A DNA stretch of 64,000 nucleotides from the IMG/VR virus record IMGVR_UViG_3300013121_000043; one strand, 5' to 3'. This DNA comes from an uncultured virus (IMG/VR IMGVR_UViG_3300013121_000043) (Duplodnaviria > Heunggongvirae > Uroviricota > Caudoviricetes). Below are positions 1 through 64,000 of the stretch, piece after piece. Numbering within the stretch: position 1 is the first letter of the stretch; every line of letters starts with the position of its first letter. The notes below the pieces were generated by a model. That model was not told the DNA's origin. It ran no database searches and was given only the letters and a program-made list of their open reading frames with translations. A program made the position numbers and the translations under genes.

Positions 1-261
1 GGGTACAAGTACCTGGTGTACACGTCCACCATGTACTATCTCGGCGTCCTCTTGCGCTACGACGCCGAGCGGTTGATCCTGGCTCCGGGCAGCCGCGAGG
101 TGTACGAGATCGGCTCCATCGAGGAGCTGTACAACGACAAGCCGCGCGTGGCCGAGCGCGTGCCGCGCTACACGTTGCTGGCACGGGCCAACATCGTGGC
201 CGTGCTGGGTGGCGATCCCATGAACGGGAAAGACACCGGCAAGGCCAAGAAGAAAAAGTAA
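1..261 (+). CDS. 5'-truncated small phage protein, possible Sm-like beta-barrel
   Basis: Frame open from base 1 (GYKYLVYTSTMYYLGVL...) to TAA 261; pattern resembles ORF 1597..1920. Confidence 0.55.
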   Translation, partial: GYKYLVYTSTMYYLGVLLRYDAERLILAPGSREVYEIGSIEELYNDKPRVAERVPRYTLLARANIVAVLGGDPMNGKDTGKAKKKK

Positions 262-522
262 CTTAGGGAAATGGTCTGACGAGCGCACCGTAGCCTGACT
301 GCGGTGCGCTCTGTCATTCCAGGAGGTAGAGTATGGACGACAATAATCGAGGGCGGTACGGGCCGCATTATCAGTCAGAGCTTATCCGCGGGGGTTGCAT
401 GTTCACATTGTATCTGAGGTATCTGGGCATCCCTGCGGACGATGACGCGTTTGACGTGGTAGAAACAGAGAACGGAAAGTCGAGTGTTCTGGACGCCATC
501 AAAAGTGAGGAGTAGGACTCCC

Positions 523-843
523 ATGAATAACCAGTTCCTCTGTCTGGTGGTGGACGTACCCCAGATGCTCCAGCTTTCGGACGGGCCGGCCCGTCAGGAG
601 CTGGAGCAGTTGTTAGCCGTCTGTCCACGTCTGACCCCGTGCCCGGACGCTCCCGGGTTCCTGGCTGTCCGACTACGTGACCTCACCCCTGGTGAGCGTC
701 GACCCGATCGGGATGTGGTGTCCATCCGGTCGGTGGAGGGTAAGGTTCCCTCCGTCATCCTGGCGTTATCCGAGGAGCAGCTCACCAGCGGAACCGTGTT
801 CCGCCTGCAGGAGCTACAGGAGTTGTATTGTTGGAGGAACTAA
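523..843 (+). CDS. hypothetical protein
   Basis: ATG 523 after AGGA; only a 3-nt gap to the next ORF. Confidence 0.6.
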   Translation: MNNQFLCLVVDVPQMLQLSDGPARQELEQLLAVCPRLTPCPDAPGFLAVRLRDLTPGERRPDRDVVSIRSVEGKVPSVILALSEEQLTSGTVFRLQELQELYCWRN

Positions 844-846
844 AAC

Positions 847-1581
847 TTGGCAAAACTGCTGTATCTGCTCGAAAAAAAGAACCTGGTTTATCAGGGCAAT
901 CAGATATCTTTCGAGGGCGTGACGCCCGTCGAGGGTACGAATTTGGTGACAGCCGAGCTTTTTGAAGAGACCCGGGATGCGATCAAAAACGATCCAGGCT
1001 CTGCAGCTCGAGCTCGGGAATGTCTGGAGATGGCGGAGAAATACCGCCAGCTGATTACCTGCGTACCTTTTGTGGCACCCTGGGGTATGATCGGGCTCAT
1101 CGTGGCGGTGCCCGAGCCGTATGTGTTCCAGAAGACGGATTCCTTACTGGAGCTGGAGCGTCAGATCGTGGCGGCGTCACAGCCCACAGAAGAGTCAGTG
1201 AAAGAGTTTCTGAAATGCGCCACCCGGGTCGTCGCGATGATCGACACGACGGTGGCCAAGAAAACAGCAGCTAGCATTGTGGACGTTGTTCCGCTGTGCG
1301 AGACAACCCCCAACATCTGGATTAGGACGGTGACGGAGGAGTTGCTGGAAGAGTCCGCCGCCAGTCCTATCTCGGACAATTACCCCACCCGTTTGTTTGC
1401 GGCGAGGGCGCGGGCCTTCTTGACGAAGAAGCCAATTATTATCGGACCGCTGATGGAGGACGGCCGGCTGACCGGAGCCGTGATGGTCGTCTCGGCCCAG
1501 ACCGTACTGGGTCCGGAGCACGCCCAGATGCTATATGAGTTTCTGGCCCAGGGCAAGGAAGCCATTCTGAGTCGAATCTAA
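847..1581 (+). CDS. hypothetical protein
   Basis: 244-aa ORF, TTG start preceded by GGAGG. Confidence 0.75.
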   Translation: MAKLLYLLEKKNLVYQGNQISFEGVTPVEGTNLVTAELFEETRDAIKNDPGSAARARECLEMAEKYRQLITCVPFVAPWGMIGLIVAVPEPYVFQKTDSLLELERQIVAASQPTEESVKEFLKCATRVVAMIDTTVAKKTAASIVDVVPLCETTPNIWIRTVTEELLEESAASPISDNYPTRLFAARARAFLTKKPIIIGPLMEDGRLTGAVMVVSAQTVLGPEHAQMLYEFLAQGKEAILSRI

Positions 1582-1596
1582 CTATAAGGAGAAACG

Positions 1597-1920
1597 ATGT
1601 TTTCTACAGTGAAGCTCGGAGATGTCGTGGTGGTTGAATGTGTCCACACCATGTACGTGGGTGTTGTAGCACGAACAACGCCCAGCACTATTGTGCTGGG
1701 CGAGTTCGTCGTGATCCATACGATCCATAACCTGGCGGCGTTTTACGCTGGCAGGTTTACAAACAACGCCGTGGGCTGGACGGTTTCCCCACGGAACATT
1801 GAAATCAGCTGGGCCGCGGTGCAGAGCATTCAGCCGTACCCGGCTGAGTTTTTTGCGCAAATGCAAGAGCGCCCGAGTGTCCGCGGTCCGGACAGGGTGA
1901 TAGAAACGATCAGTAGTTAA
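1597..1920 (+). CDS. small phage protein, possible Sm-like fold
   Basis: AAGGAG RBS; LGDVVVVECVHTMYVGVV...IVL beta-strand pattern, similar to ORF 1..261. Confidence 0.7.
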   Translation: MFSTVKLGDVVVVECVHTMYVGVVARTTPSTIVLGEFVVIHTIHNLAAFYAGRFTNNAVGWTVSPRNIEISWAAVQSIQPYPAEFFAQMQERPSVRGPDRVIETISS

Positions 1921-1925
1921 AGGAC

Positions 1926-1966
1926 AGAGGGTGGTTCCGTCTGGAACCACCCTCTCTTTTTTAGCT
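1926..1966 (+). terminator. intrinsic terminator between convergent genes
   Basis: AGAGGGTGGTTCC-gtct-GGAACCACCCTCT then TTTTTTAGCT. Confidence 0.85.
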
Positions 1967-1976
1967 GTGACAGGAC

Positions 1977-2300
1977 TCAGACGCGATCGCTGGGAGCCTG
2001 TACCTCGATATCAAAGCGTGCAGCCATGGAAGCCTGAACTTCAATGTCCAGGGTTCCCTGAATGGTGCTGACACCCTCGCCCAGGTCGGCGTCGGCGCTG
2101 ACACGCACCTGGAAGAAGCCCAGCTTGCCGGTGGTTTTGACCGTTACCTGGAACGGATTGGCCTCGTCTTTTTCCAGGGTGGCCAGCTCCGGATCGCTGA
2201 TCTCCCAGGTGGGCTCGCCGTCGATCTTGGCGGGGTTGCCCATGGCAGAGGTGGGACGGAGGCTCAGACGGACTTGCTGCAGATCAGTCAGGACTAGCAT
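1977..2300 (-). CDS. Ig-like domain phage protein
   Basis: MLVLTDLQQVRLSL..GNPAKIDGEPTWEISDP..ADADLGEG, all-beta pattern; AGGAG RBS. Confidence 0.7.
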   Translation of the reverse strand: MLVLTDLQQVRLSLRPTSAMGNPAKIDGEPTWEISDPELATLEKDEANPFQVTVKTTGKLGFFQVRVSADADLGEGVSTIQGTLDIEVQASMAARFDIEVQAPSDRV

Positions 2301-2521
2301 GCGCGGGAACTCCTCGTACTGACAGGACCGATGATCAGAGAGACTGTGGTCGGTGCGGGTCGTACCAGACGCGCGTGATAACGCGACCACAACACCCAGG
2401 AACGGTCACGCCATAACGTCTCCAGCCGATAACCGCGGCTGACGTGTCGGGCAATCAAATCCAGCATGGTGATGGCCGAGTGGGTTTGTAACAGGACACG
2501 ATCAGTGGCTGGGGGTGTCAT
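2294..2521 (-). CDS. hypothetical protein
   Basis: Overlaps the start of the downstream minus-strand gene; lies just downstream of a sigma70-type promoter. Confidence 0.55.
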   Translation of the reverse strand: MTPPATDRVLLQTHSAITMLDLIARHVSRGYRLETLWRDRSWVLWSRYHARLVRPAPTTVSLIIGPVSTRSSRAC

Positions 2522-2551
2522 GGCATCTCCCGAGGACAGGGTGGCACGGGT

Positions 2552-2580
2552 ATTATAGCGCCGTTAACGTACGGGCGCAA
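2552..2580 (-). promoter_or_regulatory. sigma70-type promoter
   Basis: Minus strand reads TTGCGC-N17-TATAAT upstream of the 2521/2300 operon. Confidence 0.7.
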
Positions 2581-2620
2581 GTCCCCCTGGAGAGGTCGGT
2601 TATCCCGGGGCCGTAATAGC

Positions 2621-2647
2621 TAAAAAACAGGCCAAAACGCGGCAATA
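2621..2647 (+). promoter_or_regulatory. TAAA-N16-GGCAATA promoter motif, copy 1 of 13
   Basis: TAAA aaacaggccaaaacgc GGCAATA upstream of ORF 2743. Confidence 0.75.
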
Positions 2648-2742
2648 CAGAGTGAGTAAGCGCTAGCCCTCGCGCAGTACCAGACACGGTGTTCTGGAAG
2701 CGACGAGCGGAGGCGCACCTTTTTCTTTGAAAGGAGAAAAAG

Positions 2743-3171
2743 ATGAACACTCAAAACACACAGGCCCGGTACCCGAACCTCGGTGACACAGCAGCCAGGT
2801 TGGAGGCGCGGATCGACCAACTGGAACAGTTGGTCAGTCGCTTGGCGACGGTGGTGGAGCGGGTGGCGACCGCCCCCACCGCCCCCACCGCCCCCACCGC
2901 CCCCTGGTACAAGCGGTGGTGGTCGTCTGCCACCACCGCGGTGGCAAAATGGTGGCAGACGGCCGCCACCGCGGTGGTGAAAGTCGCCACCAACGTGGTG
3001 GCCGATACGGTGGTGGTCGCTGCCAGTTCGGTGGCGCTCACCACCGCCACCGCAGTAGTTGGTGTCGCCGCGACCGGGGCCGGCCCGGCGGCGGCGGTGG
3101 TGGTGGCCATCGGCCTGGCCGTCCTGACGGCAACGGTCGCGACCGTTGCCGTCAGGAAGTTCTGGCTCTAA
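2743..3171 (+). CDS. membrane protein: coiled coil, APT repeat linker, Ala/Val-rich hydrophobic helices
   Basis: AAGGAG RBS; hydrophobic C-terminal half. Confidence 0.8.
   Translation: MNTQNTQARYPNLGDTAARLEARIDQLEQLVSRLATVVERVATAPTAPTAPTAPWYKRWWSSATTAVAKWWQTAATAVVKVATNVVADTVVVAASSVALTTATAVVGVAATGAGPAAAVVVAIGLAVLTATVATVAVRKFWL
2869..2904 (+). repeat. 9-bp tandem repeat ACCGCCCCC x4
   Basis: Read directly; encodes TAP x4. Confidence 0.9.
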
Positions 3172-3730
3172 GCCAGGACTTCACCCCCGGACAGTGAGTG
3201 TCCGGGCGTCTGTCCTGCCCTGAGGAATGAGGATATTCCTCGGGGCGCGTGAGTGGTCGGTGCCTGGTACGACGTGTTGAGCGCAGCAACTTGCGTAACA
3301 ACACACCCTCGTACCTTTGCGTGAGGTCCAGTCTTTCTTCTCCTGGAGTTGCCCGGGGGTAAGAAAGATGATTCCTACGCACCGACCGCTCCTGGACAGT
3401 CGTCCGGAGCTCCCTGTCCGAGGTCCCGCCCCTGGGTGGGCAAGATCGCCGGTGTTGACGACCGGTCCTTGCCCCCAAACACCCCGGGTCCAACACCCGG
3501 AGGTGGGACCAGCCCGTCTCTGCCTGGTAACAGGTGGAGGCACCCGCACGCACGCGCGGGTTACCAAATCGTGCCGGAGGGAAGTACCTGTGAGAGTACA
3601 ACCGCGCAGATTTTTCGGTTGACAAAAAATCTGGCCAGCGGCGTCACAGCTACTTCTCTCCGTGCCACCCCTTGTGGGTGGCCCCGTTGTTTCCTCCAGG
3701 TGCTTTTGCAAGCACCTGGTTTTGTTTAGC
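3172..3730 (+). ncRNA. large structured non-coding RNA of unknown class (~560 nt)
   Basis: More than 12 nested stems, e.g. 3251-3263/3379-3391 and 3575-3593/3644-3662; no credible ORF; ends in terminator CCAGGTGCTT-ttgc-AAGCACCTGG-TTTTGTTT. Confidence 0.7.
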
Positions 3731-3761
3731 TATCAGCTCTTTTTTTAGCTATCCGTCACCC

Positions 3762-3788
3762 TAAAATTCCTGGCACTCTGTGGCAATA
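3762..3788 (+). promoter_or_regulatory. TAAA-N16-GGCAATA promoter motif
   Basis: TAAA attcctggcactctgt GGCAATA directly after a terminator. Confidence 0.75.
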
Positions 3789-3850
3789 TGATGGGCCACC
3801 CGGTGTGTACTTTCAGGGTTGCAGGTATCCCGGGAGGTAGGTTGAAGGTA

Positions 3851-3887
3851 GCACGCGGTGGGGTCGTTCTCCACCGCGTGCGTTTTT
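3851..3887 (+). terminator. terminator or attenuator ~60 nt after the promoter
   Basis: GCACGCGGTGGGG-tcgtt-CTCCACCGCGTGC-GTTTTT. Confidence 0.65.
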
Positions 3888-3896
3888 GGAGAAGAG

Positions 3897-4115
3897 ATGA
3901 CACAGCACAATCCCAGCCAGTACCTGATGGTTCACCGCGGGGAGCTGGTACAGTATTTTGCACCGCGGATCCGTTACGACTTTGTAACGGGACCGTTAAC
4001 ACGGTTTTCGGTAAACTGCTGTAACTCGTTGCACGCCACCCGGCGCGACTTGCCACGAGGATTGTTCTTTCCGTGGGTTCTCTTTCGCCACGGCTACGAG
4101 GAGAGACAATGGTAA
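3897..4115 (+). CDS. micro-ORF (aromatic/basic)
   Basis: GGAG RBS, MTQHNPSQY..., overlaps the start of the next gene. Confidence 0.55.
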   Translation: MTQHNPSQYLMVHRGELVQYFAPRIRYDFVTGPLTRFSVNCCNSLHATRRDLPRGLFFPWVLFRHGYEERQW

Positions 4116-4729
4116 ACGTGCGTCACACCACACGGGAGCTACAGCGCCTGTGGATACAGGCAAAACAGGACGCCCAGGAGAATCTGGTACGTCTGTTGAA
4201 TCTCACATACTGGGTGATCCGGCGACGACTGCGGTACTGCATGGCCGGAACCCTGGATGCGGATGTGCTGGCCCAGGATGTACTGGTGCACGTGTGGGGT
4301 CGCTGGCACTTGTGCCAGAGTGCGTTTCACTACACCAACCTGGTCTACCGGCTGACGGAGTATCGCCGATACAACTGGAACCGCGATTACCAGCGCAACC
4401 AGTCCCGGTTGCGGCGGTACCAGAAGGAGCAGAAGGTAAGTCTGGCCCATCGGGAGCAACAGCAGGGCACGCTCGCAGACACGCTGGCGCGACAGGAGTC
4501 GCAGCAAAAACTACGACAGCAGCTACAGGCCGCCATCGCGCAGCTGGGTATGCGCGAAAGTCGACTGGTCCAGGAATACCATCTGGAAGAGTGTTCTGGG
4601 CCGGAGCTCCAGCAGCGTTACGGCTTCAAGAACACCCACGCGTTACAGGCCAGGCTGGCCAAGGCGCGTCGCCGTTTACGTCGTCGCCTGGCCGAGCAGG
4701 AGCAGGAGATGTTTGATGCCGTTACCTGA
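4109..4729 (+). CDS. divergent ECF-type sigma-70 family factor
   Basis: Region 2-like DADVLAQDVLVHVW; region 4-like AAIAQLGMRESRLVQEYHLEE..QARLAKARRRLRRRL. Confidence 0.75.
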   Translation: MVNVRHTTRELQRLWIQAKQDAQENLVRLLNLTYWVIRRRLRYCMAGTLDADVLAQDVLVHVWGRWHLCQSAFHYTNLVYRLTEYRRYNWNRDYQRNQSRLRRYQKEQKVSLAHREQQQGTLADTLARQESQQKLRQQLQAAIAQLGMRESRLVQEYHLEECSGPELQQRYGFKNTHALQARLAKARRRLRRRLAEQEQEMFDAVT

Positions 4730-5354
4730 GGGGTTGTGGCAGAGAGTCCAGCGGGAGGATCCCGATGCGCTACACGAGTTACTGCTGTACGCGTACAACC
4801 AGCTCTTGCCCTGGAGTTACCGCTACCTGGGCCGGAACCTGGATGGCGAGCAGCTGGCCCAGCAGGCCCTACTCCGGGTATATCGCTGCTGGCGACAGTG
4901 TCACGATCCTGCAAGGTTTAATGGCTGGCTACGCAAGTTGACGTACCGCAGCTGGTGTACCTATAGAAAGCGCGGTCGACGGCACAAGCACTTGTGTTGC
5001 GACGAAACACGACTGCGTTGTTATCGCGACTACCGCCAGCGCTGGGAGCTACCTCCAGATCCAGCAACCGCGGCCGCACAGCGCGAGTTGCAGCAGCTAC
5101 GCCGACAGGCTCTGGAACGAGCGCTGGGTACGCTGTCGGAGAAGGTGTGTCGGATGTTTGTACGGTATTACTGGGAAAACTGTACAAGCAAGCAGTTGAT
5201 GGAAGAGCTGGGTGTGGCCACACCCAAGCGGGTCTACCAGCGGTTGTGGCGCTATTACGCGCCTTTGCGTCGACTCTTGCAGGAGCAGGAGTCTCTGTTA
5301 CTAGAAAACTGTAACAGTACGGCCCAGATCGACCAGGCCGTACGGAGGGGGTAA
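4716..5354 (+). CDS. ECF-type sigma-70 family factor, tandem paralog
   Basis: EDPDALHELL..DGEQLAQQALLRVYR..DPARFNGWLRKL; C-terminal ALERALGTLSEK HTH region. Confidence 0.8.
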   Translation: MPLPEGLWQRVQREDPDALHELLLYAYNQLLPWSYRYLGRNLDGEQLAQQALLRVYRCWRQCHDPARFNGWLRKLTYRSWCTYRKRGRRHKHLCCDETRLRCYRDYRQRWELPPDPATAAAQRELQQLRRQALERALGTLSEKVCRMFVRYYWENCTSKQLMEELGVATPKRVYQRLWRYYAPLRRLLQEQESLLLENCNSTAQIDQAVRRG

Positions 5355-5356
5355 GA

Positions 5357-5611
5357 ATGGGTAAATCACTACTGCTGTATTTTTTAGGACAATTTCAGCC
5401 AGGACAACCCATGACCCTGGACAGGGCTGTGGATCAGTGTTTCTTTTTTTCGCCGGAGGAGGCGGCGAGTTACCGGGAACGCCGGGCTATCGACGCCCAG
5501 ATCTTTGCAGCGGCGGTCACGACAGAAGTAGCGACGCGTATCATCGAGCCCGTGGTGATCACAGCTGGGCCCAAGCTCCCGGAGCTGGCCGGGGTGGATG
5601 AGTGCGAATGA
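5357..5611 (+). CDS. hypothetical protein
   Basis: GGAGG RBS; coupled ORF. Confidence 0.6.
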   Translation: MGKSLLLYFLGQFQPGQPMTLDRAVDQCFFFSPEEAASYRERRAIDAQIFAAAVTTEVATRIIEPVVITAGPKLPELAGVDECE

Positions 5612-7187
5612 GAACACCCCAGGATAGCTGTCAGTGCTTCGCGTCCATGCGTGGACGTCTGCGCCGTGTGACCAGCTACACGGTGATTTTTAAGGTGCAA
5701 GAATCAGACGGTCTTCGCTGGGGATTTCGTCTGGAGCGCCCGCTGTGCCACGTACTTAACCGGACCAGGTTTTTCCGGGGCGAGTATCCCCCGTTCCAGT
5801 TGTGTCAACGTGACCTCTTGATTCCCAAATGAATTACGGAAGTCACTCCCTCGGACGGGACGGAGTTTCACTGGTGATCTCGCCCCACCGAACCAGTTAC
5901 CCCTGCGGCTGGCTGTGGCGCACCTACACCCACATCCAGCTGCGGGCCTATCCAGACTACCAGCTGTATTTTGGTTACCTGGATCTGGGAACCCACGTCT
6001 ACGACACGAAGGCGTGGCGGAGGACCACCTGGATCCATGCCACATGATCGTGGGGTGCAGGCTGGCGACCTGGTCCGGGTGGAGCCGTCCTTCGGGAGGG
6101 TATACCGGAAAGCGGTTCGATTCCGCCGCCCGACCTGTGCTGGGAGGTTTGCCGTGATTTTCTACATCATTCAACGCGAGCTGCTGGGGTTTGGCTGGCC
6201 GCAGCCCTCCCACCATACAGGACAGTTTCCGTTTGTGGCGACACTAAGCACCTACTTCTACCGCCAGAAACTTCCCTTCTGGCACCGGCTCCGGCCAATG
6301 TCCCGACCTGTGTGCCACACCACAACCCGCTACCGCGGTCCTGTGGGCTATCTGGTCGGGGGCAGCCTGCTGACAAAGAGGAGTTGATTCGCTTGATTAC
6401 CGTGAACCAGCGGCAGCTGTTTTTGCTGACATCACAGTTTTGTGAGGTGTGGCGGAAGCTGCCTTACCCACGACACCACAGCACCCAGTTTCGCTCTAAT
6501 TACTGGCCGTATTGCTGGTATTATCGCCTTGCTATTGGCTATACCTGGGTGCGCTACGTCACGAGTCAAAACGTCGCGGTTGCCGCGACCCTGCTCACCC
6601 GGTGTCAGGAACATTACAGTGGGAGGTAACCATGCTGGGTGCGGATGCGATTGCTCGCCACAAGGTGGGGTTTCTTGTTCCCTACCGCTATCCCAGGATA
6701 AAACGGGACTGGCGGTACTACTGGTGTTTCAACAAGACCAGTGGGTACCGGATTGGGCTCTATCGCGATAACCTTCTGTCTGTCTTTACCTGGAACCCAC
6801 CGGACCAGGACACACTCCACGATCTGCGGCTGGGGGTGTAAATGATCATCCCGGCCTGGAAGCCACTGCCGCATTACGTACGTAGACGCCACTACGTACA
6901 GATATCTTCTCCAGGTGTACCATGTCACTACATCTGTGCCAGTGTAACTATCCTGTACACAGGCGATTGCTGCTTTTCACCCGAAGTATTTATTGCGGGG
7001 GAGCCCCATGCTTAGTGCGTGGATTCTACCGAACTACCTGGGCCAGTCAGACCTGTTACCCGGATGGAAGCTTCCGGGTTGGACGTACTGGCTCTGCTGC
7101 GCCGACCGTACGCTGATCACTGTCAGCGGGAGACGCCACTATCTGGGCGTGATACATATTCAGCTATCTATTACTACGGAGTAAGTT

Positions 7188-7526
7188 ATGGCACCTCCTT
7201 ACGTGAAACGCTCTAGTAAACAGCTGGACGATGGCTGGGAGATCCAGGATGGTGAGGGAGCCACGATCGCCATCGTGGCCACGGAAACCATGGCCAACGC
7301 CCTGTTGGCCACGCTCCTGGGCCTGCTGGAGCGCGTTCCTGACTACCCCAGTAACACCCCCATTGCCGCGGCCGAGGAGTGCGAGCTGTGGCTTTATCGC
7401 TGCCAGAAGTGCCAGCACGAGGCGGCCCAGCGCGAGTTCTGGCCCATGGATGGCAGTCCGGCCCGGTACATCTGCCCGGCGTGCGGTAGTACCAAGGCCG
7501 TGCTGGCAGGAGAGACCGATGCGTGA
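7188..7526 (+). CDS. zinc-ribbon protein
   Basis: YRCQKC...ICPACGS. Confidence 0.7.
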   Translation: MAPPYVKRSSKQLDDGWEIQDGEGATIAIVATETMANALLATLLGLLERVPDYPSNTPIAAAEECELWLYRCQKCQHEAAQREFWPMDGSPARYICPACGSTKAVLAGETDA

Positions 7527-7962
7527 CTTTGAACGGAAAGACAGGGCGGTGATTCAGCACGCCTGGGCCAACCCCAGCGATTGCATCCTGGGTCCCTGCC
7601 TGGCCGACATCGCCAGGGCCTTTACCACGGCGGGGCTACGCTGGCCTGTACTCAACCCGGAGTATGGCAAGCCGGATGCCTATGCCGATCTGGTGGACAG
7701 GGCCATCTGCGAGGTCATGGAACAGACACGCTGGCGCGTTACCCTGGAGGGAGTACCCACGGGGACCGAGGGATCCTGGAACGACTGCTGGCTGACTCTT
7801 AGCTGGGTCAGTGGCTGCACCTCGGCGGACTGGCAGTTACGACACGGGAAGTACGCCATTGAAGCCATCGTGGACGAGGCCACCAACCATGATTCGACGG
7901 CTGCATATACGCTGTCCGGCGTACTACACGGCGATCGTGCGTCCTGTGCTCGGGCGCTATAG
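7519..7962 (+). CDS. hypothetical protein
   Basis: AGGAG RBS; overlaps the previous stop. Confidence 0.6.
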   Translation: MRDFERKDRAVIQHAWANPSDCILGPCLADIARAFTTAGLRWPVLNPEYGKPDAYADLVDRAICEVMEQTRWRVTLEGVPTGTEGSWNDCWLTLSWVSGCTSADWQLRHGKYAIEAIVDEATNHDSTAAYTLSGVLHGDRASCARAL

Positions 7963-8702
7963 CAACCAGGGGACTTACACCATTACCTGGATAGCCCGGT
8001 TGCAGCCCTTTTTCCTGAATATCGGCCTACGGTGCTACAGTCACCGTAACTACCGGACGCTGCTCACCGCCGTTGTCGACGAGGAGGGTTAGATGCTTAC
8101 GACCAATCGTAAGTTTTCCGACCGGATCCACTACCACTGCATTTACCGGTTTTCTCAGTCTTTGCATCCAGCTGGGGCGTTTACGGCCATCCGTGACCTG
8201 GGGCCTGGACGCACGTATTACGTGGATCTTGGGGTACTGCACTACCTGCGGATACTCCAAAACTACAGCTGGAGTCCATGGCTCACCGTCGTGTCTGGCG
8301 CTCCCCAGGCGGCATCATGTTGACGGTTAACTCTCCTGCTCGCTACGAAACCGCCCGGTCGGCCCGGATGGGCTATTACAAACATGCCAGCTGGATGGTT
8401 TACTACTGGCAAAGTTTACCCCGCGTGGGCGGGCCGGCCCGGTGGGTGTTTACAGTCGGCGTACGGGACGAGTACTGGACACATAAGTTGTTGCTGGTGA
8501 GGGTGTTGTGATGATGCGCCGCAAACGTTATTACCTGCAGCAGGTGCGTCATTTTTATCAGATTTCTTCCTTTCCAGCGCCCTGGCACAACGTGACCCGG
8601 TTCAGTCGTCTAGGAGTCCTGGGGTACTGTCTGGATACCGGCACGATCCCCTTTCGCTGTAGCCGGGCCATGTTTCTGGTCCGTACGTATTCCTGAGGAA
8701 CC

Positions 8703-8826
8703 AAGGCAGAGAAGCAGTGGGGATGTTTTCGTGGCTTTCCTGTCCTAACCGGGTCGCCTCGAGTCCCTGGACACGTCAGAAGCCACCGTCGAGTCCAGGA
8801 GAGGTCCCGGGCTGCTTCTTTGCCTT
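8703..8826 (+). ncRNA. structured intergenic RNA element with a possible pseudoknot
   Basis: 15-bp closing stem 8703-8717/8812-8826; inner stems; loop GAAGCCAC (8779-8786) complementary to GTGGCTTT (8731-8738). Confidence 0.5.
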
Positions 8827-8994
8827 TTCTTGAGAACGGAGACGAATCATGGTCACAAAGCCTGATCCGTTCTGGTTGTTGGTGTTGGACCGGCCCAGCC
8901 TGTATCTGGTGGTTGAGGTAACCCCGGACGGCGAGGCACGGGTAATCTGGCGCAGCAGTCGCGAGGACTGTCTGCGCGTCATTAAGGAGAAGGC

Positions 8995-9384
8995 ATGCGA
9001 AAATACAAGTACAAAAGCAGTGTGACCCTACGGTCTCGTTGGCGAAAGCAGTTGCGGGTGTTGGAGGGGTTACGCCCTGAAGCCTGTGTGCATCTGCCAA
9101 TCCATATGCCTGCCTTGCAGGTCAAGGACTGGCGACGACTGCTGGCGTGTGCACCGGACGCCACCTCGTTTGCCGAGAAGATTCGGGCGTTTATCACGAC
9201 CGCCCGGTTACCGGCTGAAATCGAGGCGGACCGAAACGGCGAAGCCTCACACAACGGGCAGCCTGCTGCTCAGGAGAAGCCCCACAGCAACGGGCATCCG
9301 TCCAGCAACGGGCATCCGGACGCCCAGGACAAGCTACATAAGGCGTTACAGGAATTGCGTGCCGCCCTGGAGAAGCACCTCTAA
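8995..9384 (+). CDS. hypothetical protein
   Basis: AAGGAG RBS; contains NGHP repeats. Confidence 0.65.
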   Translation: MRKYKYKSSVTLRSRWRKQLRVLEGLRPEACVHLPIHMPALQVKDWRRLLACAPDATSFAEKIRAFITTARLPAEIEADRNGEASHNGQPAAQEKPHSNGHPSSNGHPDAQDKLHKALQELRAALEKHL

Positions 9385-9394
9385 GGAGATCGCC

Positions 9395-9598
9395 ATGCAG
9401 TTTACAGTACGACTCACCAGGGACGCCACGGAGAGCCTGGATCTCGTCGTGGAGGCCGAAACGGCTGAGCAGGCCGAGGAGATGGCGGTCAAGCTGTCCG
9501 GGCGCTACGGCGAGCTCGTGGGAGGCTGGGAGCTCGACGAGGGCAACCAGCATGAAGTCTGCGTGTCGGACGAGCCCACGCCCACGGAGGATGGCTAA
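9395..9598 (+). CDS. small acidic phage protein, similar to the N-terminus of 16574
   Basis: VEAETAEQAEEMA versus VEATTPEEAEKIA; AAGGAG RBS. Confidence 0.75.
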   Translation: MQFTVRLTRDATESLDLVVEAETAEQAEEMAVKLSGRYGELVGGWELDEGNQHEVCVSDEPTPTEDG

Positions 9599-9622
9599 AA
9601 ATCGCCCAGAAACGCTGTAATA
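9596..9622 (+). promoter_or_regulatory. promoter motif variant TAAA-N16-TGTAATA
   Basis: Same spacing as the other copies; followed by a 19-bp hairpin. Confidence 0.6.
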
Positions 9623-9697
9623 TGACCTGACGTTTAGGCGTACAGACTCCAGAGAGACCGTACTCTCTGGAGTCTGTACGCGTCTGTAAGGGAGAAG

Positions 9698-10096
9698 ATG
9701 ATGGCAGTGATCTTGTTGTTCCGTGGGCGTAACACAGACGGCATCCGCGCGGATGCCGTGGCCCGGGGGTTGATTGACGAGGAACGGGACCAGGTGGTCG
9801 TCGTCTGCCGGGACGACGATCGTATGGCCCAGCCCGGGGACATCACAGTCACCCAGGCTGCCCGCCACCACACCTCGGGTGAGGTGACGCTCATTGCCAA
9901 CGGTGGGACCACGGCCCAGCTGGTCCCGTTGCTGCTGGCGGCCATGGAAAACGCGCAACGGGTGGTTGTGCACGACGTGCAGCCCGACGGTGCCACGTCC
10001 ATGGCGCACGAGACGACACCATGTCTGTGTGGCTGTGGTGAGCCGGGGCATATCCGCCTCGCCACGCATGACTGTGCCCGTCGTGTGATCTGGTAG
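9698..10096 (+). CDS. hypothetical protein
   Basis: GGGAG RBS; C-terminal CLCGCG motif. Confidence 0.7.
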   Translation: MMAVILLFRGRNTDGIRADAVARGLIDEERDQVVVVCRDDDRMAQPGDITVTQAARHHTSGEVTLIANGGTTAQLVPLLLAAMENAQRVVVHDVQPDGATSMAHETTPCLCGCGEPGHIRLATHDCARRVIW

Positions 10097-10189
10097 TTAA
10101 GGTAAGTAACTGCTGTGTAGGCAGTTACGAACAAGTTCTGCGTGCAGGCTGGCCAAACCGGTCTGTGTGCACAGGATTTTTTGAAAACC

Positions 10190-11179
10190 ATGCAAACAAA
10201 ATCAAAGCGCGGAGAGTGCGAACATCGCTCCTGGAAGCCAGGAGACCCGACAACCATGGAGCTGTTTGCAGCGAAGCGTCGGGGTATCACCAACGACGAG
10301 CGAGCAGCCTGGGCGGACAGCGAGTTCGTCGCCCGGTGGTAGGCCGGTGTGTGGGCCTGCACGGACGTGCCAGGAACGATTACCCAGCAGTACCAGGACG
10401 GGACGTTGACGGGTTTTGAACTCAGGGCCCTGGAACAACTGCTGGCCGACCTCCCCGGGGAGCAACTGAGTGCTAGGCTGACCCTGACGTGCCCGAACCG
10501 CCCCGCATCCTGGTACGAGGATATGGCTACGGCTGCCCTGGAGATCTGTCTTCGCTCGCTCCAGGAAAATAGCCCCTGGATCCAGTGGTGCGACGAGGCC
10601 TGGCGCGCGTTTTACGCGATTGGGTGTAGACACAGGGTCTACACCCACGTCCTGGGTTCCGGGTATACGGTACCGAAAGACCGTAACGTCATCGGCGTGC
10701 TGAGCCGTATGTCGCATACCGATGCGTACAACAACCTGGTCATCGGGGCGGTTCGGGCCGCGGTTCGATCAAAACCGATCCTCTTTCCGGATTCCTTCTG
10801 GGAAACCAAGACCCAGACCGACGCAGCCCCTCTGTTCGATCGCGACCGGTGTGGTGACCGGGATGTCGTGGAGGCGGGCAACGAATTGGACCACCTGGAT
10901 GGTATGGATGTCATTCTGGAGGTTCTGGACAGTGTTCCACCCGCATCGGGGAATAGAAACCCGGGCCTGCCCGGGTTTTTCAGGGATATACTACAAAGTC
11001 ATCGTGAGATGACCTGGGCGGCGATCGTGAACAAGGCGAGGAAAGGTAAGCCCGACGTCCTGATTGTGGCTTCGCGCGATATTCGGGACGCTCAGGCAAC
11101 GCGTCCCGAGCGCTACACGCGGCAGGGCCAACCTGCGGACTGGTACACCCAGCTCCGGCAGCAGGATCCCCTGAAGTAA
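10190..11179 (+). pseudogene. hypothetical gene split by an in-frame TAG, or two genes
   Basis: ORFs 10190..10342 and 10349..11179 share one frame, separated by a single TAG; no clear RBS before 10349. Confidence 0.5.
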
Positions 11180-11188
11180 CCTCTCCCT

Positions 11189-11232
11189 GAGCACCGGACA
11201 GCCAGTGCTGGCTGTCCGGTGCTCTTTTTTTT
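11189..11232 (+). terminator. intrinsic terminator
   Basis: GAGCACCGGACAGCCAG/CTGGCTGTCCGGTGCTC plus T8. Confidence 0.85.
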
Positions 11233-11251
11233 AACCCTAGAGAACACCCAT

Positions 11252-11533
11252 ATGACGAAGCTCGAACAACTCCAGCAGGCAGCCTGCCAGCTGGGACAGG
11301 TGCAGAAGCGACACAACGGTTACTGGTTGCTCTACCATGGGGATAAGTATCCCCCGGAGCACCTGGGTAGCACCACGGACCAGTGCCTGCGCCAGCTTGC
11401 CTACCTGCAAGACCTGGCCCGATTTGACGACCTGGACGAACAGTACGGCCATCCGGAATCCCCCGACCCCGAGCTCCGCGCCTGGCACGAGGAAAGGGAC
11501 TGGGAGTCCTGGTGGCAGACAGCCAAGGAGTGA
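11252..11533 (+). CDS. hypothetical protein
   Basis: ORF coupled to the next gene. Confidence 0.6.
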   Translation: MTKLEQLQQAACQLGQVQKRHNGYWLLYHGDKYPPEHLGSTTDQCLRQLAYLQDLARFDDLDEQYGHPESPDPELRAWHEERDWESWWQTAKE

Positions 11534-11535
11534 CT

Positions 11536-12315
11536 ATGCCCCGCTATTTTGTGCCGATCTCCATCCAGGAGTTTCGGCAGAAGGTGGAGACAACGCTGAG
11601 CGTGACCCAGGAGCTCCTGTCTTCGTATCAGGTCAAGACCTACCTGAAGTCTGACCTCAAGGTAAAGTTCTCGTTTGAGAACTTTGAGTACCTGGACTCG
11701 CCCATGGGACCCAGGGAGCTGATGGGTTATCACACCCTGCCCAACGGTATGACACTCCTGGGTCTCTGTGCGGGTGGGGACTGGGAGCATCCCGTCTTCT
11801 TTTGCCTGTACTGGAATGGCAAGAAGATCCGTGGCTACATTCCCACGGAGGGTAACCCCTGGAATACCGACACCAGGGAGGCGTTCGGGAACGACGAAAA
11901 GAAGGATCTCAAGAATGCGCGCAAGCGCTGGCCTGGCAGGTTCCAGGATGCCGAGTTTATTGAGCCGGATGACTTTGACTTTGACTTTGAAGCCATCCAG
12001 GCCGACATCATGGCCCGAATTACTCCTGCTCCTGGTACGACGGCCCCTACCCCTGTGCTGACACCACGGCCCAGCCTGGCCCAGAGGATCGAAGCGCTGA
12101 CGTACTACGGTACCGGCGATGAGGGGTACGAGCTATTCCAGGCCACGACCACCCTGTGTTACAAGATGACCAGCCTGGGTTTTACCGAGCAGGCCAGCAT
12201 CCTCTGTATGTGGGCCGAGGAGCAGGCGTATGCCAGCGCCGAGGAGTGGGTGCGGGAAGGACGCGACCTGGCGGACAGGTCGGACTGCGCCCAGGGTTAC
12301 TTTGGAGACAGCTGA
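11536..12315 (+). CDS. hypothetical phage protein
   Basis: AAGGAG RBS; motif CAGGDWEHPVFFCLYWNGKKIRGYIP. Confidence 0.8.
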   Translation: MPRYFVPISIQEFRQKVETTLSVTQELLSSYQVKTYLKSDLKVKFSFENFEYLDSPMGPRELMGYHTLPNGMTLLGLCAGGDWEHPVFFCLYWNGKKIRGYIPTEGNPWNTDTREAFGNDEKKDLKNARKRWPGRFQDAEFIEPDDFDFDFEAIQADIMARITPAPGTTAPTPVLTPRPSLAQRIEALTYYGTGDEGYELFQATTTLCYKMTSLGFTEQASILCMWAEEQAYASAEEWVREGRDLADRSDCAQGYFGDS

Positions 12316-12530
12316 TGGGCTATCGTCTCTACAATATTAGGCTCTCACCCAGGGGACGGACTACCAGTCTGGTCAGTCCTGATGGAGAGAACTGGTTTAC
12401 CGAGGATGGCAAGCCAGTACGTCGGGAAGATATCCACCATGACAGTCTTGCAGTGGACTTTCTGGGAGCTCTGTTCTGGGTGGGTATCCTTGCCAGTACT
12501 CTGTACGTACTGGAATGGTACTGCAAGTAG
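12315..12530 (+). CDS. small protein with a C-terminal TM helix
   Basis: TGATG overlap; FLGALFWVGILASTLYVL. Confidence 0.6.
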   Translation: MGYRLYNIRLSPRGRTTSLVSPDGENWFTEDGKPVRREDIHHDSLAVDFLGALFWVGILASTLYVLEWYCK

Positions 12531-12540
12531 GAGTGAAACC

Positions 12541-12750
12541 ATGCAACTGGGATGCCCCCTGTGCGGCAGAACGGCCGATAACTGTGTGATCTCGCTCAAC
12601 CTGAGCACGGTGACGGCTGGGGCCAAAGATTCCGACGTGGAGTTCACGTGCTCGGAATGCGAGGATCACTTTACGCTTGCCGACGTCGTGACCTTGACGG
12701 AGCAGTGGCAGCACGCCATTGTTCAGCTATGTACACTGTTGAAAAACTGA
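12541..12750 (+). CDS. zinc-finger protein
   Basis: AGGAG RBS; CPLC...CSEC. Confidence 0.7.
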   Translation: MQLGCPLCGRTADNCVISLNLSTVTAGAKDSDVEFTCSECEDHFTLADVVTLTEQWQHAIVQLCTLLKN

Positions 12751-12759
12751 GGTTCCAGC

Positions 12760-12799
12760 ACCTGAGGACTGCCCGGGAATTCCCGGGCAGTCCTCAGGT
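12760..12799. repeat. perfect 40-bp palindrome centred on GGAATTCC
   Basis: ACCTGAGGACTGCCCGGGAA|TTCCCGGGCAGTCCTCAGGT. Confidence 0.9.
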
Positions 12800-12819
12800 T
12801 TATCTTGCCAGGGGTGAGT

Positions 12820-15800
12820 ATGTTCTCTGTTGTTTTCCTGCCACGCTACCGTGGCTTGGATCCTGTGCGCGTAAGCATGCGTGTATGGGGTCGTACCTGG
12901 ACTTATGGTGTCTGGGTAGACGCCTGCTTGTACCGTGCCAGGCCAAGTTACGCGCGCTACTCTGGGACCTACTTTGGATCCGTCCGTCAGGTGTGAGCAT
13001 GATTCATGTTGCGTTTACTAGACCGGTTACGGCTCCTGGAATGCATCCACGGATGCGCGCCTGTCTGCGTATAAACACCCGTATCTGGTTGTTCGGTGTT
13101 TGGACGGAGCATGCCCTGTATCGTGCCAGGCCGGCCTATCTGCGCTACAAGCGCTACACTTACCAGCAGAGGTAAACATGCTACAACACTCCCGCCGCTA
13201 CTACCATGTGTTCTGGTGGGCGGCATTCCAGGGACCTGCGTGTAATACGCATCTATACATCCATGTAGACCTTAGCCGTCGACCACCACCCTGGCCGATC
13301 AGCTGGCACTGTGGTACCGTGACCGTGTCACGCCGGTCGCAGTCTTTTCGCTTCGTGGGCTATAGCTGTGTGCTGTCCCGAACTGAGCCACTCATTGGGT
13401 GGAGTAATGTTACACAACAGTAAGCGGTACTACTCGGACTATCTGTGGAACTGCGTGAACTTCACGCGTATATCCGGGTCCCCGCTGCCACACTATCACT
13501 GGCATCTGCCACACTATCACTGGCATCGTGGTACAGCCTACTTCGTTGAGAATGGCCGCTACACGACCTTTCAACTTCGCGTCCACTGGTTTTACAGGAC
13601 GCGACGTTACGACACCTCTACGGTCCCGGAGTTACCATGATCATTCCTGTATTTCTGCTTTACCATCCCAGGGTGCATACCTTTTCTACCAGGATGCAGC
13701 TTGGCGACTACGTCTGGACTTATGGTGTCTGGACGGACCTGGGGCGCTACCGTCTCTGGCCTGTCTACGCATGGAAGGTCAGTCACAATCCTCCGGGACC
13801 AGGACGATGATCCACCATGCATCGCGCCATCGTATCCTGGCCGGGACGGCGGTACCAGGGCCTGCCGCACGTAGTTCCTTTCTCTTTCTGATACCTTTAC
13901 GCTGGCCCGTACGCTGGCAGTTTGGTACCTGGAGCCCAGCATCTCACCCAAGGTTTTCCCGGTGCCCTGGGTACAGCTGCTTCCTGCGTCGCATTCTCAC
14001 GTCCTGATAGACACATCTGGAGTCGTCATGATTTGTCCCTTCCTGCCGATCTATTATCGCAAGCTCAAGATGGTGAGCTGTCGCTTGCGTATCAACACTT
14101 ACACCTGGGCGTACGGTGTCTGGACGGACATGGGACGCTATCGTCTCTGGCCTGTCTATTTACGACACGTCAATCCTTCTTTTGTTGGGATGCCATGATT
14201 CATCACCCCCATCGCTACCTGATACACCCACTACCCGCATGCCATGGACCCGGGACTCACGCCGGCCTGCAGTTCTACGTGACCGGCTGCTGGCAACTAC
14301 GCTGGCAGATCGGGACCGAGGTACCGGCCAACCATCCGGTGTTTTATCGATGTCCGGCCTACTGCTGCTTAACCTGGTCTGGTTGGGGAGAACGGCAATG
14401 ATTCACAATAGCAAGCGCTACGCCTGGGAAAGATTATGCAGGTGTCGTGTTTGCGACCGGGTCGGGCTACCCCCCACCACCACGGGCACCTTGTTTTTAC
14501 GAGCCGATGGTTGTTCCACGCCGCGGTTGACCTATCAGTGGTGGTACAGGACCAGGGTCTGCCTGCTTTATTTCTGACTCAAGGGAACCTTCCGGAGGAG
14601 ATCCATGCTATCGCGGCTTAATAGGTACGCCTGGGAGAAGCCCTGGGTGCGTATCACAGACTGGCCCAGAATCTGTCGTTACGGGTTATTTGGCGCCTGG
14701 CCTCACTCGGCGGCGGTCCTGCGCGCATGCAGGTATAATCGCTACCTAACTCTTTGGTATTAGTACGGGAACATACCATGGTACATGTCTGCAAGCGTGT
14801 CACAGGCCCGCGGCTAGTTGGGACGCTGACGACAACGAGATTACGTACATCCCTGTGGTATCGCGGTGTGCGCTATTATTGCGACGCCTGCGAAACAGGT
14901 CACGTCTACCCGGCTCTATTTTTCTATGTCGCCTACGGATGATGGAAGTCTACCATGATCTACCACGGCTTTACCACGAAGTGTTACCCACGTGTCTGTC
15001 CCCTGGATACGGCAGGTTATGTCCGTACGCTACGGTTCTGGCAGTACCTGCACCGGGACAGTTTGCACTACTACCGGGTGTTTCCACGTCAGTAGGACTA
15101 CCAGGAGGCAGCATGACACGTAAGCAAAGTCAGGTTCCCAAACCGTAAAGACCCACTCCCTGTACAGGATGAGTTTATGTTCTTCTACAGACTACGCTGG
15201 AGCTTCTATCGATTGCCCTGTCGTAGCACCAGAATACTGTTTCGGCACGAGGCAGGACCGCTGTATCTGCGTTACTGGGACTCAGGTGTTTGCTGTAATA
15301 TGTACGAGCTGGCTGCTCAAAGAAGGAGATGCGCAGTCGGGAGCTAGCCGTGTCTGTTGACCTTCCTCGGAATTCCGAGGAAGGTCTAATCGGTCTCTGT
15401 GGTCACCAGCATAGGCGAACAGCATGATTCACCCAGCAGCACATTACAGTCTCTACGTATGCCCAGTTGTGGTGGTACAGGCAGATACGCGTATACATGA
15501 ACAGGTAACGTATATCCTGTCCAGCGGCGTCTGGGTGGCGGAATGCCTATACAACCTTGCCCCCTATTACGGTAACCACACACCCGACGTCTTTCGTGAT
15601 CCTCGTACCTTTATTTTGAGATGACTGTGACCCCAGGCTTCTTGTTGGAGTAATACATGTGGGTTTCGATTTTCACATTGAGAGTTTCCTGGCCGGGGCT
15701 GCGTGGCCCCTGGTATTACTGTTACTTCAGCTACACTGTGGCTGGGTGCCAGTACCCCTGGGCGCTTGGCGCCTGGGTAGCTCCACACTTTAGGACCCTT

Positions 15801-15830
15801 GCCCCCTACTACCCTACGATGAAGCGATGA
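12820..15830 (+). other. micro-ORF array B (~14 ORFs)
   Basis: Starts at 12820, 12999, 13178, 13407, 13637, 13807, 14028, 14195, 14398, 14605, 14778, 14956, 15424, 15657 (MIHV, MLQHS, MLHNSK, MIHHAS, MIHNSK, MIYHG, MIHPAAHY...). Confidence 0.75.
15359..15386. repeat. perfect 28-bp palindrome centred on GGAATTCC
   Basis: GACCTTCCTCGGAA|TTCCGAGGAAGGTC. Confidence 0.9.
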
Positions 15831-15901
15831 TCCCGCCGTACATTTCAGTGTGAACTGCAGCCAGGACGTTGGTGTCCTGGCCTTTTTGTAAGGAGTTAAC
15901 T

Positions 15902-16513
15902 ATGACAACTATGACAGCATTGACGCCGGAGCAGCACGACCATGTGATGAGTTGTTATAAGTGGGCCATCAAGCTAGCTAACACATTTCAAAGGAAGTAT
16001 TCCGTGCTTCAATCACTGGACCGGGATGACCTGATCCAGGAGAGTTTACTGGCACTCTGTCGCTGTGCCCGGCAGTTCAAGGAGGAACGCGGTAAATTGA
16101 CCACGGTCACGTTCCTGGCGGTTAAGCGTCATCTGCTACGCTATAGCTGCGTGGACAGGCTGATAAAAATGCCTGCCGACGGTGTGAGCAGCGGTGAGGA
16201 GCGAGATCGAGTGATGCTCCACTACAACAAGCTAAAACAGGTCAGTCCCGACGCCCTCTATCTGATGCCAGCCCGGTCCGAGGAGGAGGAAGATGGCTGG
16301 CTGGACCACAGGCAGCTGCAGGAGGCGCTACGGGAACTCCAGCGTCAGCATCCCCTGAGGTATGAGGTACTGGAGCGGAGGCGTCAGGGGTGGTCCTACG
16401 CCATGATCGCCAACGAGTATGGCATCAAGGAAAAGCGAGCCTACCACCTGACGGTGCTCGCCATTAAGTTTATCCGGAAGTTCATCTTTACGGAGGCAAC
16501 ACAGTCTTCGTAG
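15902..16513 (+). CDS. sigma-70 family factor (alternative, regions 2 and 4)
   Basis: AAGGAG RBS; DRDDLIQESLLALCRCARQFKEERGKLTT; C-terminal GWSYAMIANEYGI HTH. Confidence 0.8.
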   Translation: MTTMTALTPEQHDHVMSCYKWAIKLANTFQRKYSVLQSLDRDDLIQESLLALCRCARQFKEERGKLTTVTFLAVKRHLLRYSCVDRLIKMPADGVSSGEERDRVMLHYNKLKQVSPDALYLMPARSEEEEDGWLDHRQLQEALRELQRQHPLRYEVLERRRQGWSYAMIANEYGIKEKRAYHLTVLAIKFIRKFIFTEATQSS

Positions 16514-16573
16514 GGTGGTAAATCCAGACTTTCTCCAAGTTTGGAGGAAGGTGTAGTTTCACAGGAGTAGTAC

Positions 16574-17104
16574 ATGACTTTTCGCGTTGTTTTGCTGCGT
16601 GACCTTACACAGCGTATGGAGCTGGCCGTGGAGGCTACCACGCCCGAGGAAGCGGAAAAGATAGCCCTGAGTTACGCCGGCCCGCACGGGTTGAATCTCA
16701 CCCTGGAGTGGGAGGACCTACAGGGTAGCTACCCTGTACGGGTGGGCGAGAAAACCATTCCGCAGGAGTGTGAGGTGTGGGATACAGTTTGCACGCTGGG
16801 ACAGTACTTGCTTGAGCGCTACCTGGCGGGTGACAAGGTCGTGCTGTTTGTGCTTGACTCAAAGTCCCAGCAGCCCGGGATTCATATCCCCGCGGGCCAC
16901 ACCTGTGGTTATGTGCCTGAAACCTATCTGAAGCTTCTGGGTGAGGCTTGTGTGGACAGAAACGAGCCTGCCGGTGACCCTGTGTGGCGTTGGAATGGCT
17001 CGGGTAGGATCGTCACGGATTGCGATGACCACACACTGGTACGCCTGGAGGCGTTTATCGACGAAGAGCTGTGGGATAAGCTCGTAGACGGCGCAAACAC
17101 GTAG
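16574..17104 (+). CDS. hypothetical protein
   Basis: AGGAG RBS; N-terminus similar to 9395. Confidence 0.7.
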   Translation: MTFRVVLLRDLTQRMELAVEATTPEEAEKIALSYAGPHGLNLTLEWEDLQGSYPVRVGEKTIPQECEVWDTVCTLGQYLLERYLAGDKVVLFVLDSKSQQPGIHIPAGHTCGYVPETYLKLLGEACVDRNEPAGDPVWRWNGSGRIVTDCDDHTLVRLEAFIDEELWDKLVDGANT

Positions 17105-17157
17105 CCAGAAATAAGAGACGCGCCCTCGATTATTGCCGGCCATATTCACACACTTCC

Positions 17158-17201
17158 AGGCCCAAAAACCCCTGAAAAATAGGGGTTTTTGGGCCTTTTT
17201 T
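17158..17201 (+). terminator. intrinsic terminator
   Basis: AGGCCCAAAAACCCCT/AGGGGTTTTTGGGCCT plus T-tract. Confidence 0.8.
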
Positions 17202-17284
17202 CGGAATAATCAGTACCATGATGATCTTTGTAATGATCTGTAACTTTATCATCTTTGTTATTTTTGTACTCATACCACACCGCC

Positions 17285-17311
17285 TAAAAACCGGGACGAT
17301 CCCTGGTAATA
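17285..17311 (+). promoter_or_regulatory. promoter motif TAAA-N16-GGTAATA heading micro-ORF array C
   Basis: TAAA aaccgggacgatccct GGTAATA, 32 nt before ATG 17344. Confidence 0.75.
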
Positions 17312-17343
17312 TTTCATGAGTAGTTTTTTACTAAGGAGAGATC

Positions 17344-20300
17344 ATGATCTACCCCGCCAGTTATTACGTGGCGCTACCACTCCGCGGCAGGTTGCGAACG
17401 TGGACGGACTCTGGATCCAGATACTACGGCTGGTGCTACGGTGTCTGTTTGCAGGAACAGCCCTATCGCTTTGCTCCCTACTATGCCGCCATGGAGAGAG
17501 GCTACAACGGATTACCCATGTACACCTAGGAGCGGTCATGATCTTTCCCAGCAGCTACCGCATGTACTTTTTGCCGCCACCCAGAAACCAGCTTCGCGTC
17601 GTCGCCGCGATGTACCTGGAAGATTACACCTGGGGCTATGGGGTCCTGGTGGTCGAGCGCTACCATAACTTCGCGCCCTACTATGGAAATCCCCAGGAGG
17701 ACAGCTGGCTCAGTCTGGGCCTACCACGCTATGTATGAGGAGCAGAAAGATGATCTTTCCGGCCAGCTATTACAAACGGAGTCGGCGACCGCTCAAGCAA
17801 AGACTGCCAGGTCTGATTATCTGCCGGGTAGCCGTGGGATACCCCCTTTGCTGTGGTGTTTGGGTGGAGGAACGTCGTCTGGACGTCGGACCTTATTATG
17901 ATCACGCGACAGTGCCACGTTACGTTTCCATGAGGTACCTATGATCCAACCCTCGGCACACGCTATTTTTTATGAGCCTCCTGTGATAGTCACAGGGCCG
18001 GACACACGCATCGCCAGGCCGGACCCGGAGTACCCTTATTACCCAATGGGTTGCGGCGTCTGGGTGGCGGAATACCGCCACGGGTATGCACCCTACTACG
18101 GTCGTCACGACTATAACGATCCTCGTACCCGTATCAGGAGATACCTGTGATCCAGCCCGCGTCGCGCTTTGTTTTCTGTAGGTTCCCGGCTGCGGTGGTA
18201 CCGTCCAGTACGAAAATTCCCAGCGAGACCATGTATGTGTGCTACTGCTGGCCCGTGGGCGTCTGGGTGTGGGACTACCGCTTTCAGTACAGTCCCTACT
18301 ACGGAATTCATGGTGGGAATTTTACCACGGATCCATTCCAGGATTATCGTACCCAGATCAGGAGATAGAACATGATTCTCTCCGCCAGTCACTACCCCTT
18401 TTCAGAGCCTCCCAACCGGGTTGTGTCCTGCACCACCTGGTTCTGGATGGAGGGGATTACGTGGCGCAGCGGCCCTCGGTTGCAGGATCTGGGCTTTGTC
18501 TGGGCACCCTACTATGGTCATACCCTCCGGCAAGGACGAGGCGGCCGGTTATCCGACTCGCGCTGTCTCGTTTTCCGAAAAAGGTACCAGAGGTAAGACA
18601 TGCTTCTTCCTTCCTGTCATTACACCTTTTCCGACGTGGTAGCAGCGAGTAGTACTATGCTACCCGGCGGACCAGGCAAGCATTACGTCTGGTGCAATGG
18701 TATCTATCTCCAGGGACAGGAGCTGTACTATGCTCCCTACTACCTGGTACACGTACGGTCGTTTCGTCGCCTCTACCTTCGGAGATAGGGCATGATTCTT
18801 TCCGCCAGTCACTATAAGTTCACAACAAAACATCCGATCATGCGCATGCGGTTTGTCCCACCCCATACCTTTCTCCTCAGCTGGTGGTGTTTCGGTGTTG
18901 TACTGACCGCGCGCCCGGATTGCTACGCACCGTATTACAACCCCAACGACCCCGAGAACAAAGGATGCGTGGACGGTCGCACCCTTATTGTGAGGCCAGC
19001 ATGATCCACCCCGCCTCGCATTATGTGTCACGGGCGTCTGCCCCAGTGCCGGTAGTCAGAAATGTACTGCGACTGACCTGCCACTACTGCTGGTCCGCGG
19101 GCGTCTGGTTACGTGATCGTTTTGTCAGCTACGCTCCCTACTACGGGAACTGGGATCCCGAGCATCCCCAGGCCGAATCCAGGACGCGTAGCGTCTAGTC
19201 AAGAGAAACCTATGGTGTTTGTGCTCAACAAGTTACATCTGAGCTGTCTGAACAGACCCTGGCACCACTGTTGCCTCCAGTCGGGATCGGCTGCCCAACC
19301 GTACCCCTGGGTGCTCGGCGTCTGGGTGGTCCCACGGCTAGGAACCATTGCTCCTTATTACCCCTCGGTGAAACGATGATTCACCCTGCTGGTTATTATG
19401 TGTGGCGTCGCCTGACCCATCAGCTGTGTAGCTGCTCGCCGGTTGTGTATGTTGACATCTATCCCTGGTTTTCCGGGACATGGCTGGTGGAGGTCAGTCA
19501 GGATTACGCGCCGTACTACCCTGCTGTCCTTAACGTGAACTCGCGGTTCTTATGAGAATCTACTCATGATCTACCCGGCAGCCCAGCAGGTGGCGGCTAC
19601 CGGGCAAGTTTACCTCCTCGCAAGAAAGGTGAGAGACCATGTTCTGGTGTTTCAACGGAAAGCGCAGTGTGCGCAGGGTTCGGATGGGAATGAGCGTGAC
19701 AGTCCACCATATCGGCTTTACCTACAACTGGTCCCTGGGCCCGTACCTGTATCGTGACAACGTGGGCTACACCCCCTACTACCCCAGTCCCTACCAGACG
19801 TCCGCGTTCTGGAGGTGGTTTGATACTTACATGCGCTGAAAAGCACAGACCGCACATCTGTTTGAAATTACCGGAGGTGGAATGATTCACCACAGCAAGC
19901 GTAACTCCCGGGAGCTTCTTTACAGAACCCGGGTGTCGGGTTGCGAGCTACAGGCCAGGATATCCGGTCGCTGGCGTTATCGCTACTATCTGTGCCGCGG
20001 CTGTTGCTTTGACGTACCGGAGTATCTGTTTCTCCTGTTTCATGCCCGTTACCGTACCTATTGGAGTTATGGTGATTCATCACAGTAAGGTCAACGGGCG
20101 TGCGCTTCTTTACAGGATTAAGGTGTCGGGCTGCGAGTTGCACGCCAGGATAGCCGGCCGTTGGCGTTATCGCTACTACCTGTATCGCGGCTGTTGGCCT
20201 GTAGACCTGTGGAGGGACTGGGGTGAATGATCTTGACGCGCTGATCAACCGCATGTCTTCACGCCAGCAACGGCTGTTCGCCTGTGCGTGCTGTCGTGAG

Positions 20301-23300
20301 ATCTGGCACCTGATGACGGACCCGAGAAGCAAGAGTGCTGTGGAGGTGGCAGAGCGGTTCGCGGATGGCGAGGCAACGGAAAAAGAGTTGGCTGCTGCGC
20401 AGAATGCTGCGCAGAATGCTGCATGGGATGCTGCGCAGAATGCTGCATGGGATGCTGCACGGGCTGCTGCACAGAATGTTGCATGGGATGCTGCACGGGA
20501 TGCTGCATGGACTACTGCATGGGATGCTGCACGGGCTGCTGCACAGAATGCTGCACGGGCCGCTGCATGGGATGCTGCACGGGTTGCTGCATGGGTTGCT
20601 GCATGGGCTACCGCATGGGATGCTGCGCGGGCATCCCAACTTCACATCGCCCAGTCCTTTTTCCCACCCACTGAGGCCGTCCCCATCCAGATCCCTCAAC
20701 ATCTGCGTGCTGACATGTTCGCCGTCATGGATCAGTGTTACTACGACCGTGATGAGCAAGGGCGGATGAAGGCGGAGCATACCTCAATCCTCGCCGACAT
20801 GTATGAGGACATCGGTTGTGCGCAGGCGGTGGAGTTGTTGCGAGGGGACACGCCGCTGTATCGCGGCTGTTGCTTTAGCACACCGGAATATCTGTTTCTC
20901 TTGTTCCACACGCAATATCGTACCCACTGGAGGTGGGATGATTTATCACAGCAAGCGACTGCTCGATGAGTACAAGATACCTGTCGTACATCGGCCGAAT
21001 GGGGTCTGCCGTATCCGGCACCGTGGTCGGATGAAATATCTGATGCTGGGCTGTAACTTTCCGCTTTGCCCGCGACTGCACTTCCAGTACCGGTATCGCA
21101 TCTACATAGATTCCACTTCAAGATAGTGGAAAGAGGCAAAACACATGCTACACCGCAGCCTGTTTTTTGTTGGCTATCGTCGCCGGCAGTGCGGACCGGG
21201 TATTGCTATTAGCACCACTATATATGGTGGATTGATCCGTTACGGGCGTGGAGTACACATCCCACGCTATCGGGTGCCCCTGGCCTTTTACACGGGCACC
21301 TGGGTGGGCTAGCATGATTATCCGCTCCATGCGCTATTTTCACATTCGTGTGTACCACATGCGCTGCTGGCAGGGCCCACGCGCCGGCACAGCCATCCCC
21401 TGGCGTAACCTGGTGTACTACTGGTCGTCCGGGATCTACTTCAAGCCGTACGGGACAGTTCCTGAACGACACCAGCGCTGTCTCGTGGTCTAGCTTCAGA
21501 AAGGAAGCGCACAATGCTTGTACGATCCGGCTGGCTTTATGGCAGTACATACAGGCGCATGCCCAGGCTCTGCCGTCGAACCACACGGCTGATCACAGTC
21601 GTGGAGGAGGAGTACGACCATCGCCGGGACTGGCAGGATGGTACCGCCTGCTGCTACTTTACAAACCGTAGCAGCATCTTCTGGTCGCAGCCGCTCGTCT
21701 GGCAGTTACGGGGATGGTTCTGGCTGCGCGATTAGTCTTCTGGAGGAGTATGTTACACAATCTATTGGGTAGCTACTACCCACACACGCGTCAACGTACT
21801 CGTACCTGGGGCTGGTTTTCTGGACTTTTTTGTTCGTGGGACGAAGGAGTCCTGGTTAGAGACACCGGCGACATGTACCTGAACCACCACGCAGCCTATC
21901 ACCATATCGAGCTGTGGTAGGCAGGAGTGACTATGCTTATACGCACGCGCTTACGCCCTTGTTACCACTGTTACCTCTTTTTTGGGTTGAGAGGTCTGCG
22001 CCTGCGCTTTGACGCATCACGGGATTTTACCGTGACGCGATCCTTTTCCTGGGGTCTGGGGATATTCTTACAGGATACCCAGGCACATGGTGTTGTTTGT
22101 CCAGGTTACTATCGCTATCTCACGGCAACGCATTCATGATCCACCACAGTAAGCGGTTTTCGCTGGAGCTAGGCTACTCCCATGTCAAAGAGCACGACTG
22201 CGTGCTGGGAATCTGGTATCTGCTGGGCTGGGGGATCACCCTGGCGAATTTCCCTGTCAGGCAGTTTCATCACGGCTACCGACGCACCTGGGTCTTTTGG
22301 GTCAAGGAGCAGGATACATGATCCATCATAGTAAAAGGTTTACCGACGAGCGGCTGCGGCGCGCGGATCGTTACGGCCACGTCTGCTCCACGACGGTGCG
22401 GGGCAGCTGGCGCAGCACGCGATACTGGCGACTTATCCTGGGCTGTGAGTTTTACAACAAAGGACCACGACTACCGTTTCACTATCGCAGTCGGATTCAG
22501 TTTATCTCGGGGGTCTAAATGCTTCAGCATAGCAATATGTACTACAACTGCTCGGCCTATTATCACAGTCACATGCGCGACCGTGTACCGCGGACGCAGT
22601 CCTGGCAGGCCGGGCCCCCTCGCCGCCCGTTTTACTGGCACACCGGGGTTACTTTTCACCGGAACGGGGTTCCCTCCTCCTGGTGGTCGGCCTACTACGG
22701 TCCCATCTATGTCACGAGGTAACAATCCCATGGCTATTTATGTGCGACCATACCCGTGCTACCATGCCAACCTCTTTCTCCGATTGAAATGGATGTGTCT
22801 TATATGTTGCGTACCGAAGCAACCCGCCTGGAAACACAAAATTTACTGGCGTCTGGGAATATTTTTCCCGAATACCCAGGCCCGTAATGTCATCCAGGCC
22901 AATCGGCGACACTACAGAACGTCACTCTATCTGTGATTTGTATGATTCACCAAAGCAAGCGGTTCCCTACCCTGGGGCTATACGACGGTCCTGGCCGAAA
23001 CAGCAGCCTGAGAATTGCTGCCAGTTACTGGTGGTATCGTCTGGACGCAGGCACCTACCTGCGTGGCTGGCACAAGAAGTTCTTTCTACCCAGGTTGAGG
23101 GAGCCACGCTAGATGCTCTACAACAGCGGTAACTACGTCTGTCTGTACCGGGCAAATCCGTGGTTTTTGCTACGGATGCAGCATCGAAACGCCCGCTTCT
23201 ATACCGTTTACTACCGCCTGGGCACCCACAACGGCTTTCACCCTCTCTCCCGTGCCCGGTATACACGGTATTATTGCCCGACCCGCGTCCGCCGGGATTA

Positions 23301-24635
23301 GGTCAGAAAGGAGAACACCCCTTGATACCCCACCAGCGCTGGCAGTTTAGCCATTACCGCCGCGTGCCGCGCTATCGGTTGATCCTGTATTCGGTCCAGT
23401 TACCTGGAATCCCTGGGATCCCTGCCTGGGGGACCTGGAGCAGCCACGTGACCTGGACCGACGGTATCATTCACGATGGCGACCACAACATGTTCCTCTA
23501 TTCGGATGCAAACGGGTGCGGACTCCGGACCAGGATAGCCCAAGATGATCTATAACAAAAAGATGTCCTGGAACAGCCAGCACAACATTACCACGCTGAG
23601 TGACGGGCGTCGCTGGGCTTACGGGGTGTTGTTCCATCACGCGATCCATCGTTACCTGGCCGTCACCGCCTACAGGCCGCTGATGGTGATGCACACCTGG
23701 ATTACCATGGCCTACCGCCATGTCTCGGAGCCCTAGATCATGCTCCTGGCCTACAACCGTCCGTCCGGCTGGTATGGTCATCTCTGCAGCCCCTGGCTGC
23801 TGCTCCGGGTGTCCCAGCCCAGACAGCAGGTGATCCGGGCCTACCGGCTGGGTACCTTCATCCAGGGTGAGATATTCAGCCATCACTACTACCTGAATCT
23901 CCAGCTGGCCGTGGCACTACCCCCGTGGCGTCACGGCCTGCGTACATTCTACCGGAGGTAATTCGTGCCTATACACACTCCAGATTTCATTTACCGTGGG
24001 CCCTTTCGTAGCCCGGTCACCACACAGCTGTCGTACCGGGAACCCGGCGATAGCCTGGAGATCCTGATCGGCATTGGCTGGCACCGGTATCTGCGCAGTT
24101 TGCGTCATTATCGTTATCTGTTCTTCTTTCACATGACGCGCATCAGCACACCGTCGCTAAGGATTCGACGACTGGGGTATACCAGCGACATACAACCTGT
24201 GGTGGTAGCTTGATTATGCTTATTACCACAACCGATGTTGCGAGCTATGCGCGAGCCTGGCGCTATGGTTACATCCATTTTCAACTACATCCAACCCGGC
24301 CTGTGTGTTTCCTGCACCGGTGGAATAGCACATGCCGGTATTACCCGTCCCGCCTGCTCTGGCTGTATGGGTGGGCTGTCCAGATCGAGTGATATACCAC
24401 AGATAGTACCAGTGCCCGGCGGCCGGGAGTCCAGTGTGCTGGTTGGATCAACACTCGGTAGAGGAAAAGTCGTATGCTCTACACCCCAATCACCAACGAC
24501 AGCTACATACGGTCCTGTCGTTATGCCTATGGATTTCTTCGTTTACACAGGGTTCGACCACTGTGTTTTCTGCATTACTGGAACGGGACACAGCGACCTG
24601 CGCAGCGGGGCTGGACCATCAAAATTAGGAGGTAA
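17344..24635 (+). other. micro-ORF array C (~34 ORFs; APYY subfamily followed by MIHHSK subfamily)
   Basis: Starts at 17344, 17538, 17750, 17941, 18147, 18372, 18600, 18792, 19001, 19212, 19376, 19566, 19639, 19882, 20072, 20938, 21145, 21314, 21514, 21750, 21933, 22136, 22318, 22519, 22730, 22942, 23113, 23322, 23545, 23740, 23965, 24216, 24474. Confidence 0.8.
20223..20969 (+). CDS. helical AAWD/AARA tetrapeptide-repeat protein (Planctomycete RLFACAC...RGCW type), C-terminus chimeric
   Basis: [51 protein letters not shown]; 12-bp periodic repeats at ~20391-20632. Confidence 0.8.
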
Positions 24636-24637
24636 TC

Positions 24638-25093
24638 ATGTTAAGGCCAGATTGGATCAATCTGTTGAACCGCCTGGGTCGTATGGTTTCCATTACACCC
24701 CAGCAGGCCGTGTACACTTTCGCGCCGGATCGCACCCTGGAAATCGAGGGACCGCACCGTATTGTCGGCGTCTATCCAGGATTCTACGGGGACACCCGCG
24801 TCGTGTACACCTCGCTGGACGAGGCCCTGCGTGCGGCCACCGGCGGTCTCTATTCCGGGCTGAATATTTGCCGCTATTTCCACATGGAGTTTGGCTGTAC
24901 ACCCCAGGGGAGGCTCGTGGCACGGCTTCGCTACTACAACCTGGATAGCTCGTCCCTGGAACACCAGGTTCCGGATGGCGATCCCTGGCTGGATAACCTG
25001 GTCGATCTCTTCCAGAGCAAGGAGATGCCGCAGGAGCGGGTCGCGATGCTCCACGACTATTTGCAGGAGGTAGACCATGCTCCGCAATCCTGA
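24638..25093 (+). CDS. hypothetical protein
   Basis: GGAGG RBS; C-terminal helical MLHDYLQE motif. Confidence 0.7.
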   Translation: MLRPDWINLLNRLGRMVSITPQQAVYTFAPDRTLEIEGPHRIVGVYPGFYGDTRVVYTSLDEALRAATGGLYSGLNICRYFHMEFGCTPQGRLVARLRYYNLDSSSLEHQVPDGDPWLDNLVDLFQSKEMPQERVAMLHDYLQEVDHAPQS

Positions 25094-25274
25094 TCATCCG
25101 GATATCTGTCGGTGGCGGTCGTACAAGTTCAAGCGACCAACGTTGGGGATGCGCCACCGTAACGGTTCTTTTGTCAAGATCTTATGGCAGATCGGGACCC
25201 GCAAGATCGATGCGTCGAACCGTTACCACATGTTCCGTGAGTGTTACAGACCGCCGTGGGTGATCAGCCCTTAG
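25077..25274 (+). CDS. micro-ORF
   Basis: GGAGG RBS; R/W/Y-rich. Confidence 0.55.
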   Translation: MLRNPDHPDICRWRSYKFKRPTLGMRHRNGSFVKILWQIGTRKIDASNRYHMFRECYRPPWVISP

Positions 25275-25297
25275 GCTATGTGAAGGAGAGAACGAGG

Positions 25298-25609
25298 ATG
25301 ACGCGTGTCTGTTTGATCGACGTGGCGAGCATGCCACGACCCGGGCTGTATCATTACTTCCGCCTGGATGAGAAGGCGTTTGTTCAGGCGGTCAAGAAAG
25401 CCCACCGGGAGAACCGGTTGTGGGCCTATCTGCGCAAGGAAGAAATAGCCCACTACCTGTTCGACAGCACAGGTATCTTGTTTGGAGCCAGCGAGACTCC
25501 GCTGGAGCTTCATTCCCTGGACACGTTGCTTGTTTGCTATCTACAGGAGGACCAGAGCTGGCATTACGGTCGTGTGACCTACGTGGCCTGGCCCGAGGAG
25601 GAAGAGTAA
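25298..25609 (+). CDS. hypothetical protein
   Basis: GAGG RBS; 103 aa. Confidence 0.7.
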   Translation: MTRVCLIDVASMPRPGLYHYFRLDEKAFVQAVKKAHRENRLWAYLRKEEIAHYLFDSTGILFGASETPLELHSLDTLLVCYLQEDQSWHYGRVTYVAWPEEEE

Positions 25610-25649
25610 GATGAAACGTAAGCTGGCAGGCTAGCCCAGACGAACACAC

Positions 25650-25688
25650 GAACCCCTGTTGACAGGTGTCAACAGGGGTTCTTTTTTT
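25650..25688 (+). terminator. intrinsic terminator
   Basis: GAACCCCTGTTGACA/TGTCAACAGGGGTTC plus T7. Confidence 0.85.
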
Positions 25689-25701
25689 ACCCATCGAGAA
25701 A

Positions 25702-25728
25702 TAAATTACCCGCCCAAGTGTGGCAATA
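25702..25728 (+). promoter_or_regulatory. TAAA-N16-GGCAATA promoter motif
   Basis: Directly after a terminator and before ATG 25767. Confidence 0.75.
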
Positions 25729-25766
25729 TAGCTTGCTACCTCGCTACTACCTTTCAGGAGAAAATC

Positions 25767-26411
25767 ATGTTGTCATTAAAAGCAAGGCCTGAGGTGGTTC
25801 TTACCTCCAGGTTGCGGCGGCTGATACTCTGTGCGACAGTTCGCTACTGCCGACGGTTTCCAGACTTTCAGAAGGAGGTGAACGCCATCCTGGACGTGGC
25901 CGAGTGTATCGCGGACAGGCGTTTTTATACGCTGTCTATGTGGAAGAAGGCCCGATTTTTTCTGGATAAGATTCATGACAACCGGAGAGCTACTATCGAT
26001 GTTTTTGGGTCGAATCGGCAGAACCTGTTAAACGGAGAAGCCTATCTGTGCCTGGGCACCGCCCTGGGACAGGACACGATACACGGTTACATGCTAAATA
26101 GAGCGATCTGGCTCTTGATCAACCAGGGGGATGTAGTGGCGACCATGGAGCACTACGAGCGTACCTTCTTGCCCTGCTATTACCGGCTGGGACATCACCA
26201 GCAGACCATTCCTGGTCACCTGCGCGAGCTAGCGGAGGCCTGTTACAGCGAGCGCAACGAGGATGGTAGCATGAAGCACGAGCTCGTATCTCTACTGGCC
26301 GACGGCTACGCGGACGAGGGTGTGGAGCTACCCCAGCAACAGCTGCAGCAGGGACTGTTTCTCTATCGTGGGCTGTGGTTCGTGGACTTATTACGACCCA
26401 TCCCGCGCTAA
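25767..26411 (+). CDS. helical protein of the same family as 20223
   Basis: RLILCATVR...HLRELAEACYSER..LLADGYADEG..LYRGLWFVDLL. Confidence 0.75.
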   Translation: MLSLKARPEVVLTSRLRRLILCATVRYCRRFPDFQKEVNAILDVAECIADRRFYTLSMWKKARFFLDKIHDNRRATIDVFGSNRQNLLNGEAYLCLGTALGQDTIHGYMLNRAIWLLINQGDVVATMEHYERTFLPCYYRLGHHQQTIPGHLRELAEACYSERNEDGSMKHELVSLLADGYADEGVELPQQQLQQGLFLYRGLWFVDLLRPIPR

Positions 26412-26423
26412 AAAAGAGACACC

Positions 26424-27003
26424 ATGCTACACGACCGCACCCTGGCCGTGCTGAATCACCTGTACGGCTATGAGCGCTTCGGCTATCGGCAGACCGTTAT
26501 CAGAAGCGCATACCTGGAGATAACGAATATGCCTTACCGGTTACCCTGGCGCATCGGTTGTTACGCGGCAGGTACACGTTACTTTGCCACGAAGATACGT
26601 GTTGTTCGGGACAAGAGGCGTCGAATCTAGATCGAGGGTAGAGGGTTGGTATGATCTGCTACAAGCAATGGGATACCCGTTATAAGTACCCGCACGTGGG
26701 GACGTACTACCAGCGTGCCTCGGGAATGTTACGTCTGTGGTGGCACGGGGTGGGACTGTACAGTTACAGCCTGGGAACCTGGTGGCATCCGGACTACGCC
26801 TGTGGCTTTCCCACCTATGTTGTCCTGGAGCGCGACTGATGCTGTTACCATCCCCTGGCTTTTTCGTGGCCTGCCAGCAACGGCCGCAGACAACCACCCG
26901 ACTGCGGGCACACGGTCAAACGTATTACTTTTCCACCCTGGCACTCTGGCGCAGTCGCTGCTTCACGATCGCGTACTGTGCCTGGTATGCCCATAATGAG
27001 TAG
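26424..27003 (+). other. three micro-ORFs (26424, 26651, 26839)
   Basis: MLHDR, MICYK, MLLPS; Y/R/W-rich. Confidence 0.6.
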
Positions 27004-27008
27004 GAGAA

Positions 27009-27530
27009 ATGATGCTCAAGTTCATGAAGCCTGAAATCCTCGTGAAACTGAATGAGGACAACGAGAATACACCGGACGCGGTGGCTCGTGCCATGGAGGT
27101 AGAGGATCAGTGGGAGGAGAATGGCAAGCAGTACGCTGCCAGGCTCAGGGAGATTACCCCGCGGCTGCCCGACGGGGTCGTTACATTCTTGAACAAGGCT
27201 TGCCTGCACGATGCTGCCATGCTCGGGGAGCTTACCGGCGTGGGCGGGCGGTCGCTCGTCCTTCTGGCCAAGCTTGTGCTGCCGCGCATAGACAGCGACA
27301 ACGAGTGCTGGTACTACGGACTGTATTACCAGGAGATTCGTGAGCTACGGACCGTGATGCACGAGGGTTCGTACTTCACGGAACTCGATCCCCATCCCGA
27401 GTGGGCCTATGACGAGTTTGATATCACGGAGGATGGCTACATCGTGCACAGCATTCTGTTCAGTGATGGGCGGGAGCTGGAGATCACCTTCCGGCATTTT
27501 ACGTGGACGCAGACTTTGCGTCAGGAGTAA
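27009..27530 (+). CDS. DUF4085-like protein
   Basis: CLHDAA...WAYDEF...HSILFSDGRELEITF motif pattern. Confidence 0.6.
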   Translation: MMLKFMKPEILVKLNEDNENTPDAVARAMEVEDQWEENGKQYAARLREITPRLPDGVVTFLNKACLHDAAMLGELTGVGGRSLVLLAKLVLPRIDSDNECWYYGLYYQEIRELRTVMHEGSYFTELDPHPEWAYDEFDITEDGYIVHSILFSDGRELEITFRHFTWTQTLRQE

Positions 27531-27534
27531 AGCG

Positions 27535-28149
27535 ATGATTTGTCGTATTACAAAGTTTGGTGATACCTACGCTGCCTGTCTGCTCTGGGGGGAGGCGACG
27601 ATGATGCGTTCCGCCCCCTCGCTGCCGGAGGCGATCGCCCTGTGTCAGGAATGGTCGCGTAACGCCACAGGGACGGCCATTGCCGTGGATGCCATCGAGC
27701 TCTGTCCTACCTGCTGGCAGGAGCTGTATCCGGATGCCGACATCGGCATGCTTGTGGACAAGCTGGAGAAGTCGTTCCAGGCGCTGCCCAAACGGGCGGC
27801 GGTGGCCCGCGCCGGTACCGAGTACACGCTTGGTAGCGCCCTGTCCAAGTTCGTGGACGACTGCTACGCCCTGCTTCCTTCTATCCTCCAGGCGTTTCGC
27901 GAGCAGGCCATGCTTCTGCATGACCTCCAGGAGGAGTCCCAGGCAGCCCGGGAGGTGATGCGTCTGCGGGAAGTTGTGAAAGAGCTGGAGGCAAGGCAGA
28001 CCTGTGCTACCTGTGAGGGTTCAGGCTGGCAGGGATCTCTGGCAGGTGGCCAGCCGTGTCCTGCATGCAATCCACCACGCCCGTCCACCTCCCTTCTGGA
28101 TGGAAGGATTTTTGGCCCGGGTCGTTTTACAAGTGAGGAAACGACATGA
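27535..28149 (+). CDS. hypothetical protein with a DnaJ-type Zn motif
   Basis: CATCEGSG...CPAC; shares a 51-bp segment with 28962. Confidence 0.7.
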   Translation: MICRITKFGDTYAACLLWGEATMMRSAPSLPEAIALCQEWSRNATGTAIAVDAIELCPTCWQELYPDADIGMLVDKLEKSFQALPKRAAVARAGTEYTLGSALSKFVDDCYALLPSILQAFREQAMLLHDLQEESQAAREVMRLREVVKELEARQTCATCEGSGWQGSLAGGQPCPACNPPRPSTSLLDGRIFGPGRFTSEETT

Positions 28150-28487
28150 CACCTAACGAGAGACGGCGACAGCGAGACGTGATCTATCAGACCCTGGATT
28201 ATCCTTACGCGCTACCTCTGCAGGCCCTGGCGGATCTCCACGAGGAGTGTCGTGGTCCAGACGATACCATGGTTCTGGGACTGCGCTGGCTGGCACGTCA
28301 CAGGAAGCAGCCCAGCAGGACGCCAGAGCGCTTTGTGTGGTACTTCTGCAAGTGCCCTGGCCGGGACTGCGAGCTCCCCGCGGACAGGGATTATACCGTG
28401 GAGCAGTTGACAGCAACAGCCGCGTTCATCCTGGCGGCACACACTGTGGGCAGCAAGATTGCCAGAGGAGTCGTGAGTCGTGAGTAA
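28146..28487 (+). CDS. hypothetical protein, weakly TIGR02996-like N-terminus
   Basis: LQALADLHEE..GLRWL; ATGA coupling. Confidence 0.6.
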   Translation: MTPNERRRQRDVIYQTLDYPYALPLQALADLHEECRGPDDTMVLGLRWLARHRKQPSRTPERFVWYFCKCPGRDCELPADRDYTVEQLTATAAFILAAHTVGSKIARGVVSRE

Positions 28488-28728
28488 GTCCCGGGCCCAT
28501 ACTTTTACCATGCACTGGCTGCCGACCGAGAGCCTGCCGGAGGGACTGGATGCCAGTACTCTGGAGACCATGTGTAAGGCGATGCTACAACACGGCTATC
28601 CCGACTTCATCTGGCTCCATTGTGAGGATGGCAGCCCGGTCTGTCTGCAACTGGAACACTACCTGGTGGAGAGCAGCAACCAGACTGTGGCACATCTGAG
28701 AAAGGCAGGGAAGCTGAAGGATGGGTAA
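28480..28728 (+). CDS. hypothetical protein
   Basis: AGGAG RBS; coupled. Confidence 0.6.
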   Translation: MSKSRAHTFTMHWLPTESLPEGLDASTLETMCKAMLQHGYPDFIWLHCEDGSPVCLQLEHYLVESSNQTVAHLRKAGKLKDG

Positions 28729-28961
28729 CAAGGCAGACAGTGCCAACCTGAATCGGGTTCTGGATCCGTTTCCTTACCGCGAGCTTCTGGCTACCATGCC
28801 AGCCGACCACAGATTCCCTGGTCGTGGTCTCGCAGCTGCGCGGCGGGGTCGGCCAACCTTTCCCACCTGCTCACGTTTGAGCTAAGGGCTGTATCGCTGA
28901 GCGAGGCCTACTTTCTGGCCGCCGTCGTGATGGGTGGGTTTTTACGTCAAGAGGAGTAGCA

Positions 28962-29552
28962 ATGTACTGGATCAGTCAAGACGATAACGGTATGTATCAC
29001 TGCGCCTGCAGGATTCAGGACGGTACGGAGTACTGGCATCACCCCACACTTCAGGAAGCCATCGAGTCGATGATTTCCGGGGCGTACATCCTCAACCACA
29101 ATACCATCACGCAGCAGGATATCACGTTCTGTCTGCGCTGCCGTCGCGAGCTGGGCGAGGCTGTACCCCAGGAGCGGCGAGTGGAGCCTGCCGGGGATGG
29201 TCTGGACTATCTGCAGGAGCTGGAAGAGGCCTACGCCAGACTACCCGAGAATTTTCGCGGCGGGCAGATTCTCTATCCCAACATGGATCCCATCGCCACG
29301 TTCCATGCCCTGGCGCGCTCCTACCTGCCCGGGATGATCCGAGACCTTCGCGAGCAGACCATGCTTCTGCATGACCTCCAGGAGGAGTCCCTGGCAGTAC
29401 GAGAGGCCATCTACTACCGGGAGGCGTTGCAAAACATCCTGGATAGCCTGCCGGCTATATCTCCTCACGCCATGTCGCTACCGCCGACCCTGGGACTGAT
29501 CGTGAATAATGTTCGGGAGCTGGCCCAGAAGGCTCTGGAGAAGACGGTATGA
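28962..29552 (+). CDS. hypothetical protein
   Basis: GAGGAG RBS; REQTMLLHDLQEES shared with 27535. Confidence 0.75.
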   Translation: MYWISQDDNGMYHCACRIQDGTEYWHHPTLQEAIESMISGAYILNHNTITQQDITFCLRCRRELGEAVPQERRVEPAGDGLDYLQELEEAYARLPENFRGGQILYPNMDPIATFHALARSYLPGMIRDLREQTMLLHDLQEESLAVREAIYYREALQNILDSLPAISPHAMSLPPTLGLIVNNVRELAQKALEKTV

Positions 29553-32500
29553 TAGCAACCAATCATCGCTACTGGATGGATCAATCACTTCCACACCCAC
29601 GGGTGACCACCCTCTTCGCGGGTTTGCGCAATCTTCTGTGTGGTATGGTTTCGCAGTCCTACTGGAAGAGTCTCTACCGACACGACGCCCTGTTCCCGGG
29701 CTACTACACCCAGATCTATTCAGCCGGAGAGCGTGATGATCTATCACAGTAAAAACTACATGCCCGATATGGCGGTGGAGTGTAGCACGGTGCTGCGCTG
29801 TTCGTCGGGCCGCCTTGCCCTTTCGACAGGCTGCTACGCGGATCATCACGTCTGGTATCAAATGGGTTACGATCGTATCGAACTCATTCTGGAACGGCAG
29901 AACCCCTATTCCACGGAGGATTGAGGTGATCAAGCCTCACAAGTGCCTGTGTATCTACAAGCCGTTCTATCCGGGTGACTATCTCTGGTATTCCTGCTGG
30001 AATAGTAGCGCAGCGTTTTCCATGACCCTGCGCAACTACCACTATAGCATGCGCTTTCGCTATCTGTCTCCCGTCCCTCTTCTGGGCAACATGACCTGGT
30101 TGTCCCAGCTTCCTCACCGGATCAAGTCCCATGATTAGTCCCTACAAGTTTCGCTGTGGCTATGCACGCCTGTCTCCAGGTGCCTATCTGTGGTATCACA
30201 CCTCCGATTCTGATGCCAATTTTCACTACGTCAGTTTTGTCGTGGAGAGCTTCTGTCGTGGCACACGCTTCAGGTGTAGCTGGGGCACAGGTGGTAACTG
30301 GAGCACACTCATGTCAGGATTACCTGTTCACGTCTAGGAGCAATACGTGGTCTTTTCTCACGGTAACTGCCGATTTTTCCGCTATCGATTTCCCAGAATC
30401 ACACTCTACTGGCGGCTGGTAATGACCCGACCGATCCAGTCGCTGGTGCTCTTTCGTAGCACCGTGTTCTGGTACAGGTCCAGGACCGCGGTAAGAAGGA
30501 GCGGTTACGCCATTTTGCTCATCCGGGGAGTGCGACATGCTCTCGCGGGCTAGCTACAGGTGGCGCTACTACGCCAGTCCCTGCTGTTGTGTTGTCGCCC
30601 TGTCTCCAGCTTCCGACACCGTACACCTGTACCATCACCTGCTACACAGCCACGGTACGGCGCTTTCTTACTGCAGTTTGGTATATGACTGTTTTTTCAC
30701 ACGACGCGTTACACGTCTTCTCTGGCTTACCAGTATCTCGGATAGGGGCCGGTACCGACAGGAGATTTCATGATAGTAGCTGTGGAATGTCATAAGTACC
30801 AGTATCCCAGTAGCTACTTTTCCATCCGGGCTGGTCGATCCGGGCTGGTCGATCCGGACACAGCTGGCGTCATTTTCGTATGGCGTAGGTGCATAATCAT
30901 CATGCCATGGAGGTTACCTATACGGCCGTTGGTACGGCCAGCCGGCACCGCCAGTATGCGTTACTACCCTGGCTGGTAAACCGAATATGAGAAAAGCTAT
31001 GTTGATTCGTTACTGTCAGCGGCACTACTGGTATATACCCAGGCTGCGCCAGCCCTGGCGTCACCAGATGCAGGTGGTTTTTCCAGGCTGGCTGTACCCG
31101 AGGGAGTGGTGCTATGGTGTTTTTTACACCGACGCAGGACATATGCACATACCCAGCCTCAAACCTATTCCTCGCCCCTGTTACGTTTGTTAATAAGGAA
31201 GGGTCTGTATGTTACACGGACGGAGGCTATGCCCAACAACCGCTGGATGCTACCGGCGACCCGGTCGCTGGCTTCAGGAAGTCTTTAGCCTGTGGGCGGG
31301 ACCTGTTTTTAAGGCCTGGTGGTACGGTACCACGGTTATGGATAGACCGAGGGACATCCCAGGCACGGTGCCCGTGAGGATAAGTTACCAGTGATCTACC
31401 GTAGTAAAGGCCTGGTGGAGAATACCCCGAGATACCGCCATCCTGGGCGGTTGTACCGGGAATTACTGATCCTGCAGCTAGGTGCACCACACTACTATGG
31501 ACGCGGCTATCGCCACGGTACCATGTTTGTGGAGAATCCCGGGAACCCGATAACCCGGTGTTCTGTCCGAGGGTTCCCCTGGCGCTACTGCACAACCTAC
31601 TGAGGTGGAGTCATGTGTTATGTTGCCAAGCGCGCGATGTATCGCGGCACGTTTTATCACTACTATGGTCGCGGCTGGCCCGTATCGACCTGCCTGGGTA
31701 ACTATGCGTTAAGAGGCGGAGTCGCCTTGCCGTTGATCGGCATAACCCGTTGGCGTAACGGTACTTATGTCTTCCCACCAGAAGGGTATTCCTTTGATTT
31801 TTCACAGCCGTAATACGCGACCATGCTGGTATGTCACAAGTTATCTGCGTTACAGGAGTTATCCCTACTGGCACTATCGGCACTGGGGTTGTCTGGTTTT
31901 TGGTGTGCTGTACTCCGGGTTCTACTACTACCCCCGTGTCAACATGGTTGCCTGGAGTGGTAGAGAAGAATAGCACGCCCCTGTGGAGTAATCCATGATT
32001 CGACCACTGATTCTGCGCCCTCTGTTGTGCTATGGGTGCCGTGGCACGCTCTACCGTCGTGGCTCTTGCCGGTACTTCCAGCCTTACGGCTGTGCCATGA
32101 TGGAGCGGTGGGTGGGGCGTCGTGGCTGTTTTTGGAGTGTCAGATGATCTACCACTGTAAAAACCTCCGTCCCGGTAACGTCGTGCTCTGTGTCACGGAC
32201 GTGGCCCTGGAAACAGACTGTGGTTTTGGCTTCGGGGTCTGGAACCACATTCCCAGCTGGTTTGATGGTTACGATCGTGTGGATATGGTTTTGGCGAGAT
32301 ACTGGTCATGATTTACCGACCTGGTGTTCGTTCCTACCGCTATCATCTCTTCTGCTACACCCTGTACCGTACACACCGGGGCGGTTACAGGTATTTTGGT
32401 ACGGTACATACCACCCCGTCTGGGTTGTGGTTTGGCAGCTCACTACAGCGACACGTCTGGCTTTTTTACCCACGACTGAGTGCGCGGCCTTGTTGCGAGG

Positions 32501-35500
32501 TGAACTATCAGGAGATCCCGGCATGATCTACCGACCAGGAACACACCCCTGGGGCTATCACGTATTCAGCTCGACGTACTGGACGCGCAGAGGCGCGGGC
32601 ACTCTGGCGAAGAGCTGGCTATCTCGCCAGAGTGTTGGCAATGTGAGCAGGACGCTCAGCTACCGGGCCAGGTACTATCTTCCCTGTCTTCATGAGGCAA
32701 CCTATGCTGTTCTGTCCAGGTAGGCGATCCAAACACTACCACACGTACGTGGCCACGCGCATCCTTTTTAACACGGCGTTTCACTACCCCATCTGTGCTT
32801 TGACTCTCCTGCCCATTTTCACGTATTACAGCCTTCCTCGGCGTGTCGCCTGGACGCGGCAGGTACTCCAGGTCTTGTCAGGAGAGCGTCGTGATCTACA
32901 CAGGTAAGAAGGTAAGCGCAACGTACCATACTTGCGTAACGACTAGCTTTATAACAACCTACGTTCTCTACAGCCTGTGCGTGTCCGTGGCCCGTCGGTG
33001 CCCGTTCTGGTCGAGTAGCCCAGCGTACAGGATGTGTTTCAGGTGCCCTGTTACAAAGAGGGTACAGTGTGATCTACGCAGGTAAGAAATATAAATCTGG
33101 ATACCACATACTTAGCTTCACTTACATGATCCTTCGGCCTGGCGTTCGATACAATATGACCACACCCGCGGCTAGGCGGTATCCGTTCTACCGGGATAAC
33201 CTGTCGTACAGAATGTGTTTCTTTTGCCCTGTTACAAGGAAGATCATGTAATGCTCTATCACAGCAAGCACTGCCAGCCCTGGATGACCGTACGTAATTA
33301 CACGACCTTTTTCCTGTACCATCAGGAAGACGCCACCAGTCCGTTTCTCTATCTCTGGTGGGGTACAGATCTGCCAGATCGCGGCGGCATCAGCTACCGC
33401 GATAACTATCCCATCCTGGCGAAAGATCCGGTGACATCTTGATTCACCACAGCAAGTTGTTCCTGTTTGGCCGCGGCCATCACGTCTGTCGGCGCGTGTC
33501 GTGTATTCGGCTGGGCCGGTTCGTCCACTATCTGGGAGATGGAACCTACCTCGATCTTTGCTGGCGCTCGTGTTACTACCCCAGGGCAGGCAAGGAGCGG
33601 ATCTATTTTCTGGGAAGGAGGATGCATCCGTGATCTACCATAGACGTTACTGGAACACGGTTACACTACACTCCACCTGGCATGATGGCCGTATGTCCTA
33701 TCTCTGCCTGGGCACGGGCTTTTGGGATCGCTCTTATGGGTCACTCCGGTGGAGCGTTTTGCGCTATGCGAGAGTCTACCTCAGTCTGTGGTAATCCTCA
33801 TGATCTACTGTGCACATCGCTATATTCATGACTATGTGGTCTGCTGCACCACGAGCCTGCCCAGCGGGCCGCTGTGGCTGGGTACCGAGGTTCTGACGTC
33901 TTACGAGTATATGTTACCCCTTCTGGAACGCCCGGAGCGTCTTTCCTGGTACTACGAAGAGATGACACTATGATTCACCACAGCAAGAACCACCTGCGAC
34001 CGGGCATGAAGCCCACGCTCTGGTTTTTTGGTCCGAGGAGTATCCCCTGGTTCACAGGTACCTGGCTGCGCTGCGATGGGGCCTGCTTTGCCTACTACCG
34101 GGTCCCGTACCTGCGGCACCCGGGCTGGACCCTGACCTGACACGAGGAGTCGCGAAGTGATCTACCATACCTATGGCGACGTGCCCGAAAGATGTGTCCT
34201 GGTCAGTACCCTGGTGGGTAGCTACCACTGGTTTGTCTGTCTCTGCGCGGGCACTCGCATCGATCCCAGGCGCTACGCTTCCTGTGGTCGTGTTACTGTC
34301 TGCTACACCTCCTTTGCGGAGACATACTCTTGATGGTCAATCACAAGCATCACGACGTACACTATCCGCGACTGTATACGTACGGCCTGCTACTGCGCAA
34401 GAACATCTGGCCTGTCTTCTGGAGCGTGGGGGTGAACATGACCACCGGGGTAGACTGGGCCGTGTTTCCTTTTGTGACCTACAGGCGGTTGCTTGTTATT
34501 ACCGAGTCGCAGCTTACATGGAACTAGCGAATGCTGTACCATCCCTGGTCGCAAATAACACCCATAGTGATCACGATCGTGTCCCGACGGCGGGTGGGCG
34601 GTCACCGAACTTCGTACCGAAGGTTGCGTACACGTGTTCCCGTGCGGCGTAGGGTCGTGATGAACCACACCACCAGGATCTTGACAAACGATGCTCACGA
34701 AACCATTACCACTCTACCACAGGGCTAGCTGTAACACCCTCATGGAGATCTTCTTGTTTCAGCCTATTCAGGTCTCTTTCGTGCGACGTTTTGGTGTGGT
34801 CCTGTCTAGCCATGTTTTCCAGGCCCCGCCGGCATTGCGACTTTTCTGGAAGTCCCATAGACTGCTATCGTGAGGGAATCATGATTTCGCAGTTCAATAA
34901 TAGCTACTGGCGCAGGTATTATCACAGCGCCAGCCGGTATCACCGCACAGTGATTCCCTACGCGTCTTATCTGCCCATGTGGTCCTACCTGACCCTGAAA
35001 ACCGTCGTGATCAACCTGGTATCCGTTGTAACCGTCTTGCGGAGGTTAGGATGATACCCTGGCGTCCTTGCCGTATGCTACCTTCGTACCACTGTCGTTA
35101 CTGTCGCTGTGTTTTGCTTTTGTGGATCCTGTGCGACGTCAAGAATAGTCGCTACTACGGCTATCCCCTGGGTCTGCCTCTACCTAGCTGCTACGCCCGA
35201 ACAGACTGCCGATGATTCATCACAGCAAGAAGACCTGGTGGTACTCGTACATGGTGCGCGCGATACCGATCTGCCCGGCACGCTGCTATATGCGACTGTA
35301 TGCACAGACGATGATGGGAGGCACGCTGTTTTTTTACCGCTACAACGCCTCGCGGAGACTACCCTATCATCTTCGCTACGACTGCGTCCTCGTGGAGGAG
35401 AGGCAACCATAATCTATCACTGCAAGAATATGCCTGGCTGTTTTGCCGTACCCTGTCCCTTGCAACTCGACAGCGGCCGGCCGTATTTCTGGTGGGAGGG

Positions 35501-37179
35501 TATCATCATTTTCAGCAAGGATGGTCCGAGCCTCTGGTACGAAGGTGTCTACCCGCGGATGACTTGTTACACCTACCTTTACACGTGGGGTAGTTCATCA
35601 TGATCTATCACTGCAAGAATAGACCGGCAGCGTTTGCCGTGTATCTTTCCCTGGGCTTTCTGGCTGGGCGCGGTAATGTGTCCCACACCTGGTGGGAGGG
35701 TACTCTCATGGACAGGAATGGGTACAGTCGTTGGCTCGTAGAGACCTATCGGCGGGTCGTCTGCGACACTTTCTTTTTACCCCCGGTAATTCGATCATGA
35801 TCTACCACTGTAAGCGACCGCCTGGCAGGGAAAGCTATCGGCCGAGAGATGCTGTTCTGCTACCGCGTGTCGCGTTTTACTATTTCCATGATGTCTTTTT
35901 CTCCCATGTCGTGTGGTGTTACGGTCCGAAGTTTCTTTTCGACCGGCACTGGATTGATAACGTACAGCATCGTTTCACTCGCGTACAGGGGCTGTAGCAT
36001 GCTCAAGGGTGTCTTTCCCAGCCGTGTTGTTTTCGGACCTGCCCGGTGTGGGGGCGGGTTACGCTTCAACCTCTATCTGCTACCCCGTCGCGCCAACACC
36101 TACCACATGCTAGGTGTCTGGTATTTCTGTGGTTGCAAGATACGCGGAGCCTATCCGTACACCACGCACTGGGCTTGAGGAACACCATGATCTACCACTG
36201 CAAGAACCACGTCATGGCCGGGACCGTCTACAGCTACACGGTCTTCCATGCCAACGCGGAGGGCTACTGGTGGTACGGTGTCTGGATCATACCTTCAGAT
36301 GAGGCTGTGACGCGCCGGATCGGTCTGGTATTACGACGCTATCCTGTGTTCTACGAGGTTTAAGTGATGGTACACCACCGCTGGCGTGTGCGCTGGAACG
36401 TCTATTACCCAATGCGCCGCTTTCCCGACACAACCACCCAGCTGATTGGTGGCTGTCCGGAACCCAGTCTGTTTTCCTGGCGCTACGGGACGCGGCCATT
36501 CCCGCGCTCGATCCGGATTACCTTTACTCCTTATGGAGGTCGCTGTGTCCCTGTTCTTCCGGTCTAACTTGTCCTGGACTTGTTACTATAACCATCCCTG
36601 CCACACGACCTATTATTACCTGTCCTGCCACGGCGGTACGCAGCGGCGCTTCCTCCAGTTTGGCTGTCGCCGCCCTGGATGGGCTTACTACTACAGCGTC
36701 ACCCCCGTGATCGAGGTGCACCGTGATTATTAACCACACAGGCTATCTCCCCACGCTGTTTTATCGTCGGACCGCGCAGCGCTGGTTTTACCTGTATCGC
36801 ACCACCTTCCCGGGTAGGGAGGTGGCGGGACTGTGTCTGGGAGATATTCTTCGCAACCGCTTTGAAGTCCGTTTCCCCTGCGTTGGAGCCTGCCGCAGCG
36901 TGCAGCGCTATCGCAGTGTTTTCTGGTGGCCACGCCAGGTAACCACCTTCATCTATGCTGGAAACTTTGCCGTCATAGAAGCCGGAGATGAGGTATCACA
37001 CGATGATCTATAACTGCAAGAACAAGGTGGGTAGCTACCACGCCCGCCTGTCGACAGACTACGACATTACCTACTGGTGGTTGGGAATTCACATCCGTGG
37101 CGTTAACAGTTCGTTTCTGGGAGTGTACTACGACAGGCCGAGCTGCACCACAGTACTGGCCAGTTCTCTCCACCCCTAA
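29549..37179 (+). other. micro-ORF array D (~40 contiguous ORFs, MIYH[SC]K-rich)
   Basis: Starts at 29549, 29736, 29926, 30131, 30347, 30537, 30770, 30999, 31209, 31391, 31613, 31794, 31995, 32144, 32308, 32523, 32704, 32891, 33069, 33251, 33439, 33630, 33800, 33970, 34157, 34333, 34531, 34691, 34881, 35051, 35212, 35409, 35600, 35797, 35999, 36187, 36367, 36723, 37003. Confidence 0.8.
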
Positions 37180-37203
37180 AATCCCCAGTTATTGGTGACA
37201 ATA
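37177..37203 (+). promoter_or_regulatory. promoter motif TAAA-N16-GACAATA
   Basis: Same spacing; at the end of array D. Confidence 0.65.
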
Positions 37204-37255
37204 TTTCTTGCCGGTGTAGTGGTTACACCGGTATTTTTGTCGGGAGGGAGTATCC

Positions 37256-37561
37256 ATGCTCTTTCACTGGGAGCCGTTGCATACGGAACAGTTCTCCGAG
37301 GAGCTGTCCTGCAGCCCGCTGAACCATGTCCGGTTTCAGGCACTGTGTCAGCGTTATGGACCACCCACGGCGCTGTACGTGGCCGGGGTGCTGCTGGATC
37401 TGACCGCGGATTCTCGGCTGTCCCTGGTCTGTGGCTATCGGTTGGCCTGCGTGGAGCTGCTGCACGCTCTGACCAGCGTACCAGCGAGGGACTGGCTACC
37501 CACCGTGGTTAGCCCCGAGTTCGATGCCGTGCTGGCTCTTTTACGGTCACGACGGGAGTAG
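37256..37561 (+). CDS. hypothetical protein
   Basis: GGGAG RBS. Confidence 0.65.
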   Translation: MLFHWEPLHTEQFSEELSCSPLNHVRFQALCQRYGPPTALYVAGVLLDLTADSRLSLVCGYRLACVELLHALTSVPARDWLPTVVSPEFDAVLALLRSRRE

Positions 37562-37563
37562 GT

Positions 37564-38319
37564 ATGAGTCTGGAGATCCAACGCGAGCTGGTCCGGGACA
37601 TTCTCCGTGACCCCCGGGATATGTACCCACGCCACCTGCTCTACGACCACATTCTGGACTCCTCCCGGCTGGGGGAGGAGGATCCACGCCTGCCGTTGTG
37701 GCAGCTGGTGATGGACTGGCACGCACTGGAGACATCACGTACGGTGCCGGACGACCCTGTCTGGCTCAAGGTGGGTTATGATCAGGTCTTTCTGGTAATC
37801 CGGAAGAAGTGGCGTCTGCTCGTGACCGGTATCAAGGATTCAGCGCGCAACCGGGCGCTCAAGCTCCTGCCAGCACTTTTGCTTCACACAGATACCACCG
37901 TGAACGAGCTCAGTACGGATACGCGTCTGTGGTACTCGACCTCCGGGATCCACCAGCGCAGCCAGTGGCTGCGAACCTGGTTGACGTACGTGGAGCTCCA
38001 GGCCTGTCACCTGGTGGGTGGGATCTACTTTCGTCGACACAGGATTGCCGCACCAGCAGACCATCTGTATCCCCACCCAATGCCCTACCTGTCGGGGGTG
38101 TTTCGGGAGTACTTTTGTCGCTTTATTACCAGCCGTGGTTTTGGCCCGACGCGAAACTTTTGTGAGCAGGGGCGTACGGCCAGGCTGATACGAACTGCGT
38201 ACGCCGAGTCGCTGTTGGAGTTCGCCCCGCGGCTGGACAACCCCCTGTTGCATGACCACCGGTTCTTTGTCAAGCGTTATGGGACGCAGGACAACTGGTG
38301 GTCGGTTTTTGTGGAGTGA
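37564..38319 (+). CDS. protein with a TIGR02996-like N-terminal domain
   Basis: RELVRDILRDPRDMYPRHLLYDHIL resembles the AILAxPDDDxPRLVYADWL pattern. Confidence 0.6.
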   Translation: MSLEIQRELVRDILRDPRDMYPRHLLYDHILDSSRLGEEDPRLPLWQLVMDWHALETSRTVPDDPVWLKVGYDQVFLVIRKKWRLLVTGIKDSARNRALKLLPALLLHTDTTVNELSTDTRLWYSTSGIHQRSQWLRTWLTYVELQACHLVGGIYFRRHRIAAPADHLYPHPMPYLSGVFREYFCRFITSRGFGPTRNFCEQGRTARLIRTAYAESLLEFAPRLDNPLLHDHRFFVKRYGTQDNWWSVFVE

Positions 38320-38322
38320 GTG

Positions 38323-38769
38323 ATGAAAAAAGTTCTGATTCTGCGTGGCCTGCCTGGTTCGGGCAAGACAACATTTGCCAGGAACCTAACCGTGGCCAGC
38401 ACCATTGTTAGCGCCGACGACTACTACATGGTCGACGGCGTTTACAAGTTTGACGCCGGTAAGATCCAGCAGGCACACAACCAGTGTCTGCGACGGTACA
38501 CCACGTACCTGTCCTCGCTACTGGCCCAGCCAGGGCCCATGATGCTGGTGGTGGACAACACCAACACCACGGCGGTGGAGATTGCCCCGTATTACCGGCT
38601 GGCCCAGGCGTTTGGCTGGCAGGTGGAGATCCACCTGTTTGATTGCGACGTGGCGACCTCCGTGCGTCGTAACGTCCATGGTGTGCCGGAGTCGGTCATC
38701 TACAAGATGGCGGCCAATCTGCAGGAGAAGTTGCCCTGGCCGCAGACCGTGCATGGGATGGCGGCATGA
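38323..38769 (+). CDS. P-loop kinase (AAA_33 / N4BP2-like polynucleotide kinase)
   Basis: ILRGLPGSGKTT, SADDY, AHNQC, VVDNTN, RNVHGVP. Confidence 0.9.
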   Translation: MKKVLILRGLPGSGKTTFARNLTVASTIVSADDYYMVDGVYKFDAGKIQQAHNQCLRRYTTYLSSLLAQPGPMMLVVDNTNTTAVEIAPYYRLAQAFGWQVEIHLFDCDVATSVRRNVHGVPESVIYKMAANLQEKLPWPQTVHGMAA

Positions 38770-38939
38770 TCTACCATGCCCTGGGTCGTGTGCCGGATAG
38801 CCAGGTTAGCTGCTTCACGCGAATCGACTGCCGGCGTCATCGGGGTTGGCGGCAGTGGCATCCACTGTGGTGCAGTCCCCTGGTGTATTATGTGTCTCGC
38901 CCCTATTTGCGCGTACGTGTCTGCACGCGGCGGGACTAA
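38766..38939 (+). CDS. micro-ORF (MIYH family)
   Basis: ATGA overlap; MIYHALGR... Confidence 0.6.
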   Translation: MIYHALGRVPDSQVSCFTRIDCRRHRGWRQWHPLWCSPLVYYVSRPYLRVRVCTRRD

Positions 38940-38962
38940 AAAACAGGGTATCCGTGGCAATA
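38937..38962 (+). promoter_or_regulatory. promoter motif with a 15-nt spacer
   Basis: TAAA aaacagggtatccgt GGCAATA. Confidence 0.65.
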
Positions 38963-38968
38963 CCTTGT

Positions 38969-39079
38969 GAGACTGGTTAGGGTCAACCAGCGCTCACCAT
39001 CCCCGGCGGGTCAGTCCGGTGCAACTCCGGGCCGGGTTATCCCCGGAGTAGCAAGTCGCTACTCCGGGGGTCTTTTTTT
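38969..39079 (+). ncRNA. small RNA with a tRNA-like T-arm
   Basis: Lies between a promoter and terminator (39041-39079) with no ORF; TCCGG-TGCAACT-CCGGG T-arm. Confidence 0.6.
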
Positions 39080-39095
39080 AGCTATCCGCAGGAGC

Positions 39096-39122
39096 TAAAA
39101 CAGACACGATTCCGTGGCAATA
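39096..39122 (+). promoter_or_regulatory. TAAA-N16-GGCAATA promoter motif
   Basis: After a terminator and before ATG 39192. Confidence 0.75.
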
Positions 39123-39191
39123 CAGGATGAGAGGTGTGCACCTCTCCTGACGGGCAACAGCGGTGTTTGCTCGATTCTTGTTGGAGGAGAC

Positions 39192-40853
39192 ATGAACCGA
39201 CAAGAATATGCAAGTTCGCTGGCGCTGACGGAGGGTTTGGCCGACCTCCGTCCGCGCCGGCGATGCCCACCGGTAGACATCGCCGCGATGCGTAGGCATT
39301 GTGGCGGTGCCAGCGACAAGGAAGCCGCTGCGCTCTACCGCTGGGCACGTAGGACAGCCCGACGGATCGGGCTGTCCTACTGGCCGGCGCTGCTGGTCGA
39401 CCACGAGGTCGACTGGCAGGCGTTCCTGGTCGCCGAGGAGATCCTCGCTCAGAAAAGCGGGGGTCGCTACGGTGACCAGGAGCAGGTTTGGGTAGAGGGA
39501 GAAGTTGTGGTCGACTTCTCCCTCTACCCAACCCGCGGGGCGGCTCTGCGTGCGGCGCAGAGCCTCGCGCCGCACGGGACCAGAACCTTCCACCACGGAG
39601 GGTGGGACTCCACCAACCACCATGGACCGTCGGCGGGCATGGTGGCTGCCATGTGGTGGGCGGCCGGCTGTCGGAACTCGGCCAAGTTCCGGTGGCAGGT
39701 CAGGAACAATGTTTTATTGAGGCGCAGGACGCGCCTCAGTCAGGCGTTCCAGGAACTGCGCGCCCAGCGGTTCCTGGACAACGCCAGCCAGTGGCGTAAC
39801 CAGCGCCCCTGGCTGGGACAACGGCTGTACCGCGCCCTTGGGCGCGTCAGCCGTTTAACCGCCCACGCAATTTGCGTGGTTGCGGAGGTGCACTGGGATG
39901 TGCACTGGACAGCCGCCACGCTGTCCAATCTCGACTGGCCGCTGGTCCGGCGGCTGGTTGAGCAAGCCCGGAAGTCGCCCCGGGCCGAGTACGCATTGAC
40001 CCGCGAGAAGCGGGTCGCGCTGTGGAGCATCAACTCCATAGCGACCAAAATCCAGGGCGCGACCCTGGAAGCGGTCATTCAGTGGCTGACTCCGCAGTAT
40101 CCGCGGATCAGCCATGACCAGGCCTGCGACCTGGTGCTGGGCAAGACGCCCGCCCAGGTCGCAGGACCGGAACTCTCGGGCAAGGAAGCCCATGCGTGGT
40201 TGGTGGCGGGCGCGCCAACCATGTCGCGATGGCTAGCCCGCCACGTCGGTCTGCCGGCCGACGTGGCGGACCGGGTGAGATCCACCCGGATCGCCCGTTG
40301 GCTGGGGCGGGTCTGGGCAAACCCGCCCCAGCGCGAGGCCTTGTACCGGAATCGGACTGCCCACGGTCCGGCCGGACAGGCCAGAACGTTCAAATTTATT
40401 GACGTCCTGGACGAACTCCAGGATGTCGACCTGGAAGGGAATCCAGGGGTTTCCGTGGCGTTCGAGCGCGCAGCCCAGCGTGTTACGGACGCCCAGCTGG
40501 CGGAGGCCGCCCGCCAGCACGCTCCCCTGGCCCCGGTGCCCAGCTGGGCCAGGGAGCTGTCGCCCAGTTTCCGCCTTCTGAACACACCAGCGGAGCTGGT
40601 GACAGAAGGAAAAATACTGGACCACTGCGTGGGTGGCTATGGCCACGCAGTGTCCAACGGACAGGCCGTGATCCTGTCCGTCCGGTCCAGGCTCGACCAC
40701 ACCACGGTCGAGTTGGACCGGGACGCGACCGTGGTGCGGCAGCACCGCGGTCGCAAGAATCAGCCCGCACACCCAAGGCATGAAGCCTTGGTGCGGGGGC
40801 TGATCAACCGTGTCCGTCGGGCCAGGGATGGCCAGACAAGGAGAAAGAAATGA
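39192..40853 (+). CDS. PcfJ-like domain protein
   Basis: GGAGG RBS; C-terminal ELVTEGKILDHCVGGY..ILSVR..TTVEL..QHRGRKN. Confidence 0.8.
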   Translation: MNRQEYASSLALTEGLADLRPRRRCPPVDIAAMRRHCGGASDKEAAALYRWARRTARRIGLSYWPALLVDHEVDWQAFLVAEEILAQKSGGRYGDQEQVWVEGEVVVDFSLYPTRGAALRAAQSLAPHGTRTFHHGGWDSTNHHGPSAGMVAAMWWAAGCRNSAKFRWQVRNNVLLRRRTRLSQAFQELRAQRFLDNASQWRNQRPWLGQRLYRALGRVSRLTAHAICVVAEVHWDVHWTAATLSNLDWPLVRRLVEQARKSPRAEYALTREKRVALWSINSIATKIQGATLEAVIQWLTPQYPRISHDQACDLVLGKTPAQVAGPELSGKEAHAWLVAGAPTMSRWLARHVGLPADVADRVRSTRIARWLGRVWANPPQREALYRNRTAHGPAGQARTFKFIDVLDELQDVDLEGNPGVSVAFERAAQRVTDAQLAEAARQHAPLAPVPSWARELSPSFRLLNTPAELVTEGKILDHCVGGYGHAVSNGQAVILSVRSRLDHTTVELDRDATVVRQHRGRKNQPAHPRHEALVRGLINRVRRARDGQTRRKK

Positions 40854-41028
40854 TGAACCGAGTTGCTTGGGCGGCGCGAGCCGCCTGGCGGGCCTACACA
40901 GCCCGCCCGTGGGCCATGGTGGCGGACGCCACCATCATGGCCCTTCTGGTCGGTGGGATTTACTGGCTCTGCCGGTAAATCCCACTGATCACCGGCACCC
41001 TGGGCCCAGGGTGCCGGTGCCGTCCTTG

Positions 41029-41072
41029 CCAGAGTATTCCTTGCGGGAATACTCTGGTTTTTTTTTAGCTAT
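41029..41072 (+). terminator. intrinsic terminator
   Basis: CCAGAGTATTCC/GGAATACTCTGG plus T9 then AGCTAT. Confidence 0.85.
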
Positions 41073-41082
41073 ACGCCACGTA

Positions 41083-41109
41083 TAAATTTCCAGGGGAAGT
41101 GCGGCAATA
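41083..41109 (+). promoter_or_regulatory. TAAA-N16-GGCAATA promoter motif
   Basis: After a terminator and before ATG 41141. Confidence 0.75.
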
Positions 41110-41140
41110 TGCCCTGACTTCTTACAAGAAAGGAATACTC

Positions 41141-42451
41141 ATGGAAGAACAGCTAGACATTCTGCGACGCCTGTTACAGGCCCGGGATACCGCGGGTTTG
41201 AAACTGGTGGCACCCAGGCTATTACTGGCGGTTCTTTGGCGGGAACTGACCGTCGACGAAAAGCAGGATTTGATCCGCTGCGGTATTGTCCGCACGGTCA
41301 TACCAAAGAGTCCGGCCACGGGCTGTGAGACCTGGCGAGGGGTCTGGAATCCGGGTCAGGGTGCCAGCTATCCGCGCTACACCTTGAAGTTGGAGCTGCC
41401 TCATCCTGCCCCCGAGTACACGCTACGTGGTCGTGCTTTTGTGGGTATCGATCCGGACGACCAGTGGGTCTGTCTTCACGACGGCTCCGCGACGTACGGA
41501 CGACCCAGGATAACGTCTGACCGCAAGATCCAGCAGTACGACGGGGTAACCTACCCCATCCCCTGCTGGATCACGCCGGAGGGCTGGACTACCTTGGATT
41601 GCGAGCAGACGGATCGCTTGCTGGCGGATACGGTACGGCAGATTGATTTTGGTGCAGAACCGCAACCAGGAGGCCAGCGCGTCAATCAGCTGGACGTCGA
41701 GCGCGTGGTCGTCAGTCATGACGATACCCACTTTTTTCTGATCTACCTCTGCTCGGGGGGTAGTGTTCCGTATTACCGGAACAACACGCTGCGGTATCGG
41801 GACATGACTTACGGCTATTACTGTCGCCCTGTACCTCACCGTTACCGCTCCCAGGAGGAGTTACCGCCGCCCTTTGTCGCAGCCACGTGGGAGCAGCGTG
41901 AGGAAGCCGTCGCGCGGTATGTGCAGTACGCCTCTCTGGCAGAGGCCCAGCACGGGGTCTGGCGGCGGATCCTTGCTGGTAGGGAAGAGGAGTTGCAGCA
42001 GCAACTGGACCGTTACCGCATCCGTGTCCAGGAGGAGCAACCCGGGCAGATCGTGCTACAGTCTGCGGAACTGGCGGAGCGTCTCCTGCCGGAGACACTG
42101 CTGTCCCTGTTACCGTTTGAGCGCCAGTCTGTTGCGGCACTGGCGGAGAGACTTAGCCAGTTGGTCGGTACTGTACGACGGGGTAGTCTGGTCTTTTATC
42201 GAGACGGGGGTGTGCGGTGTGACCACTACCCTGACGCGGATGACTACGAGGCTTATCCGGGGTGGGTCTTCTATCCCAGGCAGCCAGAAATCCGTGGGCT
42301 GGTAATGGCCATCGCCCAGGGACAGCAAGAGTTACTGGGTGTGCTGTATGACGCGGCGCAGGATGTCCTACAGAGCGGACAGCACCGGGATTACAACCTG
42401 GAAACCGTGGCCAGTGCGCTGGCCAATTTACTTGCCGTGGAGAAAGTATGA
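41141..42451 (+). CDS. hypothetical protein, tandem paralog 1
   Basis: Colinear similarity to 42448 (W.EL..E.Q.L, TW..VW, GAS.P.YTL.LE, RG..FVGI.P). Confidence 0.8.
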   Translation: MEEQLDILRRLLQARDTAGLKLVAPRLLLAVLWRELTVDEKQDLIRCGIVRTVIPKSPATGCETWRGVWNPGQGASYPRYTLKLELPHPAPEYTLRGRAFVGIDPDDQWVCLHDGSATYGRPRITSDRKIQQYDGVTYPIPCWITPEGWTTLDCEQTDRLLADTVRQIDFGAEPQPGGQRVNQLDVERVVVSHDDTHFFLIYLCSGGSVPYYRNNTLRYRDMTYGYYCRPVPHRYRSQEELPPPFVAATWEQREEAVARYVQYASLAEAQHGVWRRILAGREEELQQQLDRYRIRVQEEQPGQIVLQSAELAERLLPETLLSLLPFERQSVAALAERLSQLVGTVRRGSLVFYRDGGVRCDHYPDADDYEAYPGWVFYPRQPEIRGLVMAIAQGQQELLGVLYDAAQDVLQSGQHRDYNLETVASALANLLAVEKV

Positions 42452-43749
42452 GCGAGCAGCTATTGCTTTTCCGACGCGTCTGGGAGCGCAACAACCCGGC
42501 CCTCCTCCGACGCTTGCTGGAACATCGCCAGCTGGATCTGGTCAGCATCTGGCCGGAGCTGCGCGACGAGGAGCGCCAGGCCCTGGTGGATCAGGGCTAC
42601 ATCACTGCGGTCACTCCCGTGGTTCAGACCGAGAGCCACCGAACCTGGCAGGATGTCTGGTACTCCGAGCACGGTGCTAGCTGGCCAGGCTACACGCTGC
42701 GACTGGAGGATCCGCAAAAGCAGGTGACGCTCCCGGTCCGTGGCTGGTGCTTTGTGGGAATATTCCCACAAAACCAGGCGGCGTCACGCTGGGTCTATCG
42801 CCATGATGATGGACACACGCGTGGACTGCCCAGCTGTTATGACGGCTGGTCGCTGCGTACCGCAGGGTATGAGGACGTCTTGCTTCCCTGCTGGCAGCAG
42901 GACGGGTGGTATTTTACCTTTGACCCCTCGGAGACCGAACATGCCATCTTGCAGCATGTCAACGGTCTGGATTTTGGGAAGGAGCCACGACTGGAAGATG
43001 TGACGCTGGACCATCTCACCCTGGAGGAGGGTGGTTATAGCTACTCGGCCCAGGGTCTGCTGGATATCGACCTGTACGAGGGTGGGCTGGCTCCCTACAC
43101 CTCGGAGGAGGGGGCACGCCGCTACTGGGTACCGGCCTTTGGCTATCGCTACCAACTCCATACCCGTGGTTCCCTGGATCTACCTACCACAGGGATCTTC
43201 CCGACCCGGGAGGCCAGGGACCAGATTCTCGCGGACTATCCCGTTTTTCCCAGCCAGTGCGAGGCCCGGGCGGAGCTGTGGCTACGGTTTCTGGGTCCCC
43301 GGGAACAGGCCCAGGAGATTCAGGCTCGGCTTCGCGAGCTGAAATGTTACTTTAAGTTTGATTACGCCTACCGCACGGTAGTCATGGCAACCACCAACAA
43401 CCAGATCGCCCTGGCCGACAACCAGATCTGCTCCCTGGTACCCCACTTCCAGGACTCCGTGGAGCAGAAGGTGGAGGTATTGCTCCGGCTGGAATCCGCG
43501 GAGGAGCATGGACGCGTCCGGTTTTACCTCAACGGAAGCGTGGAGGTGGCAGGACCCTACCCTGAGCCCTGCCTGCTGTTCTGTTTTGAGGAAGAAGATC
43601 TCCGGGCGTTGGCCCGGGAGATTGCCCAGGGTGCTCCGGGTTCTCTGCCCGTCTTCCGGGATGCCGTGGTGGATAGTTTGACTGGCCACCCGGAGCGACA
43701 GGAGTTACTTGTGGCCCTGGAGGAGGCGCTGCAGCCCGAGGCCGAGTAG
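42448..43749 (+). CDS. hypothetical protein, tandem paralog 2
   Basis: ATGA coupling; paralog of 41141. Confidence 0.8.
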   Translation: MSEQLLLFRRVWERNNPALLRRLLEHRQLDLVSIWPELRDEERQALVDQGYITAVTPVVQTESHRTWQDVWYSEHGASWPGYTLRLEDPQKQVTLPVRGWCFVGIFPQNQAASRWVYRHDDGHTRGLPSCYDGWSLRTAGYEDVLLPCWQQDGWYFTFDPSETEHAILQHVNGLDFGKEPRLEDVTLDHLTLEEGGYSYSAQGLLDIDLYEGGLAPYTSEEGARRYWVPAFGYRYQLHTRGSLDLPTTGIFPTREARDQILADYPVFPSQCEARAELWLRFLGPREQAQEIQARLRELKCYFKFDYAYRTVVMATTNNQIALADNQICSLVPHFQDSVEQKVEVLLRLESAEEHGRVRFYLNGSVEVAGPYPEPCLLFCFEEEDLRALAREIAQGAPGSLPVFRDAVVDSLTGHPERQELLVALEEALQPEAE

Positions 43750-43776
43750 TGAAATCGTGAACAGAGCGGGGCAATA
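43750..43776 (+). promoter_or_regulatory. promoter motif variant TGAA-N16-GGCAATA
   Basis: Before micro-ORF 43810. Confidence 0.6.
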
Positions 43777-43809
43777 TAGTCTGCCCCATTCCTAGCTGAA
43801 AGGAGAGAG

Positions 43810-43983
43810 ATGCTATCGATGTCCAACAGCTACTATTCGTTCGTGGGCTGGCATTACACCCGCATGCGACTGCCTGCGGGTAATTACCGCATGTTTTCCC
43901 ACAAGATGGGAAACACGCTCACGTATCTGCAGCGGTTCCAGGTCTGGCAATCGCTACACGTACTGGTAAGGAGGCAACCATGA
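43810..43983 (+). CDS. micro-ORF
   Basis: AGGAG RBS; MLSMSNSYY... Confidence 0.55.
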   Translation: MLSMSNSYYSFVGWHYTRMRLPAGNYRMFSHKMGNTLTYLQRFQVWQSLHVLVRRQP

Positions 43984-44240
43984 GTTACGGACGTCTGGCC
44001 GCACTGGCCAGGGCGTATCGCGAGGGGCCGCTGCGGGGTTACGTGGCGGCCCGCTGTGTTTGTCCCAAAGACTGGTCGCAGCGTGCCGTTTGTCTGTCCC
44101 ATCTCTGCTGGTTATGTGATAACATCACGGCAGGTATATTCACAGACAACCTGGCGCAACAGCGGCTGGGGTTTGTCCAGGGCAATCTGGTTGCCCTGGG
44201 GTTACTGTCGCTGGAAGAAACGCAAGCAGGAAGGGTCTAG
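43980..44240 (+). CDS. hypothetical Cys-containing protein
   Basis: AGGAGG RBS; ATGA overlap. Confidence 0.65.
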   Translation: MSYGRLAALARAYREGPLRGYVAARCVCPKDWSQRAVCLSHLCWLCDNITAGIFTDNLAQQRLGFVQGNLVALGLLSLEETQAGRV

Positions 44241-44242
44241 GC

Positions 44243-45463
44243 ATGGGACACGCAAGCTGGGCAGAGGATGTCTCCAACGAGTGTGAGATCCAGCTGTCCA
44301 CGGTGAACTGGCAGCAGGGCTATCCGTTTCGCTCGTTACTGCAGGCGGAGCTTCAGGCGTTGTTGCCTTACTTCGCTGGCGAGCTGGAGTGCCCGGTGAG
44401 TGATCTCACCGTGGCGGCCGTTGGAATCAGTGCGGGCTTTTCCGAACTGAAAAAACGAGTGACACGTCTACAGCGCTGGCCCTTACCGGGCTACATGACG
44501 ATCGTCACGGGCCAGAATTTTGTCCTGCCCGCCCATACTGATTGTTGGCGGATGGAAATCACCACATCTTCCTGGAGCTGTCCCTTCTTTCTTGTGCACC
44601 AGGCCGCGGATTATCACCAGTACACACTTGTACTGCCGCGGTCGTTTTCCTATCGGCTACTACGCCACCTGATGGTACGTAGATCTCCCTCACCTCCCCT
44701 GATCCTGCCCCGGGAGATGTACCAGACGCTGCAGGATGCGATCTTCGGGTTCCTACGTCGGCTGCCCGAGATACGTCGCCTGGGAGGGCGTACCCAGAAG
44801 GGTCTGCTCCTGACCGGCCCACCCGGCAACGGCAAGACGTTGTTTTTGCGTGAGGTGCAGAAGCGCTGGCCCACGGCCACACCACACATGCGCTACGGCG
44901 TTGGCTCCCGGGATGTCCAGGTCGTCACCGCAGCCGGTCTGGAGAAGGCGTTTGCCCATAACGAGCTGGCCCAGCTGTTTGAAGCACGCCTGGTCGTCCT
45001 CGATGACGTGGATATCAGCTTCTTCTCCCGGCGTGGGGCCCATGCCGACAAGGCCTGCGACCTGCTGTCGGCCATGGATCACGGGAACGACGTCGGCTCC
45101 ATCCGGCTGATCGCCACCAACGAGCCGACCCACTCGTTTGACCGGGCGTTTCTCCGTCCGGGTCGGATTGACCAGGTGTTCCATTTTGGTCCTCCGGATT
45201 ACACGGAGCGCCAGCGGTTCTTCGATAGCTGGGATTCTTCCATCCTGCACCCTCAGGAAAGAGAGGCCCTGGAAGAGATCATCGGCAACGACCGACCCTC
45301 CTACGCCGAGCTGGGAGCGGTGCGCTCGGCCCTGATTGATAGCTACCTTCGGGGTGAGAAGCGACCTCTTGCTACCACGATGCTGCGGGAGCTTTACCAG
45401 AACCGCAGCCTGGCCATGGCGATCCACGCCCCCAAGGTGGGGTTTGGTCAGGAGGATCTATGA
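44243..45463 (+). CDS. AAA+ ATPase
   Basis: Walker A GPPGNGKT, Walker B VVLDDVD, ATN, DRAFLRPGRID. Confidence 0.9.
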   Translation: MGHASWAEDVSNECEIQLSTVNWQQGYPFRSLLQAELQALLPYFAGELECPVSDLTVAAVGISAGFSELKKRVTRLQRWPLPGYMTIVTGQNFVLPAHTDCWRMEITTSSWSCPFFLVHQAADYHQYTLVLPRSFSYRLLRHLMVRRSPSPPLILPREMYQTLQDAIFGFLRRLPEIRRLGGRTQKGLLLTGPPGNGKTLFLREVQKRWPTATPHMRYGVGSRDVQVVTAAGLEKAFAHNELAQLFEARLVVLDDVDISFFSRRGAHADKACDLLSAMDHGNDVGSIRLIATNEPTHSFDRAFLRPGRIDQVFHFGPPDYTERQRFFDSWDSSILHPQEREALEEIIGNDRPSYAELGAVRSALIDSYLRGEKRPLATTMLRELYQNRSLAMAIHAPKVGFGQEDL

Positions 45464-45891
45464 GTTGCGCCATTGGGATCTACCATCCCGAGGAGCACGT
45501 CAAGGCCGGGGCGCTGTGGTACAGCGCCCGTGCTTTTGGTGCCAGGCTGGTGTTTACCCTGGGGCCGTCCCTGGGGCTGGCGGACGTGTTGATGCATCCC
45601 GGCAAGCCGATGGCGGTCAGCGCCTCGCACTGGCTCTCCGTGGAGAATCTGCTACCGGATGATTACACCCTGGTGGCTGTGGGAACGCGTCCCGGGGCCG
45701 AGTCTCTTACCACATTCGTGCCCCCGGCCAGCGCCTGTTATTTACTAACCACCCGGGGACAGGGCTTACCTGAGCCCCTGCTCTCGCTGTGCACCCGACG
45801 GGTGCAGGTGCTGGGAATCCGGGCAGAGCTGGAAGCTACCGCCCTGGGCAGCGTCGTGCTTTATGACCGATTCTTGAAAGGAGTACTATGA
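45460..45891 (+). CDS. SpoU/TrmH-like SPOUT RNA methyltransferase (degenerate)
   Basis: AIGIYHP..GALWYSARAFGA..SLTTFVPP..GQGLP..ELEATALGSVVLYDR. Confidence 0.7.
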   Translation: MSCAIGIYHPEEHVKAGALWYSARAFGARLVFTLGPSLGLADVLMHPGKPMAVSASHWLSVENLLPDDYTLVAVGTRPGAESLTTFVPPASACYLLTTRGQGLPEPLLSLCTRRVQVLGIRAELEATALGSVVLYDRFLKGVL

Positions 45892-45903
45892 GGAGGCAGC
45901 AAC

Positions 45904-46299
45904 GTGACATATTCCTTTTTTAATGGAGCGCTGACCCTCACGGAAGAGGGTCGGTATGTCTGGAAGGATGGCGAGGACTGGACACCTGTGTTCCAGCCCC
46001 TGACCATCAACCACTACAACTTCCTCGTCCAGGGAGTGTATGTGATTGTCCCGCGCGCTGCGGTGCAGCGGCACCGGGATCTGGCCTGGGTGCCCGAGGT
46101 GGGGCTGGCCGTGCCACCTGCCGTGAATACACCTCGGGCGTTTCTGGTCCCCCAGACCATCTGGGATGAGAAGGCCAAGATCCCCATCGGCGTGCTCTGG
46201 GACGCGCGGGACGAGCCCATCGTCCTGGACAAGGCCCAGGACCTGGGCTGGGAGTGGTCCGGGGACCGGTTACAAAGTATACACGGAGATCCCGTATGA
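45904..46299 (+). CDS. hypothetical protein
   Basis: GAGGAGG RBS, GTG start. Confidence 0.7.
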   Translation: MTYSFFNGALTLTEEGRYVWKDGEDWTPVFQPLTINHYNFLVQGVYVIVPRAAVQRHRDLAWVPEVGLAVPPAVNTPRAFLVPQTIWDEKAKIPIGVLWDARDEPIVLDKAQDLGWEWSGDRLQSIHGDPV

Positions 46300-46589
46300 C
46301 ATTGCTACCAGGTCTTGTCTGCCTGTTCTTGCTGATAGCCGGCCTGATCGTCCTGGAGTATATCCAGGGGCGGCAGACTCTGGAAATGCTTCAACAGCTC
46401 CGGCACCACTCCCCGTCGACCCAGGAGCGTCGCGGCCTGGATCTGTTGCTATACCTGCAGTCCCAGTTGACCGAACTGGGACGTCAGCCCGCACCCGACA
46501 ACCTGAGACTCCGGGAGCTGGCCGAGGACTGTGCTCGCTACCTGGGCGAGAACCGACTACCCTGGGAGGAGGACGATTCCCAGGAGTAA
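46296..46589 (+). CDS. small protein with an N-terminal TM helix
   Basis: LLPGLVCLFLLIAGLIVL; ATGA overlap. Confidence 0.65.
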   Translation: MTLLPGLVCLFLLIAGLIVLEYIQGRQTLEMLQQLRHHSPSTQERRGLDLLLYLQSQLTELGRQPAPDNLRLRELAEDCARYLGENRLPWEEDDSQE

Positions 46590-46613
46590 AATTCTGCCAC
46601 AACCGTGGCAATA
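46587..46613 (+). promoter_or_regulatory. TAAA-N16-GGCAATA promoter motif
   Basis: TAAA attctgccacaaccgt GGCAATA. Confidence 0.75.
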
Positions 46614-46618
46614 CTGTA

Positions 46619-46772
46619 TGCCCGCTGTGGTAGCGGTCCCCCGCCACCGCCCGCTACGGGACCTGGGGGTGGTAGCCTCTTACCGGCTCATGATGAGCCG
46701 GTAAGAGGATACAGAGGCAACTCTGTATGGGTTACGCAGCCGGGGGATGTCACCATCCCCCGGCTGTTTTTT
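46619..46772 (+). ncRNA. small structured RNA
   Basis: Promoter, 15-bp hairpin 46676-46708, GCAA tetraloop hairpin, terminator 46737-46772. Confidence 0.6.
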
Positions 46773-46836
46773 GATGACAAAAAAGAGAGTGGTTGCACTA
46801 CGCTGCAGTCACTCTCTTTTTGTTTTGGAGGCAGCG

Positions 46837-47061
46837 ATGGAGTTCTGCCCACTAACCGGGGTGTACCAGCCGGCACCCCACAAGAGCCGGCGGCTGGTGG
46901 AGAAGGTCGCGCTGCGCGACGGCGCGGCCTTCTTCCAGGAGCACGGGCGAACGTATTTCGCCCGGGTGCTCCGGGCCCGACTAATCTCGTCGGAGGTCGA
47001 CACCAGGAGGACCCTGGTAGTCGAAACTCCGACCGAGATTCTGGTCGGACCACTGAAATAA
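46837..47061 (+). CDS. hypothetical protein
   Basis: GGAGG RBS; followed by terminator 47066-47098. Confidence 0.65.
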   Translation: MEFCPLTGVYQPAPHKSRRLVEKVALRDGAAFFQEHGRTYFARVLRARLISSEVDTRRTLVVETPTEILVGPLK

Positions 47062-47111
47062 CGCGGGCCCGGAGGGGAAACCTTCCGGGCCTTTTTTTAG
47101 CAGTTGTAAAC

Positions 47112-47138
47112 TAAAATTAGCGCCAAAGCCTGTTAATA
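47112..47138 (+). promoter_or_regulatory. promoter motif variant TAAA-N16-GTTAATA
   Basis: After a terminator and before ATG 47172. Confidence 0.65.
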
Positions 47139-47171
47139 TCCTCTGCGCATCTCGTTACGGGGAGAGAGTTC

Positions 47172-47468
47172 ATGACGCCCGCGGCGTTGCACAAGATAAC
47201 GACCCAGTTCGCCCGTCTCTTTCCGGATCACGTGCGTGAACCGGAGACCCATTTCTGTACCGTCCTGGCCAACGATGGTCACACGTTTACGGTGGGACAT
47301 GTCCGCGAAAAGGGTGCCGTGTCGGAACCCTGGTTTATCTTTTTGAGCAAGGAGGGAGATCGCGTGCAGCAGCTACTGTCCCGGCTGGAGGTCCAGCAGG
47401 ACGGTCAGGCACTCTTTAACCACTTTCGACGCAACGACATCTGTTGTTCGTTGCTGATCCATACCTGA
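47172..47468 (+). CDS. hypothetical protein
   Basis: GGAG RBS. Confidence 0.7.
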   Translation: MTPAALHKITTQFARLFPDHVREPETHFCTVLANDGHTFTVGHVREKGAVSEPWFIFLSKEGDRVQQLLSRLEVQQDGQALFNHFRRNDICCSLLIHT

Positions 47469-47483
47469 TTACAGGGAGGTCGT

Positions 47484-47963
47484 ATGGTGTTTGACTGGTT
47501 GAACTTGTTTGGCGTGTTACTACTGCTTCTTGTTTTGCTGGTAGGGTTGTTTGTCTTCAGTGCCGTGCAGGCAGCACCGGTACCCGCTAACAAGTTCAAG
47601 GAGATCAAGAGCGACGAGCTGGTGGGCCTGTGGCAGTTTCGCACCACGGATGACACCTTCTACCGGGTACACCTGTACGGAGACACTTTCTGCTGTGGCT
47701 ATCGGGTCACGGAGACGGGTGACCTCAGTGATGGCTCCTGTGGTTACGACTGGGGCGTGGTCTGGGGCGGTCGCTGGCGTCTGGATGGTCCTACCCAGCG
47801 TCTGTACATCGATCGGTTCATTATCGAGCCTGGTGATCCCTGGCATGAGCGGGAGCGCACCGTCTCCGTATTCGAGGATACGCTCTATCGTCACAAGAAT
47901 CAGATTGTCTCGGGCCTGTTGCGCTGGAAGCGCATCTACAGCGCCACCGATCCTCTGTGGTGA
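47484..47963 (+). CDS. secreted or membrane-anchored protein
   Basis: Signal-like N-terminus ending AAPVP, then LVGLW (lipocalin-like start typical of Planctomycete proteins). Confidence 0.7.
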   Translation: MVFDWLNLFGVLLLLLVLLVGLFVFSAVQAAPVPANKFKEIKSDELVGLWQFRTTDDTFYRVHLYGDTFCCGYRVTETGDLSDGSCGYDWGVVWGGRWRLDGPTQRLYIDRFIIEPGDPWHERERTVSVFEDTLYRHKNQIVSGLLRWKRIYSATDPLW

Positions 47964-48012
47964 GTCAGGTTACCCTGGCAGGTAGAGAGTATTTCCTGCA
48001 AGGAGTGTATTC

Positions 48013-48465
48013 ATGCCTGCCTGGCTTACCGCCATCCTGGAACCACTTTATACCCTTGTTCGGGAAGTGAAGTTAACCCTCTTCCCGGATAGCCCCAGGA
48101 CCACGGGGGTCGCTCCGTTCAGTGTGGAGCGGGCGTTACAGTTCCCGCCCGTCACGGGACAGACCCAGGTACTGATCACCCGGATCGTCGATGGCGATAC
48201 GGTGGATTACTGCTACCTGGTGACGGCGCGGGGTCGCGTCAAGGGGATCAACGCCCCGGAGATGCGTGGTGTGGAGAAGGAGAAGGGGCTGCTGGCCCGA
48301 CAGTACCTGGAAACGCTGCTGGTACCGGGACAGCTGGTCACCGCCCAGCTGTATGGACGGGACAAGTACGGACGTGTGCTTGTCGATTTTCTTTTAGCCG
48401 ACGGGCATGTCGTGTCGCGCAAGATGCTGGAGGCAGGACAGGCCCGGAAATACATGGATGATTGA
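48013..48465 (+). CDS. thermonuclease (SNase family)
   Basis: RIVDGDT, RVKGINAPE, DKYGRVL, MLEAGQA. Confidence 0.9.
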   Translation: MPAWLTAILEPLYTLVREVKLTLFPDSPRTTGVAPFSVERALQFPPVTGQTQVLITRIVDGDTVDYCYLVTARGRVKGINAPEMRGVEKEKGLLARQYLETLLVPGQLVTAQLYGRDKYGRVLVDFLLADGHVVSRKMLEAGQARKYMDD

Positions 48466-48679
48466 AATGCAAGAGTTGATTACAGAGAAGATGTTGCAGT
48501 CACGGGGTCTCACACAGGGCTCGCTGCTTCACAGCGGTAGCGACCTGCTGGAGTGGCTGTCTGAGCGTGGACGTCGCCAGGTGGGTCGTGCGTCCTGCCC
48601 TTGCTGTGGTGCCAGGCTGGAATACCACGAACAGCTGCTGGATTACCAACACTGCTTTCGCTGCCCACCGGCGAAGTAA
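48458..48679 (+). CDS. zinc-ribbon protein
   Basis: CPCCG...CFRC. Confidence 0.6.
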   Translation: MIEMQELITEKMLQSRGLTQGSLLHSGSDLLEWLSERGRRQVGRASCPCCGARLEYHEQLLDYQHCFRCPPAK

Positions 48680-48715
48680 GACTCCCTGTCGCCCAGCACG
48701 TGCGCTCCGCTCCTG

Positions 48716-48952
48716 CTACTCCATGAGAAACTGTTCGCCACAGGTCAGGGTGATGCCGGCAATCAATAACCCCTGGTCGGTGGTCTTGACCTCCTCGTTC
48801 CGCTGCAGCAGCCACTCGGTGAGACGTAACATGGTCGGCTGGGGTAGCACGATGTGTCGGGGTGCGCGACGGTGCATCAGGAAGAAAACCGTGATCAGGT
48901 CCAGGAGCTCCGCCCGGCTCTGAGGGCCTTCTGTATGGATGGTGATTGTCAT
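48716..48952 (-). CDS. hypothetical protein
   Basis: 78-aa ORF convergent with the upstream operon. Confidence 0.5.
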   Translation of the reverse strand: MTITIHTEGPQSRAELLDLITVFFLMHRRAPRHIVLPQPTMLRLTEWLLQRNEEVKTTDQGLLIAGITLTCGEQFLME

Positions 48953-49050
48953 GCGCAAGGCAGGAGCCCTCGTTCGCTGGTTGTTGCAACCCTGCGATCT
49001 GGTCAAGTGCTTGAGCTGCGCCTTGACCGTCTACCTGGTTCTGTGTTTAT

Positions 49051-50321
49051 TGTACAAGCGGTGGGAAAATCCCTACATCATAGATGTTCGACCGTCCTAC
49101 TATAGCGGGCGGGGAATCCGGTATAAAACGGCGAAGCATGGCACACTACACCTACAAATACCGTCTGGCACCCAACGAGGAGCAGCGAGCCAAACTCGCC
49201 GCACACTTCGGGTGTGTCCGCTTCGTCTACAACCATTTCCTCGCCCAACGAAAAGACCGCTACCTCCAGTCCAAGGAAGGGACGAACTACAACAAACAGG
49301 CGGGCGAACTTACCGAGTTGAAGAAGGAGTTGTCGTGGCTCAAGGATACCAACAGCCAGTCGCTACAGCACTCGCTCAGGTGCCTCCAGGTTGCCTACAA
49401 CAACTTCTTCGCCAAGAGGGCGAAATTCCCCCGGTTCAAGAAACGCAAGGACAAGCAATCCTTCACCGTCCCGCAACACGTTGAGGTCAAGGAAGGTCGC
49501 ATCCACTTCCCGAAGTTCAAGGAAGGGATCAAACTCCGTCTTCATCGTCGGCTTGAGGGCGAGATCAAGCACGCCACGATCTACAGGAACGGTGCAGGTC
49601 GATACTTTGCCTGCATTCTTGTGGAGAAGGACATCCAGCCGTTGCCGATGAGGAACACGGAGGTTGGCATCGACCTCGGTATCAGTGCGTTGGCGACGTG
49701 CAGCAACGGTGAGGTGTTCGAGAACATCCGTCCCCATCGTGGGCTACAACGTCGTCTTCGCCTCTTGCAGAAGGCGGTATCAAGAAAGGAGAAGGGATCA
49801 AAGAATAGGGGCAAGGCACGTCACCGTCTGGCGAAGTGCCACCAGAAAATTGCCGACATCAGGAATGACCACTTGCACAAGGTCAGCCGCAGCATCGTTG
49901 ACGAGAACCAAGTCATCGTGCTGGAGTCGCTAAATGTGCGTGGGATGATGGCGAACCGTCGTCTTGCCAAGTCTATCGCCGACGTGGGCCTGTCCGAGTT
50001 GGTCAGGCAGATCAGCTACAAGGCTCGATGGGCAGGCAGGACGTTCTTACAGATTGACCAGTGGTTTCCGTCGAGCAAGACATGCTCGTCATGTGGTTTC
50101 ATTGTGGATAAGTTGCCGCTGGACATCCGAGAATGGGACTGTCCGAAGTGCGGTGAGGTTCACGATCGGGACTATAACGCGTCGGTCAACATACTTCGTG
50201 AAGGGAAAAGAACCGTCGGGACGACGGGGATAGCCTGTGGACTCGGCGTAAGACCTTTGGTGACAAAGGCGGTTGAGGTTTAGACAGGAAGCCGCTACCC
50301 TTTAGGGTAGTGGCGGTTCAC
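49051..50321 (+). mobile_element. non-autonomous IS200/IS605-family (IS1341-type) element, TnpB only
   Basis: Right end GAAGCCGCTACCC-TTTA-GGGTAGTGGCGGTTCAC; left boundary inferred after TTTAT 49046-49050; no tnpA in window. Confidence 0.75.
49138..50283 (+). CDS. tnpB: RNA-guided endonuclease TnpB
   Basis: YKYRL.P..EQ..FGCVRFVYN; RuvC GIDLG, VLESL, HDRDYNA; Zn finger CSSC/CPKC; catalytic D-E-D intact. Confidence 0.95.
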   Translation: MAHYTYKYRLAPNEEQRAKLAAHFGCVRFVYNHFLAQRKDRYLQSKEGTNYNKQAGELTELKKELSWLKDTNSQSLQHSLRCLQVAYNNFFAKRAKFPRFKKRKDKQSFTVPQHVEVKEGRIHFPKFKEGIKLRLHRRLEGEIKHATIYRNGAGRYFACILVEKDIQPLPMRNTEVGIDLGISALATCSNGEVFENIRPHRGLQRRLRLLQKAVSRKEKGSKNRGKARHRLAKCHQKIADIRNDHLHKVSRSIVDENQVIVLESLNVRGMMANRRLAKSIADVGLSELVRQISYKARWAGRTFLQIDQWFPSSKTCSSCGFIVDKLPLDIREWDCPKCGEVHDRDYNASVNILREGKRTVGTTGIACGLGVRPLVTKAVEV

Positions 50322-50341
50322 TGTACAAGGAAGTGACGGCC
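50212..50341 (+). ncRNA. TnpB omega/reRNA scaffold plus guide (boundaries approximate)
   Basis: Hairpins overlapping the tnpB 3' end, ending TCAC; by family rule the guide is the flank TGTACAAGGAAGTGACGGCC. Confidence 0.6.
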
Positions 50342-50395
50342 GTAACCCACTGGCTGGACACGACCTTGCAGCTGAAAGAGAAATGGGAGGAATGT

Positions 50396-50620
50396 ATGGA
50401 AATGGTACCCTGGACTGGGCAGAATGCTGATTTACGTCTCTCCCCACGCGAGGTGGGCTTTGATCTGCGTCTGGTAGGAATCTCCGTGATTCTTCCGGCG
50501 CAGTTCACCTCGGTGGAGCTGGAAAAGGATGGTCAGGTCTACTGGCTTACCGGAACGCGCGAGGAGATGATTGCCGCCATCCGGGATGCCGGGTATACTG
50601 TGGCGGAGGAACCTGCGTGA
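50396..50620 (+). CDS. hypothetical protein
   Basis: GGAGG RBS; followed by terminator 50648-50687. Confidence 0.7.
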   Translation: MEMVPWTGQNADLRLSPREVGFDLRLVGISVILPAQFTSVELEKDGQVYWLTGTREEMIAAIRDAGYTVAEEPA

Positions 50621-50742
50621 CGCGGCTGGGGCAACGCGTCACGGCGTCACGGGGGTGGGCAACCACCCCCGTGTTCTTTTTAGCTATCAGTGGTTTAGAC
50701 TGTAACTAGTACTTCCTTTCTTCGTCTGTGCGAGTCCCATCC

Positions 50743-53700
50743 ATGCCGGTCAAGAGTCAATCCCAGCTGCGCTGGCTGCGTCAGGCAGAGCGTGATGGTC
50801 GGGTTCCCCCCGGCACGGTGGAGCGCTGGCTCAAGCACACCACGACGCCAATCGAGGAACTGCCCGAGCGTGTGGAGCTGCCGGTCAAGCAGGCCGGTGA
50901 GGAGGAAGCGGCGGCGGGACCGCCCAACTATCGCCCGGCCGTCGGTTCCATGCAGACCTGTGGTAACTGTCAGTCATTCGATGCAGCCACCAACAGCTGC
51001 CAGCAGTTCGCCATGCCCGTCCAGGTGACCGATGTCTGCGATGCCTGGCAGCCCAACCAGTCCCAGATCAGCCAGGTCAAGCTGGACACGTCGGTACTAC
51101 CCCCACCTCCGGATCTGGAGAAGGCGCTGCCTGGCGGCGATATCAAGCTGGCCTCCACGACCCCGGCCCAGGCCAATCCGATCCAGAAGCTCCAGCCCGT
51201 GGGGGCACCAGGGACGACGACGGCACCACGGCCCAACCAGGTGCCCTTGCAGCAGGTCGCGGGGATTCAGCCCCAGCCGCTGCAACCGCAGCCACCACAG
51301 GCACCGCAGCCCGCACCGCAGCCCGCACCGACTCCGGATCCGGCGAGTCCGGTACCGGTGACCAACATCCAGGCGTGGCTACAGCAGTTGAACCGTCTGC
51401 CAGTGACGGGTAACGGACAGTCTCCGCCGCAGCCAGAACCCCAGCCCGGGGTCAAGCAGGCCAACTGGCTGGTGCGGCTGTTGCGTGGACTGAAACCGGT
51501 TGCCAGCGGTACGGCACAGACACTGGGTGGTGCAGCCGCGGGTGCAGGTGTCGGAGCAGTTGTTAACCACTACGCTGGTATTGAAAGTGACCTGGGCCAG
51601 GTCATGACGCCCCTACTTTACGGGCTTGGCGGGAGTGTGATCGGTAATCCAATTACACGACGGCATTTTTACTTTCGCACTCAACAGCCAGAAATGCTGC
51701 GAGCGCTCAGGGAGTTGCCGCCTAACTCCACCGTCAACAAGAGTTTTCTGGATGGTTTCCAGGGGCTGGTACCTGCTTCTAAACTGAAAAGTGCCCTGGG
51801 CACGACGACCGTTGCTGGAGCCATAGCCGGGGGTTCCTGGGCTGCGGATCGTGGTCGACGCGGTATTGATCGTGCCGTAAAAATACTGGAGACAAATCAA
51901 GAGCTCATGGATGATCCGTCGGCGTATCTCCGAAAGAACTTTATTGATCCGGCCATCAAGACGCACGTGAACCCCCAGCTGGACAAGTGGCGTGCCACGG
52001 CCAAGGACGTGGCCATGGAAACTCTGCCACCCCTGACCATCGGCATGGGTGGTAGCCTGCTGGGTGGTCTGGGCGGACTGATGATGGGTTCCAGACTGAG
52101 TCGTCTGGTCTATCCCGTGATGTACGACAACAAGAAGCGCGAGCTGGCTGCCGGGCGTACGCCGCGGACCCTGGGCCTGCTTCTGGGTGCCTATGGTGGG
52201 GCCCTGGGTGGGGGTGCTCTGGCGTCCATGTTTGCTCCCCAGATCCAGGCGTATCTGACCAAGCAGTACAAGGCCTACGCAGGAAACAGTAGCACCCCGG
52301 CCGCGCCCACGCCCCCGGCAGCAAGCAAGCCAGCCGAAGTCAAAAAAGCCGAGGAGTCCCTGCTGACCCGGCGACGTCAGGATGACAGCTGGCAGCCACG
52401 CGTGCGTGTCATGCTGCCGACGACGGAGGGACGCTATCTGCTGGAAAAGCTCAGGAACAAGAAGTATCCCCAGAATCTCAACAAGCTTCGCTTCCCCGGT
52501 GGGGGCGTGGATCTGGGAGAGACGCTGACAGAAGCGGCTGTACGGGAGATGCAGGAAGAGTTGAAGTACAAGCTCAATCCACGGCACCTGCGCTACCGGG
52601 GTCAGGATCCGCGTCCGGGTTACGAAGGTGAGCATTACTTTGAGCTGCCGCGACATACCCTGCGTCCTGGTCGCTACGACGACGCTGTTGGTGGTGATTC
52701 CACGGTGCACCTGGTAGATCGTAAACCAGGTGGGCGCAAGTACATGGGTGCACCCCTGGAACAACTCCTATTGGCGAGTCAGAGACTAAGGACCAAGAAA
52801 GCGGAGGAGCCGCAAACGTACGAATTTCGTGGCAACGTCACAGGTGTTGGCTTGCGCAAGGCACTCCACCAGCTTCTGGAACAGCAGAAACTCCCGGGAT
52901 TGGCTTACAACGACGGTTACACAGACGCCGTTTATGCCACGGTAGGAGGAGATAAAACCAGGCAGGATGAGGTACTGGCGCAGCTGCGTAGTTACCTGGA
53001 TGAGGAAAACAAGGGAAAGTACCAGCTACATCCAATATCTCGACAAGATAAGTTACGACGGATAACCTTACGCCCGGAACACCAGCGACGTATGTTTGAG
53101 CGCCAGGGTTTTACCGAGACGCTGGCCCGAACGGATTTACCGTCAGACTATTTCCAAAACTGGATTCGCGATCGTTACCGATTACAGCCCACGGCACGAG
53201 GTAATCTGTCTGGAAGAGTGCCAGACCGAGCCCGGGAACAGTTGCTGGGGTTGGCTCCCATCTATCCAGAACAACTGGAACGACCGGAAGAGTTTGGACC
53301 TGTCTACTGGCGACAAAAACACCAGCATACCAAGAAGGCCAGCGGCCTGTTTGATTTCGCCATACCGGATCCAAACGCCCTGGTCAAGGCGCGACAGGCG
53401 ATGGAGCAGAAGTTTGAAAAAGAATACCCACACAGCCTGGGTAACAAGCTGCGCTACGCCTGGGGAGCCACGCAGGGGGCGGGTGCTGGTCTGTGGCAGT
53501 CGGCACGGGGAGACTATACCCCACCACCGCCCAAGCCAGCCGTCTTGCCGGATTTTGGCGCGATCTCCTTTAACGATTTCCGTAACGTCATGCACGGACA
53601 GGGAAATCCGGAAACACGCCAGTTACTGGACAGGGCACTGCAGCCGGTCTATCACAACACCGGCTACCACCGTGGTGCCGACTGGGCTCGCAAGACATTT

Positions 53701-53826
53701 GATCCCGTGACCCAGTGGGTACGAAAGAACCCGGGACTCTCCGCGGGAATCGGCGGAGCTGGACTCCTGGGGCTGACAGGACTGGCAGCCTGGATGAGAC
53801 CTGCAGAGGACGAGGACGATGCGTAA
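50743..53826 (+). CDS. multidomain probable virion polyprotein (Cys4 HiPIP-like, Gly-zipper, NUDIX, acylphosphatase-like)
   Basis: Nudix box GGGVDLGETLTEAAVREMQEEL; CGNC..C..C; FRGNVTGVGLRK; domains separated by K-x-A motifs. Confidence 0.8.
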   Translation: MPVKSQSQLRWLRQAERDGRVPPGTVERWLKHTTTPIEELPERVELPVKQAGEEEAAAGPPNYRPAVGSMQTCGNCQSFDAATNSCQQFAMPVQVTDVCDAWQPNQSQISQVKLDTSVLPPPPDLEKALPGGDIKLASTTPAQANPIQKLQPVGAPGTTTAPRPNQVPLQQVAGIQPQPLQPQPPQAPQPAPQPAPTPDPASPVPVTNIQAWLQQLNRLPVTGNGQSPPQPEPQPGVKQANWLVRLLRGLKPVASGTAQTLGGAAAGAGVGAVVNHYAGIESDLGQVMTPLLYGLGGSVIGNPITRRHFYFRTQQPEMLRALRELPPNSTVNKSFLDGFQGLVPASKLKSALGTTTVAGAIAGGSWAADRGRRGIDRAVKILETNQELMDDPSAYLRKNFIDPAIKTHVNPQLDKWRATAKDVAMETLPPLTIGMGGSLLGGLGGLMMGSRLSRLVYPVMYDNKKRELAAGRTPRTLGLLLGAYGGALGGGALASMFAPQIQAYLTKQYKAYAGNSSTPAAPTPPAASKPAEVKKAEESLLTRRRQDDSWQPRVRVMLPTTEGRYLLEKLRNKKYPQNLNKLRFPGGGVDLGETLTEAAVREMQEELKYKLNPRHLRYRGQDPRPGYEGEHYFELPRHTLRPGRYDDAVGGDSTVHLVDRKPGGRKYMGAPLEQLLLASQRLRTKKAEEPQTYEFRGNVTGVGLRKALHQLLEQQKLPGLAYNDGYTDAVYATVGGDKTRQDEVLAQLRSYLDEENKGKYQLHPISRQDKLRRITLRPEHQRRMFERQGFTETLARTDLPSDYFQNWIRDRYRLQPTARGNLSGRVPDRAREQLLGLAPIYPEQLERPEEFGPVYWRQKHQHTKKASGLFDFAIPDPNALVKARQAMEQKFEKEYPHSLGNKLRYAWGATQGAGAGLWQSARGDYTPPPPKPAVLPDFGAISFNDFRNVMHGQGNPETRQLLDRALQPVYHNTGYHRGADWARKTFDPVTQWVRKNPGLSAGIGGAGLLGLTGLAAWMRPAEDEDDA

Positions 53827-55702
53827 AGACGCCGACAACGAACAGAACAACCCCTCTCCGGTCAAGCCAGAAGCGCCGAAGCCGCCCCAGGCTCCGGTCA
53901 AGCCGGCCCTGCCCGGTGGTCCAGCCCAGCCTGGAGCTGCCAGCGTCCGGCAGGCCCTGCCAGGTACGGTACGGATCAACAACACCCCGGACCGTGGGCG
54001 TATCCGCCCCAACACGGCGGAGAACATTCTGACCCCAACCCCGAATCCCGGGGGTCGACCGCTCCCCTCTGGCATCACGATCAACTACGGTACGCCGGTA
54101 CGCTTCCCCCGTCGCCGGTTTGCCGGTCGTCGTGTCTTCCCCGTGCTACCACAGGCTGCCCTACCGCAGGTGGCAGCACCACCCCCGGCTGCGCAGCAAA
54201 ACCCACCCGTACCGCCCCAGACCAACCCCTATACCCCTCCCCCGCCGGCAGGTTCGGGACAGAACCCCTACGGTACAGGTAAGCCACCGGCAGCCCCACC
54301 CATACCACCCCAGAACAATCCGTACGCGTCACAGCCGATCGCGTCCAGCAGCCCACCACCTCCTGTCTTCGCAGCACCCCCGGGACAGTCTCCGCCTGGT
54401 CAGTCCATCGGGGGGCTGTCGGCCCAGCAGCAGGCCCAGATTGCGGCGATCCGCCAGAGGTTGCAGGGTGTTTCCAGACAGCGCCAGTGGGGCCAGCGAC
54501 CCGTAGCGCCCCAGCAACCACCTGTCGCACAGCCACCCCTGTACCCGGCACGTCCTCAGGCTCCTGCAGAGCCCCAGACCAACACACCGGCACCACCGCC
54601 GCCCGAGGTTATCGCCCAGCGTCAACAGCTTGTCGAGCAGGAGCTGGAGCGTCGTCGTCGTCAGGTTGCCCTGCAGATGGGGCAGTTCAATCAACCCTAC
54701 GGTAAAAACTGGCAGGTACCCATGCACCAGCAGATCCTGAGCAATCCCCACCTGGGCGGTAACCATCCACTGATCGCGGCGTACCGCAATCTCTGGCACC
54801 CGGATGCCGCCAAGGTCATGTACTACAACACGTATGGAGAAAAGCAGGGTTTCACCAAAACAGCAGGCCCTGCTACGCATAGTGGGCCTTATACATACGC
54901 GAACCAGGCATTTGGTATACCTGTACCAGCGAAACCAGCAGAGACACTGCTGTTACCAGCCCCAAAACCCGCTCCAGCGCCCGCTCCAGCACCTAAAGCG
55001 ATATTAGGTGATTTGTTAAAAGGTAAATCACCACTAGGATCGCCGTTGTGGTTGGCAGAACACGGTAGTCACAGTGGTATGTATCTTGGTCAGATTACTC
55101 CAGAAACGGGACTACCTGCCACCCCTTTTGAAACGCCCTTGAAGCATACAGATATGAAAATTAATCCAAGAGTGGTACCAGAGGTTAAGGGTCAAAATTG
55201 GACTATGCGTGCTCCATCCGGGTGGGAAGGTATTCAGGGACGTACTGCTTCCGGCAAAGCTCCCTGGTATGGAAGGGCGGCTAGCAGGATAACTAACGCA
55301 CCGCTTCATAGAAAAATTATTGGAGGCGGCGCTGGGGCGATAGCCGGTGTTAGCTTATTGCTGAGCTTATTTGCCGATAAGCTTAACCAAAACGGAGCAC
55401 GCCATCCTGCCTTTGATAAGAGAGATTCTGGGACAGCAGGGGTAGGTACTACGGCTTCTCCCGTCGCGGCAGATAGCCCTGCTAACGCTAACCAGGGATC
55501 TTCGTTTGACTGGAAGAGCCTGGCGCCCTGGCTCCTGGGAGGCGGTACCTTGGCGGGCGGTGGAGCCCTGGCGATGTATCTGGCCAACCAGAAGAAGGAC
55601 GACAAGAAGAAAAAGGACGACGAGGAAGACGACAAGGAAGAAACCCATACGGACGCCCTGGCACGAGCGTTACGTGCACGCATCCGTCGCTTCCGTGCCT
55701 AA
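53819..55702 (+). CDS. Pro/Gln-rich probable virion protein
   Basis: Coupled ORF; KTAG motif; Gly-rich hydrophobic helices; charged tail. Confidence 0.75.
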   Translation: MRKDADNEQNNPSPVKPEAPKPPQAPVKPALPGGPAQPGAASVRQALPGTVRINNTPDRGRIRPNTAENILTPTPNPGGRPLPSGITINYGTPVRFPRRRFAGRRVFPVLPQAALPQVAAPPPAAQQNPPVPPQTNPYTPPPPAGSGQNPYGTGKPPAAPPIPPQNNPYASQPIASSSPPPPVFAAPPGQSPPGQSIGGLSAQQQAQIAAIRQRLQGVSRQRQWGQRPVAPQQPPVAQPPLYPARPQAPAEPQTNTPAPPPPEVIAQRQQLVEQELERRRRQVALQMGQFNQPYGKNWQVPMHQQILSNPHLGGNHPLIAAYRNLWHPDAAKVMYYNTYGEKQGFTKTAGPATHSGPYTYANQAFGIPVPAKPAETLLLPAPKPAPAPAPAPKAILGDLLKGKSPLGSPLWLAEHGSHSGMYLGQITPETGLPATPFETPLKHTDMKINPRVVPEVKGQNWTMRAPSGWEGIQGRTASGKAPWYGRAASRITNAPLHRKIIGGGAGAIAGVSLLLSLFADKLNQNGARHPAFDKRDSGTAGVGTTASPVAADSPANANQGSSFDWKSLAPWLLGGGTLAGGGALAMYLANQKKDDKKKKDDEEDDKEETHTDALARALRARIRRFRA

Positions 55703-55721
55703 CTTTTGCCCGAGGTGATTC

Positions 55722-56675
55722 ATGGATGCGCTGGGTCAGGCCCTGCACGCCCGGTTAACCGGCAGTCTTCAGAAGCGAGCCATCTCGGTCGTGGACCTGT
55801 ACAAGGGCAAGGCCAGCGATGATATCTCGCCGTACGATAACCGCGTGCCCGCGCTCTCCTACAACAAGGCCCTGGCCATTGCCAGGGCGATGGAGGCAGC
55901 GTCCGAGCACGACGCCCTGAAGAATACGCGTGTCACCCTCGGCGGTGCCCAGTATTCCGACATGGTCAAGCGCGTCCGCCAGAACCCACGCAACTGGTGG
56001 TGGACCAAGAAGACGTTCCAGCGTCCCGAGGAGTTCCCGGATCGTCTGCGCGATTCCGGGGATTACTTCATGCCGCTGATGGACGACGTGGCCCTACCTT
56101 CACGCAGCCCCGGTATCCTGGTCCACGAGCTGGGCCACGCTGTGGATATGAACGGCTACCCGGCTGACTCGAGAGTACGCGCCCTGGGTGGTGCTGTCTA
56201 CGAGCGGTTCGCACCCATGCTCTGGACCGAGCATGCAGCCTGGCGCAAGGGTGAGGATCGCTTCCTGCGTGGCTCGGCCAGGCACAAGCTGGATCCCAAG
56301 CTCGTCCAGCAGACGCTCCAGTCGATCCGTCAGACCAAGCCAGCGGGCCTGGGCAGCTACTGGGGAGCCTCGCTGGGCGGGTTTGGCGGTGCCTTCGCCG
56401 GGGCCTATGGCTCCAGGCTGATCAATCCGACCATGCCACGGGGCGGGCAGATCTTGACCAGCATACTGGGATCCCTGATCGGCTCGGGCCTGGGAGCCGG
56501 GGCCGGCTTTACCCTGGGCCGTCTCTGGGGCAGTCGCGACTCCCTGGCGGATGAGAAGGCCCAGGAGCAGTACCTGCGCCAGTATGCTCACACCTACGCC
56601 CAGGAGCACAACGTCACGCCGGACGCCGCCCTGCTGGCTCTGCAGAAACGTCTGAAGCGCAAGCCACGCAAGTAA
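55722..56675 (+). CDS. zinc metallopeptidase-like protein with a Gly-zipper
   Basis: ILVHELGHA plus downstream EHAAW. Confidence 0.75.
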   Translation: MDALGQALHARLTGSLQKRAISVVDLYKGKASDDISPYDNRVPALSYNKALAIARAMEAASEHDALKNTRVTLGGAQYSDMVKRVRQNPRNWWWTKKTFQRPEEFPDRLRDSGDYFMPLMDDVALPSRSPGILVHELGHAVDMNGYPADSRVRALGGAVYERFAPMLWTEHAAWRKGEDRFLRGSARHKLDPKLVQQTLQSIRQTKPAGLGSYWGASLGGFGGAFAGAYGSRLINPTMPRGGQILTSILGSLIGSGLGAGAGFTLGRLWGSRDSLADEKAQEQYLRQYAHTYAQEHNVTPDAALLALQKRLKRKPRK

Positions 56676-56752
56676 GCTACGCCCGGCGTAGCTTCGCAGT
56701 ATTGCCACGACTTATACTGACAGACAGAGCCACCTCCCGGGAGAATCGACCC

Positions 56753-58000
56753 ATGCCCCTGCCTCGCTCGTTGACTCAGACTGGTCTGGACTGGAGTGAC
56801 CTGGTCAAGGTTGCGGCAGCTCCTCCTACACCTGGACCTCTTCTAGAGCCACCAGGCACGACCAAGAAACAGGAACCCGCGGTTATTGCGGGAGGAAAAG
56901 GAGGCGGTAACAAGCCTGTCACAGAGCCTTTCGGAGGCGGGAAAGAAAAAAACTCAAAAGATCCATCTCCCGGTGGGGCAGTCGGGCAAGGTAGTTCGGC
57001 GGCTATGACACCGGCGCTTGGAGCCGCGGTCGGGCCTGTCGGCCGGCTGTTATCGAAAGATATCGCGGAAGGAAAAGATGGCTCTCCCTACAAGCACCCG
57101 CAGCCAGAAGGACCACAGCCAGAAGGACCACAGTCCGGGGTCTGGCCGTATCTGCAGCAGCTGTGGCAGAACCCGTACGTGCGCTACGGCGTACCCGTAG
57201 CCGGTGGTGGTCTGGCTTTGTATGCCCTGTACCGGATGATGGCGGGCCGAGGTCGACGACGTCGCGATGATGACGACTATAAGTACGCGTCAGAGCGGCT
57301 GCCGCCTGGCAAGGACATCGTCGATATGGATAGCACAGGAGCTGCGCTGGCGGATTATTTTACCCCAGGTGCCTGGGGTGGTGAGCGCGCTGGCCGTATA
57401 GAAACGCTGGCCAGGGCCATGGGCGAGCCTACCACATTTAACGTGAAACACCCGAGTACGCACGCCGTACTGAGTGGGTTGGGCGGCGGCCTGGGCGGTG
57501 CGGTCATTGGTGGTGGGTTGGGTGGCTTACTGGGTCACCTGACTGTTGGCGGCCCACACGGTACCTTACCTGGGCTGGCTGTTGGAAGTATCGGTGGCAG
57601 CGTGTTGGGAAGTCTGGCCGGCGGTCTTCTGTCCGGAAAAGGTCGTCGTGAGGAGATGAAACGGGTTGTGGATCTTTATGATCAGACCAGAAAAAACAAA
57701 AAGAAGAAGTTGAATCTTGCTGACCCAGAGTTGTCTTTGCTCTCTGCCATCTTTTTACCAGGACGCGGACCGCATCGTACAGGACAGCTTGAGACGGCCA
57801 GAACTCTGCGTGGTGAGAAATCTATCGACGAACAGCGTGATGGGTTCCGCGATCTTGGCTATCTTGTGAAAAGTATACCTTATGGACCCAAACAAGTTAT
57901 GCCGGCAGTAGGCACGGCTGCGTTACTGCACGACTACCTTCAAAATATTCGTACACAACGCGAAGCTGGGACAGGCAAGGGCCGTTCTTCTCCGGGCTAA
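56753..58000 (+). CDS. Gly-zipper probable virion protein
   Basis: GGAG RBS; KVAA and KYAS motifs; GxxxG repeats. Confidence 0.75.
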   Translation: MPLPRSLTQTGLDWSDLVKVAAAPPTPGPLLEPPGTTKKQEPAVIAGGKGGGNKPVTEPFGGGKEKNSKDPSPGGAVGQGSSAAMTPALGAAVGPVGRLLSKDIAEGKDGSPYKHPQPEGPQPEGPQSGVWPYLQQLWQNPYVRYGVPVAGGGLALYALYRMMAGRGRRRRDDDDYKYASERLPPGKDIVDMDSTGAALADYFTPGAWGGERAGRIETLARAMGEPTTFNVKHPSTHAVLSGLGGGLGGAVIGGGLGGLLGHLTVGGPHGTLPGLAVGSIGGSVLGSLAGGLLSGKGRREEMKRVVDLYDQTRKNKKKKLNLADPELSLLSAIFLPGRGPHRTGQLETARTLRGEKSIDEQRDGFRDLGYLVKSIPYGPKQVMPAVGTAALLHDYLQNIRTQREAGTGKGRSSPG

Positions 58001-58024
58001 CACGCCTAGCTACCAGGAAGCATC

Positions 58025-60322
58025 ATGAACCTGACTGACCCCGACCTGGCGTTTGTACACGGCTTCTGCCAGCGCTGCTTTGAACTTGGCCTGGATGATC
58101 TGCAGATCGCCCAGGCCATGGACAAGGCCGCGTCGTCGAATCCTGGATTGCGTCAGGTGTTTGTCAAGGCGGCTCAGGAGCCGTTCTTGCCAGGACCTCG
58201 ACCTCCGGCACAGATGCCAAAACTGGAGCAGATTAACAACAAACCACCTGTGATTCCCCGAGCAAACGACGCAGAAGCACCTCCGACCGATTTTGGTCCA
58301 ACACCGCAGTTAAAAAATAGACAGATTGTCCCACAAGGCATTAAAAATCCAGCTGCGCGTATGGCAAGCTATACCGATGTAGCTCCAGAGGGAGTGCTAC
58401 AGATGGGTATCAGCAACTGGCCAGGTGCTGCGTTACGTCTTGGCTTACAGGGGTTACGTACTATAGGTTCTGTTCCCAAGGGTGCCTGGGGAAGATTGAT
58501 GCGTCTTGGTGGGAACGGTGGCTCGGTACTTGACGCCACGGGGCGAGCTTCAGCAGTGGGGCAAGCAGGGGCCTCAACTACAAAAGTCATGAATATGGCC
58601 CAACTGGCGACAACGGCAGAGCAGGCTGCTGCACGCGGCACGGTCGGCACAGGGGCAGCTCGTACCTGGGGGCAGTACGCCAAGGATATGGTGACAGCTC
58701 CTTTCAAGTATACGTACAATAACCCGGGTGCCGCCGCGATGAACAGCTTGAAGTGGACAGGCGGCGCACTTGCCACCGGCACAGGCCTTGCTTTTGCGGG
58801 TATGACCAGTAAGGGTCTGGGTGATCAAACGAATAAGAAAACAATATTCAGTTCCGTTCCTGATATGATCGGCGGGCTTTATGACGATGCGACATCGTTT
58901 AAGAATCCTCTTCCAAGGCTAGCCGCAAACTGGCGTCAAGATCATAAAACTATTCCTCAGCTCATGGAGGCCATGGCCACGATACCGAGAGGACTCGCGG
59001 CTGTAGACAAGGATAAGTACACTGCAGAATTTACTAAAAGATTACATTCTGTAGGTATTACACCGCAAACAAACCCACAGCTATACGAGACACTGACAGC
59101 ACAGGCGGCTACTGGAGACGAACAAGGGCTGGTCGAGACGCTGGACCATCTGAAAAAACAATATCAACAGTGGGAGACTACACCAAGATCTGACGCAGAA
59201 GCTAACACGCAGGCGCAGTCACAGATTATTGTTCGTAACCAGGCGTTAGAGGGTAACACCAAAGAACAGCAAATACAGGCGTTCGAGGAGATGCTCCCGC
59301 AGTGGAAGCAGTTCAGAGACGCCAGTAAGATCAAGCTTGATCGGTTGGACAGTAAACAGCAGGCGGACTACCGGGTCAAGCTGGATACCATCCAGAAAGA
59401 TCTGATAAAACAGTATCAGACCAACCCGAACGCGGATTCTACGGACCTGGCGTACAAGTTGACCACACTGGCAGGTTTGAGCTTCCAGTTAACAGCGTCC
59501 GACCTGGGTGCGACCGATATCAACCAGGTTCTCTCGGCCCTGAACAGTCAGGATCCGAAGGTGCGTCAGCACGTTATGGGCATGTTTCAGCAGAATCCTG
59601 ACGTGCAGCGACGCGTCCAAGACTTGTTACAAAAGAACCCGCGCACGCCTCCTGCCATAGCCTTGGGCGATGTATGGAACGGCCTGGGTCAGGCGTTTGG
59701 TGGTCTGGGACAGGCTCTTGCGGTTGGCGGCATGGGCTTGAGCTTGATCGGCCTTCTCACCATACTCTTTGGCGGCAATCTGGTGGGTGGCCTGGGTATG
59801 GGTGTGGCTGGTCTGGCCATGCTGGGTGGTGCCATGTCCGGGCTACCCGGGGGCATTACCGGAACAATCCAGCAGTTCATGAGCGGGCAGGAGCCCACAC
59901 CGCTGACGGCGCGTGTCCCGGGGCAGCAGCCACAGCAACAACCCATCCAAATTGACCAGGCAGGCCTGGCCAAGTTTGAGGCTCTACAGCCCACGCAAAA
60001 GTACCAACAGATAGCCCAGTTATTACAGCAGGGCCAAGTGGATGCAGCCAAAACCTACCTGCGTGCTATGATGGCCAAGATGACTCCGGAGCAGTTAGCT
60101 GAGCTGGAAAAGAATCAAAACGAGTTGAGCAGGCCCGTGCCGGGTGGACCGAAACAGACAGGTCCGCGACTGGCTGCGGCGTGGACAGGGATCCCTGAAC
60201 CGTTTATCACACAGATGCGGCAACACGATGTCGTCAACGATCCGGAGATGCGACGCTGGGCAGAGGCGTTGCTGTTACACAGGGAAAACGATACATCGGC
60301 TCCGCCAGTTTTGTGGCAGTAA
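58025..60322 (+). CDS. large probable virion protein with TM/Gly-rich segment
   Basis: AFVHGFCQRCFELGL...DKAA, VKAA; hydrophobic Gly-rich hairpin. Confidence 0.75.
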   Translation: MNLTDPDLAFVHGFCQRCFELGLDDLQIAQAMDKAASSNPGLRQVFVKAAQEPFLPGPRPPAQMPKLEQINNKPPVIPRANDAEAPPTDFGPTPQLKNRQIVPQGIKNPAARMASYTDVAPEGVLQMGISNWPGAALRLGLQGLRTIGSVPKGAWGRLMRLGGNGGSVLDATGRASAVGQAGASTTKVMNMAQLATTAEQAAARGTVGTGAARTWGQYAKDMVTAPFKYTYNNPGAAAMNSLKWTGGALATGTGLAFAGMTSKGLGDQTNKKTIFSSVPDMIGGLYDDATSFKNPLPRLAANWRQDHKTIPQLMEAMATIPRGLAAVDKDKYTAEFTKRLHSVGITPQTNPQLYETLTAQAATGDEQGLVETLDHLKKQYQQWETTPRSDAEANTQAQSQIIVRNQALEGNTKEQQIQAFEEMLPQWKQFRDASKIKLDRLDSKQQADYRVKLDTIQKDLIKQYQTNPNADSTDLAYKLTTLAGLSFQLTASDLGATDINQVLSALNSQDPKVRQHVMGMFQQNPDVQRRVQDLLQKNPRTPPAIALGDVWNGLGQAFGGLGQALAVGGMGLSLIGLLTILFGGNLVGGLGMGVAGLAMLGGAMSGLPGGITGTIQQFMSGQEPTPLTARVPGQQPQQQPIQIDQAGLAKFEALQPTQKYQQIAQLLQQGQVDAAKTYLRAMMAKMTPEQLAELEKNQNELSRPVPGGPKQTGPRLAAAWTGIPEPFITQMRQHDVVNDPEMRRWAEALLLHRENDTSAPPVLWQ

Positions 60323-60394
60323 CAACATAATTGTCACAACATCCGCCAGACTAACCCCTGACGGATGTTTTGTTGTCAATAACGCGAGGCGGAC

Positions 60395-60702
60395 ATGACC
60401 AGCGACGAGATCCTTACCCGGCTCACCCGTATCGAAGAGAGTCTGGAACAACTGAAGCAGCAGCTAGGCAGTGAGCCAGAACCTGCCAAGCCCCGAACCG
60501 AGTACCTGTCCCTGAGCCAGGCTGCCAAGGAAACGGGCCTGAGTTACGCCACGCTACGTCGGGCCATCCATCGCGGGCATCTACGTGCCTTCAATATCGG
60601 CGTTGGATCCCGGCGACCTGTGTACCGCATCCAGCGTGAGGATGTGGAGCAGTTCTTGTCGCGCAAGAGTACCCAGAACGAGTTCAGCCAGTTCCTGGGA
60701 CT

Positions 60703-60706
<4 letters not shown>
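60395..60706 (+). CDS. xis: excisionase-like HTH_17 DNA-binding protein
   Basis: [45 protein letters not shown]; near the integrase. Confidence 0.8.
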
Positions 60707-62076
<1,370 letters not shown>

Positions 62077-63166
62077 CCTTAGTTTGCTCCTGTTGGGAAA
62101 GGCCCTGGACAGCGATTCTGCTAACCTCCTGTGAATCCCGGACAGAAAGATGGACATAGCGCTGTGCCATCGTCAGGGATGTCCAGCCACCCAGTAGCTG
62201 CAGTTGTGGGCCTGTGCAACCCTCGCGTGCCGCCGCAGTCAGAATCGTGTGTCGCGTGGAGTAGGGAACAAGGTGCTCGCCGTTGCCATCCATTCCAAGA
62301 CCGATCCGCTTCCTGGCCCGGCGCAGGGCGCGAGAGAGATAGGTTCGATCAAAGGGCTTATTGGTGACGTGATTGAAAAAGACATAGCGGGAATGACAGG
62401 CAGGCTGACCCTGACGCCGACGCAGCAGCTCCAGCACACTGGGCGGAAACGGAATGATGCGTGGAGCCGGCTGCTTCTGCGTTTTGCGCGTCTTGTGTTC
62501 ATGGTACAGCCACAGACTGCGCTCCCAGTCCACGCTCTCCCAGGTCAGCAGCCGCGCCTCGCCGGGTCGGGCCGAGGTGTGCCGACAGATGAAGAACATG
62601 TCCCGCGCATCTGTAGACTTGAGCGCGGTATACAGTCGCTCAAACTCGCTCACGGTCATGACCCGCTGGCGGTTCTCCCAGGGCAGGGAGGTCAGGGCCA
62701 CGAAGGGACTGGGGCCAGGAATCAGCCGCAGCTGGATCCCCCAGTTGAGCACCATGCGCAGGCTGGCCAGGATGGTGTTGACCGTGTTGTTGGTCTTCTT
62801 CTCTTGCAGCAGGAAGTTCTGCCAGCGCGAGAGTTCCAGGGCGGTGATGCTGCTGACGGGAGGATTGCCAAAAAACTTGACCGCCTGGCGGAGAAACTCG
62901 CGCCGACAGCGGATGGTGTAGGGAGCCAGATGCTGCTGCTTGTGCTCGGCGTAGCGGTCGATCAGTGTCTTGAGTCGGATCGTTTCCAGACTCTCGGCTT
63001 GCTGCTCCAGCTGTGGCTTCTTCCGCTTGAGTGCCTGCATCGCCTCTTGTCTGGTGGCTCCCAAAAACTGACGGCTACCGCCGGCATCCGTGTAGTAGCC
63101 ATCACGCCAGAAAAATGGCCTGGCCTTGCGTCCCATGAGTCCACTCCTTTGCAGGGAAGCACGCTC

Positions 63167-63194
63167 ATTGTAGCGCGTGCTATCTTGTTGTCAA
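63167..63194 (-). promoter_or_regulatory. sigma70-type promoter of the int-sigma operon
   Basis: TTGACA-N16-TACAAT on the minus strand. Confidence 0.7.
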
Positions 63195-63270
63195 TTCATA
63201 ACTTAAGTAAAATAGTGCCAGGGTCTCACCCCGGCAGCCAGTCTAGACAGTTGTGGGCAATTGTGTACTC

Positions 63271-63544
63271 TTTTTCCTGACAAATAACCTGACAAGCCTC
63301 TACAGTGTTTTTGTAAGTCATTGTTATGAAAAGAGTTACATCAGATAAAGCTCCTCCCTTTCAAGGAGGAGAATAGCCTGTCACACGCTGCTGTCAATAA
63401 GCACATGTTGCTAAAAACTGCTCTCAATAGCCGCTATCTGCTGCATTTCTCCTCTCTACCACCGCACTATTGTCAACAATAGGCTTGGGCAAAAACGTAC
63501 AGATTTCCACAAAATAGCCTGACATAGCCTGACAGAGGCTAGCC
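63271..63544. other. candidate attP region
   Basis: AT-rich; CCTGACA direct repeats at 63276, 63288, 63518, 63528; central CTCCTCC-CTTTCAA-GGAGGAG. Confidence 0.6.
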
Positions 63545-63571
63545 TAAAATTTCCAGGGTTTTGCGGCAATA
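63545..63571 (+). promoter_or_regulatory. TAAA-N16-GGCAATA promoter motif
   Basis: TAAA atttccagggttttgc GGCAATA. Confidence 0.75.
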
Positions 63572-63657
63572 TCCTTTGCCGCTCCTCTAGCTCCCGGCCC
63601 TGACTCCGGGCAGGTTAAACTCAAAAGTAGATTTCTTCCTGCCCTGAGGAGACTGTC

Positions 63658-64000
63658 ATGGCCGAGGAGCAAAAATCGCTGCAGTGGTGGCGCGACCACG
63701 CTGCTGCGGCCCGCGAGATGGTGCACCAGCAACCGGAATCGCCAGAAGCATGCTGCCTTTTGGCCATGTCCCTGGGACGCTGTCGCATCATGGGAGGTGA
63801 GCTCGACTGGAAGTTTTCCGTCAAGCGTGCCATCTACGCCAGTGATGCGTTCTTCCATCTCATTGAGGAGTTGCTGGATCGGGTGATGGATGTGGCCTGG
63901 CTGCACCAGCTACTTCCTGAAGCGCTTCCCGATCTGACGGCGTTGATCATCTCCCGGCGGGTGGATGTCATGGCCGTGCAGTTGACTCTGGGCGAGGCGT
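63658..64000 (+). CDS. hypothetical protein (3'-truncated)
   Basis: GAGGAG RBS; MAEEQKSLQWW... open to the window end. Confidence 0.65.
   Translation, partial: MAEEQKSLQWWRDHAAAAREMVHQQPESPEACCLLAMSLGRCRIMGGELDWKFSVKRAIYASDAFFHLIEELLDRVMDVAWLHQLLPEALPDLTALIISRRVDVMAVQLTLGEA

What the first reader, a model, noticed from the sequence alone, without database searches (positions are those of the whole stretch)
5608..38939. Library of ~100 hypervariable microproteins with a conserved N-terminal tag (MI[YH]H[SC]K)
Seen: about 20 kb is tiled by 45-95-aa plus-strand ORFs at ~190-bp spacing in four arrays (5.6-8.7, 12.8-15.8, 17.3-24.6, 29.5-37.2 kb). They are joined by ATGA/GTGA overlaps or short gaps, often with GGAG RBSs inside the previous gene. 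All are rich in Y/R/W/C/H and poor in D/E. About 25 start M[IL][YH][HN][SC]K or a close variant (e.g. 14398, 19882, 20938, 22136, 22318, 29736, 32144, 33251, 33439, 33970, 35212, 35600, 35797, 36187, 37003), while their bodies are largely unalignable. The motif varies at synonymous positions (ATT/ATC, CAC/CAT, AGC/AGT, TGC/TGT, AAG/AAA), which indicates selection on the peptide. Inference: a constant leader (targeting, packaging or processing signal) carries variable cargo, e.g. an anti-defence or decoy repertoire. The closest analogy is T-even internal proteins with a shared capsid-targeting N-terminus, but this set is much larger. I know of no described family matching it.
Basis: partly seen in the sequence, partly recalled or inferred. 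Interest (0 to 1): 0.93.

Follow-up and report, generated by a model that had tools for sequence, protein, structure and literature searches.

The report
Arrays of ~100 orphan aromatic-rich microgenes
About a hundred tiny, back-to-back genes for tyrosine- and tryptophan-rich basic proteins with no relatives in the databases searched fill nearly a third of this stretch of an uncharacterised mobile element; they look truly protein-coding, but what they do is unknown.

Summary
I count 102 small plus-strand genes (median 64 aa). They lie in four arrays plus five isolated copies and cover 18.5 kb.

**They are coding.**
- Pooled synonymous codon usage matches the element's long genes only in the proposed frame (r 0.95; other frames 0.34-0.70).
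- 66 of 102 have a GGAG-type ribosome-binding site, against a 10% background.
- 24 junctions are ATGA overlaps.
- The closest paralog pair gives dN/dS of about 0.15.
- RNA folding and Rfam give nothing.

**The N-terminal motif is real.** There are 19 strict copies, and 44 genes start M[IL][YH]. Its codons 2-6 show pN 0.125 against pS about 1.0.

**The bodies are not wholly unalignable.**
- One subfamily has 18-19 members.
- A W-x-x-G-V-W-type core occurs in 30 of 102 proteins.

**The "address tag" reading has a rival.** The first codons are G-poor even at four-fold synonymous sites. Selection for translation re-initiation therefore competes with that reading.

**No identification was possible.** I found no homologue outside this contig, no Pfam hit and no confident fold. 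Function is unknown; the anti-defence or packaging idea is neither supported nor excluded.

The parts
5608..8696 (+). Array 1: 11 small genes, interrupted by two ordinary genes (7188-7526, 7519-7962). Weakest array, with few tag-like starts.
   Evidence: Tiling. RSCU r is 0.82 in frame against <=0.65 in other frames. Tiling cover is 0.817 against a shuffle maximum of 0.804.
12805..15830 (+). Array 2: 15 small genes. It includes a repeated multi-gene unit: a WxYGVW-type gene, then an MIHH(A/P)-type gene, then an M[IL]HNSK-type gene.
   Evidence: cluster membership by coordinate. D9 copies are 391 nt apart, D15 copies 188 nt apart. RSCU r 0.75.
17344..24213 (+). Array 3: 31 small genes. 17344-19555 is a run of the 'MIxPAxHY...WxxGVW...APYY' subfamily (alignment A1). 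Two more candidate microgenes follow at 24210-24392 and 24474-24635.
   Evidence: RSCU r 0.91.
29549..37179 (+). Array 4: 40 small genes covering 98.6% of the span, with median spacing 190 nt. Most strict MI[YH]H[SC]K starts lie here.
   Evidence: RSCU r 0.91.
25077..27003 (+). Isolated members: 25077-25274, 26424-26630, 26651-26839 and 26839-27003, lying between ordinary genes.
38766..38939 (+). Last isolated member (starts MIYHALG...). Its start overlaps the stop of the AAA_33 P-loop gene 38323-38769.
   Evidence: it clusters with the tagged group.
35600..35617 (+). Example of the 18-nt N-terminal motif (M-I-Y-H-C-K). There are 19 such sites: 13407, 14398, 19882, 20072, 20938, 22136, 22318, 22942, 29736, 32144, 33251, 33439, 33970, 35212, 35409, 35600, 35797, 36187, 37003.
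   Evidence: 19 matches against 0.02 expected. (pN 0.125, pS 0.996 over codons 2-6).
12760..12799 (+). Strong hairpin (18 pairs) immediately upstream of array 2. Terminator-like, but its T tail is poor.
17158..17196 (+). Intrinsic-terminator-like hairpin (17 pairs followed by T5) upstream of array 3. Array 3 therefore probably starts its own transcript.
37209..37233 (+). Terminator-like hairpin 30 nt after the last gene of array 4.
39039..39071 (+). Terminator-like hairpin (14 pairs followed by T7) after the last isolated microgene.
20223..20969 (+). Ordinary repeat-protein gene inserted into a microgene. The 5' part of the split microgene is 20072-20230. Its 3' part is now the in-frame C-terminus of this ORF (about 20856-20937).
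   Evidence: D6 links 19990-20089 and 20856-20955 at 77% identity; the C-terminus reads ...[24 protein letters not shown]...
4109..5354 (+). Context: two ECF-type sigma factor genes (4109-4729, 4734-5354) directly upstream of array 1. A third lies at 15872-16513, between arrays 2 and 3.

Best explanation
The region holds a lineage-specific superfamily of about 100 small proteins that are very probably translated. They have a median length of 64 aa and a median net charge of +6, and Tyr, Trp, His and Phe together make up about 22% of residues. No homologue was found outside this contig.

**How it is built (shown by the sequence).** The family grew by tandem duplication, partly of units of two or three genes, followed by deep divergence. 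Ordinary genes have been inserted into it at least once.

**How it is expressed (inferred from the anatomy).** The genes sit in a few long polycistronic units bounded by terminator-like hairpins. Translation probably passes from cistron to cistron by termination and re-initiation. This would use GGAG sites inside the upstream gene and overlapping stop and start codons (ATGA, or a TAA inside the next gene's motif). Each array would then be made together as a set.

**The shared N-terminus.** M-[IL]-[YH]-[HP]-[SA]-K is an inherited feature kept by purifying selection. Part of that selection acts on the RNA, as a G-poor initiation region. Part probably acts on the peptide.

**Function (inferred, about 0.3 on its own).** The proteins act as a co-expressed repertoire of small, sticky binding modules. 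They would bind host proteins or nucleic acids when the mobile element is active. This rests on the specific excess of Tyr and Trp and on the basic charge.
For: **Coding.**
- Pooled RSCU of 102 small genes (6437 codons) against the long genes is r 0.954 in frame and 0.34-0.70 in the five other frames. The result holds for the A1 subfamily (0.84), the tagged genes (0.90), the 65 remaining genes (0.95) and each array (0.75-0.91).
- 66 of 102 have an RBS motif against a 9.9% background. 83 of 102 start with ATG. 24 junctions are ATGA overlaps.
- The closest paralog pair, 19882/20072, gives dN 0.126 and dS 0.85, with differences by codon position 5/6/14. All 14 pairs with a finite dS give dN below dS.
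- G is depleted at four-fold sites of codons 2-7 (0.216 against 0.312, p 0.002), as expected for genes selected for initiation.

**Not RNA.** Rfam gives 0 hits. Folding z-scores for 10 units range from -1.49 to +0.51, similar to 5 control stretches from long genes.

**Orphan status.**
- The A1 profile found only the contig's own proteins in the 5.8-billion-protein index.
- Against 1.84 billion representatives it found only those plus 5 long repeat proteins. The four that were fetched and read are summed weak repeat matches.
- The A3 profile found only the contig's own proteins, even at E<=1.
- 0 of 102 proteins have a Pfam hit.
- The paired-motif DNA pattern occurs 3 times in the window and 0 times in each of three public collections.

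**Family structure.**

**Duplication units and the insertion.**

**Operon bounds.**

**Aromatic excess is frame-specific.** Tyr is 9.0% in frame, 1.9-3.1% in the other five frames, and 2.7% expected from base composition.
Against: - There is no expression evidence of any kind. No RNA run holds the sequence.
- There is one contig and no relatives, so no between-genome conservation test is possible.
- Per-gene codon scoring picks the annotated frame for only 63 of 102 genes (chance would give 17), because the genes are short.
- Most paralog pairs are saturated at synonymous sites. The dN/dS alignments were protein-guided, which lowers dN.
- AlphaFold2 gives no confident fold: A1 pLDDT 50.8 and pTM 0.15; A3 pLDDT 59.8 and pTM 0.25. 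The ESM Atlas's own models score pLDDT 0.28 and 0.47. Nothing structural therefore supports a binding module.
- The superfamily link between A1 and the tagged group is weak (hhalign probability 5.5%).
- 68 of 114 small proteins are sequence singletons.
- The functional part of the statement rests on composition alone.
Confidence: 0.55

Rival explanations
1. The N-terminal 'tag' is not a peptide signal. It is the footprint of common descent plus RNA-level selection on each cistron's re-initiation region. That region would be G-poor and unstructured, and it also supplies stop codons for the upstream gene. Any function of the proteins would lie in their bodies.
For: - G content at +4..+18 is 0.12 (tagged genes), 0.18 (A1) and 0.18 (the other 65), against 0.28-0.31 further downstream. 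The long genes show a weaker dip, 0.25 against 0.31.
- G at four-fold synonymous sites is 50 of 231 in codons 2-7 against 871 of 2793 later (p 0.002).
- All tag residues use codons without G at positions 1-2, or AGY/TGY. Ser is always AGY (13 of 13).
- ATGA gives TGA in frame +1. AGT-AAR or TGT-AAR gives TAA in frame +2. This accounts for the 24 junctions with -4 overlap and the 6 with -17 overlap.
- Two different N-terminal types (MIxHSK and MIxPAxHY) share only the G-poor character.
Against: - The order I-[YH]-H-[SC]-K is fixed in 19 genes whose synonymous sites are randomised (pN 0.125). Pure composition selection should allow many other G-free codons.
- G depletion at synonymous sites is modest (0.22 against 0.31). 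GNN codons are almost absent at codons 2-3 (6 of 102 each).
- AGY-only serine is equally explained by descent.
Confidence: 0.35
2. A constant N-terminal address tag loads variable cargo proteins into a particle, a secretion route or a processing enzyme. The set would serve as an anti-defence or host-takeover repertoire, like the T-even internal proteins but far larger.
For: - Purifying selection on the N-terminal peptide, with free synonymous sites and unalignable sequence after codon 8.
- The proteins are small and basic (median net charge +6).
- They are encoded on a mobile element: an integrase and TnpB and a PcfJ-like gene whose relatives lie on long, phage-like or mobile-element-like metagenome contigs.
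- T-even internal proteins are described as a highly diverse set of defence-countering proteins that share only a capsid targeting sequence (PMC3012670, passages read).
Against: - No capsid, portal, terminase, prohead protease, secretion or injection component was recognised among 57 non-array proteins.
- tblastn of two large proteins against 50,697 phage records found nothing.
- The conserved part is 6 residues, and only 19 of 102 genes carry it strictly.
- A translation-level explanation exists.
- No member matches any known anti-defence family in Pfam.
Confidence: 0.2
3. The microproteins are nucleic-acid-binding or condensing proteins. Their basic, aromatic-rich character would let them coat or compact the element's DNA or RNA. 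The many copies would then reflect dosage rather than diversity of targets.
For: - Median net charge is +6 over 64 residues; only 9 of 102 proteins have a charge of 0 or below.
- Tyr, Trp, Phe and His total about 22% of residues.
- Coupled expression would give roughly equal amounts of every member.
Against: - Dosage amplification predicts similar copies. These have diverged to saturation, and 68 of 114 are singletons.
- Arg and Lys are not enriched beyond what base composition predicts.
- No known nucleic-acid-binding fold or family was detected.
Confidence: 0.12
4. The genes encode precursors of ribosomally made, post-translationally modified peptides. A shared recognition sequence would precede variable cores rich in cross-linkable Tyr, Trp, His and Cys residues.
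For: - Many small genes share a constant N-terminus and differ in the remainder.
- The composition is rich in residues used for cross-links. That use is recalled, not tested here.
Against: - The conserved part is 6-8 residues, not a leader of about 20 or more. The variable part is about 55 residues.
- No radical-SAM, P450, YcaO, lanthipeptide synthetase, peptidase or exporter family was found among 57 non-array proteins.
- 0 of 102 match the leader families in Pfam.
Confidence: 0.05
5. The ORFs are not functional genes. They would be chance open frames in A-poor repetitive DNA, a noncoding RNA repeat family, or decaying duplicates.
For: - The A-poor strand lowers stop-codon frequency: 0.019-0.033 per codon in three of the five other frames.
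- Shuffled sequence can already be tiled to 56-59%.
- There is no confident fold and there are no homologues.
Against: - Frame-specific agreement of codon usage (0.95 against <=0.70).
- RBS enrichment of 65% against 10%.
- Ordered stop/start junctions.
- Frame-specific Tyr and Trp excess.
- dN below dS.
- Synonymous G avoidance at starts.
- No Rfam hit and no excess RNA folding.
Confidence: 0.05

Closest known systems
T-even phage internal proteins (IPI, IPII, IPIII, Alt) with the capsid targeting sequence
   Same: Both are small proteins whose sequences are otherwise diverse and which share a short N-terminal sequence. Both are encoded by a mobile genetic entity. In T-even phages they serve as a diverse counter-defence set (PMC3012670, passages read). 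That the T4 internal proteins are basic is recalled, not checked.
   Different: T4 has a handful of such proteins, not about 100. They are not arranged in translationally coupled tandem arrays. Their tag works with a scaffold core and a prohead protease, and neither was found here. Sequence similarity to the T4 tag was not tested.
Libraries of modified-peptide (RiPP) precursors, such as the prochlorosins (recalled, no paper read)
   Same: Dozens of small genes with a constant N-terminal part and a variable remainder, all in one genome.
   Different: Those leaders are long (about 20-80 residues) and belong to known families, and a modifying enzyme is present. Here the constant part is 6-8 residues, no enzyme was found and no leader family matched.
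Anti-defence islands in the leading region of conjugative plasmids (PMC11541004; PMC13478746)
   Same: Runs of co-oriented small genes on a mobile element, with a reported adaptation for translational efficiency. For both papers I saw only the search listing and the start of the abstract.
   Different: No relaxase, oriT-associated gene or type IV secretion gene was recognised in the window. No member matches a known anti-defence family. Such islands hold unrelated genes rather than about 100 paralogs.
Lineage-specific tandem gene amplification and divergence ('genomic accordion' in poxviruses, paralog families of giant viruses; recalled)
   Same: Growth by tandem duplication followed by divergence. 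Higher-order units of two or three genes were re-duplicated.
   Different: The copies here have diverged to synonymous saturation. This is therefore an old, maintained family and not a recent copy-number response. The unit is a microgene of about 195 nt.
Antibody-like binding surfaces and protein-interaction hot spots rich in Tyr, Trp and Arg (recalled)
   Same: Tyr and Trp are specifically over-represented, 3.3-fold and 2.2-fold over the base-composition expectation. The best, non-significant PDB sequence matches of the tagged profile are antibody CDR3 regions (E 0.22 and 0.67).
   Different: There is no immunoglobulin or other scaffold, no significant similarity and no evidence of binding.

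Membership tests
T-even internal proteins / capsid targeting sequence system | A short N-terminal sequence shared by otherwise unrelated small proteins | tested here: met
   19 genes carry the strict tag and 44 start M[IL][YH]. Sequence after codon 8 is unalignable within the tagged set: pN 0.72 and pS 0.70. This is a likeness of architecture only. Similarity to the T4 sequence itself was not tested.
T-even internal proteins / capsid targeting sequence system | A prohead protease and scaffold/capsid genes in the same genome that use the tag | tested here: not met
   No capsid, portal, terminase, scaffold or prohead protease family was found among 57 non-array proteins in Pfam, PHROGs or NCBIfam. 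This covers the 64-kb window only; the other 58 kb of the contig could not be read.
RiPP precursor library | A conserved leader of about 20 or more residues, or a known leader family (Nif11, NHLP and others) | tested here: not met
   Conservation ends after 6-8 residues. 0 of 102 proteins have any Pfam hit at E<=0.01.
RiPP precursor library | A modifying enzyme encoded nearby | tested here: not met
   No radical-SAM, YcaO, LanM/LanB/LanC, P450 or peptidase family was found in 57 non-array proteins. Window only.
Leading-region anti-defence island of a conjugative element | Position next to oriT/relaxase, and the presence of known anti-defence families | tested here: not met
   No relaxase or type IV secretion family was found. 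The only conjugation-associated hit is a PcfJ-like domain. 0 of 102 microproteins match any Pfam family. Co-orientation of the genes is met.
WXG100 / ESAT-6-like secreted small proteins | About 100-aa helical hairpin with a central W-x-G, matching Pfam WXG100 | tested here: not met
   No Pfam hit. The only secondary structure in the models is a short beta-hairpin at the W-x-x-G-V-W motif, and that is low confidence.
Noncoding RNA repeat family | A match to an RNA family, or folding beyond the composition expectation | tested here: not met
   0 Rfam matches at gathering score. z-scores of 10 units range from -1.49 to +0.51. Codon usage is frame-specific.
Diversity-generating retroelement target genes (true hypervariation) | A reverse transcriptase plus a template repeat paired with a variable repeat | tested here: not met
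   No reverse transcriptase family was found among 57 non-array proteins. The direct repeats found are diverged paralog segments of 60-92% identity.

The most novel reading that the evidence does not exclude
A mobile element carries a hard-wired library of about 100 Tyr/Trp-rich mini-binders. They are made together from coupled operons, and many share a short N-terminal handle. The element would use them to neutralise many different host defence or housekeeping proteins at once. This would be a repertoire strategy of counter-defence, in place of one dedicated inhibitor per system, and a natural source of minimal binding scaffolds.
Probability: 0.12. Interest if true: 0.9.

Novelty: categorically new. 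Interest (0 to 1): 0.68.

Why it matters
If the arrays are translated as the sequence indicates, nearly a third of this window is spent on about 100 diverged microproteins. They form a family with no relatives among 1.84 billion representative proteins and no predictable fold.

- **Small-protein biology.** It would be one of the largest tandem microgene families I know of in a prokaryotic mobile element. My four literature searches found no counterpart.
- **Translational coupling.** Each array is a natural test bed for termination and re-initiation across as many as 40 cistrons.
- **Birth and divergence of new proteins.** The family spans stages from an 80%-identical gene pair to unalignable singletons, all side by side.
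- **Counter-defence or host takeover.** If the bold reading holds, this would be a new strategy.

The "new" label is provisional. It applies to the protein family and the architecture, not to a demonstrated mechanism.

Tried and rejected
**Noncoding RNA.** Rfam gave 0 hits. ARAGORN found only tRNA-Ser at 3425-3511. Folding z-scores are near 0. Rejected.

**Relatives elsewhere.**
- The A1 and A3 profiles returned only the contig's own proteins in the 5.8-billion index. That index needs shared 5-residue words and searched only proteins of about 30-130 aa.
- The A1 profile against 1.84 billion representatives returned 17 hits at E<=0.001. Twelve are the contig's own small proteins. Five are long repeat proteins (P0012, P0014-P0017). 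Of those five, the four I read are summed weak repeat matches, and P0014 was not fetched.
- Only A1 and A3 were searched.
- The paired-motif DNA pattern gave 0 hits in genome, viral and metagenome contigs.
- Single-protein scans of viral contigs gave nothing. L012 is an 11-residue chance match with no array.
- A viral-contig scan with alignment A1 was not possible, because no stretch is conserved enough.

**Related elements.** The PcfJ-like protein has 12 metagenome relatives. None of the 11 loci fetched shows MI[YH]-type arrays. The two loci whose ORFs I listed in full, L003 and L004, hold ordinary genes. None was found in genome contigs or viral contigs.

**Element type.** tblastn of the 765-aa and 450-aa proteins against phages found no match. 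The 627-aa protein found no match in plasmids. The PcfJ-like protein matched only the PcfJ domain of 4 plasmids. PADLOC gave only weak P-loop, nuclease and NUDIX hits plus an MzaA-like sigma match.

**Structure.** AlphaFold2 on A1 and A3 gave low confidence, so no fold search was run. The ESM Atlas gave no usable neighbour (best 0.87). PDB sequence searches gave nothing significant.

**Superfamily unification.** Iterating the A1 model inside the window stayed at 18 members. hhalign of A1 against A3 gave 5.5% probability.

**Expression.** No RNA holder is listed. One DNA run, labelled an anaerobic digester metagenome, holds short identical pieces at depth 2-4. It may be the source sample, and it gave no variants to analyse.

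**Not available.**
- The whole genome.
- Earlier findings.
- Cluster look-up.

**Not run.** Complex prediction was not run, because the report claims no specific binding pair.

Full report
**1. The observation**

The 18-nt motif behind M-I-[YH]-H-[SC]-K occurs 19 times with at most one mismatch. All copies are on the + strand, against 0.02 expected from shuffles.

ORFs of 35-110 codons that begin [AGT]TGAT[ACT] number 94 on the + strand and 28 on the minus strand. They are concentrated between 6 and 38 kb.

A dynamic-programming tiling of + strand ORFs, with 17 hand corrections of start or frame, gives 102 small genes. Four arrays hold 11, 15, 31 and 40 genes, and five genes are isolated. Two further candidates at 24210-24392 and 24474-24635 appear in the listings but were not counted.

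Median length is 64 aa. Start spacing is 190-222 nt. 18,524 nt are covered.

**2. Are they genes?**

Several independent lines say yes.

- *Codon usage.* Synonymous codon usage pooled over the 102 genes correlates with that of the element's long genes at r 0.954 in the proposed frame. The five other frames give 0.34-0.70. The result holds separately for the A1 subfamily (0.84), the tagged genes (0.90), the 65 remaining genes (0.95) and each array (0.75-0.91).
- *Ribosome-binding sites.* GGAG, GAGG or AGGA lies 4-16 nt upstream of 66 of 102 starts, against 9.9% of all positions in the arrays. 83 starts are ATG.
- *Junctions.* They are ordered. 24 of 101 are ATGA-type overlaps, 6 are 17-nt overlaps and 86 lie between -20 and +35 nt.
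- *Tiling.* ORFs cover 0.82-0.87 of each array on the + strand, against a mean of 0.56-0.59 in shuffles. Array 1 barely exceeds the best shuffle.
- *Paralog divergence.* The closest pair (19882/20072) gives dN 0.126 and dS 0.85, with differences by codon position 5/6/14. All 14 pairs with a finite dS have dN below dS. Most pairs are saturated, and the alignments were protein-guided.
- *Tyr and Trp excess.* Tyr is 9.0% in frame against 1.9-3.1% in the other frames. Trp is 4.0% against 1.3-2.8%.
- *Synonymous G avoidance.* G is avoided at four-fold sites of codons 2-7: 50 of 231 against 871 of 2793 later (p 0.002). This is the signature of selection for translation initiation.

Two results weigh against a confident call. 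Per-gene codon scoring is noisy, with 63 of 102 genes best in the annotated frame. There are no expression data.

The noncoding-RNA alternative fails. Rfam gives no hit, and folding z-scores of ten units are like those of control coding stretches.

**3. What the proteins look like**

Median net charge is +6; only 9 of 102 proteins are at or below zero.

Against the arrays' own base composition, the specific enrichments are Tyr (3.3-fold), Trp (2.2-fold), His (1.5-fold) and Phe (1.3-fold). Arg, Cys and the scarcity of Asp, Glu and Lys are roughly what the A-poor DNA predicts. Ala, Ser and Pro are depleted.

The bodies are not wholly unalignable.
- phmmer groups 114 small proteins into clusters of 19, 9, 4, 4 and five pairs, with 68 singletons.
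- The largest subfamily (alignment A1, consensus MIxPAxxY...WxxGVW...APYY) has four invariant columns: M1, G35, P47 and Y49. It stays at 18 members, with no decoy hits, on iteration.
- A core [WYF]xxG[VIT][WFYLVC] occurs in 30 of 102 proteins at residues 24-48, against 4.5 in shuffles. It forms the only secondary-structure element, a beta-hairpin, in a low-confidence model.
- Profile-profile comparison of A1 with the tagged group aligns the N-terminus and this core in register, but at only 5.5% probability.

A single superfamily is therefore plausible but not shown.

**4. The N-terminus**

84 of 102 genes start M[IL], 44 start M[IL][YH], 19 carry the strict tag and 14 start MIxP[AS]. Hand-picked starts inflate the first figure.

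In the 19 tagged genes, codons 2-6 give pN 0.125 and pS 0.996. From codon 9 onward both are about 0.7. The caveat is that the set was chosen by the motif.

Three facts temper the "address tag" reading.
- The first five codons are G-poor in all classes: 0.12-0.18 against 0.28-0.31 downstream.
- G is also depleted at synonymous sites there.
- The motif supplies the upstream gene's stop codon. ATGA gives TGA in frame +1, and AGT-AAR or TGT-AAR gives TAA in frame +2. This matches the 24 junctions with -4 overlap and the 6 with -17 overlap.

Part of the conservation therefore serves re-initiation. The fixed residue order, and the near absence of GNN codons at positions 2-3 (6 of 102 each), go beyond what the modest synonymous effect explains. 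A peptide-level role remains likely but undefined.

**5. Evolution and expression**

Subfamily order in array 2 shows re-duplication of multi-gene units. The order runs A1-type, MIHH(A/P)-type, then M[IL]HNSK-type. Order in array 3 shows the same: 21933-type then tagged genes, repeated at 22730. Repeats spaced 391 and 188 nt apart support this.

One microgene was split by the insertion of an ordinary repeat-protein gene. Its C-terminal half is now fused in frame to that gene's end.

Terminator-like hairpins lie at 12760-12799, 17158-17196, 37209-37233 and 39039-39071, at the edges of arrays. Three ECF-type sigma factor genes sit just before arrays 1 and 3.

I infer a few long polycistronic transcripts with translational coupling along each. 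Each array would then be produced as a set. This is inferred from anatomy and has not been observed.

**6. Context**

The window carries:
- a tyrosine recombinase
- a TnpB
- a tRNA-Ser
- a PcfJ-like protein
- an AAA+ ATPase
- a 1032-aa NUDIX-containing protein
- an RpoD-like sigma

Most other proteins match nothing. No phage structural, conjugation or peptide-modifying family was recognised. tblastn against phage and plasmid collections found only the PcfJ domain.

The PcfJ-like protein has 12 metagenome relatives. The loci fetched around them have no such arrays.

The contig is 122,303 bases long. I could read only this window. One DNA run, labelled an anaerobic digester metagenome, holds short identical fragments.

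**7. Comparison with what is known**

*Family searches.*
- Pfam gives 0 hits among the 102 proteins.
- The A1 and A3 profiles find only the contig's own proteins. The five long repeat proteins are summed weak matches; I read four of them.
- The PDB gives nothing significant.
- AlphaFold2 and the ESM Atlas give no confident fold.

*T-even internal proteins.* The nearest analogy in architecture is the T-even internal proteins, which share only a capsid targeting sequence (PMC3012670, passages read). The machinery that defines that system was not found here.

*RiPP precursor libraries.* These differ in leader length and in the presence of enzymes.

*Leading-region anti-defence islands.* They share the co-oriented small genes but not the paralogy (PMC11541004 and PMC13478746; listing and start of abstract only).

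*Literature.* Four full-text searches for tandem small-gene or microprotein arrays with a conserved N-terminus returned nothing comparable. Subscription journals and supplements were not covered.

**8. Verdict**

The feature is real and very probably coding. It is an orphan, tandemly amplified microprotein family with an unusual aromatic-rich composition and a selectively maintained N-terminus.

Function is unknown. My ranking is:
- nucleic-acid binding (0.12)
- modified-peptide precursors (0.05)
- non-functional ORFs (0.05)

Separately, I put 0.35 on the tag being mainly a translation-level feature.

The word "hypervariable" is not supported. These are old, diverged paralogs. No diversity-generating machinery was found, and no positive selection was demonstrated.

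Noticed in passing
window 20356-20650: A 12-nt tandem repeat of at least 16 copies inside gene 20223-20969. It encodes a four-residue Ala/Gln/Asn/Trp/Asp-rich repeat. The protein matches two PHROG families of unknown function.
   Followed up: partly
window 20072-20230 and 20856-20937: A microgene split by insertion of the 20223-20969 gene. Its 5' part survives as a 52-aa ORF. Its 3' part is fused in frame to the end of the inserted gene (77% identical to 19990-20089).
   Followed up: yes
window 4109-5354 and 15872-16513: Three ECF-type sigma factor genes on the element, placed just upstream of arrays 1 and 3. No anti-sigma partner was recognised. Promoters shared by the arrays were not sought.
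   Followed up: partly
window 60703-62157 (-) and 62045-63136 (-): An RpoD-like sigma factor that also matches the MzaA model (sigma of the MZA anti-phage system) lies next to a tyrosine recombinase. Both are on the opposite strand from everything else.
   Followed up: no
window 49084-50283: An IS605-family TnpB (OrfB_IS605, Cas12f-like TNB and HTH domains) lies among the large genes of unknown function. No TnpA was noted, and its guide RNA was not sought.
   Followed up: no
window 9395-9598 and 16574-17104; 27896-27955 and 29347-29406: The ordinary genes of the element are also duplicated. Two acidic proteins share the start M-x-F-x-V-x-L-x-R-D. A 60-nt segment is 92% identical between genes 27535-28149 and 28962-29552.
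   Followed up: no
window 50728-53826: A 1032-aa protein with a central NUDIX domain, a weak acylphosphatase-like match and no other recognisable part. It is followed by four large proteins (627, 317, 432 and 765 aa) that match nothing in Pfam or NCBIfam. Two of them were also tried by tblastn (765 aa against phages, 627 aa against plasmids), without a match.
   Followed up: partly
window 3425-3511: tRNA-Ser (anticodon TGA) lies in a gene-poor stretch near the left end. It may be the element's own tRNA or an attachment-site remnant. UCA is a rare codon here (RSCU 0.39-0.45).
   Followed up: no
window 17197-17343: A T-rich, A+T-rich gap between a strong terminator and the first gene of array 3. 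This is the likely promoter region of that array.
   Followed up: no

Follow-up and report, generated by a model that had tools for sequence, protein, structure and literature searches.

How a gene of one family comes to lie within a gene of another, with its own C-terminal end placed ahead of its start, is the question raised by a locus in the 64,000-nt stretch of DNA (the window) analysed here from an uncultured tailed phage. The locus lies in an array of microprotein genes in which 55 of 70 RTGATY sites open an ORF of 40-100 aa (1 of 25 on the other strand); in 35 of these 55 genes the upstream stop falls within the start. The array genes of concern are A1 (ORF 19882) and its tandem twin A2 (ORF 20072), the latter interrupted by B (ORF 20223), a gene of an unrelated family (Table 1).

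Table 1. Coordinates of the insert, the interrupted gene and their surroundings within the window.
Feature	Position	Strand	Remarks
Array of co-oriented, abutting microprotein genes around the insert	12805..38939	+	RTGATY start sites
Microprotein gene A1, intact tandem twin of the interrupted gene	19882..20088	+	68 aa; MIHHSK family
5' part of interrupted microprotein gene A2	20072..20179	+	84/108 identical to A1
Left copy of 17-bp crossover sequence	20180..20196	+	codes LYRGC in both genes
Displaced B tail including stop	20197..20230	+	Shine-Dalgarno GGAGG at 20211-20215; from tail profile and family consensus
Tail-to-start joint GTGAATGATCT, putative closure point	20223..20233	+	B start GTG at 20223; tail stop TGA inside ATGATCT
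Body of gene B	20223..20855	+	planctomycete-type all-helical family; lacks the family's first ~9 residues
12-nt coding tandem repeat inside gene B	20356..20650	+	AAWD-type units
Right copy of 17-bp crossover sequence	20856..20872	+	
3' part of A2, now the C-terminus of B	20873..20969	+	47/65 identical to A1 up to next start
Next microprotein gene	20938..21126	+	MIYHSK family; start region bounds the 190-nt unit
Diverged intact B paralog, tail in place	25767..26411	+	22-24% identity to B

The two copies of the 17-mer are exact and lie where the earlier note placed them, spaced 676 nt apart and extendable on neither side; 0.22 such matches are expected in shuffled sequence. A2 at present is an ORF of 52 aa (20072-20230) that ends in the tail of B. 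Removal of one 676-nt unit in silico yields a 73-aa ORF that aligns to A1 without gaps, which bears out the claim that the uninterrupted gene is a full paralog of 19882, and the start-to-start units of A1 and restored A2 are both 190 nt. A1 and restored A2 are identical at 84/108 positions before the repeat, 15/17 within it and 47/65 after it, as compared with only 28/108 and 13/65 for the sequences that now adjoin the repeat. The 15/17 match, at 19990 in A1, constitutes a third copy of the 17-mer, and beyond this paralog no further copies were found. The severed 3' part of A2 carries a ribosome binding site (RBS) and overlaps the start of gene 20938. Divergence of A1 from A2 is alike on both flanks of the insert; the insert is younger than the A1/A2 duplication, given that its two 17-mers show no difference whereas A1 and A2 diverge by 22-28%.

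Closing the 676-nt unit on itself has the corresponding effect on B, i.e. it replaces the present ORF, which extends to 20969 (248 aa), with one of 227 aa whose end matches the B family. This family consists of proteins of Gemmataceae and planctomycete phages (hosts include Gemmata, Fimbriiglobus, Limnoglobus and others) and is marked by an RLF-C-C-R head, an LAD-LE--G core and, ~10 residues from the stop, an RGCWxxD tail with which 111 of 112 relatives end. The head and core are present in 20223 and the tail is displaced upstream of its own start; the family tail profile, run against the window's 2260 six-frame segments, scores the displaced one highest (E 0.0074). Against a profile of 8 relatives the closed ORF scores 193.0 bits and extends to model position 233, the present ORF 182.7 bits and to 226; the tail-only profile gives 15.0 versus 3.6 bits, and full-length matches of relatives mostly end at residue 215-218 of the present ORF. 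Both profiles thus uphold the proposal that circularisation restores a family-typical end to the gene. Read on across the 17-mer, the frame of B enters the family tail just where the alignment places it, and because of this continuity the 17-mer belongs to both partners. As also stated earlier, the gene's stop overlaps its own start (GTGAATGA at 20223-20230) and its RBS (GGAGG, 20211-20215) lies in its own 3' end. An RBS inside the tail is ordinary for the B family (6 of 17 successive-tail pairs).

Pfam and NCBIfam have no family for B and only unnamed PHROGs matched, Rfam gave no match, and a fold search of PDB and BFVD with a model of B (mean pLDDT 79) gave none at E<=0.001. The grafted A2-derived tail has a pLDDT below 50 in this model, a value left out of the evidence because the alignment is without depth there. 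A homolog search with the whole of B was swamped by its AAWD repeat, and one with the C-terminal region alone found only itself. The diverged paralog 25767, with its tail in place, is not the donor of the insert.

At 17 nt and above, exact repeats are no rarity in the window (18 outside the 12-nt tandem repeat, mostly between paralogs), so that the weight of the argument rests on the reciprocal swap and not on repeat length. Among 435 in-phase repeat swaps tested within the window, one restored the paralogs, with a gain of 130 as against 21 for the next best, and no second permuted gene emerged. The swap scan, the profiles and the twin comparison agree with the earlier view that the two genes have exchanged C-termini, both in frame. 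Two features characteristic of Campbell-type insertion of a circle at short homology are present: the 17-mer flanks the insert twice and is single (15/17) at the same place in the twin 19882, and the insert is a circular permutation of a unit containing the repeat, with the tail upstream of the body and joined in frame. A direct repeat of 17 nt flanking an insert would also be expected of a transposon-like target-site duplication, but the insert is without a transposase and B's own frame needs the 17-mer; if instead the present layout were ancestral and the swap match a coincidence, neither the family ends (111/112) nor the 190-nt period, both of which indicate the unswapped state, would be accounted for. 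This pair of explanations is very improbable.

In favor of an assembly or amplification artefact are that the arrangement is on record from one contig (122,303 nt) and that its junctions are without read-level cover. Contigs from four public runs provided low-depth pieces only, none over the joints and none in 19338-20339; one piece of 39 nt, at 20823-20861 and carrying 6 differences, was dismissed as unrelated DNA. However, an artefact would have to produce three false joints, the tail-to-start joint included, all of them in frame, and the public-run contigs reproduce other parts of the region without a single difference. In addition 17 nt is shorter than the words used by common assemblers, which also counts against an artefact, and we consider this origin extremely unlikely.

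The explanation that we favor, with a probability of roughly 55%, is that the locus is the fossil of two short-homology crossovers in the phage microprotein array. In the first, B would have sat in an array of the same lineage, its stop overlapping the ATGATC start of the next gene, and that joint would have recombined with ATGATCT in B's own first codons. The product would be a 676-nt one-gene circle, or an equivalent head-to-tail copy, at a cost of about nine N-terminal codons of B and with the GTG start left behind an RBS in the gene's own tail. In the second, whose structure is directly visible, this unit would have crossed over with A2 at a chance 17-bp match, coding LYRGC in the same frame in both, thereby duplicating the 17-mer, permuting B and exchanging the C-termini of A2 and B. 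General or single-strand-annealing recombination would suffice for this, and a free circle and a linear tandem intermediate are indistinguishable from the sequence. That the insert is a permuted single gene, and that a circle or tandem intermediate together with a short-homology crossover would explain its arrangement, is supported, and to this extent the mechanism previously suggested stands; its extension to a general cassette-like diversification of the arrays is so far not supported (one of 435 swaps, none of 195 assessable family tails, and an RBS in the tail that is ordinary for the family). Closure at the start joint is favored by the ATGATC stop/start form of the joint, the array's usual start/stop overlap, and by the similar start motifs that bound the neighboring 190-nt duplication. 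It is also favored by the N-terminus of B, which opens at the family's xDL position without the N-terminal W that 56 of 71 relatives carry. Against this closure, the RBS lies 7 nt from the GTG and 11 nt from the ATG at 20227, and since 29 of 30 array genes show a spacing of 4-9, a native GTG start of B fits better. The short start of B may likewise be native, as the paralog 25767 also has a short N-terminus without the W. It also counts against the favored explanation that a chance 17-mer common to unrelated genes is itself unusual; the longest match of the 676-nt unit elsewhere in the window is 13 nt.

The same 17-mer insertion could have had another source, i.e. a head-to-tail pair of B paralogs (B1-B2), from which a B1 x B2 crossover would free a circle of B1 tail and B2 body, or from which a linear piece would invade A2 by two crossovers; the joint would then be the native B1-B2 junction. 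B genes do run in tandem in viral contigs and Gemmataceae genomes, with a B body within 1.2 kb after 13 of 55 viral tails and 44 of 146 genome tails, and five large viral records carry 7-30 profile matches each. Of 17 successive-tail pairs, 11 place the next start -4 to +12 from the stop, 6 have their RBS within the tail and 10 share exact blocks of 14-26 nt; the RBS spacing, moreover, suits the GTG. However, a tandem pair predicts a full native B2 N-terminus, whereas the start with W that 10 of 13 second genes in viral tandem pairs possess is missing from B. An overlap of -8 was not met with in any of the 17 pairs, chance alone would have to supply the ATGATCT at the joint, and a profile search found no tandem B pair in the window. 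This source is a possible but distinctly less probable one.

We regard as improbable a dedicated cassette system, in which a recombinase (e.g. the tyrosine recombinase at 62045-63136) or conserved joints would move single genes routinely and would here have been mis-targeted. Such a system would suit the adjoining of two single-gene units with start-motif boundaries, but the 17-mer has no copies beyond the paralog, a single event emerged from the 435 swaps, and there is neither intergenic room for a site nor a promoter-stem-loop flanking the unit. Three viral contigs (L038, L049, L025/L076) have small, unrelated genes flanked by body-less B tails, as cassette movement might leave them, but these remnants start at variable points, from 0 to at least 17 codons before RGC, as deletions would, and tail codons vary freely at synonymous sites. 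At a tyrosine recombinase att site, each partner carries inverted binding arms separated by 6-8 bp. The right 17-mer is indeed overlapped by 5-bp inverted arms spaced 6 nt apart, on the B side only, but the left arm is absent at the left copy and such palindromes overlap 8% of random 17-mers. The window encodes a phage integrase, the tyrosine recombinase above (Pfam Phage_integrase), but it is 41 kb off, and in NCBIfam it matched only Xer-type models, below cut-off, and no integron-integrase-specific model. An integron cassette is a circularisable unit with a promoterless gene, set in an array of co-oriented small genes and ending in attC, an imperfect inverted repeat, tens of bases long, that follows the gene; integrons also carry an adjacent IntI-type integrase. 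The present unit shares the single promoterless gene, circularisable among co-oriented small genes, but its crossover is inside genes, it has no attC-like spacer (the tail stop overlaps the start, and self-comparison gave no long inverted repeat), and no adjacent IntI-type integrase was found within the 64-kb window.

A search for other permuted genes in relatives, proposed in the earlier note, found none among 195 assessable of 201 family tails. Tailless downstream bodies flagged at two loci (L050, L138) were artefacts, two others (L037, L040) were dropped as chance matches, and at L066 the body sits behind an in-frame stop. Close relatives of the array were likewise sought. In viral contigs 20223 gave one spurious locus (L001), 11512 one weak locus (L002) and 25767 nothing, nor did 25767 match in metagenomes; patterns of the start motif and of the lineage tail had no viral matches and 38 metagenome matches, none array-like. 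A microprotein profile matched only 5 proteins, all from the present contig, and nothing in the five large viral records; an Atlas search gave no usable feature match. Neither the empty allele, the circle junction nor a donor was among the matched sequences, and the available read-derived contigs do not cover the junctions.

Among known systems, the PeSL-mediated modular shuffling with mini-circles of the T4-type phages RB49 and phi1 shares with the favored explanation that small genes of a hyperplastic region are released singly as circles via short repeated joints near gene starts and may re-insert; no dedicated recombinase is reported there (PMC2839356), and none is identified here. As described there, PeSLs are ~100-bp intergenic promoter/stem-loop cassettes that steer crossovers off coding DNA, and their circles were shown by inverse PCR (PMC2839356), whereas the present circle is a deduced one. 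Here, in contrast, there is no intergenic DNA at either end of the unit, both crossovers are in coding sequence, and the result is a permuted gene and two chimeric ORFs. No sigma70-like promoter with stem-loop flanks the gene; promoter-like sites in 17-27 kb number 3 as against 6.8 expected, none at the unit, and large stem-loops occur only at 17158 and 25650. Nor is there a conserved ~100-bp motif between many genes of the array, whose repeat families are coding start motifs and paralog blocks of 28-50 nt. In its working the event resembles PeSL mini-circle shuffling, with the difference that the crossovers fall in coding DNA. Phage mosaicism through inserts bounded by short repeats, with boundary-sequence or illegitimate recombination, offers a further precedent. 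The 1.35-kb insert of phage LRRHood also has a flanking direct repeat (29 bp) that is single in the empty allele (PMC3029335); the present repeat is shorter (17 bp), lies inside two unrelated coding sequences and has reciprocal in-frame tails. In the yeast region B a rearranged insert order was likewise read as a mark of a circular intermediate, but that region is eukaryotic, 17 kb and inserted many times independently with little or no breakpoint similarity (PMC3053389), as against one gene, one event and 17-bp identity here. Rad52-like phage recombinases and relaxed homologous recombination offer a possible enzymology for exchange at short or imperfect homology, although none was identified in the window; the efficient pairing lengths quoted in that work are 23-27 bp for Red-beta and 31-34 bp for RecA (PMC3945230). 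The 17 bp used here fall below these lengths, and the event must therefore be rare. It is best viewed as a recent, isolated event that was probably near-neutral, since neither ORF was closed and the downstream RBS was retained, and that excision between the repeats could reverse.

A broader reading, which we think doubtful, is that recombination joints are built into dozens of the abutting microprotein genes in the form of their RBS, overlapping stop and shared ATGAT(C/T) start, and that by these joints single genes would routinely duplicate, excise as circles and re-insert without intergenic cassette or integrase. This would amount to PeSL-like shuffling wholly in coding DNA, in which reciprocal exchange of tails would also create new proteins. 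Two of its products might then lie side by side here, the 190-nt twin and the permuted gene of 676 nt, with the body-less tails of other planctomycete-type phages a conceivable parallel case.

The growth of phage accessory regions is generally attributed to short-homology recombination, the junctions of which are usually erased or lie between genes. Here target, insert, crossover and likely closure point are all readable within one kilobase, where two unrelated families have yielded two in-frame chimeric proteins. At its present standing of one event on one contig, the locus clearly preserves, in a single instance, gene shuffling of a known kind, and does not yet amount to a new system of shuffling. 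Because the 17-bp repeat is perfect, inverse PCR offers a direct test of excision, and if start-to-start circles are common in the array, they would explain the expansion and diversification of at least 55 microproteins without relatives on record.

The microprotein gene 20072 (20072..20179 and 20873..20969) is interrupted by a 676-nt unit, and removal of one unit brings it into gap-free alignment with the upstream gene 19882 (19882..20088), the start-to-start units of both then measuring 190 nt. Identity between the restored gene and 19882 is 84/108 upstream of a 17-bp repeat, 15/17 within it and 47/65 downstream, whereas the sequences presently adjoining the repeats match 19882 at only 28/108 and 13/65 positions. 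Equal divergence from 19882 on both sides of the insert indicates that the two halves of 20072 were once a single gene, which stood as a tandem twin beside 19882. Several members of the microprotein family carry a C-terminal GC-F...F-YR pattern, and the same pattern forms the present end of the inserted gene, 20223.

The family of gene 20223 is large, bears no Pfam or NCBIfam name and occurs in Gemmataceae, other Planctomycetia and viral contigs; fold comparison gave no match. Among the 112 proteins (of 259 fetched) that were retained by a filter on the full set of family motifs, D stands four places after RGC in 111, W adjoins RGC in 85, and the protein ends exactly 10 residues past RGC in 98. 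The present 20223 ORF has 32 unrelated residues in place of this end, and the matches of full-length relatives to it mostly stop at residue 215-218. After the left 17-mer come 11 residues and a stop. When 2260 six-frame segments of the window are ranked by the family tail profile, this stretch is first (E 0.0074); closing the unit gives 15.0 bits by this profile vs 3.6 bits for the present 20223 end. Since the family tail stands behind the left 17-mer and the present ORF is without the family end, the insert is, as read from its sequence, a circularly permuted gene. The anatomy claimed in the earlier note, a permuted gene placed in 20072 by way of the 17-mer with the ends of both genes swapped, is borne out by the gap-free twin and by the family tail upstream of 20223. 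Head-to-tail runs of 2-4 family paralogs are found in viral contigs and Gemmataceae genomes (loci L003, L005, L015, L031, L138, L190 and L200-L203, and the large viral records G001-G005, which hold 7-30 profile matches each).

The exact copies of the 17-mer, at 20180-20196 and 20856-20872, lie 676 nt from one another, and their identity stops at both ends of the 17 nt; a third copy with two mismatches (15/17) lies at the equivalent position of 19882. Repeats of at least 17 nt within 2 kb were absent from 30 Markov simulations. Because 18 exact repeats of at least 17 nt occur in the actual window (a 12-nt tandem excluded), chiefly between paralogs, the 17-mer taken alone is modest evidence, and it is the reciprocal swap that carries the weight. 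That the repeat is a mere target-site duplication is disfavoured, since the 17-mer belongs to both partner genes. Elsewhere in the window the unit's longest match is 13 nt. The most plausible reading of the 17-bp identity of two unrelated genes is that they converged on LYRGC by chance; repair may then have perfected the match from a 15/17 state like that in 19882.

Formation of the present arrangement requires a molecule with the 20223 tail ahead of its start and then a single exchange within the 17-mer, the outcome being identical whether that molecule was a circle or a head-to-tail copy. The favored source (probability roughly 0.55) is a unit closed at an array joint by crossover of the early codons of 20223 with the next gene's start, which would predict both the ATGATCT joint and a shortened N-terminus. 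The stop of the tail does lie within ATGATCT, the usual array stop/start overlap, and 20223 starts at the family xDL position with the W-bearing first residues absent, an N-terminus that is present in 56/71 relatives and in 10/13 second genes of viral tandem pairs. The neighbouring 190-nt duplication, bounded by RBS-plus-start motifs, likewise counts toward this source. Against it, the RBS spacing is 11 nt to the ATG of the joint (4-9 nt in 29/30 array genes) vs 7 nt to GTG, and the intact paralog 25767 is likewise short at its N-terminus. Derivation from a tandem pair of family paralogs is a tentative alternative on the doubtful side. Such pairs are common: of 17 successive-tail pairs, 11 have the next start at -4 to +12 relative to the stop, 6 carry the RBS within the tail and 10 share identical blocks of 14-26 nt. 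A site-specific recombination system is unlikely to have moved the unit: judged by the general features of integrons and att sites, it has no spacer to hold an attC and no promoter-stem-loop, a palindrome like the one near the 17-mer also occurs at 8% of random sites, and the integrase is 41 kb distant.

In its mode of working the event resembles the PeSL (promoter/stem-loop cassette) shuffling outlined for T4-type phages, in which mini-circles carrying one gene arise by recombination at joints close to gene starts (PMC2839356). It differs in that the unit has neither the flanking intergenic promoter and stem-loop nor the conserved repeated motif of PeSL, and in that the PeSL work emphasises intergenic targeting that avoids chimeras (PMC2839356). 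Repeat-bounded inserts are on record in mycobacteriophages (PMC3029335), the enzymology of short-homology recombination has been treated in lambdoid phages (PMC3945230), and in yeast a rearranged insert order is described as the mark of a circle (PMC3053389). Searches of mainly open literature, at title and abstract level, found no report of one phage gene being permuted and its ends exchanged, and in the same largely open scope nothing relevant on planctomycete phage arrays or the 20223 family.

The search for further swaps covered every exact repeat of at least 9 nt at spacings of 100-2500 nt, in matching phase of two + strand ORFs at 7-49 kb, and is sensitive only to cases with a third paralog inside the window. 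One of 435 swaps tested, the 17-mer of 20072 and 20223, strongly improves the match to third genes (gain 130, next 21). Elsewhere, 55 viral-contig tail matches and at least 146 genome ones were surveyed, 6 being too close to an edge for assessment; a body lies upstream in 50/55 viral tails and in 132 of the 146 genome tails listed, and none of the assessable tails is a body-less tail followed by a tail-less body. The further permuted genes in relatives that the earlier note suggested looking for were not found among the viral contigs, the genome matches listed or the five large viral records rich in family copies. Body-less tails with stop and RBS do stand beside small unrelated genes in three viral contigs, at L038:165-540, L049:1700-2040 and L025:6970-7191, the last with a 58-aa ORF fused to the tail. 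The collections searched hold no close relative of the phage, and microprotein profiles match the 122,303-nt contig alone; motif scans for relatives gave 0 viral matches and 38 metagenome matches, all by chance. Public runs, mostly one study's digester runs, hold low-depth phage DNA in identical pieces of 151-253 nt that fall outside both junctions.

The window looks to belong to a large planctomycete phage and encodes an RpoD-type sigma factor, phage integrase, PcfJ-like protein, SNase and TnpB (Table); 10/495 of its ORFs match five IMG/VR records of 112-194 kb. Some of its palindromes are without a loop or T-run, a central GGAATTCC is common to two, and one is placed at the array start. At L031 a protein resembling the low-complexity ones comes after the run of 20223 paralogs, and 50728 matches G001.

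Table. Features of the window beyond the swapped pair
Feature	Position	Strand	Remarks
Microprotein array	12805-38939	+	55 or more abutting genes of 40-100 aa, R/Y/W/C-rich, common MI(H/Y)(H/P)(S/C)K-type starts
Patch in two otherwise weakly similar paralogs	27896-27955, 29347-29406		60 nt, 92% identical, 33 nt exact; looks like recent patch exchange or conversion
Long near-perfect palindromes	3122-3157, 9638-9681, 11189-11224, 12760-12799, 15359-15386, 40990-41019, 46672-46712		28-44 nt
Tyrosine recombinase	62045-63136	-	36% identity (351 aa) to a G001 recombinase
Small gene near the recombinase	60395	+	also common to G001
IS200/IS605-type TnpB gene	49084-50283	+	score near curated cut-off
RpoD-type sigma factor	60703-62157	-	
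Sigma70 region 2 gene	15869-16513		
ECF-like candidates 4073 and 4713	4073-5354		judged by eye; 4073 without Pfam match
Large low-complexity proteins	50728-60322	+	interspersed KQA/KKA/KRA motifs
Two adjoining genes, 433-450 aa	41099-43749	+	paralog-like by eye; no Pfam/NCBIfam match

At 12.8-39 kb, RTGATY sites open a 40-100 aa ORF in 55/70 cases on the + strand vs 1/25 on the other, and the upstream gene's stop lies inside the start in 35 of those 55 genes; no relatives of the array microproteins are on record outside the contig. The general cassette-like mechanism proposed from the swap finds suggestive support in two adjoining single-gene units ended by start motifs and in the body-less tails at three loci, but it has no repeat observation, and shuffling across the whole array appears quite improbable. 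The swap itself is real, a recent and unusually legible single event, and the microprotein array is probably more striking than the swap.
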